Assembly: GCF_902652985.1 (NCBI RefSeq)
Contig: NC_047022.1
Span: 34,720,001-34,784,000 of the forward strand
DNA: 64,000 bases
Origin: Pecten maximus
Taxonomy: Eukaryota
Direction of reading: 5' to 3'
The notes under the pieces were generated by a model. It searched no databases. It was not told the origin of the DNA and saw only the letters and a program-made list of their open reading frames with translations. Numbering within the stretch: position 1 is the stretch's first letter; each line of letters opens with the position of its first letter. A program made the translations under genes and the position numbers. Positions 1-64,000 of this stretch are shown one piece after another.

Positions 1-23
1 ATTATTTATGTTATATGTAACAG

Positions 24-206
24 GTATTAACATTCGTTCGTGGCCAGTAATGGGTATGTACCAACCAGACGCCATCAAGGTTGTTATGATCAAAGGCAAG
101 TCGTACCTTCTCACGGCGAATGAAGGCAGCACAAAGGATTACTCCGATATCGCAGGATCAGGTGGCTTCAACGAAGAGTCAAGGGTGGCTGAATTAACCA
201 TAGATG
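24..206 (+). CDS. MSP130-like internal exon (GINIRSWPVMGMYQPDAIK...AELTID)
   Basis: cag acceptor at 21-23, gtaggt donor at 207; phase 1 at both ends. Confidence 0.88.
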
Positions 207-3200
207 GTAGGTTCATTGTCAGATTATTCATAATCCTTAAGGATGTTTTCCTCGTCTGATGGATCTTATCTTTATACAGATTTCGCACTTGTAAATTATG
301 TGCAAGTATTTTTCAGTTAACATCTGTAATCGCTTTTTTCTGCCCGACAGTAAGGTGTAAGAATTTTACCTGCTGCCACCATTTTATGATCGTAAGAGGC
401 GACTAAATTTGGGATCCTATCTGTTCTCTTCTTTCTTACCAACTTTCTCCTTCATGATGTCTGCCTTGACAGTGCCTCACATTTAGTCTTTAGTTAAGCG
501 TTCGCCCCTGTGAAGATGACTTTGGTTTCTGTCCCCTAGCCGAGACGTACAAGAGTCTTAAAAAATGGTAGTTGCTACTCCTGCATATGTGGATTGGGAC
601 GACTGGTTCGCCCGTTGTCAGAATAATGTGACCGGATGGGGTGTCTTGCTGGGTGTCACGGCAGTATGCTTCAGTGAGGTAGCACTATAAATCGGCACAA
701 GTTCCGGATTATCAAAAAGAAACTTAACATGAACATACCACAGCCTCCTAAAACACATACGCACTCACCAGAAGCATGCATATTGCACGCACGGGAAGCC
801 GTCCTTAAATGACCTAAGCTGTTGATAGGATGTTAAGCAAATCAAACCAAACCAAGACAGGCGGCCATTTTGGATTTTGACAATGGCAGGTTAATCCTGC
901 TATATCGTATTATATGAAGTTATTAAATGTTTTGAAGGAAGAGAAAAGATCATTCTTTCGTTTGACTGATATTAACCATTCAGTGGTGGGCGTGATTCAT
1001 GTCAGTCAAACGAAAGACTGATCTTTTCTCTTCCTTCAAAACGTTTAATTACTTTATATAACACGATATAGCGGGATTACCCTGCAATTGTCAAAATCAA
1101 AAAAAAAATCATTCAAAGGCGGGCCTGCCCTGCAGGTAGGGCGTTAGTGATCGTAAGAGGCGACTAAATTTGGGATCTTCTCTTTTCTCTTTCTGAACAA
1201 CTTTCTTCTTCCTAAGGTCTCCCTTGACAATGCCTTGCTTTTGGTCTTCAGTTGAGCGCTCGCCCAAGGGGACGACTGGTTCGCCCGTTGTCAGTATAAT
1301 GTGACCGGGTGGGGTGTCCTGCTGGGTGTCTTCGGAAGTATGCTTCAGTGAGGTAGAACTATAAATCGGCAAAAGTTCCAGCCTATCACAAGGAGACTTA
1401 ACACGAACATACCGCTGCCTCCCAAAACACACATACGCACTCATCACACGCATGCATGTCGCACTCACGGGAGGCCGTCCTTAAATGACCTAAGCTGTTA
1501 ATAGGACCTTAAACAAAATAAACCAAACCAAACCAAACCTGCTTAACGCTCAGCATTTTGGGAGTGGGACGACTGGTTTGCTCGTTTTCAGTATAATGTG
1601 ACCGGGTGGGGTGTCCTGCTCGGGTGTCTTCGGCAGTATGCTTCAGTGAGGTAGCACTATGAATCGGCAAAAATTCCGGCCTATCACAAGCAGACTTAAC
1701 ACGTAAATACCGCAGCCTCCCAAAACACACATACGCACTCATCACACGCATGCATATCGCAAACAAGGGAGGCCGTCCTTAAATGACCTTAGCTGTTCCA
1801 AACCAAACCAAAATCAATAGTGAGCGCAAAGATCCCTCTGGGATCTCTTTACATAAATTTAAATTGAATGTTTGTGCTTTCCATGATTAACTTAGAATGC
1901 ACTTATTGATTATGAAATGAAAATCTAACCGTTGTGATCTTTTGGATCTTTTGCATTTTATATGTACAATACAGCTTCCTTTCTAACATGGAACATTCAC
2001 AATGATGTGACATTTTTTGTTGGAATATTATGATATAGTCAACAGTATGTATGTTTACGGAGAAACTTTTATGCAAGTTAAAGGTATAGTGTTAATATTT
2101 CCTTTCGGTAATTGAATGATTTATGTCTAGTATATTCATATCGTTTCGATGTTTTAGATCACATTGATGCATCAGCACTTGTACCATACTGGGCTAGTCA
2201 AAACGGATTTCTATGGAATCTTCAAACTAACAAAAATTTGGGTAAGACATTTTCACTGATGTACAAATTGTCCCAGTTCAATTTTATTCATTCGGTGTAT
2301 CGCTTATGTTATAAAGCAGATCGCGTCGCTAAAGCCATCAACTGATTTGGAACTAATTAAACCGATTTGAAACAAATAACCATTTATACCCATTGTTTTC
2401 ACATCACAATAGCAGTATGAATGGAGCCTTTAAGTAGATAACAAATTAAACCCGATTGAAGCAACTGTTGGTGAATGGTCTCATTGCTACAGAGACAATC
2501 CCGAGGTTGTCATTGTCTGTGTAATGATGGGTCCTACATGTTTAGCGAAGTGTGATGACTAGCCTTAGTGCATCGCATGGAATGTAAGCAGTTCTTATTG
2601 GATGTATTATCTAAATCGCAAATAGACTGCATATGTCTTAAACATATATTTTCAACTATTATCTGACTCGCTATATAAATGAATAATAACCATTTTTTTT
2701 CCAAAGACTGGTCTCGCGATTTACTGTGAATGCTATCCCTGAACTGTTTATCGATCACGCGCTGCGGAATCGAACGCGCCTAGTTACAAACGTTCAGATG
2801 ACGGTAAATTTGATTACCTGTCGACTGCTTGTAAGCATGGCTTCGATATCTAGATTTAAACAAATTAACGATGACGGCTTTTTAACCTGACAGAGAACAG
2901 GGACTCTGTAAATACTCAAAATAGCACGAAGTTGGCAGTAAGAATTCTTCATACCTACTGCGATCAACAGCTTTATCAAGCAGCGAGTTTTAGGCAGCCG
3001 ACAAATCCGAGTTGAACGAAAAGCTGAAGAAGTTATACGCTAAGTTGAGGACACAAAAGCGGGACTTTGTATAATAACTTCATTGGTCAGATTACAAAAC
3101 AGTTGTTTTATGTCAACAGTCTTCGGTCGAGGTAAAACAGTTAATCTGGTCGGTACCAACACCATGGGAGAACAGTTAAAATTGTTATGTAAAAGTAAAT

Positions 3201-6200
3201 TGAGTATTTTCGACTGTTGACGGTCAATGTTTTTGACTGTTGACTGGCGAGGAACATCCGCGCGCGCCCAAACACCCAAAGGATTACGATGAAGCGGCCT
3301 CGGGAAAGTTCACCGTGTTGGTTCCAACACCTCGGGGAAGAGCTTTGACTGTTGACTGATAAGGCATGCAACAATTGTATACTGTTGGCCATAAAAGGCA
3401 TGAAACAACTGTAATGTTAACATAAGCTGGTAGTAGAGTAGTGGCCACTGCACTACAGGGAAAACATAAATCACGTGGATCGTGCTGTTCTCCTGTAACG
3501 CAGTGAGCGTTTCTACCCGAAACAGAATGCAGTTTAATGCTTGGTAAATTATTTTTTGCGATTTATTATTTTCGATGTATTAGTGTCTAAAACAATTTCC
3601 GGACAAGGCACATTAATTGATTCCAAGCAGTTGTGATAATAACATGCGTCATTCATTGCTCATTCATACATGTATAGCTGTATTTTGAAATAAGGTGGAT
3701 TTCTGTTTTTGATAATCGAAAGTTAAATATTAATTTAAATTTCTTCAATTACCCTAATGTTGACATTCGTTTAAATTGAAGGACGTCTTGAGGTCAGTAA
3801 CCTGGAAGGGAAGCATGGGGATGCATATGACGATCTGTATACGTTTGGCGGCAGAAGCATATCTTTATACGACCTTAGCAACTTTAACCAAGTTTACGAT
3901 AGCGGAAGTGAGGTAGAGGAAATGATTGCACAGCACCGAAGTGATCTGTTCAACGCTAACGGAAAATCGAAAACGACTGTCGTATCCGCGTCAAAAGATT
4001 CCCGATCTGATGCAAGGGTATGTCTGCAATACTTTTTATGTTTACTTAATGATTGAAGGATTATATTGCTTAAAATTTAAATATCACTGTGTGCAGTGTG
4101 ATGCATTTATACAGTGTCAATACTGTTCGAGAATGGTGTATGATGTTCAACAGATTCGATACTATTCATGGTTACATTCTAAGTATACAAAGCCATCCAC
4201 AAAACTAAAATGAATACCAACATCATTACCAAGGTTTGATAATACAAAAAAAGTAGCAAGTCTGAAGATTCTGTTCGGGTCTGTTAGTATATACAATATC
4301 TTGAACTATCTAAGTTATTGGTCTTTATAACAAGATTTGAGTAACCATAGCCACTTTTTTTTATTTTAAACTGATCGTGAGTGTACCAAATTTTACCAAT
4401 ATATATCTTCATTTTTACATGTTTCGTTTTTTTATGTCACTTTGTCTCTTGCCCAATTTACTCGTATTTTTAATAACATATTTAGCCCTTATGACCTTAA
4501 TAGTGTTGATGGACCGTTAATCATTTTAACTACTTGTAACTAACAAGGAAATAAGACCGGTTGTTCCGGATCACCAAGCGTCCTCTCCATCATTGACGAC
4601 TCTAGCCATAGAAATCTAGGTCAAATCTGGGTTAAGTCACAATCTCGAATGAGAGTTGGTGTGGCAACAGGTATCAAACAAGCCTGGCGATATATCGCAT
4701 ATGGAACTAGAATGTTTCCAAATAGGATCATGATGTCGAACTTAAAAATTCACATGGTCTTCATTAATGTGCTTCCCTTGTAACCCTGTATTGTTATTGA
4801 ATGTCAATTCTCAATAGTAATCTGCATCGGTCACGAAAATTGTGATGATAGGAATAAACATTTGAATATCGAATCAACTGAAAAAGGAAGGAATGCGGAG
4901 ATGTTGATATCTAGAAAAGGAAAATTAATAATTAGGAAATTGAAATCATCACACTTAGTTGTAGACGTCGATAAGTAATGATTGAAGTAGGCGGCTGCTG
5001 TTGAAGAGTCGATAGTGTTCTTTGATTTCCGAGTTCCTCCAGGTGCAACATAATTGCATAAAAGGAATGTAATAATATATGGTTATAATTATATTTACTG
5101 ATATACTGTGAAATGGTGCTGTTGTCTTTAAAGGGGCATTCCTTTGTTCGGACATTAAAAACGTGCAAAATTTGTATCGATAAAATCTATGCCCGAATGA
5201 GGATTGTATGAGTTTTTGTGCCTACTAGTAATGACAGTAACGCCTTAAATGTACATAAAGAGTAAAACTGTCGTATGAATATAAAGGTAATAACTTTTAC
5301 TGCTTGAGGGAAATTTATAATCCCCATTTAGTTTTATTTGGGCGACATTCACTTTACAAACGAAGGAATGTCTCTTTAAAAGATATGCCACAAAACAAAA
5401 TATTACAATACGTTATTTTTCCCGGTGTACACAGGGTATTCCAGACAGGCTATACGTACCCACTATAACGATTAACATAGTTTATGTTGTTATTCTCATC
5501 GTAGGGTCTATGTTGTTATTCTCATCGTAGGGTCCAGAAATTGAAAGTCTAGCTGTACTTGAAGACGGTAATACGACAGTGATATTTGCTGGTATAGAAA
5601 GGCCGGGCCTAATTGCCGTCTACTCCGTCACTGGGGATGTGAACTCTGTACAGTTTGAGAGTCTCTGGAGTGGAATAACTAGGACAGATGACACGTTCGA
5701 AAATCTGTACAACCAGCGCCTCATCAGTGATGTCGGCCCAGACGATCTCAGGTGAGGATAAATAACTTTGTGAATTAGAGTATAAATTAAATTTGAGTTA
5801 TTATGTAATACGTACTACGAATTTTCTGCAAAATATATTTTTCAATAATGTAATGGATGCGTCGGTAGGCTTTTTCGCAATTGCACTTTGTTGTCGGTTT
5901 TCTAACGCCTCCCATAACACATAATTACCACATGCGTGCATATCGCACCCAGGGGAGGCCATCCTTATTTACCTTAGCTGTTTGTAGGACATTAAACAAA
6001 TACCAAAACAAATCCAGACCTGCCAACTACTACTATTTTATAGTAATCTTTACTATTTTGTGGTGGTCGTTACTCTTTTTTCTCTCGAAATAGTAGCAAA
6101 TTACTCTTTTTGATGCAATAGATTTGGCAAGAATTGTTAAGAATTACTCTTTTTTTGCTCAAAAATGGGCCAAATTACTATTTTTGAATTTGAAAGGTTG

Positions 6201-6890
6201 GCAGGTCTGCAAATCGCTCCTAATTGATAAATATAAGCTCTTACAAAAGTGTCAATGATGTAAATTTTGACAATTGAAGTTTGTTATCGCGATTTCGCAG
6301 AAAGAAGTGAAGAGATCTTTCTCAAATTTTATACGTAGGTTCCCCTTGATCTCTAGTTGAAGTTTGATACTGTTAGTACTCAAAGGAGGAGTGCCAATTT
6401 GGGCTGTTAAGCGGCCAATCAGTGATAAGGCTTATTTTTTGCAGAACGATACATTATGTGGCTTATAAGCCTCTGCTAGATTGACAGTCGATCGTCTACA
6501 TAGCCTTATCTACATATTTTAATTTGTTGTGCCTGACGACGATTGTTATGCGAGCTGTAGAACAACATTTTCCGTCAAAGTTCCGAACTTATTTATCTCT
6601 ATACACTGTCTATTAATCTCGAAAAGAAGTATTTTCATTTTGTGCAATGCTGTCAACTTTTTTTATAATAATTCTTGTTTATATTTGATAAGTTTGATTT
6701 TCATTTACTATGTCTAGAAATAAGCTTTCTACAAATATAGTTTGATTCCCTGATTGACAGGTACATCCCCGCACATGAGAGTCCCAACAACATGCCACTT
6801 CTACTGAGCACGGCGTCTGGCAGTGGTACAGTCTCAGTGTTACAGATAAAAGGTTTGAGTGGTTCAGGCAGCAGTGGCAGTGCCAAATAA
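24..6890 (+). CDS. MSP130: 3' part (5 exons: 24-206, 2158-2241, 3782-4017, 5531-5751, 6761-6890) of an MSP130-like / choice-of-anchor I family glycoprotein; 5' exons lie before the window
   Basis: All introns are GT..AG with consistent phases (1,1,0,2). The spliced frame reads ...GMYQPDAIKVVMIKGKSYLLTANEG...NLGRLEVSNLEG...LYTFGGRSISLYD...VYDSGSEVE...DSRSDARGPEIESLAV...IFAGIERPGLIAVY...DVGPDDLRYIPAHESPNNMPLLLSTASGSGTVSVLQI...*. These are recognisable MSP130/choice-of-anchor-I motifs (MYQPD, TANEG, FGGRS, SDxxGPE, GxER, SGTVS). Confidence 0.88.
340..855 (+). mobile_element. SINE family A (Meta-domain-like), near full length, in an MSP130 intron
   Basis: Similar to copies at 1126, 17285 and 27800. 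Has a central AAAAATGGTAGTTGCTACTCCTGC block and a 3' tail GTCCTTAAATGACC..GCTGTT..AGGA.GTTAA followed by (AAACC)n. Confidence 0.85.
873..1098. mobile_element. Foldback/MITE-like long inverted repeat (~100-bp arms)
   Basis: gattttgacaatggcagg...gaagagaaaagatca..ctttcgtttgactga is mirrored by tcagtcaaacgaaag.ctgatcttttctcttc...cctgcaattgtcaaaatc. Confidence 0.75.
1126..1812 (+). mobile_element. Two tandem SINE family A copies (internally deleted 1126-1537; 5'-truncated 1538-1812)
   Basis: Direct similarity to 17285-17800; both end in an AAACC tail. The minus-strand ORFs 1109-1468 and 1509-1766 are by-products. Confidence 0.88.
2158..2241 (+). CDS. MSP130-like internal exon (DHIDASALVPYWASQNGFLWNLQTNKNLG)
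   Basis: ttttag acceptor and gtaaga donor; phase 1/1; joins to give NLG-RLEV. Confidence 0.8.
3092..3420. mobile_element. Degenerate MITE-like element
   Basis: Imperfect terminal inverted repeats ttacaaaacagttgttttatg / catgaaacaactgtaatgttaa and internal tcaacagtc / gactgttga inverted motifs. Confidence 0.45.
3782..4017 (+). CDS. MSP130-like internal exon (GRLEVSNLEG...FGGRSISLY...DSRSDAR)
   Basis: aag acceptor, gtatgt donor, open frame carrying family motifs. Confidence 0.9.
4330..4525 (+). repeat. Dispersed repeat, probable LINE 3' UTR fragment (copy 1; copy 2 at 43127-43320)
   Basis: acaagatttgagtaa.catagccacttttt...gcccttatgacctt.atagtgttgatgg.ccgttaa is present at both sites; a weaker relative is at ~15640-15750. 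Confidence 0.75.
5128..5379. mobile_element. Non-autonomous DNA element with TTAAAG...CTTTAA ends (Kolobok/Crypton-type MITE)
   Basis: ttaaaggggcattcctttgtt ... aacgaaggaatgtctctttaa terminal inverted repeats. Confidence 0.6.
5531..5751 (+). CDS. MSP130-like internal exon (GPEIESLAV...GIERPG...VGPDDL)
   Basis: tag acceptor (duplicated, see findings), gtgagg donor. Confidence 0.9.
6015..6209. mobile_element. MITE with CAGACCTGCCAAC TIRs
   Basis: Perfect 13-bp TIR cagacctgccaac / gttggcaggtctg flanked by the direct repeat caaatc; inserted at the end of a SINE A tail fragment (5925-6014). Confidence 0.75.
6761..6890 (+). CDS. MSP130-like probable last coding exon (RYIPAHESP...SGTVSVLQIKGLSGSGSSGSAK*)
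   Basis: cag acceptor at 6758-6760, phase 2, TAA at 6888-6890. Confidence 0.8.
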
Positions 6891-9800
6891 ATTTCGTGGA
6901 GGCACGTACAATGCATGTGCCAAAAACTTATTTCAACGTCTAAAGTGTTTTAGTTGAAAGGGAGATAACTGTGTTAGGTTTCATGTAATTATGAATTCTA
7001 TAACAATTGCATGTGATGATGCGACGCCATCCTAAAATATCACAAAGCTTATATAAAATAATGATGTATTAGATTACCACTCGCTTGATTCAGAGTACTA
7101 GATTGCCTACCCACACTACTACATGTATCCTCTGTGGAAAATGCTGTATATTGCTTTTCTCTAGGCATCGAATGACTGGAATTCGCCGGGGACAGGAAAA
7201 CACTACATTATTTTAAAACGTAGTCATATCATTGCTGTTCGTATTAGCTATGCCACAATGTATGTAAAGATTTGTATATATTTTTTCATGCATCAACAAA
7301 ATGTTGTTCACTCTGGATTTATTTCATTTTCAATATTTGTTGTTTTATTTTAGCGTTGATGGATATCAAAACTTTTGTCCGATTGAATTCGGTTTTTATC
7401 TTTCGTCCTCTTTGTTCTCACAACAGAAGGCATACAGACATAGCAGTGAAGTCGAACTGAGCAATTATTCTCATCAAGATTAGGAATTCCGCAGTGATTG
7501 AGTGTGACTGCAAACTATAAACCCGTTTTGAGTAAGGAACATGTTAACGTCTAATTTGAATGTTTATCCATGCAACAATGATATTACTTATTTGTACAAG
7601 TTCACTTTTATCAAAATATCTACCATTATAGTTTTTATTTCCAGTACCGAGGTAAGCTTTATGGTGGAAATACGCTGATGCATAGTTAAAAAAAATGTCT
7701 GCCAGGTTATTTATCATTAAATATGATTAACTGAGTATATATCTTCTGTGTTCTTCTTACCTCAACGTGTGATAAGTACAAACCATCTTACATTTTACAT
7801 CCCACACAAACATTACAACAATTCAGCACAATGAAATCTTAACAATAACAGCACATGTTTTATAATTTGAATACCTGTACCACTTATCTCGATGAAATTT
7901 GTGTCATATTTAAAGCCGTTATGTAATTTGCCCAAACACGATACATGAAATATTGTTAACTTAAAGGATTAAGTGCTTAGTACTCATTATCACTTGTAAA
8001 GCTTTAAATCATTATAGGATTGTAAATGGGCAAAATGTTTCGAAAAGTGTCTTTTGTTGCTTCCACGTTTTAACATTCTCATTTTAATGCGTTGAAACCT
8101 CTCTCGAGGAGGTGCTACTGCGCCGCTGTTAATGTTTAATAATTTCTGATATCGGTGATGTATGTTAACAATTATCCCTGATTAAGAATTTCATTCATTT
8201 GACGAGTATATGATGAATGTCAGGAATGTTCGTTAAGGAATATGCACTTGTGACCATGCCAATGTTATCTCCTACTGACCATTGATGGGTGATTTACTCG
8301 TATAACGCTGTATCATGTGTTGACCAGTGATACTTGATACATACACGAGACAAGTCTGTGGCCAAACCAAAAGTTGAATTTAACGCTGCTGATAGCTTCA
8401 ACATTGATAACAATGATGAATGTTCTTATTCCGGTCACAAATTGGGATAGCGTATGAAAAGATACTTCAATAGAGACGTCATTGTCATAAATACGTTGTT
8501 TACTGTATGTATATAAAACCTAGTCCACTAACTACACTATCAGTTATACGCAAGTTAGTAACTTTGAAGTTCAATGGCCACTTTCTCTGGACATGTCCGA
8601 CTGCGAGTAAATACCCTGCTCTAGTTATAATTACCTGACGTAGATTAAATTTCCACGTGTTATGTCCGGCTCGCACACGACAAAATAATGGTTTCAGAGT
8701 TCAAAACGTAGTTAAATTTTTATACACATTTTGCTTGCGGAATTTTTGCGCTCTTTTAAAAAATATGTTCCTCAGTTCAATCTAGTAATAGGGCCGATTA
8801 TGTTTACTGTACAATATACTACAGATTGTAACAATAAATATAAAAGGTACTCTTACATTTACCGCAAACGTCAAACATTGTTTAAATTCTGTTGATACTT
8901 AAATCAGGACATCTATAATATGTAATAATGTTAATTATAGTCCCGGATAAGACAAATTTATCTTTTGATAATTTTACTAAAGTGCATTATATTAATTGAA
9001 ACAAAACATCTTATCTGTACACATACATGCGTACCATCTATTTGTTTTCCTTTGTATCGTGATAGTCATAATACCCTGGATGGATCTGTAATAACTTCAT
9101 TCCAATATCTTCGAGTAACCGGAAAGTTTCTTAAATTGTGCGACGTAGTATTTATTTTTTTTCTTCGGCCAAGTGTAGGCCCACAATATAACATTATCCA
9201 ATGGTTTGCAGCAAATTGTTTGCTGCGACTTACAACGAATATTGCTAATAGGTCTTACAAATGAAAAGTCTCTGTGATATTGTGTTAATAAACTAAAAGT
9301 ATACTTAGTTCATATAAACACGAATCCTGTATCCTGAGCTCAATTCCGGAAGATTTACTGTTTTTGAGGCTGTCATAAGCTCGGTTAGAACTAGAACAAT
9401 GTCGTTTAACCACTTCAATAAATCAATAACTTGTTTTTGAGAATCTACTGCCGACAAGAACGTCGACAGATTGCTATATATCTGCTGGACTCCGTCCAGA
9501 AAGCTTAAAAGGATATAAAACATACTTTTTGAACAAAAGATATTGTGCATGGAGACTAGATGATCCGGCAGGTTAAGCACTTTCCGCTGGTCAAGCTTCA
9601 TACTATAAAAGTGTACAGCGTGGGTTTGTGAACCAAGGTGGATAACTCGCCAATGGAACCAATATAAGTCATCACATCTATCAGAAAAAAGTTCTAGACT
9701 GACGTATTACTTGATAAGTTATCTCACAAGTACTTTTTGTCTCGTGTATTTACAATAAATCGGTAACTATTCCTGTCCTGATCAGAATAAATACTGACAA

Positions 9801-12589
9801 TGGTCATATTTCACTTGCAAAAGTTGCATGTATTTACATTATAATGGGTATATACTTATATTAGTTTATATCGTGGTGACTGTACACGTGAATGTATTTA
9901 CTGCAGATGATTAATGGCTCAACGTAATAGAATGGCAGAAATGATACTGCATTGATATGACATTTTAGTCGAGTTCAAATTTGATGAATAGAAAAGAAAA
10001 AGGCAATTGAATGATTGAGATATTGTGAATGATTAAGATATTGCAAACTTGAGTGTTTCTCCAGCTTCAAAGCATAGATTATAATGTTTATGTGCAATCC
10101 AAAGATATCCTTACCTTTAGCTCGAAATGACCTATATCAAGAAGCAATGCTTAATCGGTATGAGGTACCTGTAATATTTTACCAATAGAACTGACTGAAG
10201 TCACCAAGGTTCACACATACATCATATACTACTTGAATCGTGTCGCGAAACCAGCTACTCTGCAATGGCGGCTAATCTGAACACAATCTTTATGACATCC
10301 TTACAAGTGATAGACTTGTGTACATAGGTATATCCACATCCTTGTTACCTTTGTATAGGGATTATTGGGTTGTAGTTACCATATTTACATTGCATCGTAA
10401 ATACCCAATTTTACTTATTTTCTGATGATATATGTTGTATTTAAATCTTCAGCGATATTTTCAAAACTTTTGGCAATATGAAATGTCAATAAAAGGCGAT
10501 CTCACACGTTCGGTTCGACATTTAAGAGGATATACGTCCCACAGAAAGTATGGGTTGTTTGTCGTATTCTGCTTAATAATGAAGCTTATTCTCCAGGATG
10601 TATGTGTATATGATAATCAGTCAAACATCGTTACTGATAGGAATATCCCCGGTAAATACACATTAGACTTCCCTCAGTTACAATAATATTAAAATAGTTT
10701 AAAATATTTTCAAAATGTAAATGATAGTATGAATAATAAAATATATATATAATTATAAAACGTAATTGTAATGAAAGTATAGAAATTCCCCAAAAAAATT
10801 ATGAAATAGGCTTATTTATAACATTCTTTTTGTCAGAAATAGAACTATAAACCAGTAGGTTTTAAGATGGCTATTACATGAATAGTAAAGAAGGTCGAGG
10901 GCTCGTCAGTGAATACCTTGAATCGAAGATGTAGTTACCAAGGAAACCGGACAAGCATTAGAACCATGTGGTGGCGAGGCTGCCGACGATATATTACACC
11001 AATACAGGAGAGTACAGTCCATTCTAATGTGAGTTATATGTGTCCATCAGCAATAGAATTTGGCTGATTTGTATCAAATAAAATTATTTGTAGATGTGTG
11101 TTTGAGTGTCAATTCATTCCTGTAAATCGTTTGATGTCACGAAGCTGAGGAGTTATATGTGGTCGTCGTTCTCTGCTCCCCTTGTTAATAACGGGTTATT
11201 ATATCGAAATTATATCCATTGTAGACTATGGTTTGTAGTATAAGTGACCTTTGCCCCCAGTAAAAAGGTGTTGGAATGTGTCGTGTAATCGATTAATAAC
11301 GAGGCTGACAGCAAGCTCGATGGACTTGTTAGCATAATAACAAAATTTCTGAATATCATCTGGTCACAATATTTGATGTCATTTATCTCCACTTTCCGTT
11401 ATAAAATAAGTGAACTGAAACGTGTTACAAAACATCTAAAGCGTGTATTGTTTACGTACTCAAAAGATGTTCATTATGATCATGGGTAAATAAATATTCT
11501 ATCAAACTACGAATCGGGGAAACGCCTTTCAAAACATTATGTTCTACAAACTACTGAAGTCAATATTCACTGAATTTTACGAGTTTTTGTATATCTGACT
11601 TGTCAGCGGTACCTATATCAAAACAACAATCCATGTCAAATGCGTCCAAGCATACTATACATACAATAACGGGAGTAGAACAGAAATGAAATCCATCGCG
11701 ACAGACTTCCACGGATGATTTATCTTAACTAGGCCGACTATTTATATGACAACCAAAATAGCATCATCAACATGGTCACAAATACACGTAACTTGACAGT
11801 CCACTGACGGAATTCTCTGGTCATAAATGTGTGATAATTTCTGTATTGACTTAGAACTTAGAATAAATGTTTATCGATCTATATCGGTAGAGTATAGTAA
11901 CTCATGTATAGTAGTCATGCTATGCTATATTTTTGTCATTCAGCAAGATATTTGTTTAAACATTGGTTGATGCATTAACGGTAATATATATTACCACAAA
12001 AGCCATCAAATGTAGCTTGATTACATGTGTCTGAGTGTATCAAATAACATAAACAGGTAGGTAGATCAATGTTTTAATCCTGATGTGAAGACAACCCTGG
12101 GGTGAATGAAAAAACCGTGACGGTGTGTCTATTGTCGAGGGTCACGTGGGTACAAACCCTCAGGGTGACATAAGACAGTTTACCAAGACACACACGTGAA
12201 TATCGCCTATACATGTACATTTAACCTTATAGATACGGTATTGTTCTGTCGAATAATACTGCATCATAAAGCTGCTTTGTCCTTCGACTGGTCAGTAAAC
12301 ATTTTATAATTGTTTATAATAGTGACCGATTGTCCTGGCTTACTTGGCTCCCCCTGTTGTCAATAATTTGTTTTCGCTGTCGAGATGTATCTATCAATCA
12401 ACAATATGATATTCATTTTAAGTATTCCTTCTTTCAGCAATTCAGGAATTTTTTGGAAACAAGTATTACTATACATAGTAACGTTTTATTAACGAACTTT
12501 GTTACATACACAATACCATCAACATGTGCTTATGTTACTGCCCAGCAGATAGGGCGTAATAATTGTACATGTCACATGATTTGTAAAAG

Positions 12590-12850
12590 ACAATCAAATT
12601 TTAGATCTTTTCTGTTCTTTTCTTATAACTTATGTATCCCTTGACATTGCTTCACTCTGTCCTGCAGGTGGGGTGTAAGAATTGTACCCGCTGCCCCCTT
12701 TGCATGATCGTAAGAGGCGACTAAATTTAGGTTCTTTCGTTTCTCTTCTTCTTAACAACTTTCTTCTTCCCAATGTCTCCCTTGACAATGTCACACTTTT
12801 GGCCTTTAATTGAGCGTTCGTCCCTGTGAGGAAAGCTTTCGGTTCTGTAG
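12590..12850 (+). mobile_element. SINE family A 5' fragments
   Basis: cctgcaggtggggtgtaagaattgtacccgctgccccc...tcgtaagaggcgactaaa head, then a pyrimidine tract and ttgagcgttcg. Confidence 0.8.
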
Positions 12851-13430
12851 CTCGAGTTTCCTCTGGCCGCGACACCATGTCTGGTGTAGGGCCAGATCGC
12901 ACTACTATATGAAAACGTGGAATTCTCCGACACCGTTTGGTGTCGCTAAGATTTTGGTACAAATACAATAAAATCGGGCGTGACATAACACTTACCTTCA
13001 GATATATAGATAAATGATATATTTATTTACATTTGTACCCCAAAAGCCCTGTTTAGACCTAAATCGGTGTTCTATTCCGTCCGTATAGACCCTCGCATTA
13101 CGCATTATCCCATTTTACGAAAGACAGCTCTGCTGAAAGTGAAATTAATCATGCCAAGCAAATGATTGGAAGCATCATTCGTACACTTGAACCATTTGTG
13201 AGTAATATTGATTTTTCTTTTTTCTTTTGTTTGTTTTTCGAGCAAAATGGATTTTGACGGAATTAGGAGTCATTATTTTCATGATATGACGTCACGACAT
13301 GTATATTACACTAATGACAGATCTAAAAATATTACCTAGGCGAATTCACGGTATATATGGAGTTTAAAATGCTTCCTCCTGATATACATGTAACTACCGT
13401 CCTGACTGCATTGGGTTTGCGCTGTCTTAT

Positions 13431-14370
13431 CCTGATATAACCAGCGTGCTAACCTGTAGGTATTGAGTTTACACTGCCTCCCCTGATATAACCAGCGTGC
13501 TAACCTGTAGGTATAGGGTTAACACTGCCTACTCCTGATATAACCAGCGTACTAACCTGTAGATATTGAGTTTACACTGCCTACTCCTGATATAACCAGC
13601 GTACTAACCTGTAGGTATTGGGTTTACACTGCCTACCCCTGATATAACCAGCGTACTAACCTGTAGGTATTGGGTTTACACTGCCTACCCCTGATATAAC
13701 CAGCGTACTAACCTGTAGATATTGGGTTTACACTGTCTCCCCTGATATAACCAGTGTACTAACCTGTAGGTATTAAGTTTACACTGCCTACTCCTGATAT
13801 AACCAGCGTACTAACCTGTAGGTATTGAGTTTACACTGCCTACCCTGATATAACCAGTGTACTAACCTGTAGGTATTGAGATTACACTCTCCTGATATAA
13901 CCAGTGTACTAACCTGTAGGTATTTAGTTAACACTGCCTACTCCTGATATAACCAGCGTACTAACCTGTATGTATTAAGTTTACACTGCCTTCTCCTGAT
14001 ATAACCAGCGTACTAGCTTGTAGGTATTGGGTTTACACTGCCTTCCCTGATATAACCTGTATGTATTAAGTTTACACTGCCTACTCCTGATATAACCTGT
14101 AGGAATTGGGTTTACACTGCCTCCCCTGATATAACCTGTATGTATTAAGTTTACACTGCCTACTCCTGATATAACCTGTAGGAATTGGGTTTACACTGCC
14201 TCCCCTGATATAACCTGTATGTATTAAGTTTACACTGTCTACTCCTGATATAACCAGCGTACTAACCTGTAGGTATTGGGTTTACACTGCCTCCCCTGAT
14301 ATAACCTGTATGTATTAAGTTTACACTGCCTCCCCTGATATAACCTGTATGTATTAAGTTGACACTGCCT
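13431..14370. repeat. Minisatellite, ~49-bp unit (cctgatataaccagcgtactaacctgtaggtattgggtttacactgccta) changing to a ~37-bp deleted unit
   Basis: About 20 tandem copies visible directly. Confidence 0.95.
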
Positions 14371-14966
14371 TCGTATATGAAACCCATAAATGTATAAATG
14401 CTTACACATTATATATCGATTGTCATATCAATAAACAAAATTACAGTGAGGCGTACCTCTGTGATAGCTACGCGAAAAGATTACGATTGAAAACTCAATG
14501 TTAAAAGGTAAGGTATGTCGACAAAACATTTGATGACAATATGTCTTAGTTCATCGTATTGTAGATGCAGCTTTGTATGTACACATAAATATATCTTACA
14601 TGTGTATATTGGTATGTCATATAGGTCAAAGGAGAAATGGTAAAGATAACAGTAATTCGAATTGAAAAGGAAAAACGTGTGAACGAATTTTAATGGGTAA
14701 ATTATATGATCTGATTCAAGCACGCTATTCACGACATGGAAATAACCTCCCCTCAGATCAGTTAAGTGGATGCATCACATACGTATTTGACGTCGGTATT
14801 TGGTACGTGACTTGCTGAAGACAATACATATGTTTACATAACTACTGATGGTGCATGATTTACCTGGGGACTACTTATGGCGAGCGTTACTACAGTGACC
14901 GTGGTTTCCCCGCCTTAGTCCGACCCCTCGAGCCAGGCGCGAGGTCATCCTTATCGCGAAGGTATG

Positions 14967-14974
14967 TATATAAG
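14967..14974 (+). promoter_or_regulatory. Possible TATA box upstream of CA exon 1a
   Basis: tatataag ~40 bp upstream of the ATG at 15014. Confidence 0.3.
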
Positions 14975-15013
14975 CACCTGTTTAAGATTCACATTATTAG
15001 AAGATATTGTCAG

Positions 15014-15116
15014 ATGTCGAACATGGTTTTGGTGCCAATGACAAGCTCTGCAGTTGGTCTGGAGATCTTTTTATTGATCCTTGCTCATTTGGTGGATCCG
15101 ATCTCCGCAGGAGCAG
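15014..15116 (+). CDS. Candidate alternative first coding exon 1a of carbonic anhydrase (MSNMVLVPMTSSAVGLEIFLLILAHLVDPISAGA-G)
   Basis: ATG, hydrophobic core, small residues at the cleavage end and a phase-1 CAG|GTAGGT donor; in frame with exon 55140. Confidence 0.6.
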
Positions 15117-16375
15117 GTAGGTTCCGTATTGATAATATACAGTATCTGTAGTGTGTGTTTAAGACAATATAGTAATTCATTTCTAGATGTCGGTATACAA
15201 TTATGTTTCTTAGTGCCCTGCAACTCCTTTATGTATTTTTACTGATGTTAGATTTATGGGAGATAAGCATAGCTTGATATGTTCATGTATTAATTGATCT
15301 TATTGGCAATGTTTTCATATCAATAATGCAGTTTGAAATAAATAATATAATTCCGTTCTTTCTATTAAATGAATACTGCCTATATTTCAATACACATGCA
15401 CAAGTAAGCAAATGTTTAATAATTATGATCGTAAAAATGTTATTCAAAATTGTTACTGGGTGTCCTGTTTAACACCTTTTATTGAATTGCAATTATGTAC
15501 AACCTGCAAGAGAAAGTTTCTATAACAGCATAGCGAGTCTGAAGCTTACGGAAATGTTAACATATACAAAATTTGAACCAAGTGCTGTTGATCTGTACCA
15601 CAGGATACGAGTAACCCTAGTCACATTTGTCATTTTAAACTATTGACGCGAGTGTACCTAGCTGTTTAACTTTACTTATTTCGTTTGTTTGATGTTGTTT
15701 AGTTATGCCAATATTTTGCCCTAATGACCTTTACACTGTGTGGGCCGTTAAAAGTGTAATAATCAACCACGTGTCATGTTAATACATCATGAAGTTTAGC
15801 GTATGGTTATGCACGTGGCTGTGGTTTGAATGGAAAAGTTTGTTAAATAGTTGGTTAGCAGGTAAAACCTACTACATTGAGAGACCTGCTCCAATGGGTT
15901 GGCTTATAACGTGATGCACTGTAACGACGATACATTAGTTTCACCGTCACGCATACGTATTGTGCATCATTTGTCTGTATTATCGTCCTCTTTACTCTTG
16001 TTTTTTAGATTGCGTTGCAATGTTAACGTTTTATCAACTCATAGCCATTAAATCCTGAATTGGTACCTTTATTTACGTAACGATATGCCAATATACATTG
16101 CATCAGTATGCAACCTCCGTCGAAATGAATAGTCATAAAAATTGTTACCACGAATACCGGTCAGCTGTAGTACTGTTTGTGTGAGCCTCCCGAAAACAGA
16201 AGAGCCATTCCAATAAATGTGGATATAACCCTACACAAAACCCATTTTTAGGGACAGAATATATTATCTTTCTACCGTATACATACACCTTTAAGTAACA
16301 CTCAATATATTATTGCATCATTGGTATCCTTCACTCCTTCACGGTAATATAGTTAGTTATTGCATTATAATGTTT

Positions 16376-16695
16376 CTGTCGTCCCGGTACTACTAGGAAT
16401 TGTGGGGTATTGTCTATCGAACCTGTATTACAGTAAATCATGCTGTTATTTCTGTCGTCCCGGTACTACAGGGAATCGCTTTGTTTTTCTATCGAACCAG
16501 TATTACAGGGAATCACGTTGTATTTCAATCGTCCCGATACTACTATGACTCGTGGTGTATTTTCTATCGTCCCGGCACTTCTGGGACTCGCGCTGTATTT
16601 TCTGTCGTCCTGGCTTGACTGTGACTCGCGCTGTATTTTCTATCGTCCCGGCTCGCCTGTGACTTGCGCTGTATTTTCTATCGTCCCGGCATTAC
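16376..16695. repeat. Degenerate ~39-40-bp tandem repeat (tgtattttctatcgtcccggc...)
   Basis: About 8 diverged copies. Confidence 0.85.
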
Positions 16696-17284
16696 TGACA
16701 TACATGTTGTATTGCACATGTATTTCAGTTAGCTTTCGTCCAATTGACACAGAGTTAACTTTCCTTTCTTTTGTCCAACTTAACTTTTAACTGTCAATTA
16801 CATTACCTTTATTCAAAAACAACATTAGTGTCTTCGCTGATGCTGATCGGACCGTAAAGGTGTTGGTATTGCATTTATAAGTGTTCTATAGAAAGGTAAC
16901 CAGGCAGTTTGTGTTAAATCGATATAGTTATTCCGTAAGGTGACAAATCTCGAATCACATCAGTACCCAAGACGGATCATGTTTTACAATAACAGATAGT
17001 TTCAAATATTTAACCGTGTTCAGTCATTAATTATTTTGTAGCCTTAGAATGAAAAAAAACCGTCTGTAGGTGACTAATTTGCGAATTGAATAATCAATAT
17101 TTAAACATGGAAAATGTTGCTTTGTAGTTTAAGCTGCAAACAATGGCGCTTTCGATGTTAATTATGTTTCATATTTGACTCGATCGAAATATTATTGTGA
17201 TGGCACTGTTGGAATAAAAATGTCCATATTAAGTGTATAAAGGCTACTTACTCTGTTACTTGCATTTGTAATAAAACGGAGAGC

Positions 17285-17800
17285 TCGTAAGAATTGTACC
17301 TGCTGCCCCCATTGCATGATCGTAAGAGGCGACTAAACTTGGGATCTTATCTTTTCCCTTCTTTCTTTACAACTTTCTTCTTCCTAATGTCTCCCTTGAC
17401 AATGCCCCACTTTTTGCCTTTAGTTGAGCGTTCGCCACTGTGAGAAAGGTTTTGGGTTCTGTCCCCTAGCCGAGACATACCAAAGTCTTTAAAAATGGTA
17501 GTTGCTACTCCTGCTTAGCGCTCAGCATATTTGGAGTGGTACGACTGGTTCGCCCGTTGTCAGTATAATGTGACCGGGTGGGGTGTAATGCTGGGTGTCT
17601 TCGGCAGTATGCTTCAGTGAGGTGACACTATAAATCGGCAAAAGTTCCGGCCTATCACAAGGAGACTTGACACGAACATACCGCAGCCTCCCAAAACACA
17701 CATACGCACTCGCCACACGCATTCATGTCGCACTCACGGGAGGCCGTCCTTAAATGACCTTAGCTGTTAATAGGACGTTAAACAAAATAAACCAAACCAA
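17285..17800 (+). mobile_element. SINE family A, best-preserved copy
   Basis: Structured head, decayed tRNA-like segment (tagttgagcgttcgcc...gggttctgtcccc), CATACCAAAGTCTTTAAAAATGGTAGTTGCTACTCCTGCTTAGCGCTCAGCAT (Meta-domain-like) and a LINE-type tail with AAACC. Confidence 0.9.
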
Positions 17801-17802
17801 TC

Positions 17803-18200
17803 ATACAGGAACAGGGAAATAATATGCCTGCTATAGCTCACTGGGTGTCGTGAGAGGCGGCTAATTGTGAGCGCCGCGCCCTGCAGGGTCGAGGGTGGTT
17901 TCCCTTCAGTTCAAGGGACATTGGAGAGGTCAAGAATAAAGCCCATTGTATCTCGTTGCTTCACAGAAGGCAACTAAAAGTGGGCAACTTGAAGAATCGA
18001 GTATTTTCTTCTGTGTCTTCTATAAGGGAATAATGAAGAGACCAAATCAAATCATCTACTCCACAACACTTGGTATCTTAAATGCTTTCTTTCCTTATTA
18101 ACTGCTCTTTATTTGCTTTGTTTTCTTACTCTAGGTGTCTCGTTGACACCCGTCTTAATATTACCCCGGCTATTGCGAGGACGAAAAACCCCTAAAAATT
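17803..18200 (+). mobile_element. Related non-autonomous retro-element with two tandem structured motifs and a LINE-like tail
   Basis: gtcgtgagaggcggctaa and gttgcttcacagaaggcaactaa variants of the SINE A head motif; tail cgtcttaatattaccccggctattgcgaggacg..aaacccc; minus-strand relative at ~47870-48060. Confidence 0.55.
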
Positions 18201-21200
18201 AAATAATAAAAAACCGCCGTTGGAGCTAAATGGTAAGAACAATGTTTTATCAATAGCTGAAGTAGACTTCAATGTTCTATTTTTTACGTAAATCGGAAAA
18301 AAATACCTTTAGTATTTTTAACGAATGGACGAAACGTTTGTTAGAGGATCCATTTTTTATACAGTCACATTAGCCCATTAACGATTCCGGAACAAAGTAC
18401 AAACATAAGTGTACCTTTCTAGATCAAATCATCATTACAAGACAGTTATCTTTCAGAAGTTACAAAACAGATCATCAGAAACAGAACAGACTTGTCATTG
18501 TCGATTATCATAAAGGCATCCGAATGTTTGAAGGTGTACCGTAGGTGACCAAAGTACGCAGACTTGTAAAAGTATGTCATTAATAAAAAGGGAATGACGG
18601 ACAGGTCAGGTTAGCCAAACATCCTCGACCTGTAGTTTTAAGAGATGTTACTGAGTACATGTAGGCGGATCTCTAGTCTGATAAAAGGGTGCTGTTGATA
18701 CCGCGTACCTAAGATGTCGTTTGATGGTAATGCCATATCGGGTATCCCTCTGGAACATGATTTACATCCACTGTGAGGTCGAACACATGAAACTAATTTT
18801 AGTTTTCATTTGGCGACATTGTATCTATGAATATAATGCTACGTTTTTCTGATATTTTATTCAGTTAAGAGTACAGTTTGAGCTAAAGAGTCAATAATTG
18901 AACAGTCATGATTTATCTTAATCAACGATTACGTGATTAGTAACATGCACTCGGGGTTGGACCCGTCATCGATCACGTGATTAGTAATGCGATTTTTATG
19001 AGATATATTTACGTTTAAAATCGGATAAAGCAAGACTTTCTTCACGGCTGATACAGATTATTATTTCTTTATCAACATCAAATACTCCTGAAGGACGTGC
19101 GATGATAATACCACATCTATATTGTGACTAATGTAATTACCGACCTGGGCTAGTGCTCTCACGTGTATTATCAATTTCTATCGAATTCGAGGCACGGCCA
19201 AATATCAATATCCTCAGGTCTGTACACACAAGAGTTTATCAGCCAAACAAACTAACACATAAATAATTGCTAATTTATTCACAACTATTTTGACAAATGA
19301 AGTCATAAAATTACATTAATATGAAATTGTCAAATGATATGTTCATATTTTGGTTTTGATTGAACGGGCCCTTAACCGATTTTTTATCTACCATGAAATC
19401 CCCATCTGATATAATCCGGCAATTAATTATTTAGTTTTCTTAGCAATTGATGGTATTGTTATGTACCGTAGATGATTCGAAATAAAGCATAGCTTGGCTT
19501 TTGTGAGCCCATTTTTAATCCGGAATGCTCTAATATACAACTTCTGGAATTCTGTAATTTCACATCTATTTATTACTCATTTCCTATCAAACATTCTGCA
19601 AAATATGTTATATACGTGAAAAGGGCGCTGGTAATCGACAATGTTCTTAGGTTGAAGCATAAGGTGATTTGGAAAACATGTTGTTAATTGGAAGAATTCA
19701 ATTATTACAGAGATGCATATCATTTACAGTATCTCACAACTACGCTTGTTTCACATGTAATATCACATGACACAAACTTTGTAACAGTGTGTTATTGTTT
19801 TTGTTTACACACCACAGTATGTAACCACTTTCAAAGCCTACGATTGGCCATATGACCTCAAACAATTCTGATTGGTCTACCCTCTGACATTTGACGACGG
19901 ACTACTTTTACCAACGCGTGTTCTTTTTGATGTCGTATGTCGTATATTGATTTACCAGGGGTCAATATTGACGATACTAATTGAAAGATGTGTCGTCAAA
20001 AAATATCTGGGATTCGGATGGTAACAAGTATAATTTCATGGTGAAATATTAACAGAATATCAATGTACAATGAGTCTTCGCCATCATCAAAACAATTCAC
20101 AACTGTACGACAAAAATGGCCCAGACACTGATTTGATAAGCGTAAGCCTCGGGCGTGAATAGTCACTTTTAGGTTTGGCACAGTGGTGGGCCGATGTCAC
20201 TCCGTACGTATATTATCGCCACAAAATAAATCATCACTATCTAATAATTCAACTTACTTTCATAGCGAATTTATATCCCAAATATAAAAATGTAAAGTTT
20301 CATTTTGGAATTCTTGTCTCGTATCAGTAAACTGATAATCAGATTTTGTAAACAACACGTACAGTGACACAAGTTAATTACAGCGCGGTTTCCGGAATAT
20401 TTATTGAAGTGTGTCTATCTTGTGGTTTCTTGAATGAACAAATCTTGGTGTGAACTTTAATCATCATCACAATCAATAATGGGATACCTACCAAGTTCAG
20501 GAAAGGACCGATAATATTGAAACTGGTGGTGATAGATATCCAGCTGTGACATTCGACCTCGCTCTGTTTGCAAAAACCCGTCCCTTTCCTAAATTAGAAA
20601 AAAATTAACTTGAGTTAGCTAAACATGCTAAATAACCGTCAAGTGTTGGAGAACGTATATAGCTCTGAAAAACAAATAGGACAAACAAATGTAATCATGA
20701 CATAATGTCGACTTGATTAGCTGATAGCGCTTACCATTCCAGAACATCTGGTCTTATACTTCTGCTCATTAAATTGCTTTTTGTATAAATTACTGAATAC
20801 ATTATTTCATAGCAGATTTTACACATGTGGTTTGGCATATGGAATGTTCAATCATTTTGCATGCGTCTATAAAGCCCTTTGCCGAGTGGCATATCATTTT
20901 TTATGATATAATAAATTCCATGACCCGATATTCTGTTTATTACACGACTCCTATTTATGAGGATACTATGAAATCGCAAATGTCTGTGCAGGAGAGACAA
21001 ATTTAGACTGGTGAAGTTTGTTTTTCTCTACAGAGACAATTAAAAATGCGATATCATATATTATTTACGTCACGATAGTGTTGCTACTCATATGCCGTAC
21101 GATAATTATGACGTGGTCGTATTGCATAACAAAACAGGTAAGTTATGTGATGAATAAAGTTCTATCATCTACAAGTAAATACGGGCTTTAACATTAGCGT

Positions 21201-21536
21201 CAGGCGGTGGTAGTCTTCGATATTGTAAAATAAACAAATTGATGGAGCCATCAGATGTCGCAGTTCAACAGGATGCGACAATTAATAGAACATGTTCCTG
21301 TTTATCACCAAGAAGCTAGTCACTAAAGCACCGTTAACATTGTTACGTATCAGATTATGTCCTTTGAAGATAGCAATAAAATATGTCCATTAGGAGTTAC
21401 GTAGATAGATGTAATTACAAGAGTTGTTCTATTGTTTGTCATTGATGTTAAACATCTAATAGCCTTTGCGTAAGTGTTTACTGCGAATGTAGACAGATTA
21501 TTGGAGTGTTTTTCTGGCGCTTGCTGCGAATACAAA

Positions 21537-22736
21537 TTACCTTATTGAGATATCACTGTATGGTACCAACATGTACCGCTTTATTTACCTTATTGAGATA
21601 TCACTGTATTGTACCAACATGTACCGCTTTATTTACCTTATTGAGATATCACTGTATTGTACCAACATGTACCGCTTTATTTACCTTATTGAGATATCAC
21701 TGTATTGTACCAACATGTACCGCTTTATTTACCTTATTGAGATATCACTGTATGGTACCAACATGTACCGCTTTATTTACCTTATTGAGATATCACTGTA
21801 TGGTACCAACATGTACCGCTTTATTTACCTTATCGAGATATCACTGTATGGTACCAACATGTACCGCTTTATTTACCTTATTGAGATATCACTGTATGGT
21901 ACCAACATGTACCGCTTTATTTACCTTATTGAGATATCACTGTATTGTACCAACATGTACCGCTTTATTTACCTTATTGGGATATCACTATTGTACCGAC
22001 ATGTACCGCTTTATTTACCTTATTGAGATATCACTGTATTGTACCAACATGTACCGTTTTATTTACCTTATTGAGATATCACTGTATTGTACCAACATGT
22101 ACCGTTTTATTTACCTTATTGAGATATCACTGTATGGTACCAACATGTACCGCTTTATTTACCTTATTGAGATATCACTGTAGTGTACCAACATGTACCG
22201 CTTTATTTACCTTATTGAGATATCACTGTATTGTACCAACATGTACCGCTTTATTTACCTTATTGAGATATCACTGTATGGTACCAACATGTACCGCTTT
22301 ATTTACCTTATTGAGATATCACTGTATTGTACCAACATGTACCGCTTTATTTACCTTATTGAGATATCACTGTATGGTACCAACATGTACCGCTTTATTT
22401 ACTTTATTGAGATATCACTGTAGTGTACCAACATGTACCGCTTTATTTACCTTATTGAGATATCACTGTATTGTACCAACATGTACCGCTTTATTTACCT
22501 TATTGAGATATCACTGTATGGTACTAACATGTACCGCTTTATTTACCTTATTGGGATATCACTGTAGTGTACCAACATGTACCGCTTTATTTACCTTATT
22601 GAGATATCACTGTATTGTACCAACATGTACCGCTTTATTTACCTTATTGAGATATCACTGTATTGTACCAACATGTACCGCTTTATTTACCTTATTGCGA
22701 TATCACTGTATTGTACCAACATTCACCGTTTTATTT
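21537..22736. repeat. Homogeneous 48-bp minisatellite (ttaccttattgagatatcactgtatKgtaccaacatgtaccgctttat), ~25 copies
   Basis: Directly visible; explains the repetitive ORFs at 21506-22745. Confidence 0.97.
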
Positions 22737-23090
22737 AGTTTGTGACATGCGTTAGCGATTACAGTAATGTTAATCTTTGTTAAAATCTACGTAAAACACC
22801 AGAACGATGTTTCCTGTTCGAATCGATACAATCTATCTTTAGTCTAGATGCAATGGAACACAGGGAAAATAAAAACTGATTGTTTTTTCTGTACCATTGA
22901 TGTAACCACACCTGTGTTTAATTCATCCCATTTTTAACAATTCTGTAAGCAAATCAACTTGGAACACACAGTCTTAGAACTGTGTTTTGCAGCCAATTCG
23001 AGTATAAACGTAGACGTCATCAGAAAAAGACGCCTTACTTTGCGTTACTTATTCCCGAGCTTTTATAACTAAGAAAAAATGGTTTTCTCA

Positions 23091-23443
23091 TTTTTAGGTC
23101 ATCTGACCCGAATGGTCAGGATGACCTATAATCATCATGCTTCGTCCGTCGTCGTGCGCCGTGCGTAAACTTTTCACATTTCAAACTTTTTCTCAAGTTC
23201 CACTGTTGGGATTTAGCTGAAACTTGCCTGTAATGATCCGAAGGTGGTCCTGACAAAGTGTTGTTATATTTTAAACTTCTTCAGTTCCACTGGTGCCATT
23301 GAGCTGTAACTTGCCTGAAATGATCCTGACCAAGAGTTGTTATTTTTCGGGTTGGTTCGAAATCCACTATACTTGCTACTGAGTATGTATACTACAATAG
23401 TACAAGATTCTTTAGAGTCAGATGACCGTTAAGGCCCTTGGGC
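23091..23443 (+). mobile_element. Short non-autonomous Helentron (HINE/pearl-like)
   Basis: T-rich start, ggtcatctgac sub-TIR with 5' stem-loop, (gtc/gtgc) microsatellite, 3' gtcagatgacc followed by a gccc..gggc hairpin. Confidence 0.8.
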
Positions 23444-24143
23444 ATACATAACCGTATGTGGAAAATAAATTCTTAGACTCGTGTCAATTCTATACACCTA
23501 ATATTAAACCTCGTTGAATAACCCATTGTTGCATTGACACAATTAAGTTTCTTTGTATCTACTCCTTAACGATCTGCTGACTCACCATTAAACGTCATGG
23601 AGGACATGAAAATCTTTGGTTGGGCGGAAATATATCAGTGAGAACTGCATGTCATCTCCTGGTACGGTTGTGGGATGTTCTCAAGGTCATACGATTACAA
23701 AGGCCGTCCGGCTCCTAAATCAATTTATCTAACTTGATAAAAAAAACACGTGACCATCATTTAGTGAAATAAACGTGTATGCACCAGGTAACGGCGGGTC
23801 ATAAAGCGGCTAACCCGACAAACGTCCCATACCCAGACTCTCAGTATGTGTATCAAGGTCACATTCAAGGTCACATTCAAGGTCACATTACACCTAGATA
23901 CCCAACGATTATGATAAGACGTTTTAAACTCAGTATGCATGCGTATATCAAAGTTTGACATCATTAGGCAATAACGCCACGTAGACATTTAACGTCGACA
24001 TAAATCCTTAGATATAAGTTGGAATATACTGTTTGACCAGCTTAAGGAATAATAAAATTACATATGATATATTGTAGCATATATTTTTATATGTAATATT
24101 ATATCGTATGTTTTAACATTGATATCATTTAGGTTCAGGTCGA

Positions 24144-26018
24144 TTTTTATTAGGTCATCTGACCCAAAGGGTCAGGATGACCTATAGTCATCGTGCTTCG
24201 TCCGTCGTCGTGCGCCGTGCGCCGTGCGCCGTCCGTAAACTTTTTCTTTCAAAACGCTACTCCTCCTTAACGCTTGGGTGGATTACTTCCAAATTTGGTT
24301 TGAAGCATCATTGGGGGAGGGCAATCATATTTTATATAAATGAGGCTGGTCTGACCCCTGGGGCCAGAAGGGCGGGGCCCCAAAAAGGGAACTTAGGTGA
24401 ATGTTGCTATAAAATCCTACTCCTCCTTTACCCTTGGGTGGATTACAACTAAATTTGGTGTGAAACATCATTGGGGGAAGGCGGTCATATTTTATATAAA
24501 TGAAGTTGGTGTGACCCCTGGGGCCTGAGGGGCGGGGCCCCAAAAGGGGAACTTTGATGAAATTTTGCTATAAAATCCTACTCCTCCTTAACCCTTTAGT
24601 GGATTTCAACCAGATATGTTGTGAAACATCATTTGGGGAGGGCGGTCATATTTTATATAAATGAGGCTGGTGTGACCACTAGGGCCTGAGGGGCGGGGCC
24701 CCAAATGGGGAACTTTGATGAAATTTTGCTATAAAATCCTACTCCTCCTTAACCCTTTAGTGGATTTCAACCAGATATGTTGTGAAACATCATTTGGGGA
24801 GGGCGGTCATATTTTATATAAATGAGGCTAGTGTGACCCCTGGGGCCTGAGGGGTGGGGCCCCAAATGGGGAACTTTGATGAAATTTTGTTATAAAATCC
24901 TACTCCTCCTTAACCCTTTAGTAGATTTCAACCAGATATGTTGTGAAACATCATTGGAGGAGGGTGGTCATATTTTATATAAATGAGGCTGGTGTGAGCC
25001 CTGGGGCCAGAGTGACGGGCCCAAAAAAGGGAACTTTGATGAAATTTTGCTATAAAATCCTACTCGTCCTTAACCCTTTGGTGGATTTCAACCAGATATT
25101 GTGTGAAACATCATTGGTGGAGGGTGGTCATATTTTATATAAATGAGGCTGGTGTGGCCCCTGGGGCCAGAGGGGCAGGGACCCAAAAGGGGAACTTTGA
25201 TGAAATTTTGCTATAAAATCCTACTCCTCCTAACACCCATAGTGAATTATGACCAAATTTGGTGTGAAACATCATTGGAGGAGGGAGGTCATATTTTATA
25301 TAAATGAGGCTGGTTTGACCCCTAGGGCCAGAGGGGCGGGGCCCCAAAAGGGGAACTTTGGTGAATTTTTGCTATAAATCCTACTTCTCTCTAACCCTTG
25401 GGTGGATTAATACGAAATATGGTGTGAAACATCCTTTGGGAAGGGTGGTCATATTTTTTATAAACGAGGCTAGTGTGACCCCTGGGGCCTGAGGGGCAGG
25501 GCCCCAAAAGGGGAACTTTGGTGAATATTTGCTGTTAAATCCTAATCCTCCCTAACCTTTTGGTGGATTACAACCAAATTTCATGTGAAACATAAGGTGA
25601 CGGCAATCATATTTTTTAATGAGACAGGTTTGACCCCTGGGGAAAAAAAGATGGGGCAAAAGGAGCGCTTAGGTTAAACATTTCTTAAAAATGCAATTCC
25701 TCCTTAATGCCTGAATTGATTACAACCATATTTAGTATGAAACATCATTGGGGAAAGGCAATCCTAATTGATATAAATGAGTCTTGTCTGACCCATTGGG
25801 ACAGAGGGGCATGCCCCAAAAATGGGAACTTGGCTAAAATTTTGCTTTATGATGCTGCTCTTCCTGGACAAGCTAAATGGATAAAAACCAAATTTGATCT
25901 AAAACATAACTGGCTGCGATAAATAATTTATGGTAATAATGCTGGATTGGGGTGTGTGTCCCTGCTGTAAGTGTAAGTGTTTGTCAGATGACCGTTAAGG
26001 CCCATGGGCCTCTTGTTT
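24144..26018 (+). mobile_element. HINE/pearl-like Helentron carrying ~10 tandem copies of a ~161-bp repeat
   Basis: Same ends as 23091-23443 (taggtcatctgaccc ... gtcagatgaccgttaaggcccatgggcct); aaaatcctac recurs at 24411, 24572, 24733, 24894, 25054 and 25215. Confidence 0.88.
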
Positions 26019-27428
26019 AGATAACGGGTGTGATTTCGCTGTAAAGCGATTGGATAAGAACCCATACTTCATCCCTGGTTATAATGAGCATTGTGTAAAA
26101 CCTGCAAATGTTGGTGAAATATAATATTGGCTTTCGTATTGATAGATTTCTCTTTACGTCACACTAAAATGAGCAGTCGTCATCCGTGTGACTCACATCG
26201 CGTTGTCTCAATCACGTGTTATCCCGGGGCCGAGTAGTAATACATTCTACAGGTGGCGGTAATGAAGCGTGGATGTAAATGGGCATTGTGTCGTTTTGCG
26301 GTAAATGTTGCTATTGAATAGTTCGAGTGGAAAAGTTGATACAGTGGTGATTTATCGCCATCAATGCCCTGTATGTAAAGTGTATATCAAACAGAACCAT
26401 ATTAAGTTTGTCACAGGATGAGATAATCCCACCAGTTTGGCGTTACATTCCAACACAAAACGAGAGAATTCATACCCTAAAATATCTATCTACAAATCAA
26501 TAAAACGATGTATCAATAGGTTTACACGCTGACTCATGTACAAATACAAGACCAGGAGTTCCAGCAGGATAAGATCGTAATGTCCATGTAAATCTAGGTC
26601 AAATCAAAGTAAAACGATCGTAAAATGAAAATCATGGTAGTGACAACGACCATATGGAAAATCGTCTATCAAAATTAGCAGCGTATAATTGTACTTCGTA
26701 TTGTGAATGGAAATGGTTAATTTCCTGCTGGGATCTTAACGATTGATCTCTGTACATCTCCCGAAATTCTGTGTTGGGTATATCAATAGTACATCTCATC
26801 TTGGTCTTTGTCGTGCGCTTACGCTCCACCTTTTTCATACATGCCGTTTTTTAACCAATACTGAGTACCTTCGAAAACAAACTAGGTATGTTTTGTCCAC
26901 AAGTCTTAACGGTGTGTGAATAATTGTTGTTTGGGAGAAGACTCTTCTAGTCAAAATGCACATCTTGAAGAAACAAGAAACCATCTCCACTGATGGCATA
27001 TATGAATTGTCCGTGTACATGTAGTGCACTGTAAGGGTTTGCACTTATTATAATACACCTATATATATATTTACATAATGCAATCCAAGAAAGAGATGCT
27101 TTGATTGCATGATCACCTTGCCTGTGGCGCCTCACGTGATATAAAGGCAATATCGGACTTATCTGAAACGAACACGCATATACAATAATGTATATTCGTT
27201 TTGCAAAAACACTAAGTAGCTTTGAGATGTATAAATTATCACGTCCTCTCTATCGTTATAGGATAGGCAACCTTACTTCCCTGGAGGCTCAAACATAGTA
27301 TATAACGATACACGACGGGTTTAGTTGTCTACATCGTTAAATTATTGTACGTTGTGTATTGGACAATGTTAAAATCGGTTAAATTATAAGATTCTAGTGG
27401 AACCCTACATTATACTACCGTCGATAGG

Positions 27429-27489
27429 ATGACATGTATTATTGTCTTGCTTGTTGTGGTGCTGCCGTATGTACAAGCATCAGTTATAG
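27429..27489 (+). CDS. Candidate alternative first coding exon 1b of carbonic anhydrase (MTCIIVLLVVVLPYVQASVI-G)
   Basis: Typical signal peptide (VQA cleavage) and a consensus AG|GTAAGT phase-1 donor; in frame with exon 55140. Confidence 0.65.
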
Positions 27490-27799
27490 GTAAGTATTCT
27501 TTACCCGTGTCTCACATCATCACTCAACACCTCTTTATGCATGCCTGTGTTGTATTGACGCTCTCACTCTATTGTTTATCTAAATAATGAAAGTATTTAT
27601 CCTTTTAGTCAGTTTTATTATTAGGTCTAGAATAAAGAAGTTATTTTCTAATCATTGGCGTTTTATTATCTAAATTAGGATTGATATTTGGATGCTTATA
27701 CCTGTGTATGTAAATTTTGTGGATTTATTTATTTCGAATATATTTTATTGTATATTACCAAATAAACTGGACATGACTTTAACAAAACGCATGATGTCC

Positions 27800-28295
27800 T
27801 CACCCTGCGCGTGTAGGTAGGGCGTAAGTGATCATAGGAGACGACTAAATTTGGGGTCTTATCTTTTCTCTTTTCTTAAATACTTTTTTCTTCTTAATGT
27901 CTCTCTTGACATTGCTTCACTTTGGCCTTTAGATGAATTTTCGCCTCTCTGCGGATATGTTTGGATTCTGTCCCTTGGCCGAGACAAACAAGAGACTATA
28001 AAAATGGTAGTTACTATTCCTATTAAACATTCAGCGTATTGGGAGTTAAATGACTGATTTGCCCATTTGTCAGTAACATGTGACCGGGTGAGGTATTCGG
28101 CTAAATGTCTTTGACAGCATGCTTCAGTGAGGTTGCACTATAAAGTCAAAATCAGTTTCTTGCTATCACAAAGAGACAAACACAAAAATACTGTGTTTCC
28201 CCAAAACACATACATGTACATACATTACACACATGCACTTGCACACACAGAAGGCAGTCATTAAATTACCATAGCTTTTGATAAGGCGTTAAACA
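27800..28295 (+). mobile_element. SINE family A, old diverged copy
   Basis: Colinear similarity to 17285-17800. Confidence 0.8.
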
Positions 28296-29304
28296 AAGCA
28301 AGTCTTCATCTTAAACTCTATATAAAAAGATCAACATTATATAGCAATGACGAGTATAACCAATTTGAATACAGGAAGTAAAAACGGAAAGAGCTAGGGA
28401 AGAAGGTGGCGAGGATTGGAGACGATATGGGGAGGGAAATTGCTATGATACAGTTTGTGTGTATATTGTACACGTACGCCGTGCGCATACACAACATATT
28501 ACTTATCATTGTCTCTGAATAGTTCCGGTCCATTGTCAGTTCGTCACGGCGTTTACAATTGGCGTCTTTAATGAACGTCTGCACATGTTGAAAAAAAATG
28601 TCGCAGGAGAGTAAATGTACAATAGAGATAGCAATACACTATTGTAATTTAATCCCTGATTACAGTAGAGAGGAAAGTAAACATATTCGAACTCCCTACC
28701 ACACTAGCAGCATGCAGAATGGCAAACAAGACATGATAAATGAACATCATTTGGCGAAATCGTCCGGTTGCTTTACCAGCTATAAAAAGATATATTTGCC
28801 TAGGGCCTTATTTGCAAACATTGATTATTTTGCTTTTTTATTTGTGTAGTTCCATGTTTGTTTTTAGTGACTGAAGAAAGACTATTTCCCTAGACTACGT
28901 AGATCCGGTATAAAGGAATAATTCGTAAGTTGCAAAAGATCAGGAATGAAGTTTTCTATTATGCGAAGCCATAAATTATAAATTGTGAAATAGTGAGGAA
29001 GTGTGTTCTATAAAAGAATGCTTTGCTAACTCGATAATTGCATATTTAATCCAATGACTAAGGTTGCGTTTATCCAAGGTAGCATCACTAACCGTGTAGG
29101 AGCGGGCGAATGATACGCTTGCCGTATCTCATGCAATGCATATCGTTAGAGGCGAATAATTGTGGGCCCACTGACGAATCGTGGATTTTATTCTGTCTTC
29201 CATTAAGTGGGCATGACTAACATAAGCCAACTCGTAATTAAACATTCAAAGTTGTATGGGCGTCTACTGCAATATCCGTTTATTGAAACAATCGTTTTCT
29301 TAAT

Positions 29305-29515
29305 GGGTGTTCGGTTGGCACAGTGGTAACACACTTGACTTTCACCTAGGCGGCCGGGTATCAATTTTCCGATCGGATGTGAAAAGGTATGGGACCTCCG
29401 GTTTCCTCCCACAGCAAGACCCCTCGCGCGCTTCCATCCGGGCCAACAACCGTGATTAATATCAAATGATATATGTAACTTGTTTCGTGTTGTAAAATAA
29501 ATAAAGTTTACATTT
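29305..29515 (+). mobile_element. tRNA-derived V-domain-like SINE with a different tail
   Basis: A-box-like tggcacagtgg, ctccggtttcctcccac (V-domain core), ends in gtaaaataaataaagtt. Confidence 0.6.
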
Positions 29516-29719
29516 TTCTAATCAGAAATAACATTTGTGCAATATAACTTCAGAAAAAAAATGTTTATACACCGACAATTATGGCATGAAAATAAAAGAC
29601 AAAACAGGCATGTTCAAATGCGAAAATAAGGACATGTATAATATAAAAATAGAAAATAACGGCGGAGGTATGTAATGAATAGTATATAGTTTATCTAGCA
29701 CGTATCACAAAGACAGAAA

Positions 29720-30125
29720 ATAACGAGTTTGTACTCTATGTAATCTTAATGATATAGAAGACGAATTTCATTTTGTTTTAGTTTGTACTAGGTATTCTGA
29801 TTTAAGACAGAAGTATTTCAAATAATATTATAGAAATAATCCAAGTGTATATAAGCTTACTCAATTACTTAATACAAATAATGTTAAAGACTTGTGTAAT
29901 CTTGGGAAATATCTGTTAGCGGCAAATAAGTGCCGATCACAAGCATGAGATATATATATATTGTAATAATAATATTGATTGATGTTACTATTATATCATA
30001 TTATTGCTTTGTTCATTCTCCTGTGGCCAATTTAACATTTTGTATATATGTAAATATCCTGTAGATCATATGTTTACACTGATGAGTCGTAAGACTCAAA
30101 GTAATAAATGAACTTGAACTTGAAC
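29720..30125 (+). mobile_element. 3' end of a decayed RTEX/CR1-type LINE
   Basis: Reads RVCTLCNLNDIEDEFHFVLVCTRYSDLRQKYFK*...NLGKYL (C-terminal Zn-knuckle of LINE ORF2), then a 3' hairpin, AATAAA and a (TGAACT)n tail. Confidence 0.8.
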
Positions 30126-31063
30126 ATAGGTATGTATAATATGTATCTAGTATTAAGATAATTATACTGAAACTGTACCATTCAGCGGTTTCGTCATTTT
30201 AGGACGCTTTGGTTATCCTAAATATTTTTCTACTTAATCAGAATCAGTATAAAATCAAAAAGAAAGACCAGGTTTCAAATAAGTCACCGGTATACAACGT
30301 TAACGCCTGACTTGTTACCTAATAAACGATCACCTTATACATTGTAAGAAAATTGTTTGTCAAATATGTTTTATCATGAAAAGTATAATCACGGATCTAT
30401 CAAGCCTGTGTAATCCAGTAACTGGTCATTATTGAACGGTAGATCCGGTTATATGATGTAAACTTTTACATATATCTTGTTACGTATGTTACATAAAAGA
30501 GAGGATGTACAAAGCGTCCAATAGGAAAGCGGATGAAAAAAAGAAAAAAATACAGAAAGGATTACGTGACGATTGGGCTTTACACCTAGGTTATTTGCAT
30601 AAAGGTGTGCATTTTATGGTAGTTTATTCCATGGAATGACGGTGATGACATTTTTAACGAACTGAAATAAATTCCTAAGGTTCATAGGTTGTAAAGATAT
30701 ATCTGCACTTAAATAAACTGGTCTTAGATTTACTTAAATATATAGAAACACCAAAATCATATTATTTCTCAAGTATATCATTATATTTCTGGAATGTACG
30801 TTTTAATTTACCGCGTCTCTGAATGGTACAAATAGATACACAAGACTAACACCTTTTGGATGTTTATTCCTCCTAGGACTCGTCAGTGATGGTACGGTCA
30901 CCATACAGGTGTGTATTCCTATTAGAACTCGTCAGTGATTCTAGGACCTGAGGTTCCGATACATTTAACAAAACAAAATTTTAAAGTCTAGAAGCGGAGG
31001 TGCAAAGCCCAATAATGCAAAACATTTCAAAATTTTCAATAATTTATTTCAAAAGTAAATAAA

Positions 31064-31567
31064 GTAGGGTGCCACAAATAGTGATATTTCAAAAAAACAA
31101 ATAGTAGGGTGCCATCAGTAGTGGGATTTTAAAAGAACATATTGTAGGGTACCACCATTTGTGGGATTTCAAAAGAACATTTAGTAGGATGCAACCAGTA
31201 GTAGCATTTCAAAATAACGTCTAACAGGGTGCAATCAGTAGTGGGATTTCAAAAGAACATTTAGTAGGGTGCCATCAGTAGTGGGATTTCAAAAGAACAT
31301 TTAGTAGGGTGCAACCATTAGTGGTATTTTAAAAGAACATAATGTAGGATGCCATCAGTAGTGGGATTTCAAAAAGAACATATTGTTTGATGCCATCAGT
31401 AGTGGGATTTCAAAAAGAACATATAGTAGGATGCCATCAGTAGTGGGATTTAAAAAGAACATATTGTAGGGTGCCATCAGTAGTGGGATTTTAAAAGAAC
31501 ATATTGTAGGGTGCCATCAGTAGTGAGATTTTACACAAACAGTACAGTAGGGTGCAATCAGTAGTGT
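31064..31567. repeat. ~40-bp minisatellite (gtagggtgccatcagtagtgggatttcaaaagaacatatt)
   Basis: About 12 tandem copies. Confidence 0.93.
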
Positions 31568-32559
31568 CTACCGCCTGCAATTTCAATTGATAGTACATGA
31601 AACATAAGACATATGCTGTTTTCAAAACAAATTGGGTGTTAGATACAGAAGAACGATGGTAATAGCAAGCTGATATCAAATATTTCCAATAAAACTGCTG
31701 TATTTATTGGCACGTTAGCATAAAACGCCTCAGGAGCGGGTAAAGAATATGGCAGCTGTATCCTGCTGCATGTCCTAGGAGGCGACGAATTTCTTTCTTT
31801 TCTCTCTCTTTTTTATGAAAAAAAATAATAATTCGAACGAAAAATAAAGCATTTCCATTTTTTGGTGGCTTCTATTTTGTTCTCATATTAAACAAACCAT
31901 AATTTTAATCGAACAACCACAACTACAAAGATAAGTATATATTTGAGAAGATAAGAATTACTTTTTGTTTTGTTATTGATAGCCTTTGTTCGATTCTGTA
32001 ACATTGTTTTATATCAAGACACGCCTACGTGACGGTTTGTTTGACTTCGCTTAACCAGCTAAGATAATGGTTTCGATAAAGGGTTTAACCAAACATGTGA
32101 CAAAGACAATCACAACATTTAATTCGCCAAACTTTACACCGCCATTCCGAACTCAGCCTACCGCTCTGTATGGGTGTATCTCTGAACGCCAACATTTTGA
32201 ATTTACCTCTAGGGCAGTTTGTTTTGATAGTGATTATAGTCTTTTTCCTAAAATGAGTCTCAATGCCAACATGTAAATTTACCTGTAAAAATTACCTGTT
32301 GATACTTACCTGGAGGTTAAATTAAGGATTTATAACCAAACATAATGCATTTATATGTATATCTAAAATATTCATTTTATCTAATATCTAATTTAAAAAT
32401 GGCAATACAATATTATACGTGTGAAAATTATTGTATGTCCGTTTTTTTGTTTTTTTTAAAGGACATTTTTAATGCATAAACACATAAGATCCATTCCAAC
32501 AGATATGATTTACACTTATCATAACATCATCATCATACTCATCATCATCATCATCTTTC

Positions 32560-34603
32560 TAAAATATTTTGATTTATTTTCCATAGGTATATAAGTGATA
32601 ATGTCCTGACGCTGGGTAACACATAATTGACCGTTTACATAACCAGAATGTATAGATCTGCTTCCAGAAACATTTGAAAAACTCTGAAGTAAATCCATCC
32701 GACCCGGGGCTCTTATTATTTTTCATGTTTTTAAGTGTTTGAGCTGCCCCATTAAGAGTTATCATACCTTCTAAACAAGTTGCCTCTTCTTCATTTAATT
32801 CAGGAATATCATATATCAGAAAAATCATCCGAGTTAACCTCACTAATATCACTATGAACCCCATATAATTGTTTGTATGAAGATTTAACCTCATCTAAAA
32901 TAGCCCCTTGTTCTGTTATTACTTCCCCATTATCTCGCTGTAACTTTAGAATTACTTTTGACATAAAGTTCCTATTTTCTAGACTGTAAAAACAATTTGT
33001 TGGTTTTTTCACCTTCCTCAATCCATAATGCTTTTGCCCTTATTATACTTCCCTTAATTCTATTTACTAAAATATTCTCTTATTTTTTCTTACTCAATTT
33101 TCCCTAATCTCCATTATTCTGACTTTCCATCTGCTGCATTTCATCTCTGAGATTGTTTTCACTTAACCTGCTTTGGGTTTTTTTAAAGATGTGTACAAAA
33201 TTGTTTTTCCTATAATTTCAATACCTGATTGTCTTTAACTAATTGTAAATATCTGTCTGGAATATTATTTATCATTTTAGGATTGTAAATAGGAAGACAA
33301 TATTGGGCTTTTATTTCTTTAAGGGTATTATTTATAATATCAAGATAATTTTGGTCATGTAACAGTGAACTAGTAAATTTCTACAAACCTCTACCTTTTT
33401 TAAACTAATCAAATTTCAATGTAATTTCTGGGAAGGAATGGTCAGATCTGTAACCGGAATATATGCCTGAATCAAAAATACTTGGTAATAAGCTTACAGA
33501 TACTAAAATAATAGAGTATTACCTTACAAATACTAAAAAAAATTGAGTCTGGCTTTTTCTTGGTCTACTCTTCTGCCATGTATTTCTTGAAATATCAGGA
33601 TGTTGCTCTCTGAAGGAGTGTAGGACAAAAGCCCCCCCGGACATTAGCCCCCCCGGACATTAGCCCCTAGGACAAAAGCCCCTCCGGACGAAAGCCCCCC
33701 CGGACATTAGCCCCCCCGGACAAAAGCCCCTTCTTTATAAATTTAGCTGGTATACTTGATATAAATCTGTACTTTTGAAAAACAGAAACTATATATATAT
33801 ATATTGTTGTTTTTATCTCTGAAATTTGGAGAATAATTGTGTGCAAAATGAAGGTCCTTGGTTCAATGTCAGTGTATCATTATATGTCTGTGGTTAAACA
33901 TCATAATTTTTTTTTTCAAACTTTATATTATTAAGTAAGCTAAAAATTTCAGGAGAGTTCTCCATGATGAACAAATTGTTACTGATTACACATAATTTTT
34001 GACTTCCTAATATACTGCAAATATTGATAATCAAAGAAATGTCTACAAAAGCAATAAACATTTGATCCCTATTTGCAGTGTCTCAAATTATAATATAATA
34101 AGTACATAATGTACCTAACCAAACATGTTGCTCTGTGTTGTAATACGTTTAATTTTAGGAATACAATGTAATTAAAATCAAAGAAACAATGAAGCCATTA
34201 ATGGTATATTTCTTTCCAGGAGAATATAAAACCTACGAAACACCTGTGAAACAGCTTATTGTTTATGTAACAGTTCCAGTAGTTGTTTTTCGAACTGGTT
34301 GTTTACATTGCAGAAGCCACTGGTGACTGAAGTCACTTACATATATATGTAGCACTTAATATAACCACTGCTAAAACATATATTGTAATTTAAAAAAAAA
34401 AAAAAAATAAATAAAAACATAAAAAATAAAAAAAATAAATATAATTTTTTTTTATGAAGGGGCTTTTGTCCACTTTTTGATTAGTGTAAAGGGGCTAATG
34501 TCCGGGGGGGCTTTTGTCCTAGGGGCTAATGTCCGGGGGGGCTAATGTCCGGGGGGGCTTTTGTCCGTACCTCTCTCTGAAGACATCAACTAAATTAAAA
34601 TTA
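32560..34603 (-). pseudogene. Decayed L1/Tx1-clade LINE ORF2 fragment (endonuclease C-terminus to start of RT), split by a MITE
   Basis: Minus strand reads NLVDVFREQHP..TW, SDH, KPTNCFYSLE, KNMKNNKSPGSDGFTSEFFKCFW, with frameshifts and stops. Confidence 0.88.
33616..34573. mobile_element. Mutator-like MITE with tandemly repeated TIR subunits (ggacattagccccccc), copy 1
   Basis: GAG...CTC ends, long inverted repeats, perfect 9-bp TSD tctctgaag (33607-33615 / 34574-34582). Confidence 0.92.
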
Positions 34604-35143
34604 TCCGAGTTTGTATTACTAAGAAAAAGAAGGATTTTGACCGGTACCGGAGTAATACTTATAGTAAACAGGGTCTTCGAGTAATCCGAGTTCAGGTTAA
34701 TAAATTTTGACTGTAAGTGATTATAAAGATCTTCAAAAGTTATAAATGGGGTTTTGCTCTTGCATTTATTTTATTTTATTACTATTTAAAAAAAAACAAA
34801 AAACGGGTTTTTGCCGTAGGTGCTCCAGCATATCGCCCTCAAACTGGCTATATTGCCTTTGTTGAGAGGTACATGTACATGTATATTCATTTTTAACTTT
34901 CTCTATATACATTTATGTTTCAGATATTTAAACTTTAATGCATGCATGTATGTTGTAAGAAAATAGGGGAAAATACAATTCTGTTTGCCGCGTGGAACAC
35001 AGGTAAATCTCAGGTGACTGTACAGGTAAAAAAGACAACTTATATGAAGCAGTATATAATTGCCTTCCCATTGTTTCCTGAAACAACACCTACCTATTGT
35101 TAAAAAAATGTTGGCGTTCAGAGAACACCCCCTCTGTATATTG

Positions 35144-35730
35144 GGAGTGAGTGTCAGTAGAATATGACATGGCTGGATGTCTTCAGGAGTGAGTGTCAGT
35201 AGAATGTGACAGGGCTGGGTGTCTTCAGGAGTGAGTGTCAGTAGTATGTGACAGGGCTGGGTGTCTTCAGGAGTGAGCGTCAGTAGTATGTGACAGGGCT
35301 GGGTGTCTTCAGGAGTGAGTCAGTAGTATGTGACAGACCTGGGTGTCTTCAGGAGTGAGTGTCAGTAGTATGTGACAGGGCTTGGTGTCTTCAGGAGTGA
35401 GTGTCAGTAGTATGTGACAGGGCTGGGTGTCTTCAGGAGTGAGCGTCAGTAGTATGTGACAGGGCTGGGTGTCTTCAGGAGTGAGTGTCAGTAGAATGTG
35501 ACAGGGATGGGTGTCTTCAGGAGCGTCAGTAGTATGTGACAGGGATGGGTGTCTTCAGGAGTGAGTGTCAGTATAATGTGACAGGGATGGGTGTCTTCAG
35601 GAGCGTCAGTAGTATGTGACAGGGATGGGTGTCTTCAGGAGTGAGTGTCAGTATAATGTGACAGGGCTGGGTGTCTTCAAGAGTGAGTCAGTAGTATGTG
35701 ACAGGGCTGGGTGTCTTCAGCGGTATAATT
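35144..35730. repeat. 42-bp minisatellite (gagtgagtgtcagtagtatgtgacagggctgggtgtcttcag), ~14 copies, SINE-derived
   Basis: Tandem copies; the unit resembles the SINE A body. Confidence 0.93.
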
Positions 35731-36371
35731 CACTATTCGAACATACAGCAGTCTCCTAGCGGAGACCTACAATGTCAGATGTGACTTTCAACTGAAATTA
35801 CAAATAAACACATTTGAACAGCCCTAGTTGCGAGGTAAACCGCAATATGAAATAAGTTAAACGGCGACTCCGCCGATACCGACGAAGATCGTGGATTCGG
35901 TGCTACATAACCTGTACGATCATGGCGGAACTAAAATACGGCGGGGTTTACAGTTCTATCTGCAATCTGATCTCGATCGGTTGAACCACAAACAGGAAAC
36001 ACTGTCGATAATATTGTACCACTGGTATCCAGAAAACATTGATGTCTGTCGCTATTTTGATCAATGTGGATATGTGTTAATACAAAAAGCATGTACTGAA
36101 TCTATTTTTCAGTTTAAGGTGTTACATGACGATTATCGCCGATGAATTTTTTTTCCAGAGTGTTCGCGTTTAACGGGTTTTTTTTATAGTTTTTTTCTTT
36201 CTTTATTTATTTTTTAATAATTATAAGCAAATCATGCCCTTACAATGATCGTCTCTCAAATCCAATCGTGTCTGCGTTACTGACACATCGGTCACTGTCA
36301 GAGATCTAGATCAAATAGCCGTGACATATTATAGAGGAAAAGAGGCGTCACACGACAATACAGGCACAGCC

Positions 36372-37165
36372 GAGTGTAGGACAAAAGCCCCCCCGGACAT
36401 TAGCCCCCCCGGACATTAGCCCCTAGGACAAAAGCCCCTCCGGACGAAAGCCCCCCCGGACATTAGCCCCCCCGGACAAAAGCCCCTTCATTATAAATTT
36501 AGCTGGTATACTTTATATAAATCTGTACTTTTGAAAAACAAAAACTGTATATATACTGCTGTTTTTATCTCTGAAATTTGTAATATACTGCAAATATTGA
36601 TAATCAAAGAAATGCCTACAAAACATGTTGCTCTGTGTTGTAATTTTAATTTTAGGAATGATTAAAATCAAAGAAACAATATAAAAACAATTTATACCTG
36701 TGCAAACATAGAAATTTCACTGTTGATACACATGAAGCTATTAATGATATATTTCCTTCGAGGAGAATACAACATCAATGAAAAACCTACCAAACACCTG
36801 TGTAACAGCTTATTGTTTATGTAACAGTAAAATCAATGAAAAACCTACCAAACACCTGTGTAACAGCTTATTGTTTATGTAACAGTTCAAGTAGTTGTTT
36901 ACATTGCAGAAGCCACTGGTGACTGAAGTCACTTACATATATATGTAGCACTTAATATAACCACTGCTAAAACATATATTGTAATTTAAAAAAAAATGAA
37001 TAAATAAAAACATAAAAAATAAAAAAAAAAAATATAATTTTTTTTATGAAGGGGCTTTTGTCCACTTTTTGATTAGTGTGAAGGGGCTAATGTCCGGGGG
37101 GGCTTTTGTCCTAGGGGCTAATGTCCGGGGGGGCTAATGTCCGGGGGGGCTTTTGTCCGTACCTC
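36372..37165. mobile_element. Mutator-like MITE, copy 2
   Basis: Ends near-identical to 33616-34573; perfect 9-bp TSD ggcacagcc (36363-36371 / 37166-37174). Confidence 0.92.
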
Positions 37166-37519
37166 GGCACAGCCTGATTAAATAAACACCAACGATTTAA
37201 AGTTACTATAGCAATATCTGGTACTGTGGTGCAGAGGTGTAACGAACGCATATTCACTTCTATTCATTTATCATGCATTTTTGTATTTTGTCCATTTTAA
37301 AAGCATTGCCGGTATATACAACCACCAGATGAAGATAGTTTTTTGATGTTTTACAACCGTGTTTGGTCCTTATCCAAACATTAAAGCACGATGCAAGGGA
37401 GATAATTCCTAAAAAAAATTACGACATCTGTCAAATCCGTACTGCCGTTATACACACATGTATATCATTATGATTTCACATACGTTGTAAAGAGTTTTGT
37501 TGTTCTCACTTGTTTGGCC

Positions 37520-37710
37520 TGCTGCTCATCGCACACTAAATTATCTGGGTTGCGAGTTCGAATCCTACGTGGGGCAGTTGCCAGGTACTGACTGTAGGCC
37601 GGTGGTTTTTCTCCGGGTACTCCGACTTTCCTCCACCTCCAAAACCTGGCACGTCCTTAAATGACCCTGGCTGTTAATAGGACGTTAAACAAAAACAAAC
37701 CAAACCAAAA
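37520..37710 (+). mobile_element. SINE family B (tRNA head, V-domain-like), 5'-truncated
   Basis: B-box gagttcgaatcc, ggtggtttttctccgggtactccgactttcctccacc, same 3' tail as family A. Confidence 0.85.
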
Positions 37711-39464
37711 CCGAGATAATACTAGGAGCATACAGATGAGTTTGTGATATCTGATTTTAGTTAGCACAGTCCATCTGCTAGTAACATAACGAATATGCGA
37801 TTATATGTAATGGCGAAACTATTCCCAATGACAGTATTCGATTTGTCTCCCTTAGACCTTAGTCTCGCACGAGAAGCTGGGATCACGCACGTGTTACAAT
37901 CGCATTGTCTGCTTAGCTCTGGGAGTTGAAATATCGGGATTAGGTCTGTGTTTCATGATCGTGTGGCTAAGATATTTAAATTATTCATGCAACAAAATAT
38001 ATTGAGTGAATAAAAAGCCTCACTGGTAAATCTGTAAAAAGCTTAATAGAAACTTGTGTGTAAGGAGGCTTGTCACCATTGAACATTTGAACAGTTATGG
38101 AGACTCGTTCACAGACATTCTAGGCTTTATAATTAGCATGGTTATGGTTTCAAATGTGGCGAACTATAACTATTAAAATCATCGAAAATAAATAATTCAC
38201 AAAACCGATTCGGAAACAAACATGTTAATTATCCAACGATGCGTGATGCTGTAACAGAACTGGCGACATAATTGAACAAACACAGCATATGAACTCTACG
38301 TGTTCGGAAAGACGTCGAGTTATATAAATATTTGCTAAAAATTTAATGAAATATTGGACTGGTTTCTAACATTGTCCTTTTATGTACTCTTTAACAGTGT
38401 TTTCTTTAATTGAACATCCAATTAATAAATGACATGGTTTTGAAACGTAACGTCGTTGGAATTCGACGTCAAAGATAAATTTTTTTTTATTGTTTAGCGC
38501 CCTATATGTCCCCCTTTGCTCTTCACTGTCACTATATCACCTTACCGAACAAAGTAGAAAGTTATCAGACCATAATTCCCTATATGTATTGATATGAAGA
38601 ATACTGTTCGTTACGTCGTTTTGTTTGACGTCACTGTGATAAGTGTTTTTGACGTCATTAAAATTTGTGCTGCCGGATTTAAAAACCGATTGATCAATGT
38701 ATATGTACCTTGTAACATTTATGTAATTACAGTGTCTAAAAGGTGAATTTCCTCAAGGCGGAATATTTTTGTTAAAATGTGGAAATTAAATTGAAGGTTT
38801 TGTGTTCATTTCCACGAACAATATTTAAAGCCGGAACGGTCGCCTGTAGTGATGACGTCACAAAAACAGCGCGAAATTTGACTTTTTAATGGTATAACAC
38901 TGGTACAAGTTTAATAAGAGGAACGTGTCTGAAATCCTGTGAGAATTATATGTCAATAACTTTCCAAAGACGGCAGTTTGATGCTAAACTCAGATGGATT
39001 TTGACAATTGAAGTTTGTTATCGCTATTTATCAGAATGTACTAAAAGGATCTTTCTCAAATTTCATATGTAGGTTCCTCTTAGTTATGCATTTTGGGACC
39101 AGTCGGAAAACAACGTGGCAGACAGTCAGCTATCTGGGATTTTGAGAATTAAAGTTTGGGGTCGCTGTCTCTCAGAAAGTCCTCAACGGATCTTTCTCAT
39201 ATCTCATATGTACGTTTCCCTTGGTCCCTAGTTGTGCATGTTGCATTTTGGATTCTCTTTCTGTTTTTCATGTTATTTTGGATCATCTATGTATGACACA
39301 TTCGGTCGAATATGTTTCATTCTGTAACTCTGGTTCCACGAACACGAAGCCAAATAAAATGATCTGTATAGAAAATGACCATTCAAGATCAAATGAAATT
39401 TAAGAAACTGATATCAAAGAGGTTTTCCTTCTATGGCGTGTCAAACGTTGCAATATTCAATAAT

Positions 39465-39690
39465 TCAATATTTATATTCAATATTTTATATTTATGTTCA
39501 TTAATTTATATTTGTATTCAATAGTTTATATTTATGTTCAATAATTAATATTTATATTCAATATTTTATATTTATGTTCAATAATTTGTAAATATATATT
39601 CGATAATTTGTAAATATATATTCAATAATTTGTTAATATGTGTTCAATAATTTGTATACATGTTCAGTAATTTGTATATATGTCCAATAA
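39465..39690. repeat. AT-rich ~20-bp degenerate tandem repeat (ttcaataatttatatttata)
   Basis: Directly visible. Confidence 0.8.
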
Positions 39691-40517
39691 TTTGCATTAT
39701 GGGATAGCATGGGGGTGAATTAGTGTATCACGAGCCGAGGCCGAGCACAAGTCATTTTTCTACAACAATTCGAGTTGCTGTAAGTCGACGATGTTCAGTT
39801 ATCAGGGGGTGATTTTGTGAAGCCCGCCCTCAAGCGGAACTATTCACGTTCCAGAGACATGCTTTAATTTTGTGATATTTTTGATACATACAACACGAAA
39901 ACATAACTGGTTTCAAAAATATAAATTTCATAACAAATTTCAGGTGATTTTTTGTCTAATCGTGACTTTTTTGTAACCGCAGTGACGATCACTGGACTCG
40001 CATTTTTCACCCGAGCCCATACTTAGGGCAGACATCCTGGGAACCGAGACCAAGCTGTAAGGGTATTACCAGTGAATGATACATTCATGTAATTACTTGA
40101 TTATGGTGTTGGTTTTAAATGTTTTGTTGGGTAATAACAATAATACTGATTGATAATAATAACAACAAACACTAGTATGATATAATCGGATTTTAATTAA
40201 AATTCATACTGAAAATTTTAGATGATCTAACAAAACGTAATAGGATAGGCAACGGTTAGAGTACAGTACGTTTTAAAGAAAAAATATATAAATTGAAAGA
40301 AAACTTTGCGGAAATACTATGTGTTATGTTCAGGACATCTTAAAGAAAACATTTCCTAAGATAAACGGCTACGCTCCAATTTTGAAAAAAAACGTAAGTG
40401 GGATTAGGCTTTAAAAATGAAACCAACTACAGCAGCAGCACAAATCCATCATACAGGTGATGACCATTGCATGGGTAGTATCATTACAAGAAGTATATGG
40501 TAACGAGGTATATACTT

Positions 40518-40750
40518 TTTGTTTGGTTTGTTTTGTTTAACGTCCTATTAACAGCCAGTGTCATTTAAGGACGTGCCAGGGTTTGGAGGTGGAGGAAAGC
40601 CGGAGTACCCGGAGAAAAACCACCGGCCCACGGTCAGTACCTGGCAACTTCCCCACGTACAAAATGTAAGTTTTAAACTCGCAACCCAGAGGTGGAGGGC
40701 TAGTGATAAAGTGTCGGGATACCTTAACCATTCGTCCACCGCGGCCCCAT
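40518..40750 (-). mobile_element. SINE family B, full length
   Basis: Minus strand begins ggggccgcggtggacgaatggttaagg (tRNA-like) and ends in the AAACC tail; 11-bp TSD ggtatatactt (40507-40517 / 40751-40761). Confidence 0.9.
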
Positions 40751-40935
40751 GGTATATACTTGATGGGTATTACTAATATAAGCAGAAGGTTCAGTTAACG
40801 TATCCTTCCACATCATATATTTAGTAAAACTATTATAGAGCATTTTTTTATAGTTTGTATTTAATTGACTTTTATTAGAGACACTGTTTTAGAGACTTGT
40901 ACTAATTAGTTTATAATGAGGTTCTTATAGTCGTT

Positions 40936-41617
40936 TTAAAGCCGCATTCTCCCAAATAACCTAAAATTCTAGTTACACACATGTATTAATGGCAACTTAA
41001 GATGCTGATTCACGCTCTCCTAACATTGAAATGACCGTGGACTGGACGCCTGAACGGGGAGAATCCTTGCGACATCAGTGTACAAAAAAACTTGCCGCTT
41101 TTATTCATATCGCCAGATTTTTCATAGAGCCGAGAACGAGGCTACAACAACGTACACTAAACATAAACTACACACATGGCCATTGTTTACATATCGAGTA
41201 TACGTGAACTTTCCTAATAATGCTTTCATATCAACATATTAACGTCCGGCAAAATCGGAATTCGAGTCTGTTCCTTTTTCTTCACTTGGTAAGTTCCAAC
41301 GAATCAATTCTTCTCGTAATGAAATCCTGTGGTTTTGCCGATTCGAATCCCTTTTACGTTTCTTTTTGGCAGAATCTGTCTGCGTTTTGGCAGGCTTTCG
41401 GCGTTCCGCAATTATTTTGTTGATTTTTAACCCGCCCGTTGCGTTGTGGGACCAAGTTATTATTTTTGAGAATTTCCCTTATACTTTCATAAATACACAT
41501 TTTCCTGCAGTTTTTGATTCGCAATGATTTGTTAGTTATATATTAAGTCTGAAATCTGTGAAGAGTTCAAAATTTGAACATTTATATATATATTTCTTTG
41601 GGAGTATGGGGCTTTAA
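40936..41617. mobile_element. Non-autonomous DNA element with TTAAAG...CTTTAA ends
   Basis: ttaaagccgcattctcccaaa / tttgggagtatggggctttaa imperfect TIRs. Confidence 0.65.
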
Positions 41618-42122
41618 ATTTTTTAAATGCTTGACTTTTGCATTTTGTGTTAGGTAAACTGTTAATACAGAGACTTAAAACGTTATAGACAATATACATC
41701 ATATGGGGTTATGTTGGCGCATGTTGAAACCAACATATTGGAACAATTTTTCGGCATAACCTTATAATATTCTTTTGGCCCCGGATATGACGCGACAGAT
41801 GGCGTTACTGGTCAAGATGAAGTATGTGATTAGTTAATGTAGCGGTAAATGCAAAATGCAGATATGCCTTTAAAAACGAAACAAAGTTAAGATTGAATGC
41901 AAGCTGAATACGTGGATGCATCTTTTCAAATGACACATTAATAAATATTCCTGATTCAAATGCAGTCTTATTATTACCAAAAATGATTCAAACTGATATA
42001 ATCTTGTTATCCGTGCTGAAACGCATTAGGCCAAGTGGTTATAATTTATTTCACCAGCAGTTTGACATTATAACCACCAGCATTAAAACTATGCCGTTTA
42101 TCTTTTTTAAAGATATTTCTTG

Positions 42123-42925
42123 TTTCTGAATATGTTGGACGCCGTAATGTTCTGGTGCTACTGATATCAATAAATCTAAATAACGGCCGAAAGTTTATTC
42201 TGTAATACTCGTAACATTAAAAGGATATCGGAAAATAAATACCCACAATATACATAGTCATAAACATTAAAAAAAAAATACCATTATTTCATTTTCTGAA
42301 ACATTGTTCACGGTTCAATGTTATGACACATTTAGAAGAAGGGCGTTTGATATGATTATGTCGTTGATAGGTATAGCCCCAGGAATAGATAACTAATGAC
42401 TCTAGCCCGGGTTATCTCCTAAATCAGTCGGTACATCACATACACCAATGTGTGTCCGTTCAGATTAAAATGAATGTGCTATTTTTGTTATATGATATAT
42501 ACATGTAGATATGCTGAGGTCTGAAGCCGACATATTGGAACAATTTTCTGAATACGTCAGATGCCGTAATATTCTGATCCTAATTATATCAATAAATCTA
42601 AATAACTCGTAATATAAATAGGATATCAAAATCAATAAGTATCCTCAATAGACATAGTCTTAAATATTTGAAAAAATATCTCATTATTTTCTTTTCTGAA
42701 GCAGTGTTCTCGGTTCAGTGTCTTGATCAATTAGAAGAAGGGCGTGTGATATGATTATGTCCGTTATAGGTATAGCCCCAAGGTTGGGTGACAAATGACT
42801 CTAGCCCGGGTTATCTTCTAAATCAGTTGGTACATCACGTACGCCAATGTATGTCGGTTCAGATTAAATCTACGTAAGGTCGTCACACTGAATGTGCTAT
42901 TTTTGTTCTAATATATATAGATATG
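42123..42925. repeat. Local tandem duplication of ~420 bp
   Basis: 42123-42500 and 42544-42925 are colinear (e.g. ttagaagaagggcgt, aatgactctagcccgggttatct, tgaatgtgctatttttgtt). Confidence 0.85.
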
Positions 42926-43126
42926 ATGAGCTTGCGACTTCAAATACTCCCAGTATCCCATGACCTTATTTTACAATTTTATTATTTCCAAACTTAGCCA
43001 TTAAATCCATTACAGTAAATGAGTGGGTTACACGATTACCAAATTGACCAGTAACGTTAATGTGAAAATAATTATTACTTATTATAACCAAGATTTTGAA
43101 TAATCTGAAAGTTATTGATCTTTATC

Positions 43127-43320
43127 ACAAGATTTGAGTAATCATAGCCACTTTTTTATTTTAAACTGATCGTGAGTGTACCAAATTTTACCAATATATA
43201 TTTACATTTTTACATGTTTCGGTTTTTTATGTCATTTTGTCTCTTGCCCATTTTGCTCGTATTTTTAATCACTTGTTTGGCCCTTATGACCTTTATAGTG
43301 TTGATGGGCCGTTAAGCACT
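43127..43320 (+). repeat. Dispersed repeat, probable LINE 3' UTR fragment (copy 2)
   Basis: Matches 4330-4525. Confidence 0.75.
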
Positions 43321-44384
43321 TTATCCAACTAAGTAATTATAACAGATATTTCCTATTTATATATTATGAAATATACATTGCGATAGCTGGCGTTAGATGT
43401 GATTCTTATAAAACATATCGAGTAATCTTGCTACATGTATAAATTCAGTGTGAATTTTTCAATAAAATCCTAACAATAATAATATTAGCCATTACCCTCC
43501 TCAGCTGAGCAGTTCTGTACATTTTCTTTAATTGATATCATTATCAATACATTAAACATTATAAAAGCCACATTATAGTATTCGACTCGTTCCAGTGAAG
43601 ATGATGTTACCATATGAACTACAATGTACCTAACGACTTATGTGTTCTGTCTCACCGGGCCTTGTCCCTCATCTAGATTACTTAAAACGCTGGTTGATAG
43701 GTGTCCATAAATACATATTTATCTAAATCAGAGGAAGAAAAGCCCTGTAGGTATATACCAGATGATAACATATGTTGTCTACGATGTTACTGTGATGGAA
43801 TCACTTTTGACTATTGTTTCTAAGATACCAATCAAAAAAGGGTCATTTCTAAGCTGGAGGCAAACGTAGGATGAATTAAACATTACTCAAGGACAAAGAT
43901 GATGGTTTCATAATGTTACCTCTATGAAATGCTTATTCGATATAATTTCCGCACCGCATATGTTTGATTACTTATGTGCATTAAAACCTTATCATAAAAT
44001 ATGGTTTTGCAATTAATTCGTTTTGATATAAGCTTTTTACCTTTTAACATTTTTATTTGAGTTTTATTTTTTCTTTCCTTGAACGTCCTTGAAAATTGAA
44101 GTTTGGTCCTAAATGACCATGACATTGTCGATGGGCCTGAAAATAAAATTAGGTTTACCGTCTTTGTGAAAATCCATGATATTTGATATATATGATCACA
44201 TTATTGAATCATGCTATATACATTATTTAATCTTGCTTGTAACAAGTATTTTCATTGGCTTACACAGTTGTGAAAATTTCTTAGAGAAAACATTTGGTCA
44301 ATAAAAGTGAATTTCCACAGCAGATTGAATTATCAGAATTAACTTGATTTGTATATGTTATTGAATGTACACTTTTCTTGTTTT

Positions 44385-44540
44385 TATTTGTTTAACGTCC
44401 TATTAACCGTCAAGGTCATTTAAAGGCGGCCTCCCGTGCGTGCGATATACATACGTGTGGTGAGTATGTATGCATGTTTTTGGAGTCTGCGGTATGTTGG
44501 TGTGAAGTCTCCTTGTGATAGGCCGGGACTTTTACCGAAA
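44385..44540 (-). mobile_element. SINE family A 3' fragment
   Basis: Reverse complement of the tail and 3' body. Confidence 0.8.
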
Positions 44541-44799
44541 GGAACATAAAAATATCAAAGTCAATCCGTTAGACATATCAATATAAACGGTTATTGTAAT
44601 ATTCGTTATTGTTTTTGCATTGCTTTTATGGACAGTTGGAGCCATTTAGGGTCAAACAGTACCAGAAAAATAGGTTTGTTGGGTACGGCATATTCATTCA
44701 TAAATGGTTATTTATATACGGGAACATTACCTTTCCAAGAAACTAGTGTCGACGTAATGATTATATGACATAATTAATGGTGGATGAATGGAATGGTAA

Positions 44800-47060
44800 G
44801 ACGTAATATAAGGAAAAGTGACAGACTTAAAAAAAATAATGTTTGATAATAATTCAGAGTCCAATAAGAATAAATACAAGCATATGAGGAATAAAGTAAA
44901 TAATATGATAAAGAGGGCTAAAGAAATATTCCATGAAAACATTAACACAGTTATAGACAATAGTAATAACAACCCAAAAGTGTATTGGAAACTTCTAGGA
45001 AACCTTATCAGAGGTAAACAAAAAAACAAAAAAACCACAGATATATCTCCCCTACTTGATAGTACTACAAATGAAATTATATATGACAACAATAGGAAAT
45101 GTGAACTGTTGAATAAATATTTTAGCTCTGTGTGTACTCTGTCAGAAAATGTCATAGATAAAGAATTGCCCTTTTTTGAAAAGAGGACAGATTCTATTTT
45201 ATCAGAAATTCATATAGTTTCCAGTGAAGTTGAAGACATTATAAACATTCTAGATGTTTAAAAGGCGTCAGGTCCTGACGGTATTAGCCACAGAATGCTA
45301 AAATTACTCTCAAGTGAAATTTCTATACCACTTTCTTTTATATTCAATTATTCTTTGTCGTCCTGTATATTTCCTGAGAGCTGGAAAATTGCTCATGTCA
45401 TGCCTATATTTAAGGCCAATGACGCAAGCATTGTCTCTAATTACAGACCTATCTCGCTTAAGTTGTATAGGTAAACTTTTTGAGCGTGTAGTATATAAGT
45501 ATATCTACATTTTTTTAATCGAAAAAGACCTTATTTATAAGTATCAGTCTGGATTCCTACCAAATCACTCCACAACACAACAACTTATTGAAATATATCA
45601 TTCAATCATTTCTTCCATAAAAAAATATGAACATTCTATCTTAATTTTTTGTGATTTTTCTAAGGCATTTGTCCGCGTGTGGCATAAAGGCCTCTTACAT
45701 AAACTCGACAATTATGGTTTCTCTGGACCTCTTCTTCGTTGGGTGGTTACATGTAGTTATCTTTCAAAAAGAAAACAAGCCGTATTTATCAATGATTCAT
45801 TTTCCCCTCTTAAGCCTATAAATACTGGTGTCCCCCAAGAGTCAGTTCTTGGTCCACTTTTCTTTCTTCTATACATAAATAATATTTCCTGTAATCTTTC
45901 ATCTTTATCTAGGCTTTTCGCTGACGATACCTCTCTATCCTACGCGTCATATGACCTCAACCTTATTGAGACGGAGGCTAAACGCGACTTATTAAAACTT
46001 GAAATTTGGTCCAATGAATGTCCTTTAATCCTAATAAAACCGAGGCCCTCGTAATATCAACTAGATAACTTCCTTTTGTTCCGTCCTTTACATTCGACAA
46101 AACCCCGATTAAAATAACAAACCACCATAAACATTCTTTCTGATGATTGTAAGTGGAACATACACGTAGAATCTATAGTAAATAAGGTGACTAAATATAT
46201 AGCCACCCTCCGTAAATTAAAACTTATCTTAGACAGGAACACATTAGAAAAAAATGTCCCTTACCTATATACGACCATTACTTGAATATGCATGTGAAGT
46301 ATGGGACAACTGCGGTACAACAAACTCATTGTTATTAGAAAAGATAAATCTAGAGGCCGCAAGAATAGTCACAGGGCTGCCCATATTCACAAAACAGAGT
46401 TCTTATACATGTATCTAGAAACCGGTTGGTTACCTCTTTCGAAGAGAAGAGATGCTCGGAAACTTTCCTTATTCTATTCTATAGTCAATAATCTGGCACC
46501 TACTTTTCTTATCGACCTACTACTAATGTATATTGGCAACATAGCTCCTTATAATTTACGAAATGCAGATTTATTTAGGGAACAACACTTTCGTCTACAA
46601 CTATCAAAAACTCTTTCTTTCCTTCTACTTCAAAACTGTGGAATGACTTAAATAACACTATCAGAAACTCGCCTACTTTAAGTTCCTTCAAATCTAATCT
46701 AAAACGATATATGACAGTAAACAGTATATATGACAAGCATTTTATCAGTTATGGTCCTATATTCTACATAACTGAATAAGAAATCGAACAGGTGCACTAA
46801 GCTATGATATTTTTAGAGCCAATCTCGTTGATTTACCTGCTTGTCAATGTGGACATCCCTGTGAAGATTCCCATAATGTTTTCCTTAACTCTCCCCTGTA
46901 CAACAACTTAAGAGGAACTCTTATTGCTGATTTAACCTGGTACGGTCCTGTTAATGTAGGTATACTTTGCAATGATGACAGGAATATCTCCTCAGCTGAC
47001 AATATAAAAATCGCTAAAGTTGTGCAAAACGTCTTGAGAAGGTCGGAAAGATTCGACTAA
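44800..47060 (+). pseudogene. 5'-truncated decayed CR1/L2-group LINE ORF2 (reverse transcriptase)
   Basis: KASGPDGI, FPESWKIAHVMPIFK, NYRPIS, QSGF, FCDFSKAF, GVPQESVLGP, LFADD, EYACEVWD and a C-terminal CQCG motif; several frameshifts and stops. Confidence 0.93.
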
Positions 47061-49301
47061 TTATCACTTCCTAACCCCCCCCCCCCCCCCCCCTTCTTTT
47101 CATGCCATTTTCCTATAATAAAAAAAAAACAATCCAAAATGCTCTAGTAAGATTATAAAATCATTTAAACACAAACAGGATACAGTAGATAAAAGGTATT
47201 GTTGATGAATGGTATTATACACTGTACATGTATTTTTTCTATCATGTTATCACATGGTTTTGTTGCTCATGATAAAAAAACGTAATCGGTAAGAAAAAAA
47301 CAGTTTACAGTTTTGTATGACTAAAATAAGAAGTAGAATTACTATTATAATCAAAGTAATTATAAAAGAGCAATATAAGGCGATTGTTATGCATTCAAAG
47401 TAGTATTTATTGAAGTATTATTGGATAAATACATATGTTGATGTTGGGAGATTTTGACATAGGGACAGTCTCCATGTAAACGAACTAAAACAGCATTGAT
47501 ACGTTCACGTCGACAGGATTCAACATAAAAAGGGGGAAATAACTCTGGTTAGATGATGAATGACTAAGGCCAGATTTTGTTTGTAGCAAAACCCAGTTTA
47601 ATTGACAAAAAGTGTCAAAACTGTCATAGTCTGTAATAACTGGCATCATCGTCCACTTACGTCCCAGTTACATCTTTATTACATTTGATTGAGTAGGTTG
47701 TTTAAATCTGATAGTTTTCGCTCGATTTATGGATGTTTATAATGGTGTATGATGTTAATTATATCATTAAACATTTCATACAATAAAAAACACAGCGATA
47801 TGTCAGTTGACATACAGAGGATACCAAAGCACAGGAAGACACGGCAGTGTGGAAAGAAAGGAAAGATTTCAGATCCCAATTGTTAATTTGGGACAGAAGT
47901 CCCATTTTGGTCTCTTCAATGTCTCCTTAAAGATACACCGAAGTAAAAAAAAAAAAAGAGAAGCATTCTTCCGTTGAGCACTTTTAGTTGCTTTCTACGA
48001 TCATCATGGCGCGGGGAACAGCAGACCTTATTTGCGGGCTCTCCGAAACCCCCTGATTAGAATACAACGTATATATTTATGTATATAATGTTGATATGAT
48101 ACACACATTTATAGGTTCAATTTGTTTTTATTTAAATGTTAAAAAAGAAACGATATCTTATTATTTTCCAAGGCAACCATTGAGACGCCACCACTAAGAG
48201 TCTCCGCATGATGGATGGAGCAAGATGATACCATTGTTAACCTTTGTACAGACAAACAATTCATCAGTTCACAATTAGAGTTTTTCCATGCAATAAACAT
48301 TTCATTTGTTTACTTTGATTCGTTTTAAGCTAAGAAGATTTTACATAAGCCACACACGCTTACACAGCCTCAGATCCTACTAAACAGGTAATCAGTGACT
48401 AATGTGTTTTTATGTTAATGACATCGTTCACACGAGCCGCTATAGTTCCTTATCAATATTCCAAAAAGAATAGGTAGAAACTGTGACCGAATTCGACAAT
48501 CGAAAAGAAGAAGAAAGAAGACATTAGTCTGAGGCGATTTCAGTATAGATTAAATCACAGAATATTTTCAAATGATTCTTTTTTACACCGTTTGAAACTT
48601 GTTGAGTCAAATTGAAACTTCTGTAGTGTTCAACAGCAAACATCTCTGTTCAGAATGTACACAGAATGTACACTAGTTGCTAAATCTTTGAAGGCAGTTA
48701 AACAGTGATTGATTCCATATTTTCCAGAACTAAGCTTGAAAATGTTATTTTTGGCAGTGTCAAAGAAAACCTTATCGAATGTCATTATTGTTTTGATTAA
48801 GAGGTATATATACTCATCTAAGTTCATGAGCTGATTTTTGACTTAAAGAGTGTTTAAAGATTGGATCATGGATTACGATACAGCAGAAAAGATTTGATAA
48901 GTAAGAAATAAGGTATATTTTGTAACCAAATAGGTGATGTGAAAATGAATTATTTTAAAAGTGTAATGTATAACTAGTCTTATGTTTACGTACCTGGTGG
49001 TATTTTTATCAGATTTTGGGAATTTATCAGTGGTGTCTTAAATGTATAAAGTTAAGTCATTGATAATATTCATGCAGAGCTAGGACACATTTCTTGAAGA
49101 TGCTTATCTAATCATAAATTTTAAAATTTCTAATTTTCATTTTATTTGATTTATTTCCATGAATTTCAATAAAGATGTCTCTGAGCTCCTCTTATGTGCC
49201 CTCTAGCTTGTGATTCTGACTCCTGATTAACAACCACACATCTACACGCTGATTCCTTGAGTGGGCTAGCCTGTTGAGTGTTATGAGACATTAACAAGTT
49301 C

Positions 49302-49404
49302 AGCGGACTGAAGTTAGCAGCGGGTTCGTTATTCGTTATTGGGGATTCGAATAACGAATCCACTGCCAGCAGGATAACGAATCCGCTGCTAACTTCAGTC
49401 CGCT
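49302..49404. mobile_element. 103-bp mini-MITE / hairpin element
   Basis: ~31-bp TIR agcggactgaagttagcagcgggttcgttat; flanks aacaagttc / aagaagttc (8/9 TSD). Confidence 0.75.
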
Positions 49405-50910
49405 AAGAAGTTCATTATACAATTATGACTATTGTTAATAGCGCAAACAAAGTGGAACATAGCAGATATTTGGATACATGCTTGATTCTCGGCTTGCTAG
49501 TGTTATAAAGTTATGCCACATGTATCTGTAAGTGTTAACCTGTAAATCGGTGTATATTTTTTGTAACAAGGTTTATGTTGTAACAGTTGCCCCCTAACAT
49601 CAATACAATTGATACCTCAAATTCAGGTTTTTGAAATGGTAATACAATAGTCTTAGATTATAGTGCTGTGTTCATTTTATTATTAGCAAATACATAATTG
49701 AGTACCAAAGTTGATGGACCTCATTTGACATTTAATGTCCGGGGACTGTTGGATATTTGATTGATACAAAACAGCAATGATATTCTATTCTGAAAAAAAA
49801 CGGCTAAAAGGGCTAGAGATATAATCAACCTCGACCCTCTTTTGACCTACAGGTGTGCTATTTTAGATTCGGGGTCAGTAGGTGTCTCGATTTGCTACAG
49901 TTATTATACTTTCATTATATGGCGAGCAATTGTAGGGAAATGATGATTCATCGTTGTATTTGAATCATCTAGATTTCTATACGTGTCTGAATCGGGTGAA
50001 TGGCTAATTATGGTTTTTAGATTGCTATTCGGTAGTATTCGATTGCTGTTGCGACACCATACTGATCTTGTTTACGAAAGAGTGCATCGGCTATTTTTTC
50101 TGTTGAACGTTACTTTCGTATATTTTTATATCTGGGTCAATGTTAATGTATTACTGTTTACTTTAATTTCCAAACCTTAAGGAAGGACTTCGGTTACTTA
50201 CATAAAATTGAATACCTGTTCACGTTATGGAACCTTAACATATGGAAACGTAAAATGTGGTTAAGGCGCTTCATGATTAACTGTAGTTTAATAACTCATG
50301 ATATCATATAATACTAACACCTAAGACCAATTGATGCCATATGAATATGAAGCGGTTTTATACAAAAATGTCCTACAAAAACAAGTAAAATACATTTCGT
50401 GATAATCATTTCGTTACCGACAGTAGTAACAGAAGACTTTTACACGAGAGTTCCTGGAATATATAATTAATCAAACTAGTATGTCAATTCAATTAAAACG
50501 ATCGTTATATATTGTGATAATAACCCTTGAACAGGAACTCTTAATTAAATATTACTAGTATGAGATCATCCATATATTACATGGCCAGTGTACGTTACTC
50601 TGTGATCCGTTACCAATGGCAACATTCCTTGCATTTTAAACATCTTTAAACAGGACACAACTTAACTTCTAGACATGAATATCATGAATTAATATCTATA
50701 ATGATAACCTAAATGTGGCTGCCTTGGAGTAGATGTATCTACAGTGTGTCAGGTTTTTATCGGGACCCCGGGGACTCATGGTTCAATACGCATACCAGGT
50801 ATCCAGTTATGGGTGAATGACCAGAGTTTCAGCATTCACTGGTCGTAACAAAAGCGAAATAAAAGCGATGCCAACTTTAGAATGCAGTGATTGTGTTAAA
50901 GGTGTCAGAC

Positions 50911-51001
50911 ATGGCCACTGCAGCAGATATTTTCGTGTTCTTAGCATTGGGTACATGCCTGTCTTCGTCTGTGTTGGGATTCGCCAAGAATGGTGTTGTA
51001 G
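50911..51001 (+). CDS. Candidate alternative first coding exon 1c of carbonic anhydrase (MATAADIFVFLALGTCLSSSVLGFAKNGVV-G)
   Basis: Good Kozak context (gacATGg), signal-peptide-like sequence with VLG cleavage, phase-1 AG|GTCAGT donor; in frame with exon 55140. Confidence 0.7.
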
Positions 51002-51841
51002 GTCAGTAGATTTTTATATATTTACCTAATCATTCGTATTTAGTTATATATTTGTTTGTTTTTGGTAATATGTTATGTATGTTGGTTTCAAGAGCTTGTT
51101 TAGGTATCAAAAAAATCCAAACATACAGTCATGTGTTGTTACTAATCACCGCTTCGCTCAGAATACCAAGGTATTTCATGGCGAACAAAACGGCGTTGGA
51201 TTTTATATTAATTTTGTCATGAATTTTTCATCAATGTGAACTGCTCACTTGTAACTAATTATTTTCTACGTTAGGTTAAGATATTTCACATTCATAATAA
51301 CGCTTTTACAAGGAATCCGTATTGTAGCCGATTGGAGTATTGGATATATATATATACTTGTCTGACAATGCAGATGAGTGTCACGCTAATTAATGTGAGG
51401 GTTAACACTACCCAGCCTAAGGATGTTGTTCCTATTGGCTGACTTATAATTTGAAACATTTTGTCTTTATAACTTGAGAACAAATTCACACAAACGACGT
51501 GTATCAATTTTTTTTACTTTTGACCTTTAAAATAATGCTATATTCGGCAAAACATGTATGAAGCTGTACAAAAACTTAAACACTCGGTAGTTAAAGTTAC
51601 ATCTTTATAGGCGTCCTTTCTTTAGCATAAACAAGGCTTATACCTTACGGCATCCTTAAACCATTATCCTAATACATCCATTACATAATAACGGTATTTG
51701 GAGAACAAGTAAAAGTTTACTTATTTAAATATGCCTAGACGGGTTATTTCTTAATTTCTGTTGACCCTCAATAATTGTGTTTATCTAAGTTTTGAATAGT
51801 TTTGCCGATAAAATCTTTGGTATGACGATTTCTTTTGTTGT

Positions 51842-52185
51842 TTATAACATAATAACACAAGTGGATATTCGTCTTCGACTTGGGTTGTTGTGTATATAAC
51901 ATACTAGTACAAAATAGTATTTGTTTCGACTTGGATTGTTATATATATATATTAACATATTAGTACAATGGATATTCGTCTTCGATTTGGGTTGTTGCGT
52001 ACATACCATATTAGTACAAAATAGTATTCGTGTTTGACTTGGGTTGTTGTGTATATAACATATTAGTACAAAGTAGTATTTGTTTCGACTTGGGTTGTTA
52101 TATGTATACATGTAACATATTAGTACAAAATAGTATTCGTCTTCTACTTGGGTTGTTGTATATATAACATATTAGTACATAATGG
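51842..52185. repeat. ~55-60-bp tandem repeat (tataacatattagtacaaaatagtattcgtcttcgacttgggttgttg)
   Basis: About 6 copies. Confidence 0.9.
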
Positions 52186-52419
52186 TATACCTCTCCGACT
52201 TCTTAACCTGTCCGTCCATTATGCAACTTCCAAACGAATATGTCCGGTATCCGATAATTACCTCGGCGTTTAAGAATCTACTTTAGTCGTGCTATGAAGA
52301 AACCTAAGGCAATAGCATATATATAACACGAGCAAGACAGGTGATTGTGTTCTGATAAGTCACGGTCCGATGCCTCTTGTAGGGGCAGCAGAGAGTTAAT
52401 TTTTGTAATAGGAAGGAGT

Positions 52420-52510
52420 AATGAAAAATACCATGTCTAAGCCGGGATTCGAACTAGCAATCGTTCGCTCTCAAGGCCACTAAGCTAAAGGGAAATTCCC
52501 ACTAGTCTGC
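52420..52510 (-). mobile_element. tRNA-derived SINE head fragment
   Basis: Minus strand tagcttagtgg (A box) ... gttcgaatcccggc (B box), without a complete cloverleaf. Confidence 0.5.
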
Positions 52511-53144
52511 GATAGTAAAGTGGACTTATGTTCTCTACTTTTACAAATCTATTTAAGATATACCTTGAATTTGAACAATAGTTTTTACCGCTGGCCAAGT
52601 GCTAGTTTTAAAAACCTAATGTGATAAGCTCTCACCTACCTGCCCTAAACCAATATCTGTATTTTTATCTAAACTTTGTCCTTACATTAACTTGTCTTAA
52701 AAACCTGTATATCAATTAGAATCGCATTCAATAATTACCGGCGTGTATTAACTGAATGATACCTGATGTATTAACAACATTCTCAAAGGACCCTGTGTTA
52801 CACTTTATCTCAGTGTTAAACTGACGTATCAAACGAACGGATTATTGAATGGAAAAACCGATAGACAGGTACGCTAAATATAGTATGGAAACGATTTAGA
52901 CCGGTATGTCGCATCCTCTCATATACCTTTATGTTGTTATTGTTGCTGATCCGATATATTCTGTCTTTATTCTTCGTTTGTTTATGTTTTGTTGCGATTA
53001 TAGTCATTTATTGAACGGATGTCGCTAAAAAACGAAAGTAACATGCTGGTGTTGCACTCTCTGGTCGTCCAGTAGCCTGATAACAGTATAGCTGTGCGCA
53101 CCGACCGTCTTTGATACATGTACATTGCACTGGGTATCAAACTC

Positions 53145-53545
53145 GATTGTTTTCCAATTAGACAGATAGATATGACATGTTTTCTAATAAGACGGATATT
53201 TTTATGGCATGTTTTCTGAATAGACATAGTTATAATAAAAGTTTTCTAATTAGACAGATAGTTATGGCATGTTTTAAGACAGATAGTTATGTATGACAAG
53301 TTTTCTAAATAGACATATAGTTATAATATGGTGTCTTACATGGCAGATAGTTATGAAGTTTTCTAATAAAACATATAGTTATGGCATGTTATATGAAATG
53401 ACATATAGTTATAATATGTTTTCTAATTAGACTGATAGTTGGGACATGTTTTCTAATTAGACAGATAGCAATGACATGTTTTCTAATAAGATATATAGTT
53501 ATGACATGTTTTCTAATAAGACAGATAGTTATAACATGTTTTTAG
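53145..53545. repeat. ~30-bp degenerate tandem repeat (ttttctaataagacagatagttatgacatg)
   Basis: About 13 diverged copies. Confidence 0.88.
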
Positions 53546-55139
53546 CTTTTTAACCGAATTAAGTTTTTGTTTATTGGATTGTAACAAACCTTCTAATATA
53601 GCTAGTCTAAAATGATATACAAGCTAAGAAATACAATTGATGGACCGGTAATCAATGGATATAACACTATGGTATCGGTAGCTACCACTTGTTGTCACTA
53701 CATGTTACACTTTTTTAGATAAACAAAATATTTTTCATAATTGATATTTACTTTATTGACGAGTTCGGGATTATACTTAAATTTTGTTGACAGAAACGTA
53801 GAAAATGTGTTTACTTGTATTGACAGTAAAATTACGCTATACATGTTAATAGATATAACTACAGTGGCCTTTCACCTGCTTATCGGCTTATAGTACGGTA
53901 TAATTAATATAAACAGATGTAAGACTTAATCAATGATACAAAACTCTATCCTTGTGATTTGTTTACAGCTTTAGTTAGAATGAAACAATTGTTACAAACA
54001 AATACAATCGGGTGATTGTAAATAAAAGTGTTATTGGATCGGGTTTTCGAATTGGTTGGAGGTGGAAATCAAGCATCATCACACTCCACTGACCAACAGG
54101 ACATGGTTGAGAGGAGTACTGGTTTAATCACGATACCAGAAGTCGAAACAACCCTGATCGATATAGGATATGATAGTAAATTCTTTCATCCTATACCGAT
54201 GCGAGCTGTTGATGTACAGGGAAAATTGTTTATTGAACAAGTGTGTACGTATGTATAGTTCATATATATCTCATTTTACAGAAATGCAAACATATCGGCG
54301 TTGTCATTATCTACAAAAATGTCCAGACTTCTGATTTTGATATAAAAAACTGTAGTCTCATTAGGTTTCTGTTGTCAGACAAAACAGCTTATAAAAACTA
54401 TTCTAAATCTGGTACTGAAAATACAACAAATATTGTACTGAAAATAGACATTTGACAATGCCGCTGGAAATCAAATCTACGGATAAATTAACATAATAAT
54501 GGATGCATCGTTGGTTGATAAATAATGCATCCATTAATAAGAAAACGCGTGTAATATAGGGTCAATACATACGGTTTTGTAATTTGAATTTTACATGGAT
54601 AAGTGACCTTCCCAAAGAAAAAGTGGCATAGCCATTGCCCTGTCAACAATTTAATTGTATTTTGAAATATATCTGCATAATGTATATGGGTTCATTTTCA
54701 TGTCGATCTCCGGCACGACGACCTGTGTCATACTAAATAAGGTATAACACTGGTTTCTGCTGATTTATTCTATTGTTTCCTAACTGGTACACATGTCGGC
54801 GTCATTACTTTGTTTGATGCATCATTTAAATGGTAATTATTTTAACTACGGACAAGTATTCACCACTCGTTCTGATCATAATATTATCATAATCCTTGAT
54901 TACAATTAACTTGTGGTTACAAAATGTCACAGCTGGCAAAAAAGTCTGATTTATTTCAACGTTTGGAGTGAGGAAGACCTGCGTAATTTATGTACGATGT
55001 AATCAGTGTGAATGGATGTATGGAACTCGATGACACTTCCGTTTTCGCATTGCACATTTCATTCAAAATAACTGCAATATGTTCAGCAGTAAAACATGGG
55101 AAATCTTTCTACATCACTGGTTTGTTTTGACTTTTGCAG

Positions 55140-58100
55140 GAAATGAGTGGGACTACGAAGGAGATATCGGTGAGTACCATATCACGTAAATTATTATAAC
55201 AATATAAAAAAAACCACTACATCACCTATCTTATCATTTATTAATGTTAAAATATGGCAACATTAACGTTAATATCTTGTCTAAGACATACATCACCTTG
55301 TCGAGTTATATGTTCAGGTATAGCAAAAGATATTTCCATGTAATTATATTTCTTGAAAGTATTTGTACATAAACTGTTGCAAACAATAGTACAAAGTATA
55401 GCAAAGTGACTTCTAATTTACAGGCCCTCGGCAATGGCATAAGAATTATCCTCAGTGCGCTGGAAAGCGCCAGTCCCCGGTCAGTATCGACACGACGCTT
55501 GTAGTATATGATGAGGCTTTAAAAGGACTACAGTTAGACGGCTACAACAGTGTGTCGGCTGTTAACATGAGCCTCACCAACAACGGACACACAGGTATTA
55601 ATGCTATATATCGTTAACAACACCACAGGTATTCATATGTAAAATACGTATCCAAATAGATGTGTTGATAGGAAGTGCATATCGAATCATTAGAATAGAT
55701 TTTAAGAAAATAACAGTCTTATATAGCTAGGTTAATGATACAGATACGAACACCCGTTACAGGATTTGACCATTTCCTGTTTTATCTTTAGTTCAAGTAG
55801 ACCTTAATGGTAAATCACTCACTGTCCAGGGTGGAGGGCTACCTGGTGTTTACAAGGCCGCTCAGTTCCATTTCCACTGGGGAGCAGTAGACAAACGTGG
55901 TTCCGAACACAATCTCGACAACCAGAACTTTCCCATGGAGGTAAATATTACATGTAACAAAAAGGTCGTTTGGACATAGCATTTGGATTTCTAAAACTTC
56001 ATCTGAAGAACATCATCTGTATATAAAAATTAGTTTGGCTGATTAACTATGATTATTTTAGTATCAATTTATATTCTTTTTAGATGCACATCGTCCATTA
56101 CCAGAACAAGTACACAAGTATAAAGGAGGCTATGGTTCATGATGAAGGTCTTATGGTTCTCGGTTTCTTTTTCAAGGTGAGAGAGAAACGTCCGCACAAT
56201 CACATTCTGCTACATGGAAACAGGCATCAGAAAAGAGAAGTTTTCAAAAGCATAGCAGAAATGTTGAATTAGACATGTCGAACGAGTCCACTTGATAAAG
56301 AAATTTGTAAATCGATGCTAATAAAACCATACCGATGTTATTCTCATCCCCTGCTCGTAAACAATGATTCCATAATTACAACTGAATCAATCATTATTCA
56401 TTTCCATTTAAATAAGGCATTATGTCATCAAGATCGCTTTCCCATTTTCCGAATTTTACTTTTGTATGCTCACTTACATTTTATAGCTGAAATCCCCTTG
56501 TTATCGGGTAACATCCCTCCTGTCCTTGTATAATTCGACATGTGATATCGTCTAGGATTTATTTTCTAGGTAGGACGACACAATCGACACTTCGATGACG
56601 TATTGGGTCATTTCAGTGATATAACACATAAAGGTAGGTAAATCCAAATACAAAAACATCCAAATACACGTGTTTTTATTGTAATAAATGTATTAGAAAT
56701 CATTTAAAGTCATCCGTACAGGATTAGACGTCATTGATTCGTGTTGATATGCCGAGTGGTCACTCTATTACCACCCTAGAGATTGTGACTTAACCTAGAT
56801 TAGACCCTAGTTTAGACCCTAGATTAGACCTAGATTAGACCCTAGATTAGACCTAGATTAGACCCTAGATTAGACCTAGATTAGACCTAGATTAGACCCT
56901 AGATTAGACCTAGATTAGACCCTAGATTAGACCTAGATTAGACCTAGATTAGACCTAGATTAGACCCTAGATTAGACCTAGATTTAACCTAGATTAGACT
57001 TAGATTAGATCCTAGATTAGACCTAGATTAGACCTAGGTAAGACCCTAGATTAGACCTAGATTAGACATGGATAAGACCCTAGATTAGACCTAGATTAGA
57101 CATGGATAAGACCCTAGATTAGACCTAGATTGAACCTAGATTTGTATGGCGGTTGTCGTTGATGAAGCAATAGACGCTTATCCCTTAGGATCACCTGGTA
57201 TAATTTTTCTTGTGCTTTTCATGGGTCAAGTGTATATGTTTTGTATGTTGTTTCATTGAATTTCAGTTGTCATTAGTATGTCGGTATTCTATGTTATTTT
57301 CGAAAACTATCTTAAACTCCACAACAACCTACAGTGATAACATCATTTTTGTCACGTTTTGAACGTTCAAAAATCTCATGACTTAAGTTCGAGGGAAAAT
57401 AATTCATAACTTTACATAAGTAAATGAATAGATATACGATATAAGCAAATATACCTTAGACACTGATTTAATTAAGGGGATAATACATCCCCATATTGAT
57501 TCGTTCACTTTTAATTTGTGGCACGTGATTTCGTCCGTTGTAAGTTGGTAGGTCATAACTAAAACAGGAAATGGAATATTTTCAGATGATCACGTGAATA
57601 TCCCCACAATTCCTCTCCGGCAGTTAATGGCAAACAACCTTGACCTGTACTACCGATATCAGGGAAGTCTCACTACACCACCCTGTTACGAGAGTGTGAT
57701 TTGGACCGTATTCAGAGAACCCATTGAAGTATCAGAGTACCAGGTAGGGTTTTCTGCAAATTCTTCCCAGTGAAATAGTATCGTTGGTAACAATTTGTTG
57801 GTAAAATGAATAAGATATCCGACATCTGACAGACTTTAACAAAAACAATTTGAATTAAACTAAGTTGGTTTTCACCAAGATCGAGTTGAAATCCCATTAC
57901 ATATCCTCTGAGATGGCGGAATTAATATAATTAGCACATATTGATCAGTATAGGAAAATAAAAATAAAATAAGATCTAGGACCTAAGAACATTTGCGTAC
58001 CATGTTATGACTTTTCTGATACAATGCACGATATTTCATTTAATGCGTAATTTACACGTTTACTTGTTGAATGTGATTTGATATTACAAATTTTACGGAA

Positions 58101-58466
58101 TAGATTACATTTTGTAAGGAAAAGGTGAAATTTAAGTCTAATATTTCTTAATATGGTGATAACAATATATTATAATTCGGGTTGAATTGTTGTTTGCATA
58201 CGATTATTGAACTGTTTACATTTATCCTCTTGCTTATACAGTTGGAACAATTCCGCAATAGAGTGAAGAAAAATTACCCGGGTGAGCCGGATCTTGATCT
58301 CACGGATGACTTTCGCCCAGTCCAGCCTCTGAATCATCGTATAGTATACGGGAGTCACCTCGACACCATGCTGCCGTACCAGTCTGGGGGCGAAAATGGT
58401 GCAGGCCAAATAATGATTCCGCTTTACATCATCGTCTTATCCGTCTGTATAAGTTTGTTACTGTAG
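55140..58466 (+). CDS. CA: Alpha-carbonic anhydrase, extracellular, GPI-anchor type; shared exons 55140-55169, 55424-55594, 55792-55940, 56084-56176, 56570-56633, 57586-57743, 58242-58466
   Basis: All introns are GT..AG with consistent phases. The spliced protein has WDY..GP..W, C..KRQSPVSI, NNGHT (H64), QFHFHWG (H94/H96), GSEH (E106), EMHIVH (H119), YYRYQGSLTTPPCYESVIWTVF (T199, disulfide Cys) and FRPVQPLN, and ends in hydrophobic IMIPLYIIVLSVCISLLL* with no cytoplasmic tail. Confidence 0.96.
56793..57141. repeat. 11/12-bp tandem repeat (ttagacctaga / ttagaccctaga) in a CA intron
   Basis: About 30 copies. Confidence 0.95.
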
Positions 58467-61400
58467 TGATCTGATATATCTTATAAGTAAACCTACGGTT
58501 GTTGATTTAAGGCAATGTCGTTTGATTAAAACTTAAGAGGCATGTTATAAGCTAAAATCTGTGATATTTGATACAAATCATAATAGTGAAAACAACTGAT
58601 CATTGTTTATTTGAAGATTCGAGAAAAAGTCAGAGTACGTTGATTTTTGTTGATGGGTCATAACAAACTGAAACATCGTTTTCGATTTGCTTTCATCGAT
58701 GTATAGATGGACATTTTGATAAAAAGGTAAACTTACAGTTGACTCGATGGACAATGTACATTTAATTACATACATTGACGTGCCTACCAATGAAAGATTT
58801 TGAAATCCCAGCATTGTTTCAGAAAAGTATATCATCTTGTATTAAATTATTAATTATACGAATGGAATAACAAAGCGACATTTGCTGAATGTGTTATGTG
58901 CAATAGGATTTAATCTGGAGATGATCAATCGTTACAAAAAGACGGATTGAACCTAGGGTCTGATAGAAAAGGTAGATATGCAACCATAGCTTGGATATTT
59001 TAAAGCATAGTTATGGCTAGACGAGATTTTCACTGGGATCCTGAAAATCAAGTCATCATTGGTCTTTATATGGTTATGAATATCAAAATTAAATGTGTTT
59101 CGATCAGTTTCAAATTTCACTTTTCAAGAGAAAATCAATATATTTCGTCATATTTTCAATTCGCAAAGTCTCACTTTAGCCGTTTATATCCGGCTAATGT
59201 TGTGGTTGTTTGAGCAATATAGAGGTTCTGGGTAACTTGTTTTAGAAAGAGTCTATCAAGCACCACAGTACTATTCGATAGAACACAGAAAATGCACTAG
59301 TTTCATATATATATATAGCCATATGGTTTCGGTCCCGCATTACCTCCAATCTGCACATGTGTGTTTGTTACTTTCCTTTGTGATATTGTCTTTGTATTAT
59401 TTTGTAGTTGTCTACTGGCTTTGTCTCGTTTATTGTCAACATTTATTTGTTCTCTGTATTAGTAGCTTCTCATTCCAATTGTGTCTATTACGTTATGGTA
59501 CGATACACATATTACAGTTAACCACGATCAAATCAGTGCTATATAAATCTTGGCTGTCGTTGTTCCACAGGTGTACATACGTTAATAGAGCGATCAATAC
59601 TTAATCACGAAATGTGCTTCACGTGAATTTTTTCTGTCTTGTTGAATGAAGTATATGTCTAAAATAATATTAATGTACAATATGTCATCTTAATGAATTA
59701 TGAAATAGAATAAACTATATTTTAACATAAAATGTCTTGAAGATTTATTTCAGTTGTTTAATATTATCTAAAGACTGACTCCATCCATCCATCATGAAGA
59801 TCACTTCCTTTACTGACACGCAAAGCAGTTGTCGCCGTATTGTTAGATTCATTTCCTACTCGACTACATAGGTAGCACACAACAGTAAGACAGCCTGGCC
59901 ATGGGCAATTTTTTTGTTAAGCAAATAACTCCTGTATTATGATATGCATAAAAAATGAAAAAATAAATGTACACTATAATTGGTATATTCAGTATGAAGT
60001 AGTACATACAGGCTTCACATTTATTAAAACAAAAATCAATAAATTGGTTCCGGATTTTAAATATCCGGATTTTCCGAACGTGTGTTTACACAGGAAATTT
60101 AGTTTTGCCTACAGCGCAAAATGGAAGCCCACAGAAAAGGTAAGATAGCGGAAAAACTTAATTTACAACATATGTCCAAACAAGATTAATTCTGTCTTTG
60201 GGATAGAGATATTTAATTTTAAATAGGTTTCAGAAAAAAAATTGTGTAGAGAATTGTGCCATTTTGGGTCAAATATCATAATATTTTGCAATTTTTGAGA
60301 ATTTTTTAAGCTGTTACCATGGTATTCACAGCTCTAAAAATCACAGAAAATATCAGTTTACTTATCCTTCAGAGCTCTATTAAAATTGCAAATGTTGTAC
60401 AGATTTCAAATATATATACTTTATTAGAGGTTATATGTAAGGTTAACTGGCAATGTTTACATATCTAAAACATGTGCCATATTTTTCAGAATTTGGCATT
60501 TTTACTGTACACTGCTACCATAGCTATATGATCACGCTAATAAAATCATATACTGAAGTTAAAATATCAAAATGCATTATATGGTTGTTGCATACAGTTA
60601 AAGTGTTTTCCACAACACTAGTAAGGAAAGATAAGATACATTAAGACATATATTGGTTCACTCACGTTTTTAGTTTAAAATGAAAAAAAATACTGTGATT
60701 ACTCATACAGACATACAACATTTAGAAGCTCATTTTTTGTATAAGTCTAACAGTTTCGAAGAGACGTTTTGCACATATTATGCCGTTATAGAAACTTGCA
60801 GGTTGTAGATCAATGCAATCCAACTGTTATTGGTTTAATCTGTAAATAGTTCATTGAATGCGATCAAAATCTTCATTCACACTGACAGGTAAAAGTACAA
60901 TTGGTATTTGAAATGTATAAAATCATATTTGATGTATGACAAACACAGATACCTCCACAAGATAAGACATTGGACCTTCTATCGTAATGGAATGAAAAGG
61001 TCACAAAAATAACTCCAATATCTTTCTATAATCTAACATATACATTGCAGTTTAAGATACAGATCATACTCCTTAAAGCAAGTCGAAGTAAGAACGTAAA
61101 CCGCCTAGTTCGTCATAATGTAATGGCAACATCGTTTGATATTTACAACATACTGTTGTTGTTTTTATTGTAATGATTATTTACTAGTAATTGGAATTAG
61201 CATACATGGACATACATGGAATATTATTAATAATATCTTAAATCAACGAATCTTGCTAACAACAAGAATATGAACCATTTAATTACACTCTATTTCAAAT
61301 TATGTTATTTGTTTATGAAATAAAACATATGAAGACCATATTTTTAATCTACGAAACGCGCGGTATATAATTGAACTGTACAATCAGCTGAAACATTTCA

Positions 61401-61729
61401 GTTTTTTATGTTTAGCTGTGAGTTGCGAAGCGGTGACATCGGATTCGATCATCATGTTTACCGTCATTTCCACATACCCTACTCACACTGTTGACAATAC
61501 AGTTTATATTTCAAATTCATGGATATGAATTCATCCTATTTATTATGAAACTTTTGAACATTTAAAATGTCAAAATTATGTTTTTAGTTCCGAGTTATAA
61601 TATTTATAGCATGGTAAATTATGTCAGTCAATATGGCTTGGTGGTAGTAAAACTGATAACATGCAAAGATGGAACCTTACACATCGGATAATGTATGCCT
61701 CCAGCTCCAGCTGATTGTACAAAATTTGA

Positions 61730-61830
61730 TTTTGGTTTTATTTGTTTATCGTCCTATTAACAGCTAAGGTCATTTAAGGACGGCCTCCCGTGTTTGCGAT
61801 ATGCATGCGTGTGGTGGGTGCGTATGTGTG
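61730..61830 (-). mobile_element. SINE family A 3' tail fragment
   Basis: gtcctattaacagctaaggtcatttaaggacggcctccc. Confidence 0.8.
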
Positions 61831-62391
61831 TAAACTGCTCATAATTTCAACATTTGACAGTACGAAATGAGTTTCCAGCTGATTGTACAAAACTGCTCAT
61901 AATTTCATCATTGATAGTACAAAATAGTTCCACCTAGTTATACAGATTTCGCTGTCGTGTGATCGTATGCAAACATTGATTTCTCCGATTGTAATAAATA
62001 TCGAGCATCCGTTCTTTTTGAAACACAACAATTGAACATTTGTGAACGCTCTTGTAGTGTCGTCCGATTTTAACAGTGAGCTTTTACGAAAAAGGGGACA
62101 ATTATTGTTCAAAATAATCATATATCGTAGCGAGCAAAATACGAAAAGCGTAGTTATTCATCATATTGTTTGGCGATTAGACTCGAACAATATATTTTCT
62201 TTCGAATATTGTATATTTTCTATTACCATATTTGACGTCAAAAGACCGTCAAGTAGTAATTCACTCGATCCACACTCACAGCTGAACGTACTTGCGTACT
62301 TGCTCTGCCTGTCTGGAAAACAACGAGTAAGGGGAAATAACCCCGACATCACAACTCTAGATTTTAGCTTAACTTTCATTTACACGTTTCA

Positions 62392-62500
62392 TTATAAGCC
62401 CACCTGGTCCGATGGAACAAGGTGAGCTGATGCCTTGCGTGGCGTCCTTTGTCCGTCCGTCGTCCATACACCAGCCATTTCCTGAAACGTCTTCTTAATC
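62392..62500 (+). mobile_element. 5' end of another HINE/pearl-like element
   Basis: agcccacctgg...aggtgagct stem-loop followed by a (gtcc)n microsatellite. Confidence 0.55.
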
Positions 62501-64000
62501 ACTGCTTGTTTTTATAATTCGGGTAATAGGGTACACTATACAGTGTATCTATAGAAGATGATTCTTGTATGAAGAACACGAAGTTATCTCCCCTGGCATG
62601 ATATCAATATGCAATATGAACACTAATTGGGTAAATTTGTATTAACTAGTGATTTTTTCATTATTAATAACGAAAGTGCGTGTAAGCAAAGCACGCTAAA
62701 TCGTTGTTGTTGATGTTTTTTTATTATCTCTTTTTTTTGTGTTGGTTTGGTGTGTGGGTTGTTTTTAGGTGTTTATTTTTTAATTTATCGCCTTATTCAC
62801 ATTTTAAACCGTTTCATTTTACCTGACCGTCTAATATCCAGCAATCAAAAACGAATTAATGTTATCGTTGTCAAATTCATTGTATTCATTGTTGCATTTC
62901 AAGAAGGGACACTAACGACAGTTAGCCATAGGGGACGTACCACTGTTGTTCACCCATATCATACACCATGAAGCGATCCCCTGACATGATCATCAAACTG
63001 ACGAATCTTTAATTAGATCATATGGATTCTTGGATCACAATGTTTATAAATACATAAGTATATATATATATGCACATCTCCACTTATCCTTCTGTAGCTC
63101 ACGTTTTTTATTCAATCGTCCAGGGTATGATACATTATCATGTCGGTAATTGTTTGTCAAACCTTCTATTGTTGTTCCATATGATCTGTTTTGTAGGTGA
63201 CCAGACCGAGCTGGCATATCACAGATGGGTTCTGACTAGATTTTTTAGAATGACTGCCTCAGTCACGAGTGTTTGAAAATCCTTCGTATGGTCGTGATAT
63301 CGCACTAAAACTGTACAGAACAGTAAATCGACTTTGTCAGAAGTATGTTTACAGGTGACAGTCTGTTGTATTATTTGCACGCGAACATTGTATATAAATG
63401 TGGTTTGGTAATGATATGTGTTGATGTGTTGTTGCTATTTGTACATGAGAGAGTATCACTTTATCTGAATATGGATGTTCTGTTTAGTCGATTGAATATG
63501 AACAGACACGAGAGGACATGATCTCAAAAAGTGCATGACAGGTCAGAAAGAACCGTGCCATATTTAATATTCAATATTTAATATATACACTAGAGCCATT
63601 CAAATGACTCAAAAACATAACCAAAAGCACAAATCATAATAAAAATAAACAATACAAACTAACAAAACAATCAAACATACCTTTATTCATCTTCGCTAGC
63701 CAAGGCTTCCGATTACGTTACACTACACGAACCCTTGGCGGATACAGGCGTGTTCAAACCGTCGCGCCCTGGAATCCCAGGGCACCCAATCAAATCGCGT
63801 TTTAACCTTTATTGTATTCAAAAAACAATTGAAGCACCTACTACTTAAGTCCAATATCGCCTAAGCAGTGTTTGCTAGCCTAAGCGAGGTTACCAAAAGC
63901 ACTACTAAGAATCAGCTAAGAACGGGTATATTGTGGATGGCTATAAAAAAAAACTGACAAAATTTGTGGATACCGATGGTATCTACATTGGCTGCTGAAT

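What the first reader, a model, noticed from the sequence alone, without database searches (positions are those of the whole stretch)
15014..55169. One carbonic anhydrase with at least three interchangeable signal-peptide first exons spread over ~40 kb
Seen in sequence: the first shared CA exon (55140-55169, G-NEWDYEGDI) starts in phase 1 and has no signal peptide, although the protein ends in a GPI-type tail. Three mutually unrelated exons each have an ATG, a hydrophobic signal peptide and a strong phase-1 donor: 15014-15116 (MSNMVLVPMTSSAVGLEIFLLILAHLVDPISAGA), 27429-27489 (MTCIIVLLVVVLPYVQASVI) and 50911-51001 (MATAADIFVFLALGTCLSSSVLGFAKNGVV). Each gives an open frame to the stop at 58466 (330, 316 and 326 aa). 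I found no other gene body between them that they could belong to. Inference: a variable-first-exon/constant-region locus with separate promoters. It would put essentially the same mature enzyme in different tissues or stages (e.g. mantle, gill, larva), as an alternative to the gene duplication usually reported for molluscan CAs. Each exon also has a possible AG acceptor just upstream (15013, 27427, 50880), so non-coding leader exons may exist.
Basis: partly seen in the sequence, partly recalled or inferred. Interest (0 to 1): 0.8.

Follow-up and report, generated by a model that had tools for sequence, protein, structure and literature searches.

The report
Scallop carbonic anhydrase, two alternative first exons

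Summary
All three proposed exons lie at the stated coordinates. Each opens a frame through seven constant alpha-carbonic-anhydrase exons (55140-58466), giving 330, 316 and 326 aa. The window holds no second CA body.

Transcript contigs from four public runs (four studies) settle two of the three junctions. In X3 and X6 the sequence joined to acceptor 55140 is the 3' end of exon 15014-15116. In X1 and X18 it is the 3' end of exon 27429-27489. These introns are 40,023 and 27,650 nt long. Each run shows one form only, and the body alleles do not track the choice of first exon.

The proximal exon 50911-51001 has no RNA cover in three runs and no junction in any. Its donor is weak, and a third candidate of that grade is roughly what chance gives. 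It stays a sequence-only prediction.

Separate promoters are inferred, not shown: TATA motifs sit at 14967 and 27230, and the contig 5' ends fit them. Tissue or stage specificity could not be tested because the runs are coded.

The design matches known twin-promoter genes with alternative signal peptides, such as the GPI-anchored IgLONs, Bdnf and Nematostella ShK-like2. It is a new member of a known kind and of moderate interest.

The parts
15014..15116 (+). Alternative first coding exon E15. It supplies an ATG (further in-frame ATGs at 15023 and 15038), a 34-aa signal peptide and a phase-1 donor. It is spliced to 55140 across a 40,023-nt intron.
   Evidence: Sequence. Open frame of 330 aa. 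Contigs of runs X3 and X6 carry its last 30+4 nt directly in front of 55140, and that 30-mer is unique at 15083-15112. Single copy in the genome.
27429..27489 (+). Alternative first coding exon E27. It supplies an ATG, a 20-aa classic signal peptide (likely cleavage VQA|SV) and a phase-1 donor. It is spliced to 55140 across a 27,650-nt intron.
   Evidence: Sequence. Open frame of 316 aa. Contigs of runs X1 and X18 carry its last 30+2 nt directly in front of 55140, and that 30-mer is unique at 27458-27487. Single copy in the genome.
50911..51001 (+). Candidate third first exon E50, predicted from sequence only. It has an ATG in good Kozak context, a 30-aa hydrophobic peptide and a weak phase-1 donor G|GTCAGT.
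   Evidence: Sequence. Open frame of 326 aa. Donor score 2.74 against 6.06 and 6.93. Zero depth in X3, X6 and X18, and no 51001>55140 joint in any of the four runs.
55140..55169 (+). Constant exon 1, a 30-nt mini-exon encoding (G)NEWDYEGDI(G). It is phase 1 at both ends and is the common acceptor for the alternative first exons.
   Evidence: Joint 55169>55424 is present in all four runs.
55424..55594 (+). Constant exon 2, the N-terminal part of the CA domain. It holds Cys23-equivalent (YPQC) and the proton-shuttle His (NNGHT).
   Evidence: Pfam PF00194, E 1.4e-15, profile positions 2-57. Joints in all four runs.
55792..55940 (+). Constant exon 3. It holds FHFHWG (two zinc-binding His) and GSEH.
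   Evidence: PF00194, E 2.3e-14, profile positions 59-108. Joints.
56084..56176 (+). Constant exon 4. It holds MHIVHY (third zinc-binding His).
   Evidence: PF00194, E 9.9e-8, profile positions 109-139. Joint.
56570..56633 (+). Constant exon 5.
   Evidence: Reading frame and AG/GT borders. In all four runs the letters that follow 56178 are this exon's sequence (table 7).
57586..57743 (+). Constant exon 6. It holds GSLTTPPC (Thr199/200 and Cys203 equivalents).
   Evidence: PF00194, E 2.1e-18, profile positions 166-216. The best solved relatives are CA14, CA12, CA9 and CA4.
58242..58466 (+). Constant exon 7: the end of the CA domain, then small residues (SGGENGAG) and an 18-aa hydrophobic tail of GPI-signal type. 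Stop codon TAG at 58464-58466.
   Evidence: PF00194 tail, E 0.0046.
58467..59730 (+). Inferred unspliced 3' UTR of about 1.25 kb, with AATAAA at 59709-59714.
   Evidence: The length of the X18 contig (2353 nt) puts its 3' end near 59714 if the UTR is collinear with the genome. AATAAA lies at 59709. This is inference.
14967..14974 (+). TATATAAG motif 47 nt upstream of the E15 ATG, a candidate core promoter. An Inr-like TCACATT lies at 14989-14995.
   Evidence: The X3 and X6 contigs end at about 15015-15018. The evidence is weak, because the motif occurs about once per 474 nt in this window.
27230..27237 (+). TATAAATT motif 199 nt upstream of the E27 ATG, a candidate core promoter. It predicts a start site near 27260.
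   Evidence: The X18 contig extends about 154 nt 5' of the ATG, to about 27275 if collinear. Weak evidence; inference.

Best explanation
This is one single-copy alpha-carbonic-anhydrase gene of the extracellular, membrane-associated type (CA4/9/12/14-like, with a probable GPI tail).

Its seven constant exons (55140-58466, with a 3' UTR to about 59.7 kb) lack a start codon and a signal peptide. These are supplied by at least two mutually exclusive first exons far upstream: E15 (15014-15116) and E27 (27429-27489). Each carries its own AUG and an unrelated signal peptide. Each splices in phase 1 to the same acceptor at 55140.

Each first exon most likely has its own promoter; this is inferred. 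Signal peptidase should remove almost all of the variable part (rule-based cleavage sites AGA|GNEW or ISA|GAGNEW for E15, and VQA|SVIGNEW for E27). The mature enzymes would then differ by at most about three N-terminal residues. The choice of first exon would therefore be regulatory, setting where, when and how much enzyme is made, and perhaps how efficiently it enters the ER. It would not change the enzyme.

E50 (50911-51001) may be a third such exon, but it is unsupported.
For: Shown:
- Canonical GT..AG junctions 15116|55140 are present in contigs of X3 and X6, and 27489|55140 in contigs of X1 and X18. That is four studies (table 7). The overhanging 30-mers map uniquely to 15083-15112 and 27458-27487.
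- The same contigs continue through constant exons 1-4 and into exon 5 (tables 5, 7, 8). The X6 (1905 nt) and X18 (2353 nt) contigs are near-full-length mRNAs.
- The frames are open: 330 and 316 aa.
- The CA body and both first exons are single-copy, and no spliced retrocopy was seen.
- Body SNPs at 55521, 55823 and 55832 occur with either first exon: X1 (E27) and X6 (E15) carry the alternative alleles, while X18 (E27) and X3 (E15) carry the reference. The two forms are therefore not haplotypes (table 3).
- CA identity and membrane-type affinity rest and on motifs read.

Inferred:
- Own promoters, from TATA motifs at 14967 and 27230 and from contig 5' ends that fit them.
- Signal-peptide cleavage sites, from the -3/-1 rule.
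Against: - No start site was mapped. The 5' parts of the contigs could not be read; only their last 30 letters are shown.
- Both E15 contigs stop within 1-4 nt of the AG at 15012-13, so an upstream non-coding leader exon is not excluded.
- TATA motifs are frequent in this AT-rich DNA (about 1 per 474 nt).
- Contigs drop rare variants, so 'one form per run' does not prove exclusive use.
- Signal peptides and the GPI signal were judged by rule, not with SignalP or PredGPI.
- Three of the four runs are only guessed to be RNA, although their intron-less joints show that they are cDNA.
Confidence: 0.85

Rival explanations
1. One reading: a variable-first-exon array with three or more promoter-specific signal-peptide exons, E50 included, used in different tissues or stages.
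For: E50 has an ATG in strong Kozak context, a plausible signal peptide, the correct phase and an open frame of 326 aa. It lies 4.1 kb upstream of the body, a typical place for a first exon. It is single-copy. Only four runs were examined, and contigs show presence, not absence.
Against: E50 has no RNA cover in X3, X6 and X18, although the gene is expressed in those runs. No 51001>55140 joint was seen in any run. The donor GTCAGT is weak (2.74 bits). No TATA motif lies upstream. Control classes yield 0-1 such candidates per roughly 60 kb, so one extra hit is near chance.
Confidence: 0.3
2. One promoter with alternative splicing. Transcription would start at or upstream of E15. E27 would be an internal exon entered through the AG at 27426-27427, so the E27 form would be E15(+leader)-E27-body and not the product of a second promoter.
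For: An AG lies two bases before the E27 ATG. The X1 and X18 contigs have about 115 and 154 nt of unread sequence 5' of the E27 ATG.
Against: Splicing E15 to 27428 would read G|GA TGA, an immediate stop. This would turn E15 into an upstream ORF. The X18 contig would then have to begin near 14964, upstream of the TATA motif and the predicted start site of E15. The pyrimidine tract before 27427 is poor. A TATA motif at 27230 fits a collinear 5' UTR of about 169 nt. The E15 contigs join directly to 55140.
Confidence: 0.08
3. An artefact: the two forms come from different haplotypes, collapsed paralogues, a retrocopy or chimeric assembly of contigs.
For: Only assembled contigs were available, not raw reads. 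De Bruijn contigs can be chimeric.
Against: Each junction was found independently in two studies, at exact canonical GT/AG borders and in frame. The exons and the body are single-copy. Body alleles do not co-segregate with the first exon (table 3).
Confidence: 0.03

Closest known systems
IgLON genes Lsamp, Ntm and Opcml: twin promoters 1a/1b (PMC5288359)
   Same: The products are GPI-anchored extracellular proteins. Two widely separated alternative first exons each encode a different signal peptide and splice to common exons. The processed proteins have identical N-termini, so the choice is regulatory.
   Different: These are vertebrate neural adhesion molecules, not enzymes. Their promoter-specific expression has been measured, whereas here promoter independence and tissue use are only inferred.
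Nematostella ShK-like2: alternative promoters giving alternative signal peptides (bioRxiv 10.1101/2020.05.28.121442). Bdnf is cited there and in PMC5288359 as similar.
   Same: [quoted passage not shown] In that case the usage is stage-specific.
   Different: The product is a secreted neuropeptide or toxin-like peptide. Conservation across species was demonstrated there and could not be tested here.
Vertebrate membrane-associated alpha-carbonic anhydrases CA4, CA9, CA12, CA14 and CA15
   Same: The alpha-CA fold signature extends across the exons. The zinc-binding His triad, Thr199, Glu106 and His64 equivalents are present, as is the extracellular Cys23-Cys203 pair. There is an N-terminal signal peptide and a C-terminal hydrophobic membrane or GPI signal. 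The best solved matches of exon 6 are CA14, CA12, CA9 and CA4.
   Different: I know of no report, and found none in the searched library, that these genes use alternative first exons encoding signal peptides. From my own memory, not checked here: mouse Car6 has an alternative first exon that removes the signal peptide, rather than swapping it.
Clustered variable-first-exon loci (protocadherin alpha/gamma, UGT1A)
   Same: Several upstream first exons, each presumed to have its own promoter, splice to one shared set of constant exons.
   Different: In those loci the variable exons are many tandem paralogues that encode a functional variable domain. Here there are two proven exons, unrelated to each other, and they encode only a cleaved signal peptide.

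Membership tests
Alpha-carbonic anhydrase (Pfam PF00194) | Sequence match to the family profile along the whole domain | tested here: met
   Searched exon by exon, exons 2, 3, 4 and 6 pass the 27-bit cut-off (58, 54, 32.3 and 67.3 bits). They cover profile positions 2-57, 59-108, 109-139 and 166-216. Exon 7 covers 218-253 at 17 bits.
Alpha-carbonic anhydrase (Pfam PF00194) | Catalytic residues: three zinc-binding His, plus Thr199, Glu106 and His64 equivalents | tested here: met
   Read in the translation: FHFHWG, MHIVHY, GSEH, SLTTPPC and NNGHT. Assignment to human CA2 numbering comes from my own knowledge of the family.
Extracellular, membrane-anchored CA group (CA4/9/12/14/15-like) | N-terminal signal peptide | tested here: met
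   By rule only. E27 has the h-region CIIVLLVVVL and the site VQA|S. E15 has the h-region AVGLEIFLLILAHLV and the site AGA|G. Kyte-Doolittle 9-residue maxima are 4.13 and 2.84. SignalP was not available.
Extracellular, membrane-anchored CA group (CA4/9/12/14/15-like) | Extracellular disulfide pair (Cys23-Cys203 equivalents) and closest solved relatives in this group | tested here: met
   YPQC lies in exon 2 and TPPC in exon 6. The top PDB hits of exon 6 are CA14 (1.3e-12), CA12, CA9 and CA4.
Extracellular, membrane-anchored CA group (CA4/9/12/14/15-like) | C-terminal GPI-attachment signal | tested here: inconclusive
   The tail SGGENGAGQ followed by IMIPLYIIVLSVCISLLL (18 hydrophobic residues, no cytosolic residues) fits the rule. 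No GPI predictor was run. A C-terminal membrane anchor is not excluded.
Alternative-promoter gene with alternative signal peptides (IgLON 1a/1b type) | Two or more mutually exclusive first exons spliced to one common acceptor in mature transcripts | tested here: met
   Junction 15116|55140 is present in X3 and X6, and 27489|55140 in X1 and X18.
Alternative-promoter gene with alternative signal peptides (IgLON 1a/1b type) | Each first exon carries its own AUG and signal peptide, and the mature protein is essentially identical | tested here: met
   The cleavage sites are rule-based inference.
Alternative-promoter gene with alternative signal peptides (IgLON 1a/1b type) | Independent transcription start sites or promoters | tested here: inconclusive
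   TATA motifs lie at 14967 and 27230, and the contig 5' ends are compatible with them. The motif is common, and the 5' sequences of the contigs could not be read.
Alternative-promoter gene with alternative signal peptides (IgLON 1a/1b type) | Differential use between tissues, stages or conditions | not testable with these tools
   Each of the four runs shows only one form. Run identities are coded, and contigs drop minor forms.
Clustered variable-exon/constant-region locus (protocadherin, UGT1A type) | Variable exons are tandem paralogues that encode a functional variable domain | tested here: not met
   The three exon regions show no significant similarity to each other. They encode only 20-34 aa signal peptides.

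The most novel reading that the evidence does not exclude
The locus may be a true multi-promoter array with three or more signal-peptide exons: E50 plus possibly others not expressed in the sampled runs. Usage would be partitioned between shell-forming mantle, gill and larval stages. The different signal peptides would also tune the efficiency of ER entry, and so the surface dose of the GPI-anchored enzyme. This would give scallops a way to sub-functionalise a biomineralisation or acid-base enzyme without gene duplication.
Probability: 0.25. Interest if true: 0.55.

Novelty: new member of a known kind. Interest (0 to 1): 0.35.

Why it matters
Carbonic anhydrases are central to shell formation and acid-base balance in bivalves. 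Expression studies such as ocean-acidification work usually count them gene by gene. This gene has two promoter-specific mRNA forms whose first exons lie 28 and 40 kb upstream. Short-range gene models, qPCR primers placed in the 5' end, and promoter analyses of the proximal region would all miss or confuse the real regulatory units. The case also gives an invertebrate enzyme example of the 'same mature protein, different signal peptide and promoter' design, which is known from vertebrate GPI proteins. It does not reveal a new mechanism.

Tried and rejected
1. My starting expectation was wrong. I expected only the proximal exon E50 to be real and the distal ones to be chance (stated). The transcript contigs overturned this.

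2. I tried to find annotated or assembled full-length isoforms in the protein collections, without success.
- The representative search with exon 7 returned only ORF fragments about 45-57% identical, from other species' genomic contigs.
- The word search with exon 2 returned nothing in its length range. A blank there says nothing about full-length proteins.
- P0001 and P0003 hit only this gene's exon 7 in the window's own genome, so they are likely orthologues. Their contigs are 1.2-3.6 kb and hold only the last exon, so conservation of the first exons could not be tested.

3. The joined, spliced protein was not sent to any database, family, fold or look-up tool, because it has no reference. 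Joining was done only inside local scripts on window.fa, to check reading frames and to look for a second CA body in the window.

4. I looked for relic CA exons or duplicated mini-exons downstream of E15 and E27 and found none.

5. I looked for more candidate first exons in the 40 kb upstream of the window and found none on the + strand.

6. An in-frame ATG at 55079 could extend constant exon 1 upstream without splicing. No RNA cover lies before 55136 in X3, X6 and X18, so I rejected it.

7. A tRNA scan of 51.8-53.2 kb found nothing.

8. The read laying and the look-up of sequencing runs caps (one call each) prevented laying reads on E15 and E27 themselves.

Full report
**Identity of the DNA.** The window is G000:C8:34720001-34784000 of a genome of 918,306,378 bases in 3,983 contigs. 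These two figures are exactly those published for the king scallop Pecten maximus assembly (PMC7191990). I take that as the source; this is an inference from matching numbers.

**The observation.**
- The three proposed exons are present as described.
- The constant body has seven exons with AG/GT borders: 55140-55169, 55424-55594, 55792-55940, 56084-56176, 56570-56633, 57586-57743 and 58242-58466.
- The first constant exon is a 30-nt mini-exon. It is phase 1 at both ends and has no ATG.
- Joined in a local script, E15 (15014-15116), E27 (27429-27489) and E50 (50911-51001) each give one open frame, of 330, 316 and 326 aa.
- The joined models were built only inside scripts from window.fa. They were not sent to any database, family, fold or look-up tool, all of which were used exon by exon by reference.

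**What the body encodes.**
- Exon by exon, it matches Pfam PF00194 over profile positions 2-253.
- The translation shows the zinc-binding His triad (FHFHWG, MHIVHY), GSEH, SLTTPPC, NNGHT and the extracellular Cys pair.
- Exon 6 is closest to solved CA14, CA12, CA9 and CA4.
- The C-terminus has small residues followed by 18 hydrophobic residues, which fits a GPI signal by rule.
- Such a protein must enter the ER, so whichever first exon is used has to supply a signal peptide.

**Is it more than chance?** I scanned for an ATG, an open frame of 15-45 codons, a hydrophobic core and a phase-1 GT donor, using a rough donor matrix of my own.
- On the + strand upstream of 55140 the scan finds only the three claimed exons.
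- Other phases, the minus strand and the 40 kb upstream of the window give 0-1 hits per class, once 3.
- E15 and E27 have strong donors (6.1 and 6.9 bits). E50 is weak (2.7 bits), and one extra hit of that grade is about what chance supplies.
- All three regions are single-copy in the genome and unrelated to each other.
- The window holds no second CA body and no relic CA exons.
- Between the exons lie satellites and a reverse-transcriptase remnant.

**Transcript evidence.**
- Twenty public runs from 8 studies hold part of the CA stretch. Most hold 0.19-0.27 of its words, near the exonic fraction.
- I laid contigs of four runs from four studies on 50300-56299.
- All four show the canonical joints between constant exons 1-2, 2-3 and 3-4, and they continue into exon 5.
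- At the acceptor 55140 every run has a contig that carries foreign letters upstream.
  - In X3 and X6 these letters end ...GCTCATTTGGTGGATCCGATCTCCGCAGGA, followed by gcag.
  - In X1 and X18 they end ...GGTGCTGCCGTATGTACAAGCATCAGTTAT, followed by ag. X1 has one A/G difference.
- These 30-mers occur once each in the window, at 15083-15112 and 27458-27487. They are the 3' ends of E15 and E27.
- Junctions 15116|55140 and 27489|55140 therefore exist in mature transcripts, across introns of 40,023 and 27,650 nt.
- The X6 (1905 nt) and X18 (2353 nt) contigs are close to full-length mRNAs.
- The length of the X18 contig places its 3' end near 59714, at an AATAAA at 59709.
- Body SNPs at 55521, 55823 and 55832 combine freely with either first exon (table 3). 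This rules out a haplotype or paralogue explanation.
- No retrocopy was seen in the genome.

**E50.** Its region has zero depth in X3, X6 and X18. In X1 the whole stretch, introns included, is covered at about 10x as unspliced background. No 51001>55140 joint appears in any run. Contigs show presence and cannot show absence, so E50 is unsupported but not refuted. I put it at about 0.3.

**Promoters (inferred).**
- TATATAAG lies at 14967, 47 nt before the E15 ATG, and an Inr-like TCACATT lies at 14989-14995.
- The E15 contigs end at about 15015 and 15018.
- If the start site is that close to the first AUG, initiation may use the in-frame AUGs at 15023 or 15038. The hydrophobic core would be unchanged.
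- TATAAATT at 27230 predicts a start near 27260. The X18 contig would reach about 27275 if it is collinear with the genome.
- The motif is frequent here (about 1 per 474 nt), and the 5' letters of the contigs were not shown. Leader exons entered through the AGs at 15013 and 27427 therefore remain possible.
- A single-promoter model (E15 to E27 to body) would create an immediate stop (GGA TGA) and does not fit the contig lengths. I give it 0.08.

**Mechanism.** Two alternative first exons, probably with their own promoters, each deliver an AUG and a signal peptide to a common body. By the -3/-1 rule, cleavage at VQA|SVIGNEW (E27) and at AGA|GNEW or ISA|GAGNEW (E15) leaves mature enzymes that differ by at most about three residues. 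The variable part is therefore regulatory. Each of the four runs shows only one form, which is compatible with sample-specific promoter use. The runs are coded and minor forms are dropped from contigs, so this is not evidence of tissue specificity.

**Comparison with what is known.**
- The design is that of the IgLON genes Lsamp, Ntm and Opcml. These are GPI proteins with promoters 1a/1b, alternative signal peptides and identical processed N-termini (PMC5288359).
- Bdnf and Nematostella ShK-like2 share the design.
- It is not a protocadherin- or UGT1A-type variable-exon array, because the exons are unrelated and encode no mature domain.
- Full-text searches found no report of alternative first exons in a bivalve carbonic anhydrase.
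- Public gene annotation, which I could not consult, may already list the isoforms.

**Verdict.** This is a new member of a known kind, with interest 0.35.

Noticed in passing
window 52398-52510: A short repeat whose + strand reads agccgggattcgaac, the reverse complement of a tRNA T-arm. Contigs from X1, X3 and X6 pile up here at higher depth and run on into unlike sequence such as AAGGGGGCCACGGTGGCCGAGTGGTTA. It looks like a tRNA-derived SINE on the minus strand, transcribed from other copies. ARAGORN finds no tRNA gene.
   Followed up: partly
window 56793-57142: A minisatellite in intron 5 of the CA gene, with an 11/23/34-nt unit ACCTAGATTAG(AC) in about 31 copies.
   Followed up: no
window 13410-14370: Tandem array of 52/103-nt and 39/79-nt units, about 960 bp long. 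It ends about 600 bp upstream of the E15 TATA motif. Whether it affects the E15 promoter is unknown.
   Followed up: no
window 21537-22737 and 24257-25846: Two large satellites inside the E15-E27 interval: a 48-nt unit in 25 copies at 96% match, and a 161-nt unit in 10 copies. The long 'ORFs' at 21506-22745 are translations of the first array, and their Leader_Trp Pfam hits are low-complexity noise.
   Followed up: partly
window 44727-46651: A retroelement remnant on the + strand within the large intron. ORF 45314-46054 matches the reverse transcriptase family RVT_1 (E 2e-16).
   Followed up: partly
window 14855-15151: The E15 reading frame stays open for 53 codons upstream, to an ATG at 14855. 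It runs through a locally GC-rich stretch (0.46 against about 0.33) that ends in AAG|GTATGT at 14961/14962, 52 nt before the AG at 15013. No RNA contig reached this region, so it could be coincidence or a leader exon with a mini-intron.
   Followed up: partly
window 27484: Run X1 reads A where the reference has G in E27. The predicted change is Val to Ile at residue 19, next to the predicted signal-peptide cleavage site. It looks like an allelic variant (table 7).
   Followed up: no
window 55079-55139: An in-frame ATG 61 nt upstream of constant exon 1 would give the peptide MFSSKTWEIFLHHWFVLTFA fused to GNEW without splicing. No RNA cover was seen in X3, X6 or X18. It is probably just the translation of the polypyrimidine tract.
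   Followed up: yes
G000:C8:34680001-34720000 (loci L007-L010): The 40 kb upstream of the window holds several long ORFs (412-560 aa, on both strands) that look like transposable elements. It has no further signal-peptide-exon candidate on the + strand.
   Followed up: partly
genome-wide: At least about 15 other alpha-CA loci are present, including tandem pairs or clusters at C4:40.116-40.126 Mb, C8:15.62-15.66 Mb and C11:9.95-10.02 Mb. The gene studied here has no CA neighbour within the window.
   Followed up: no
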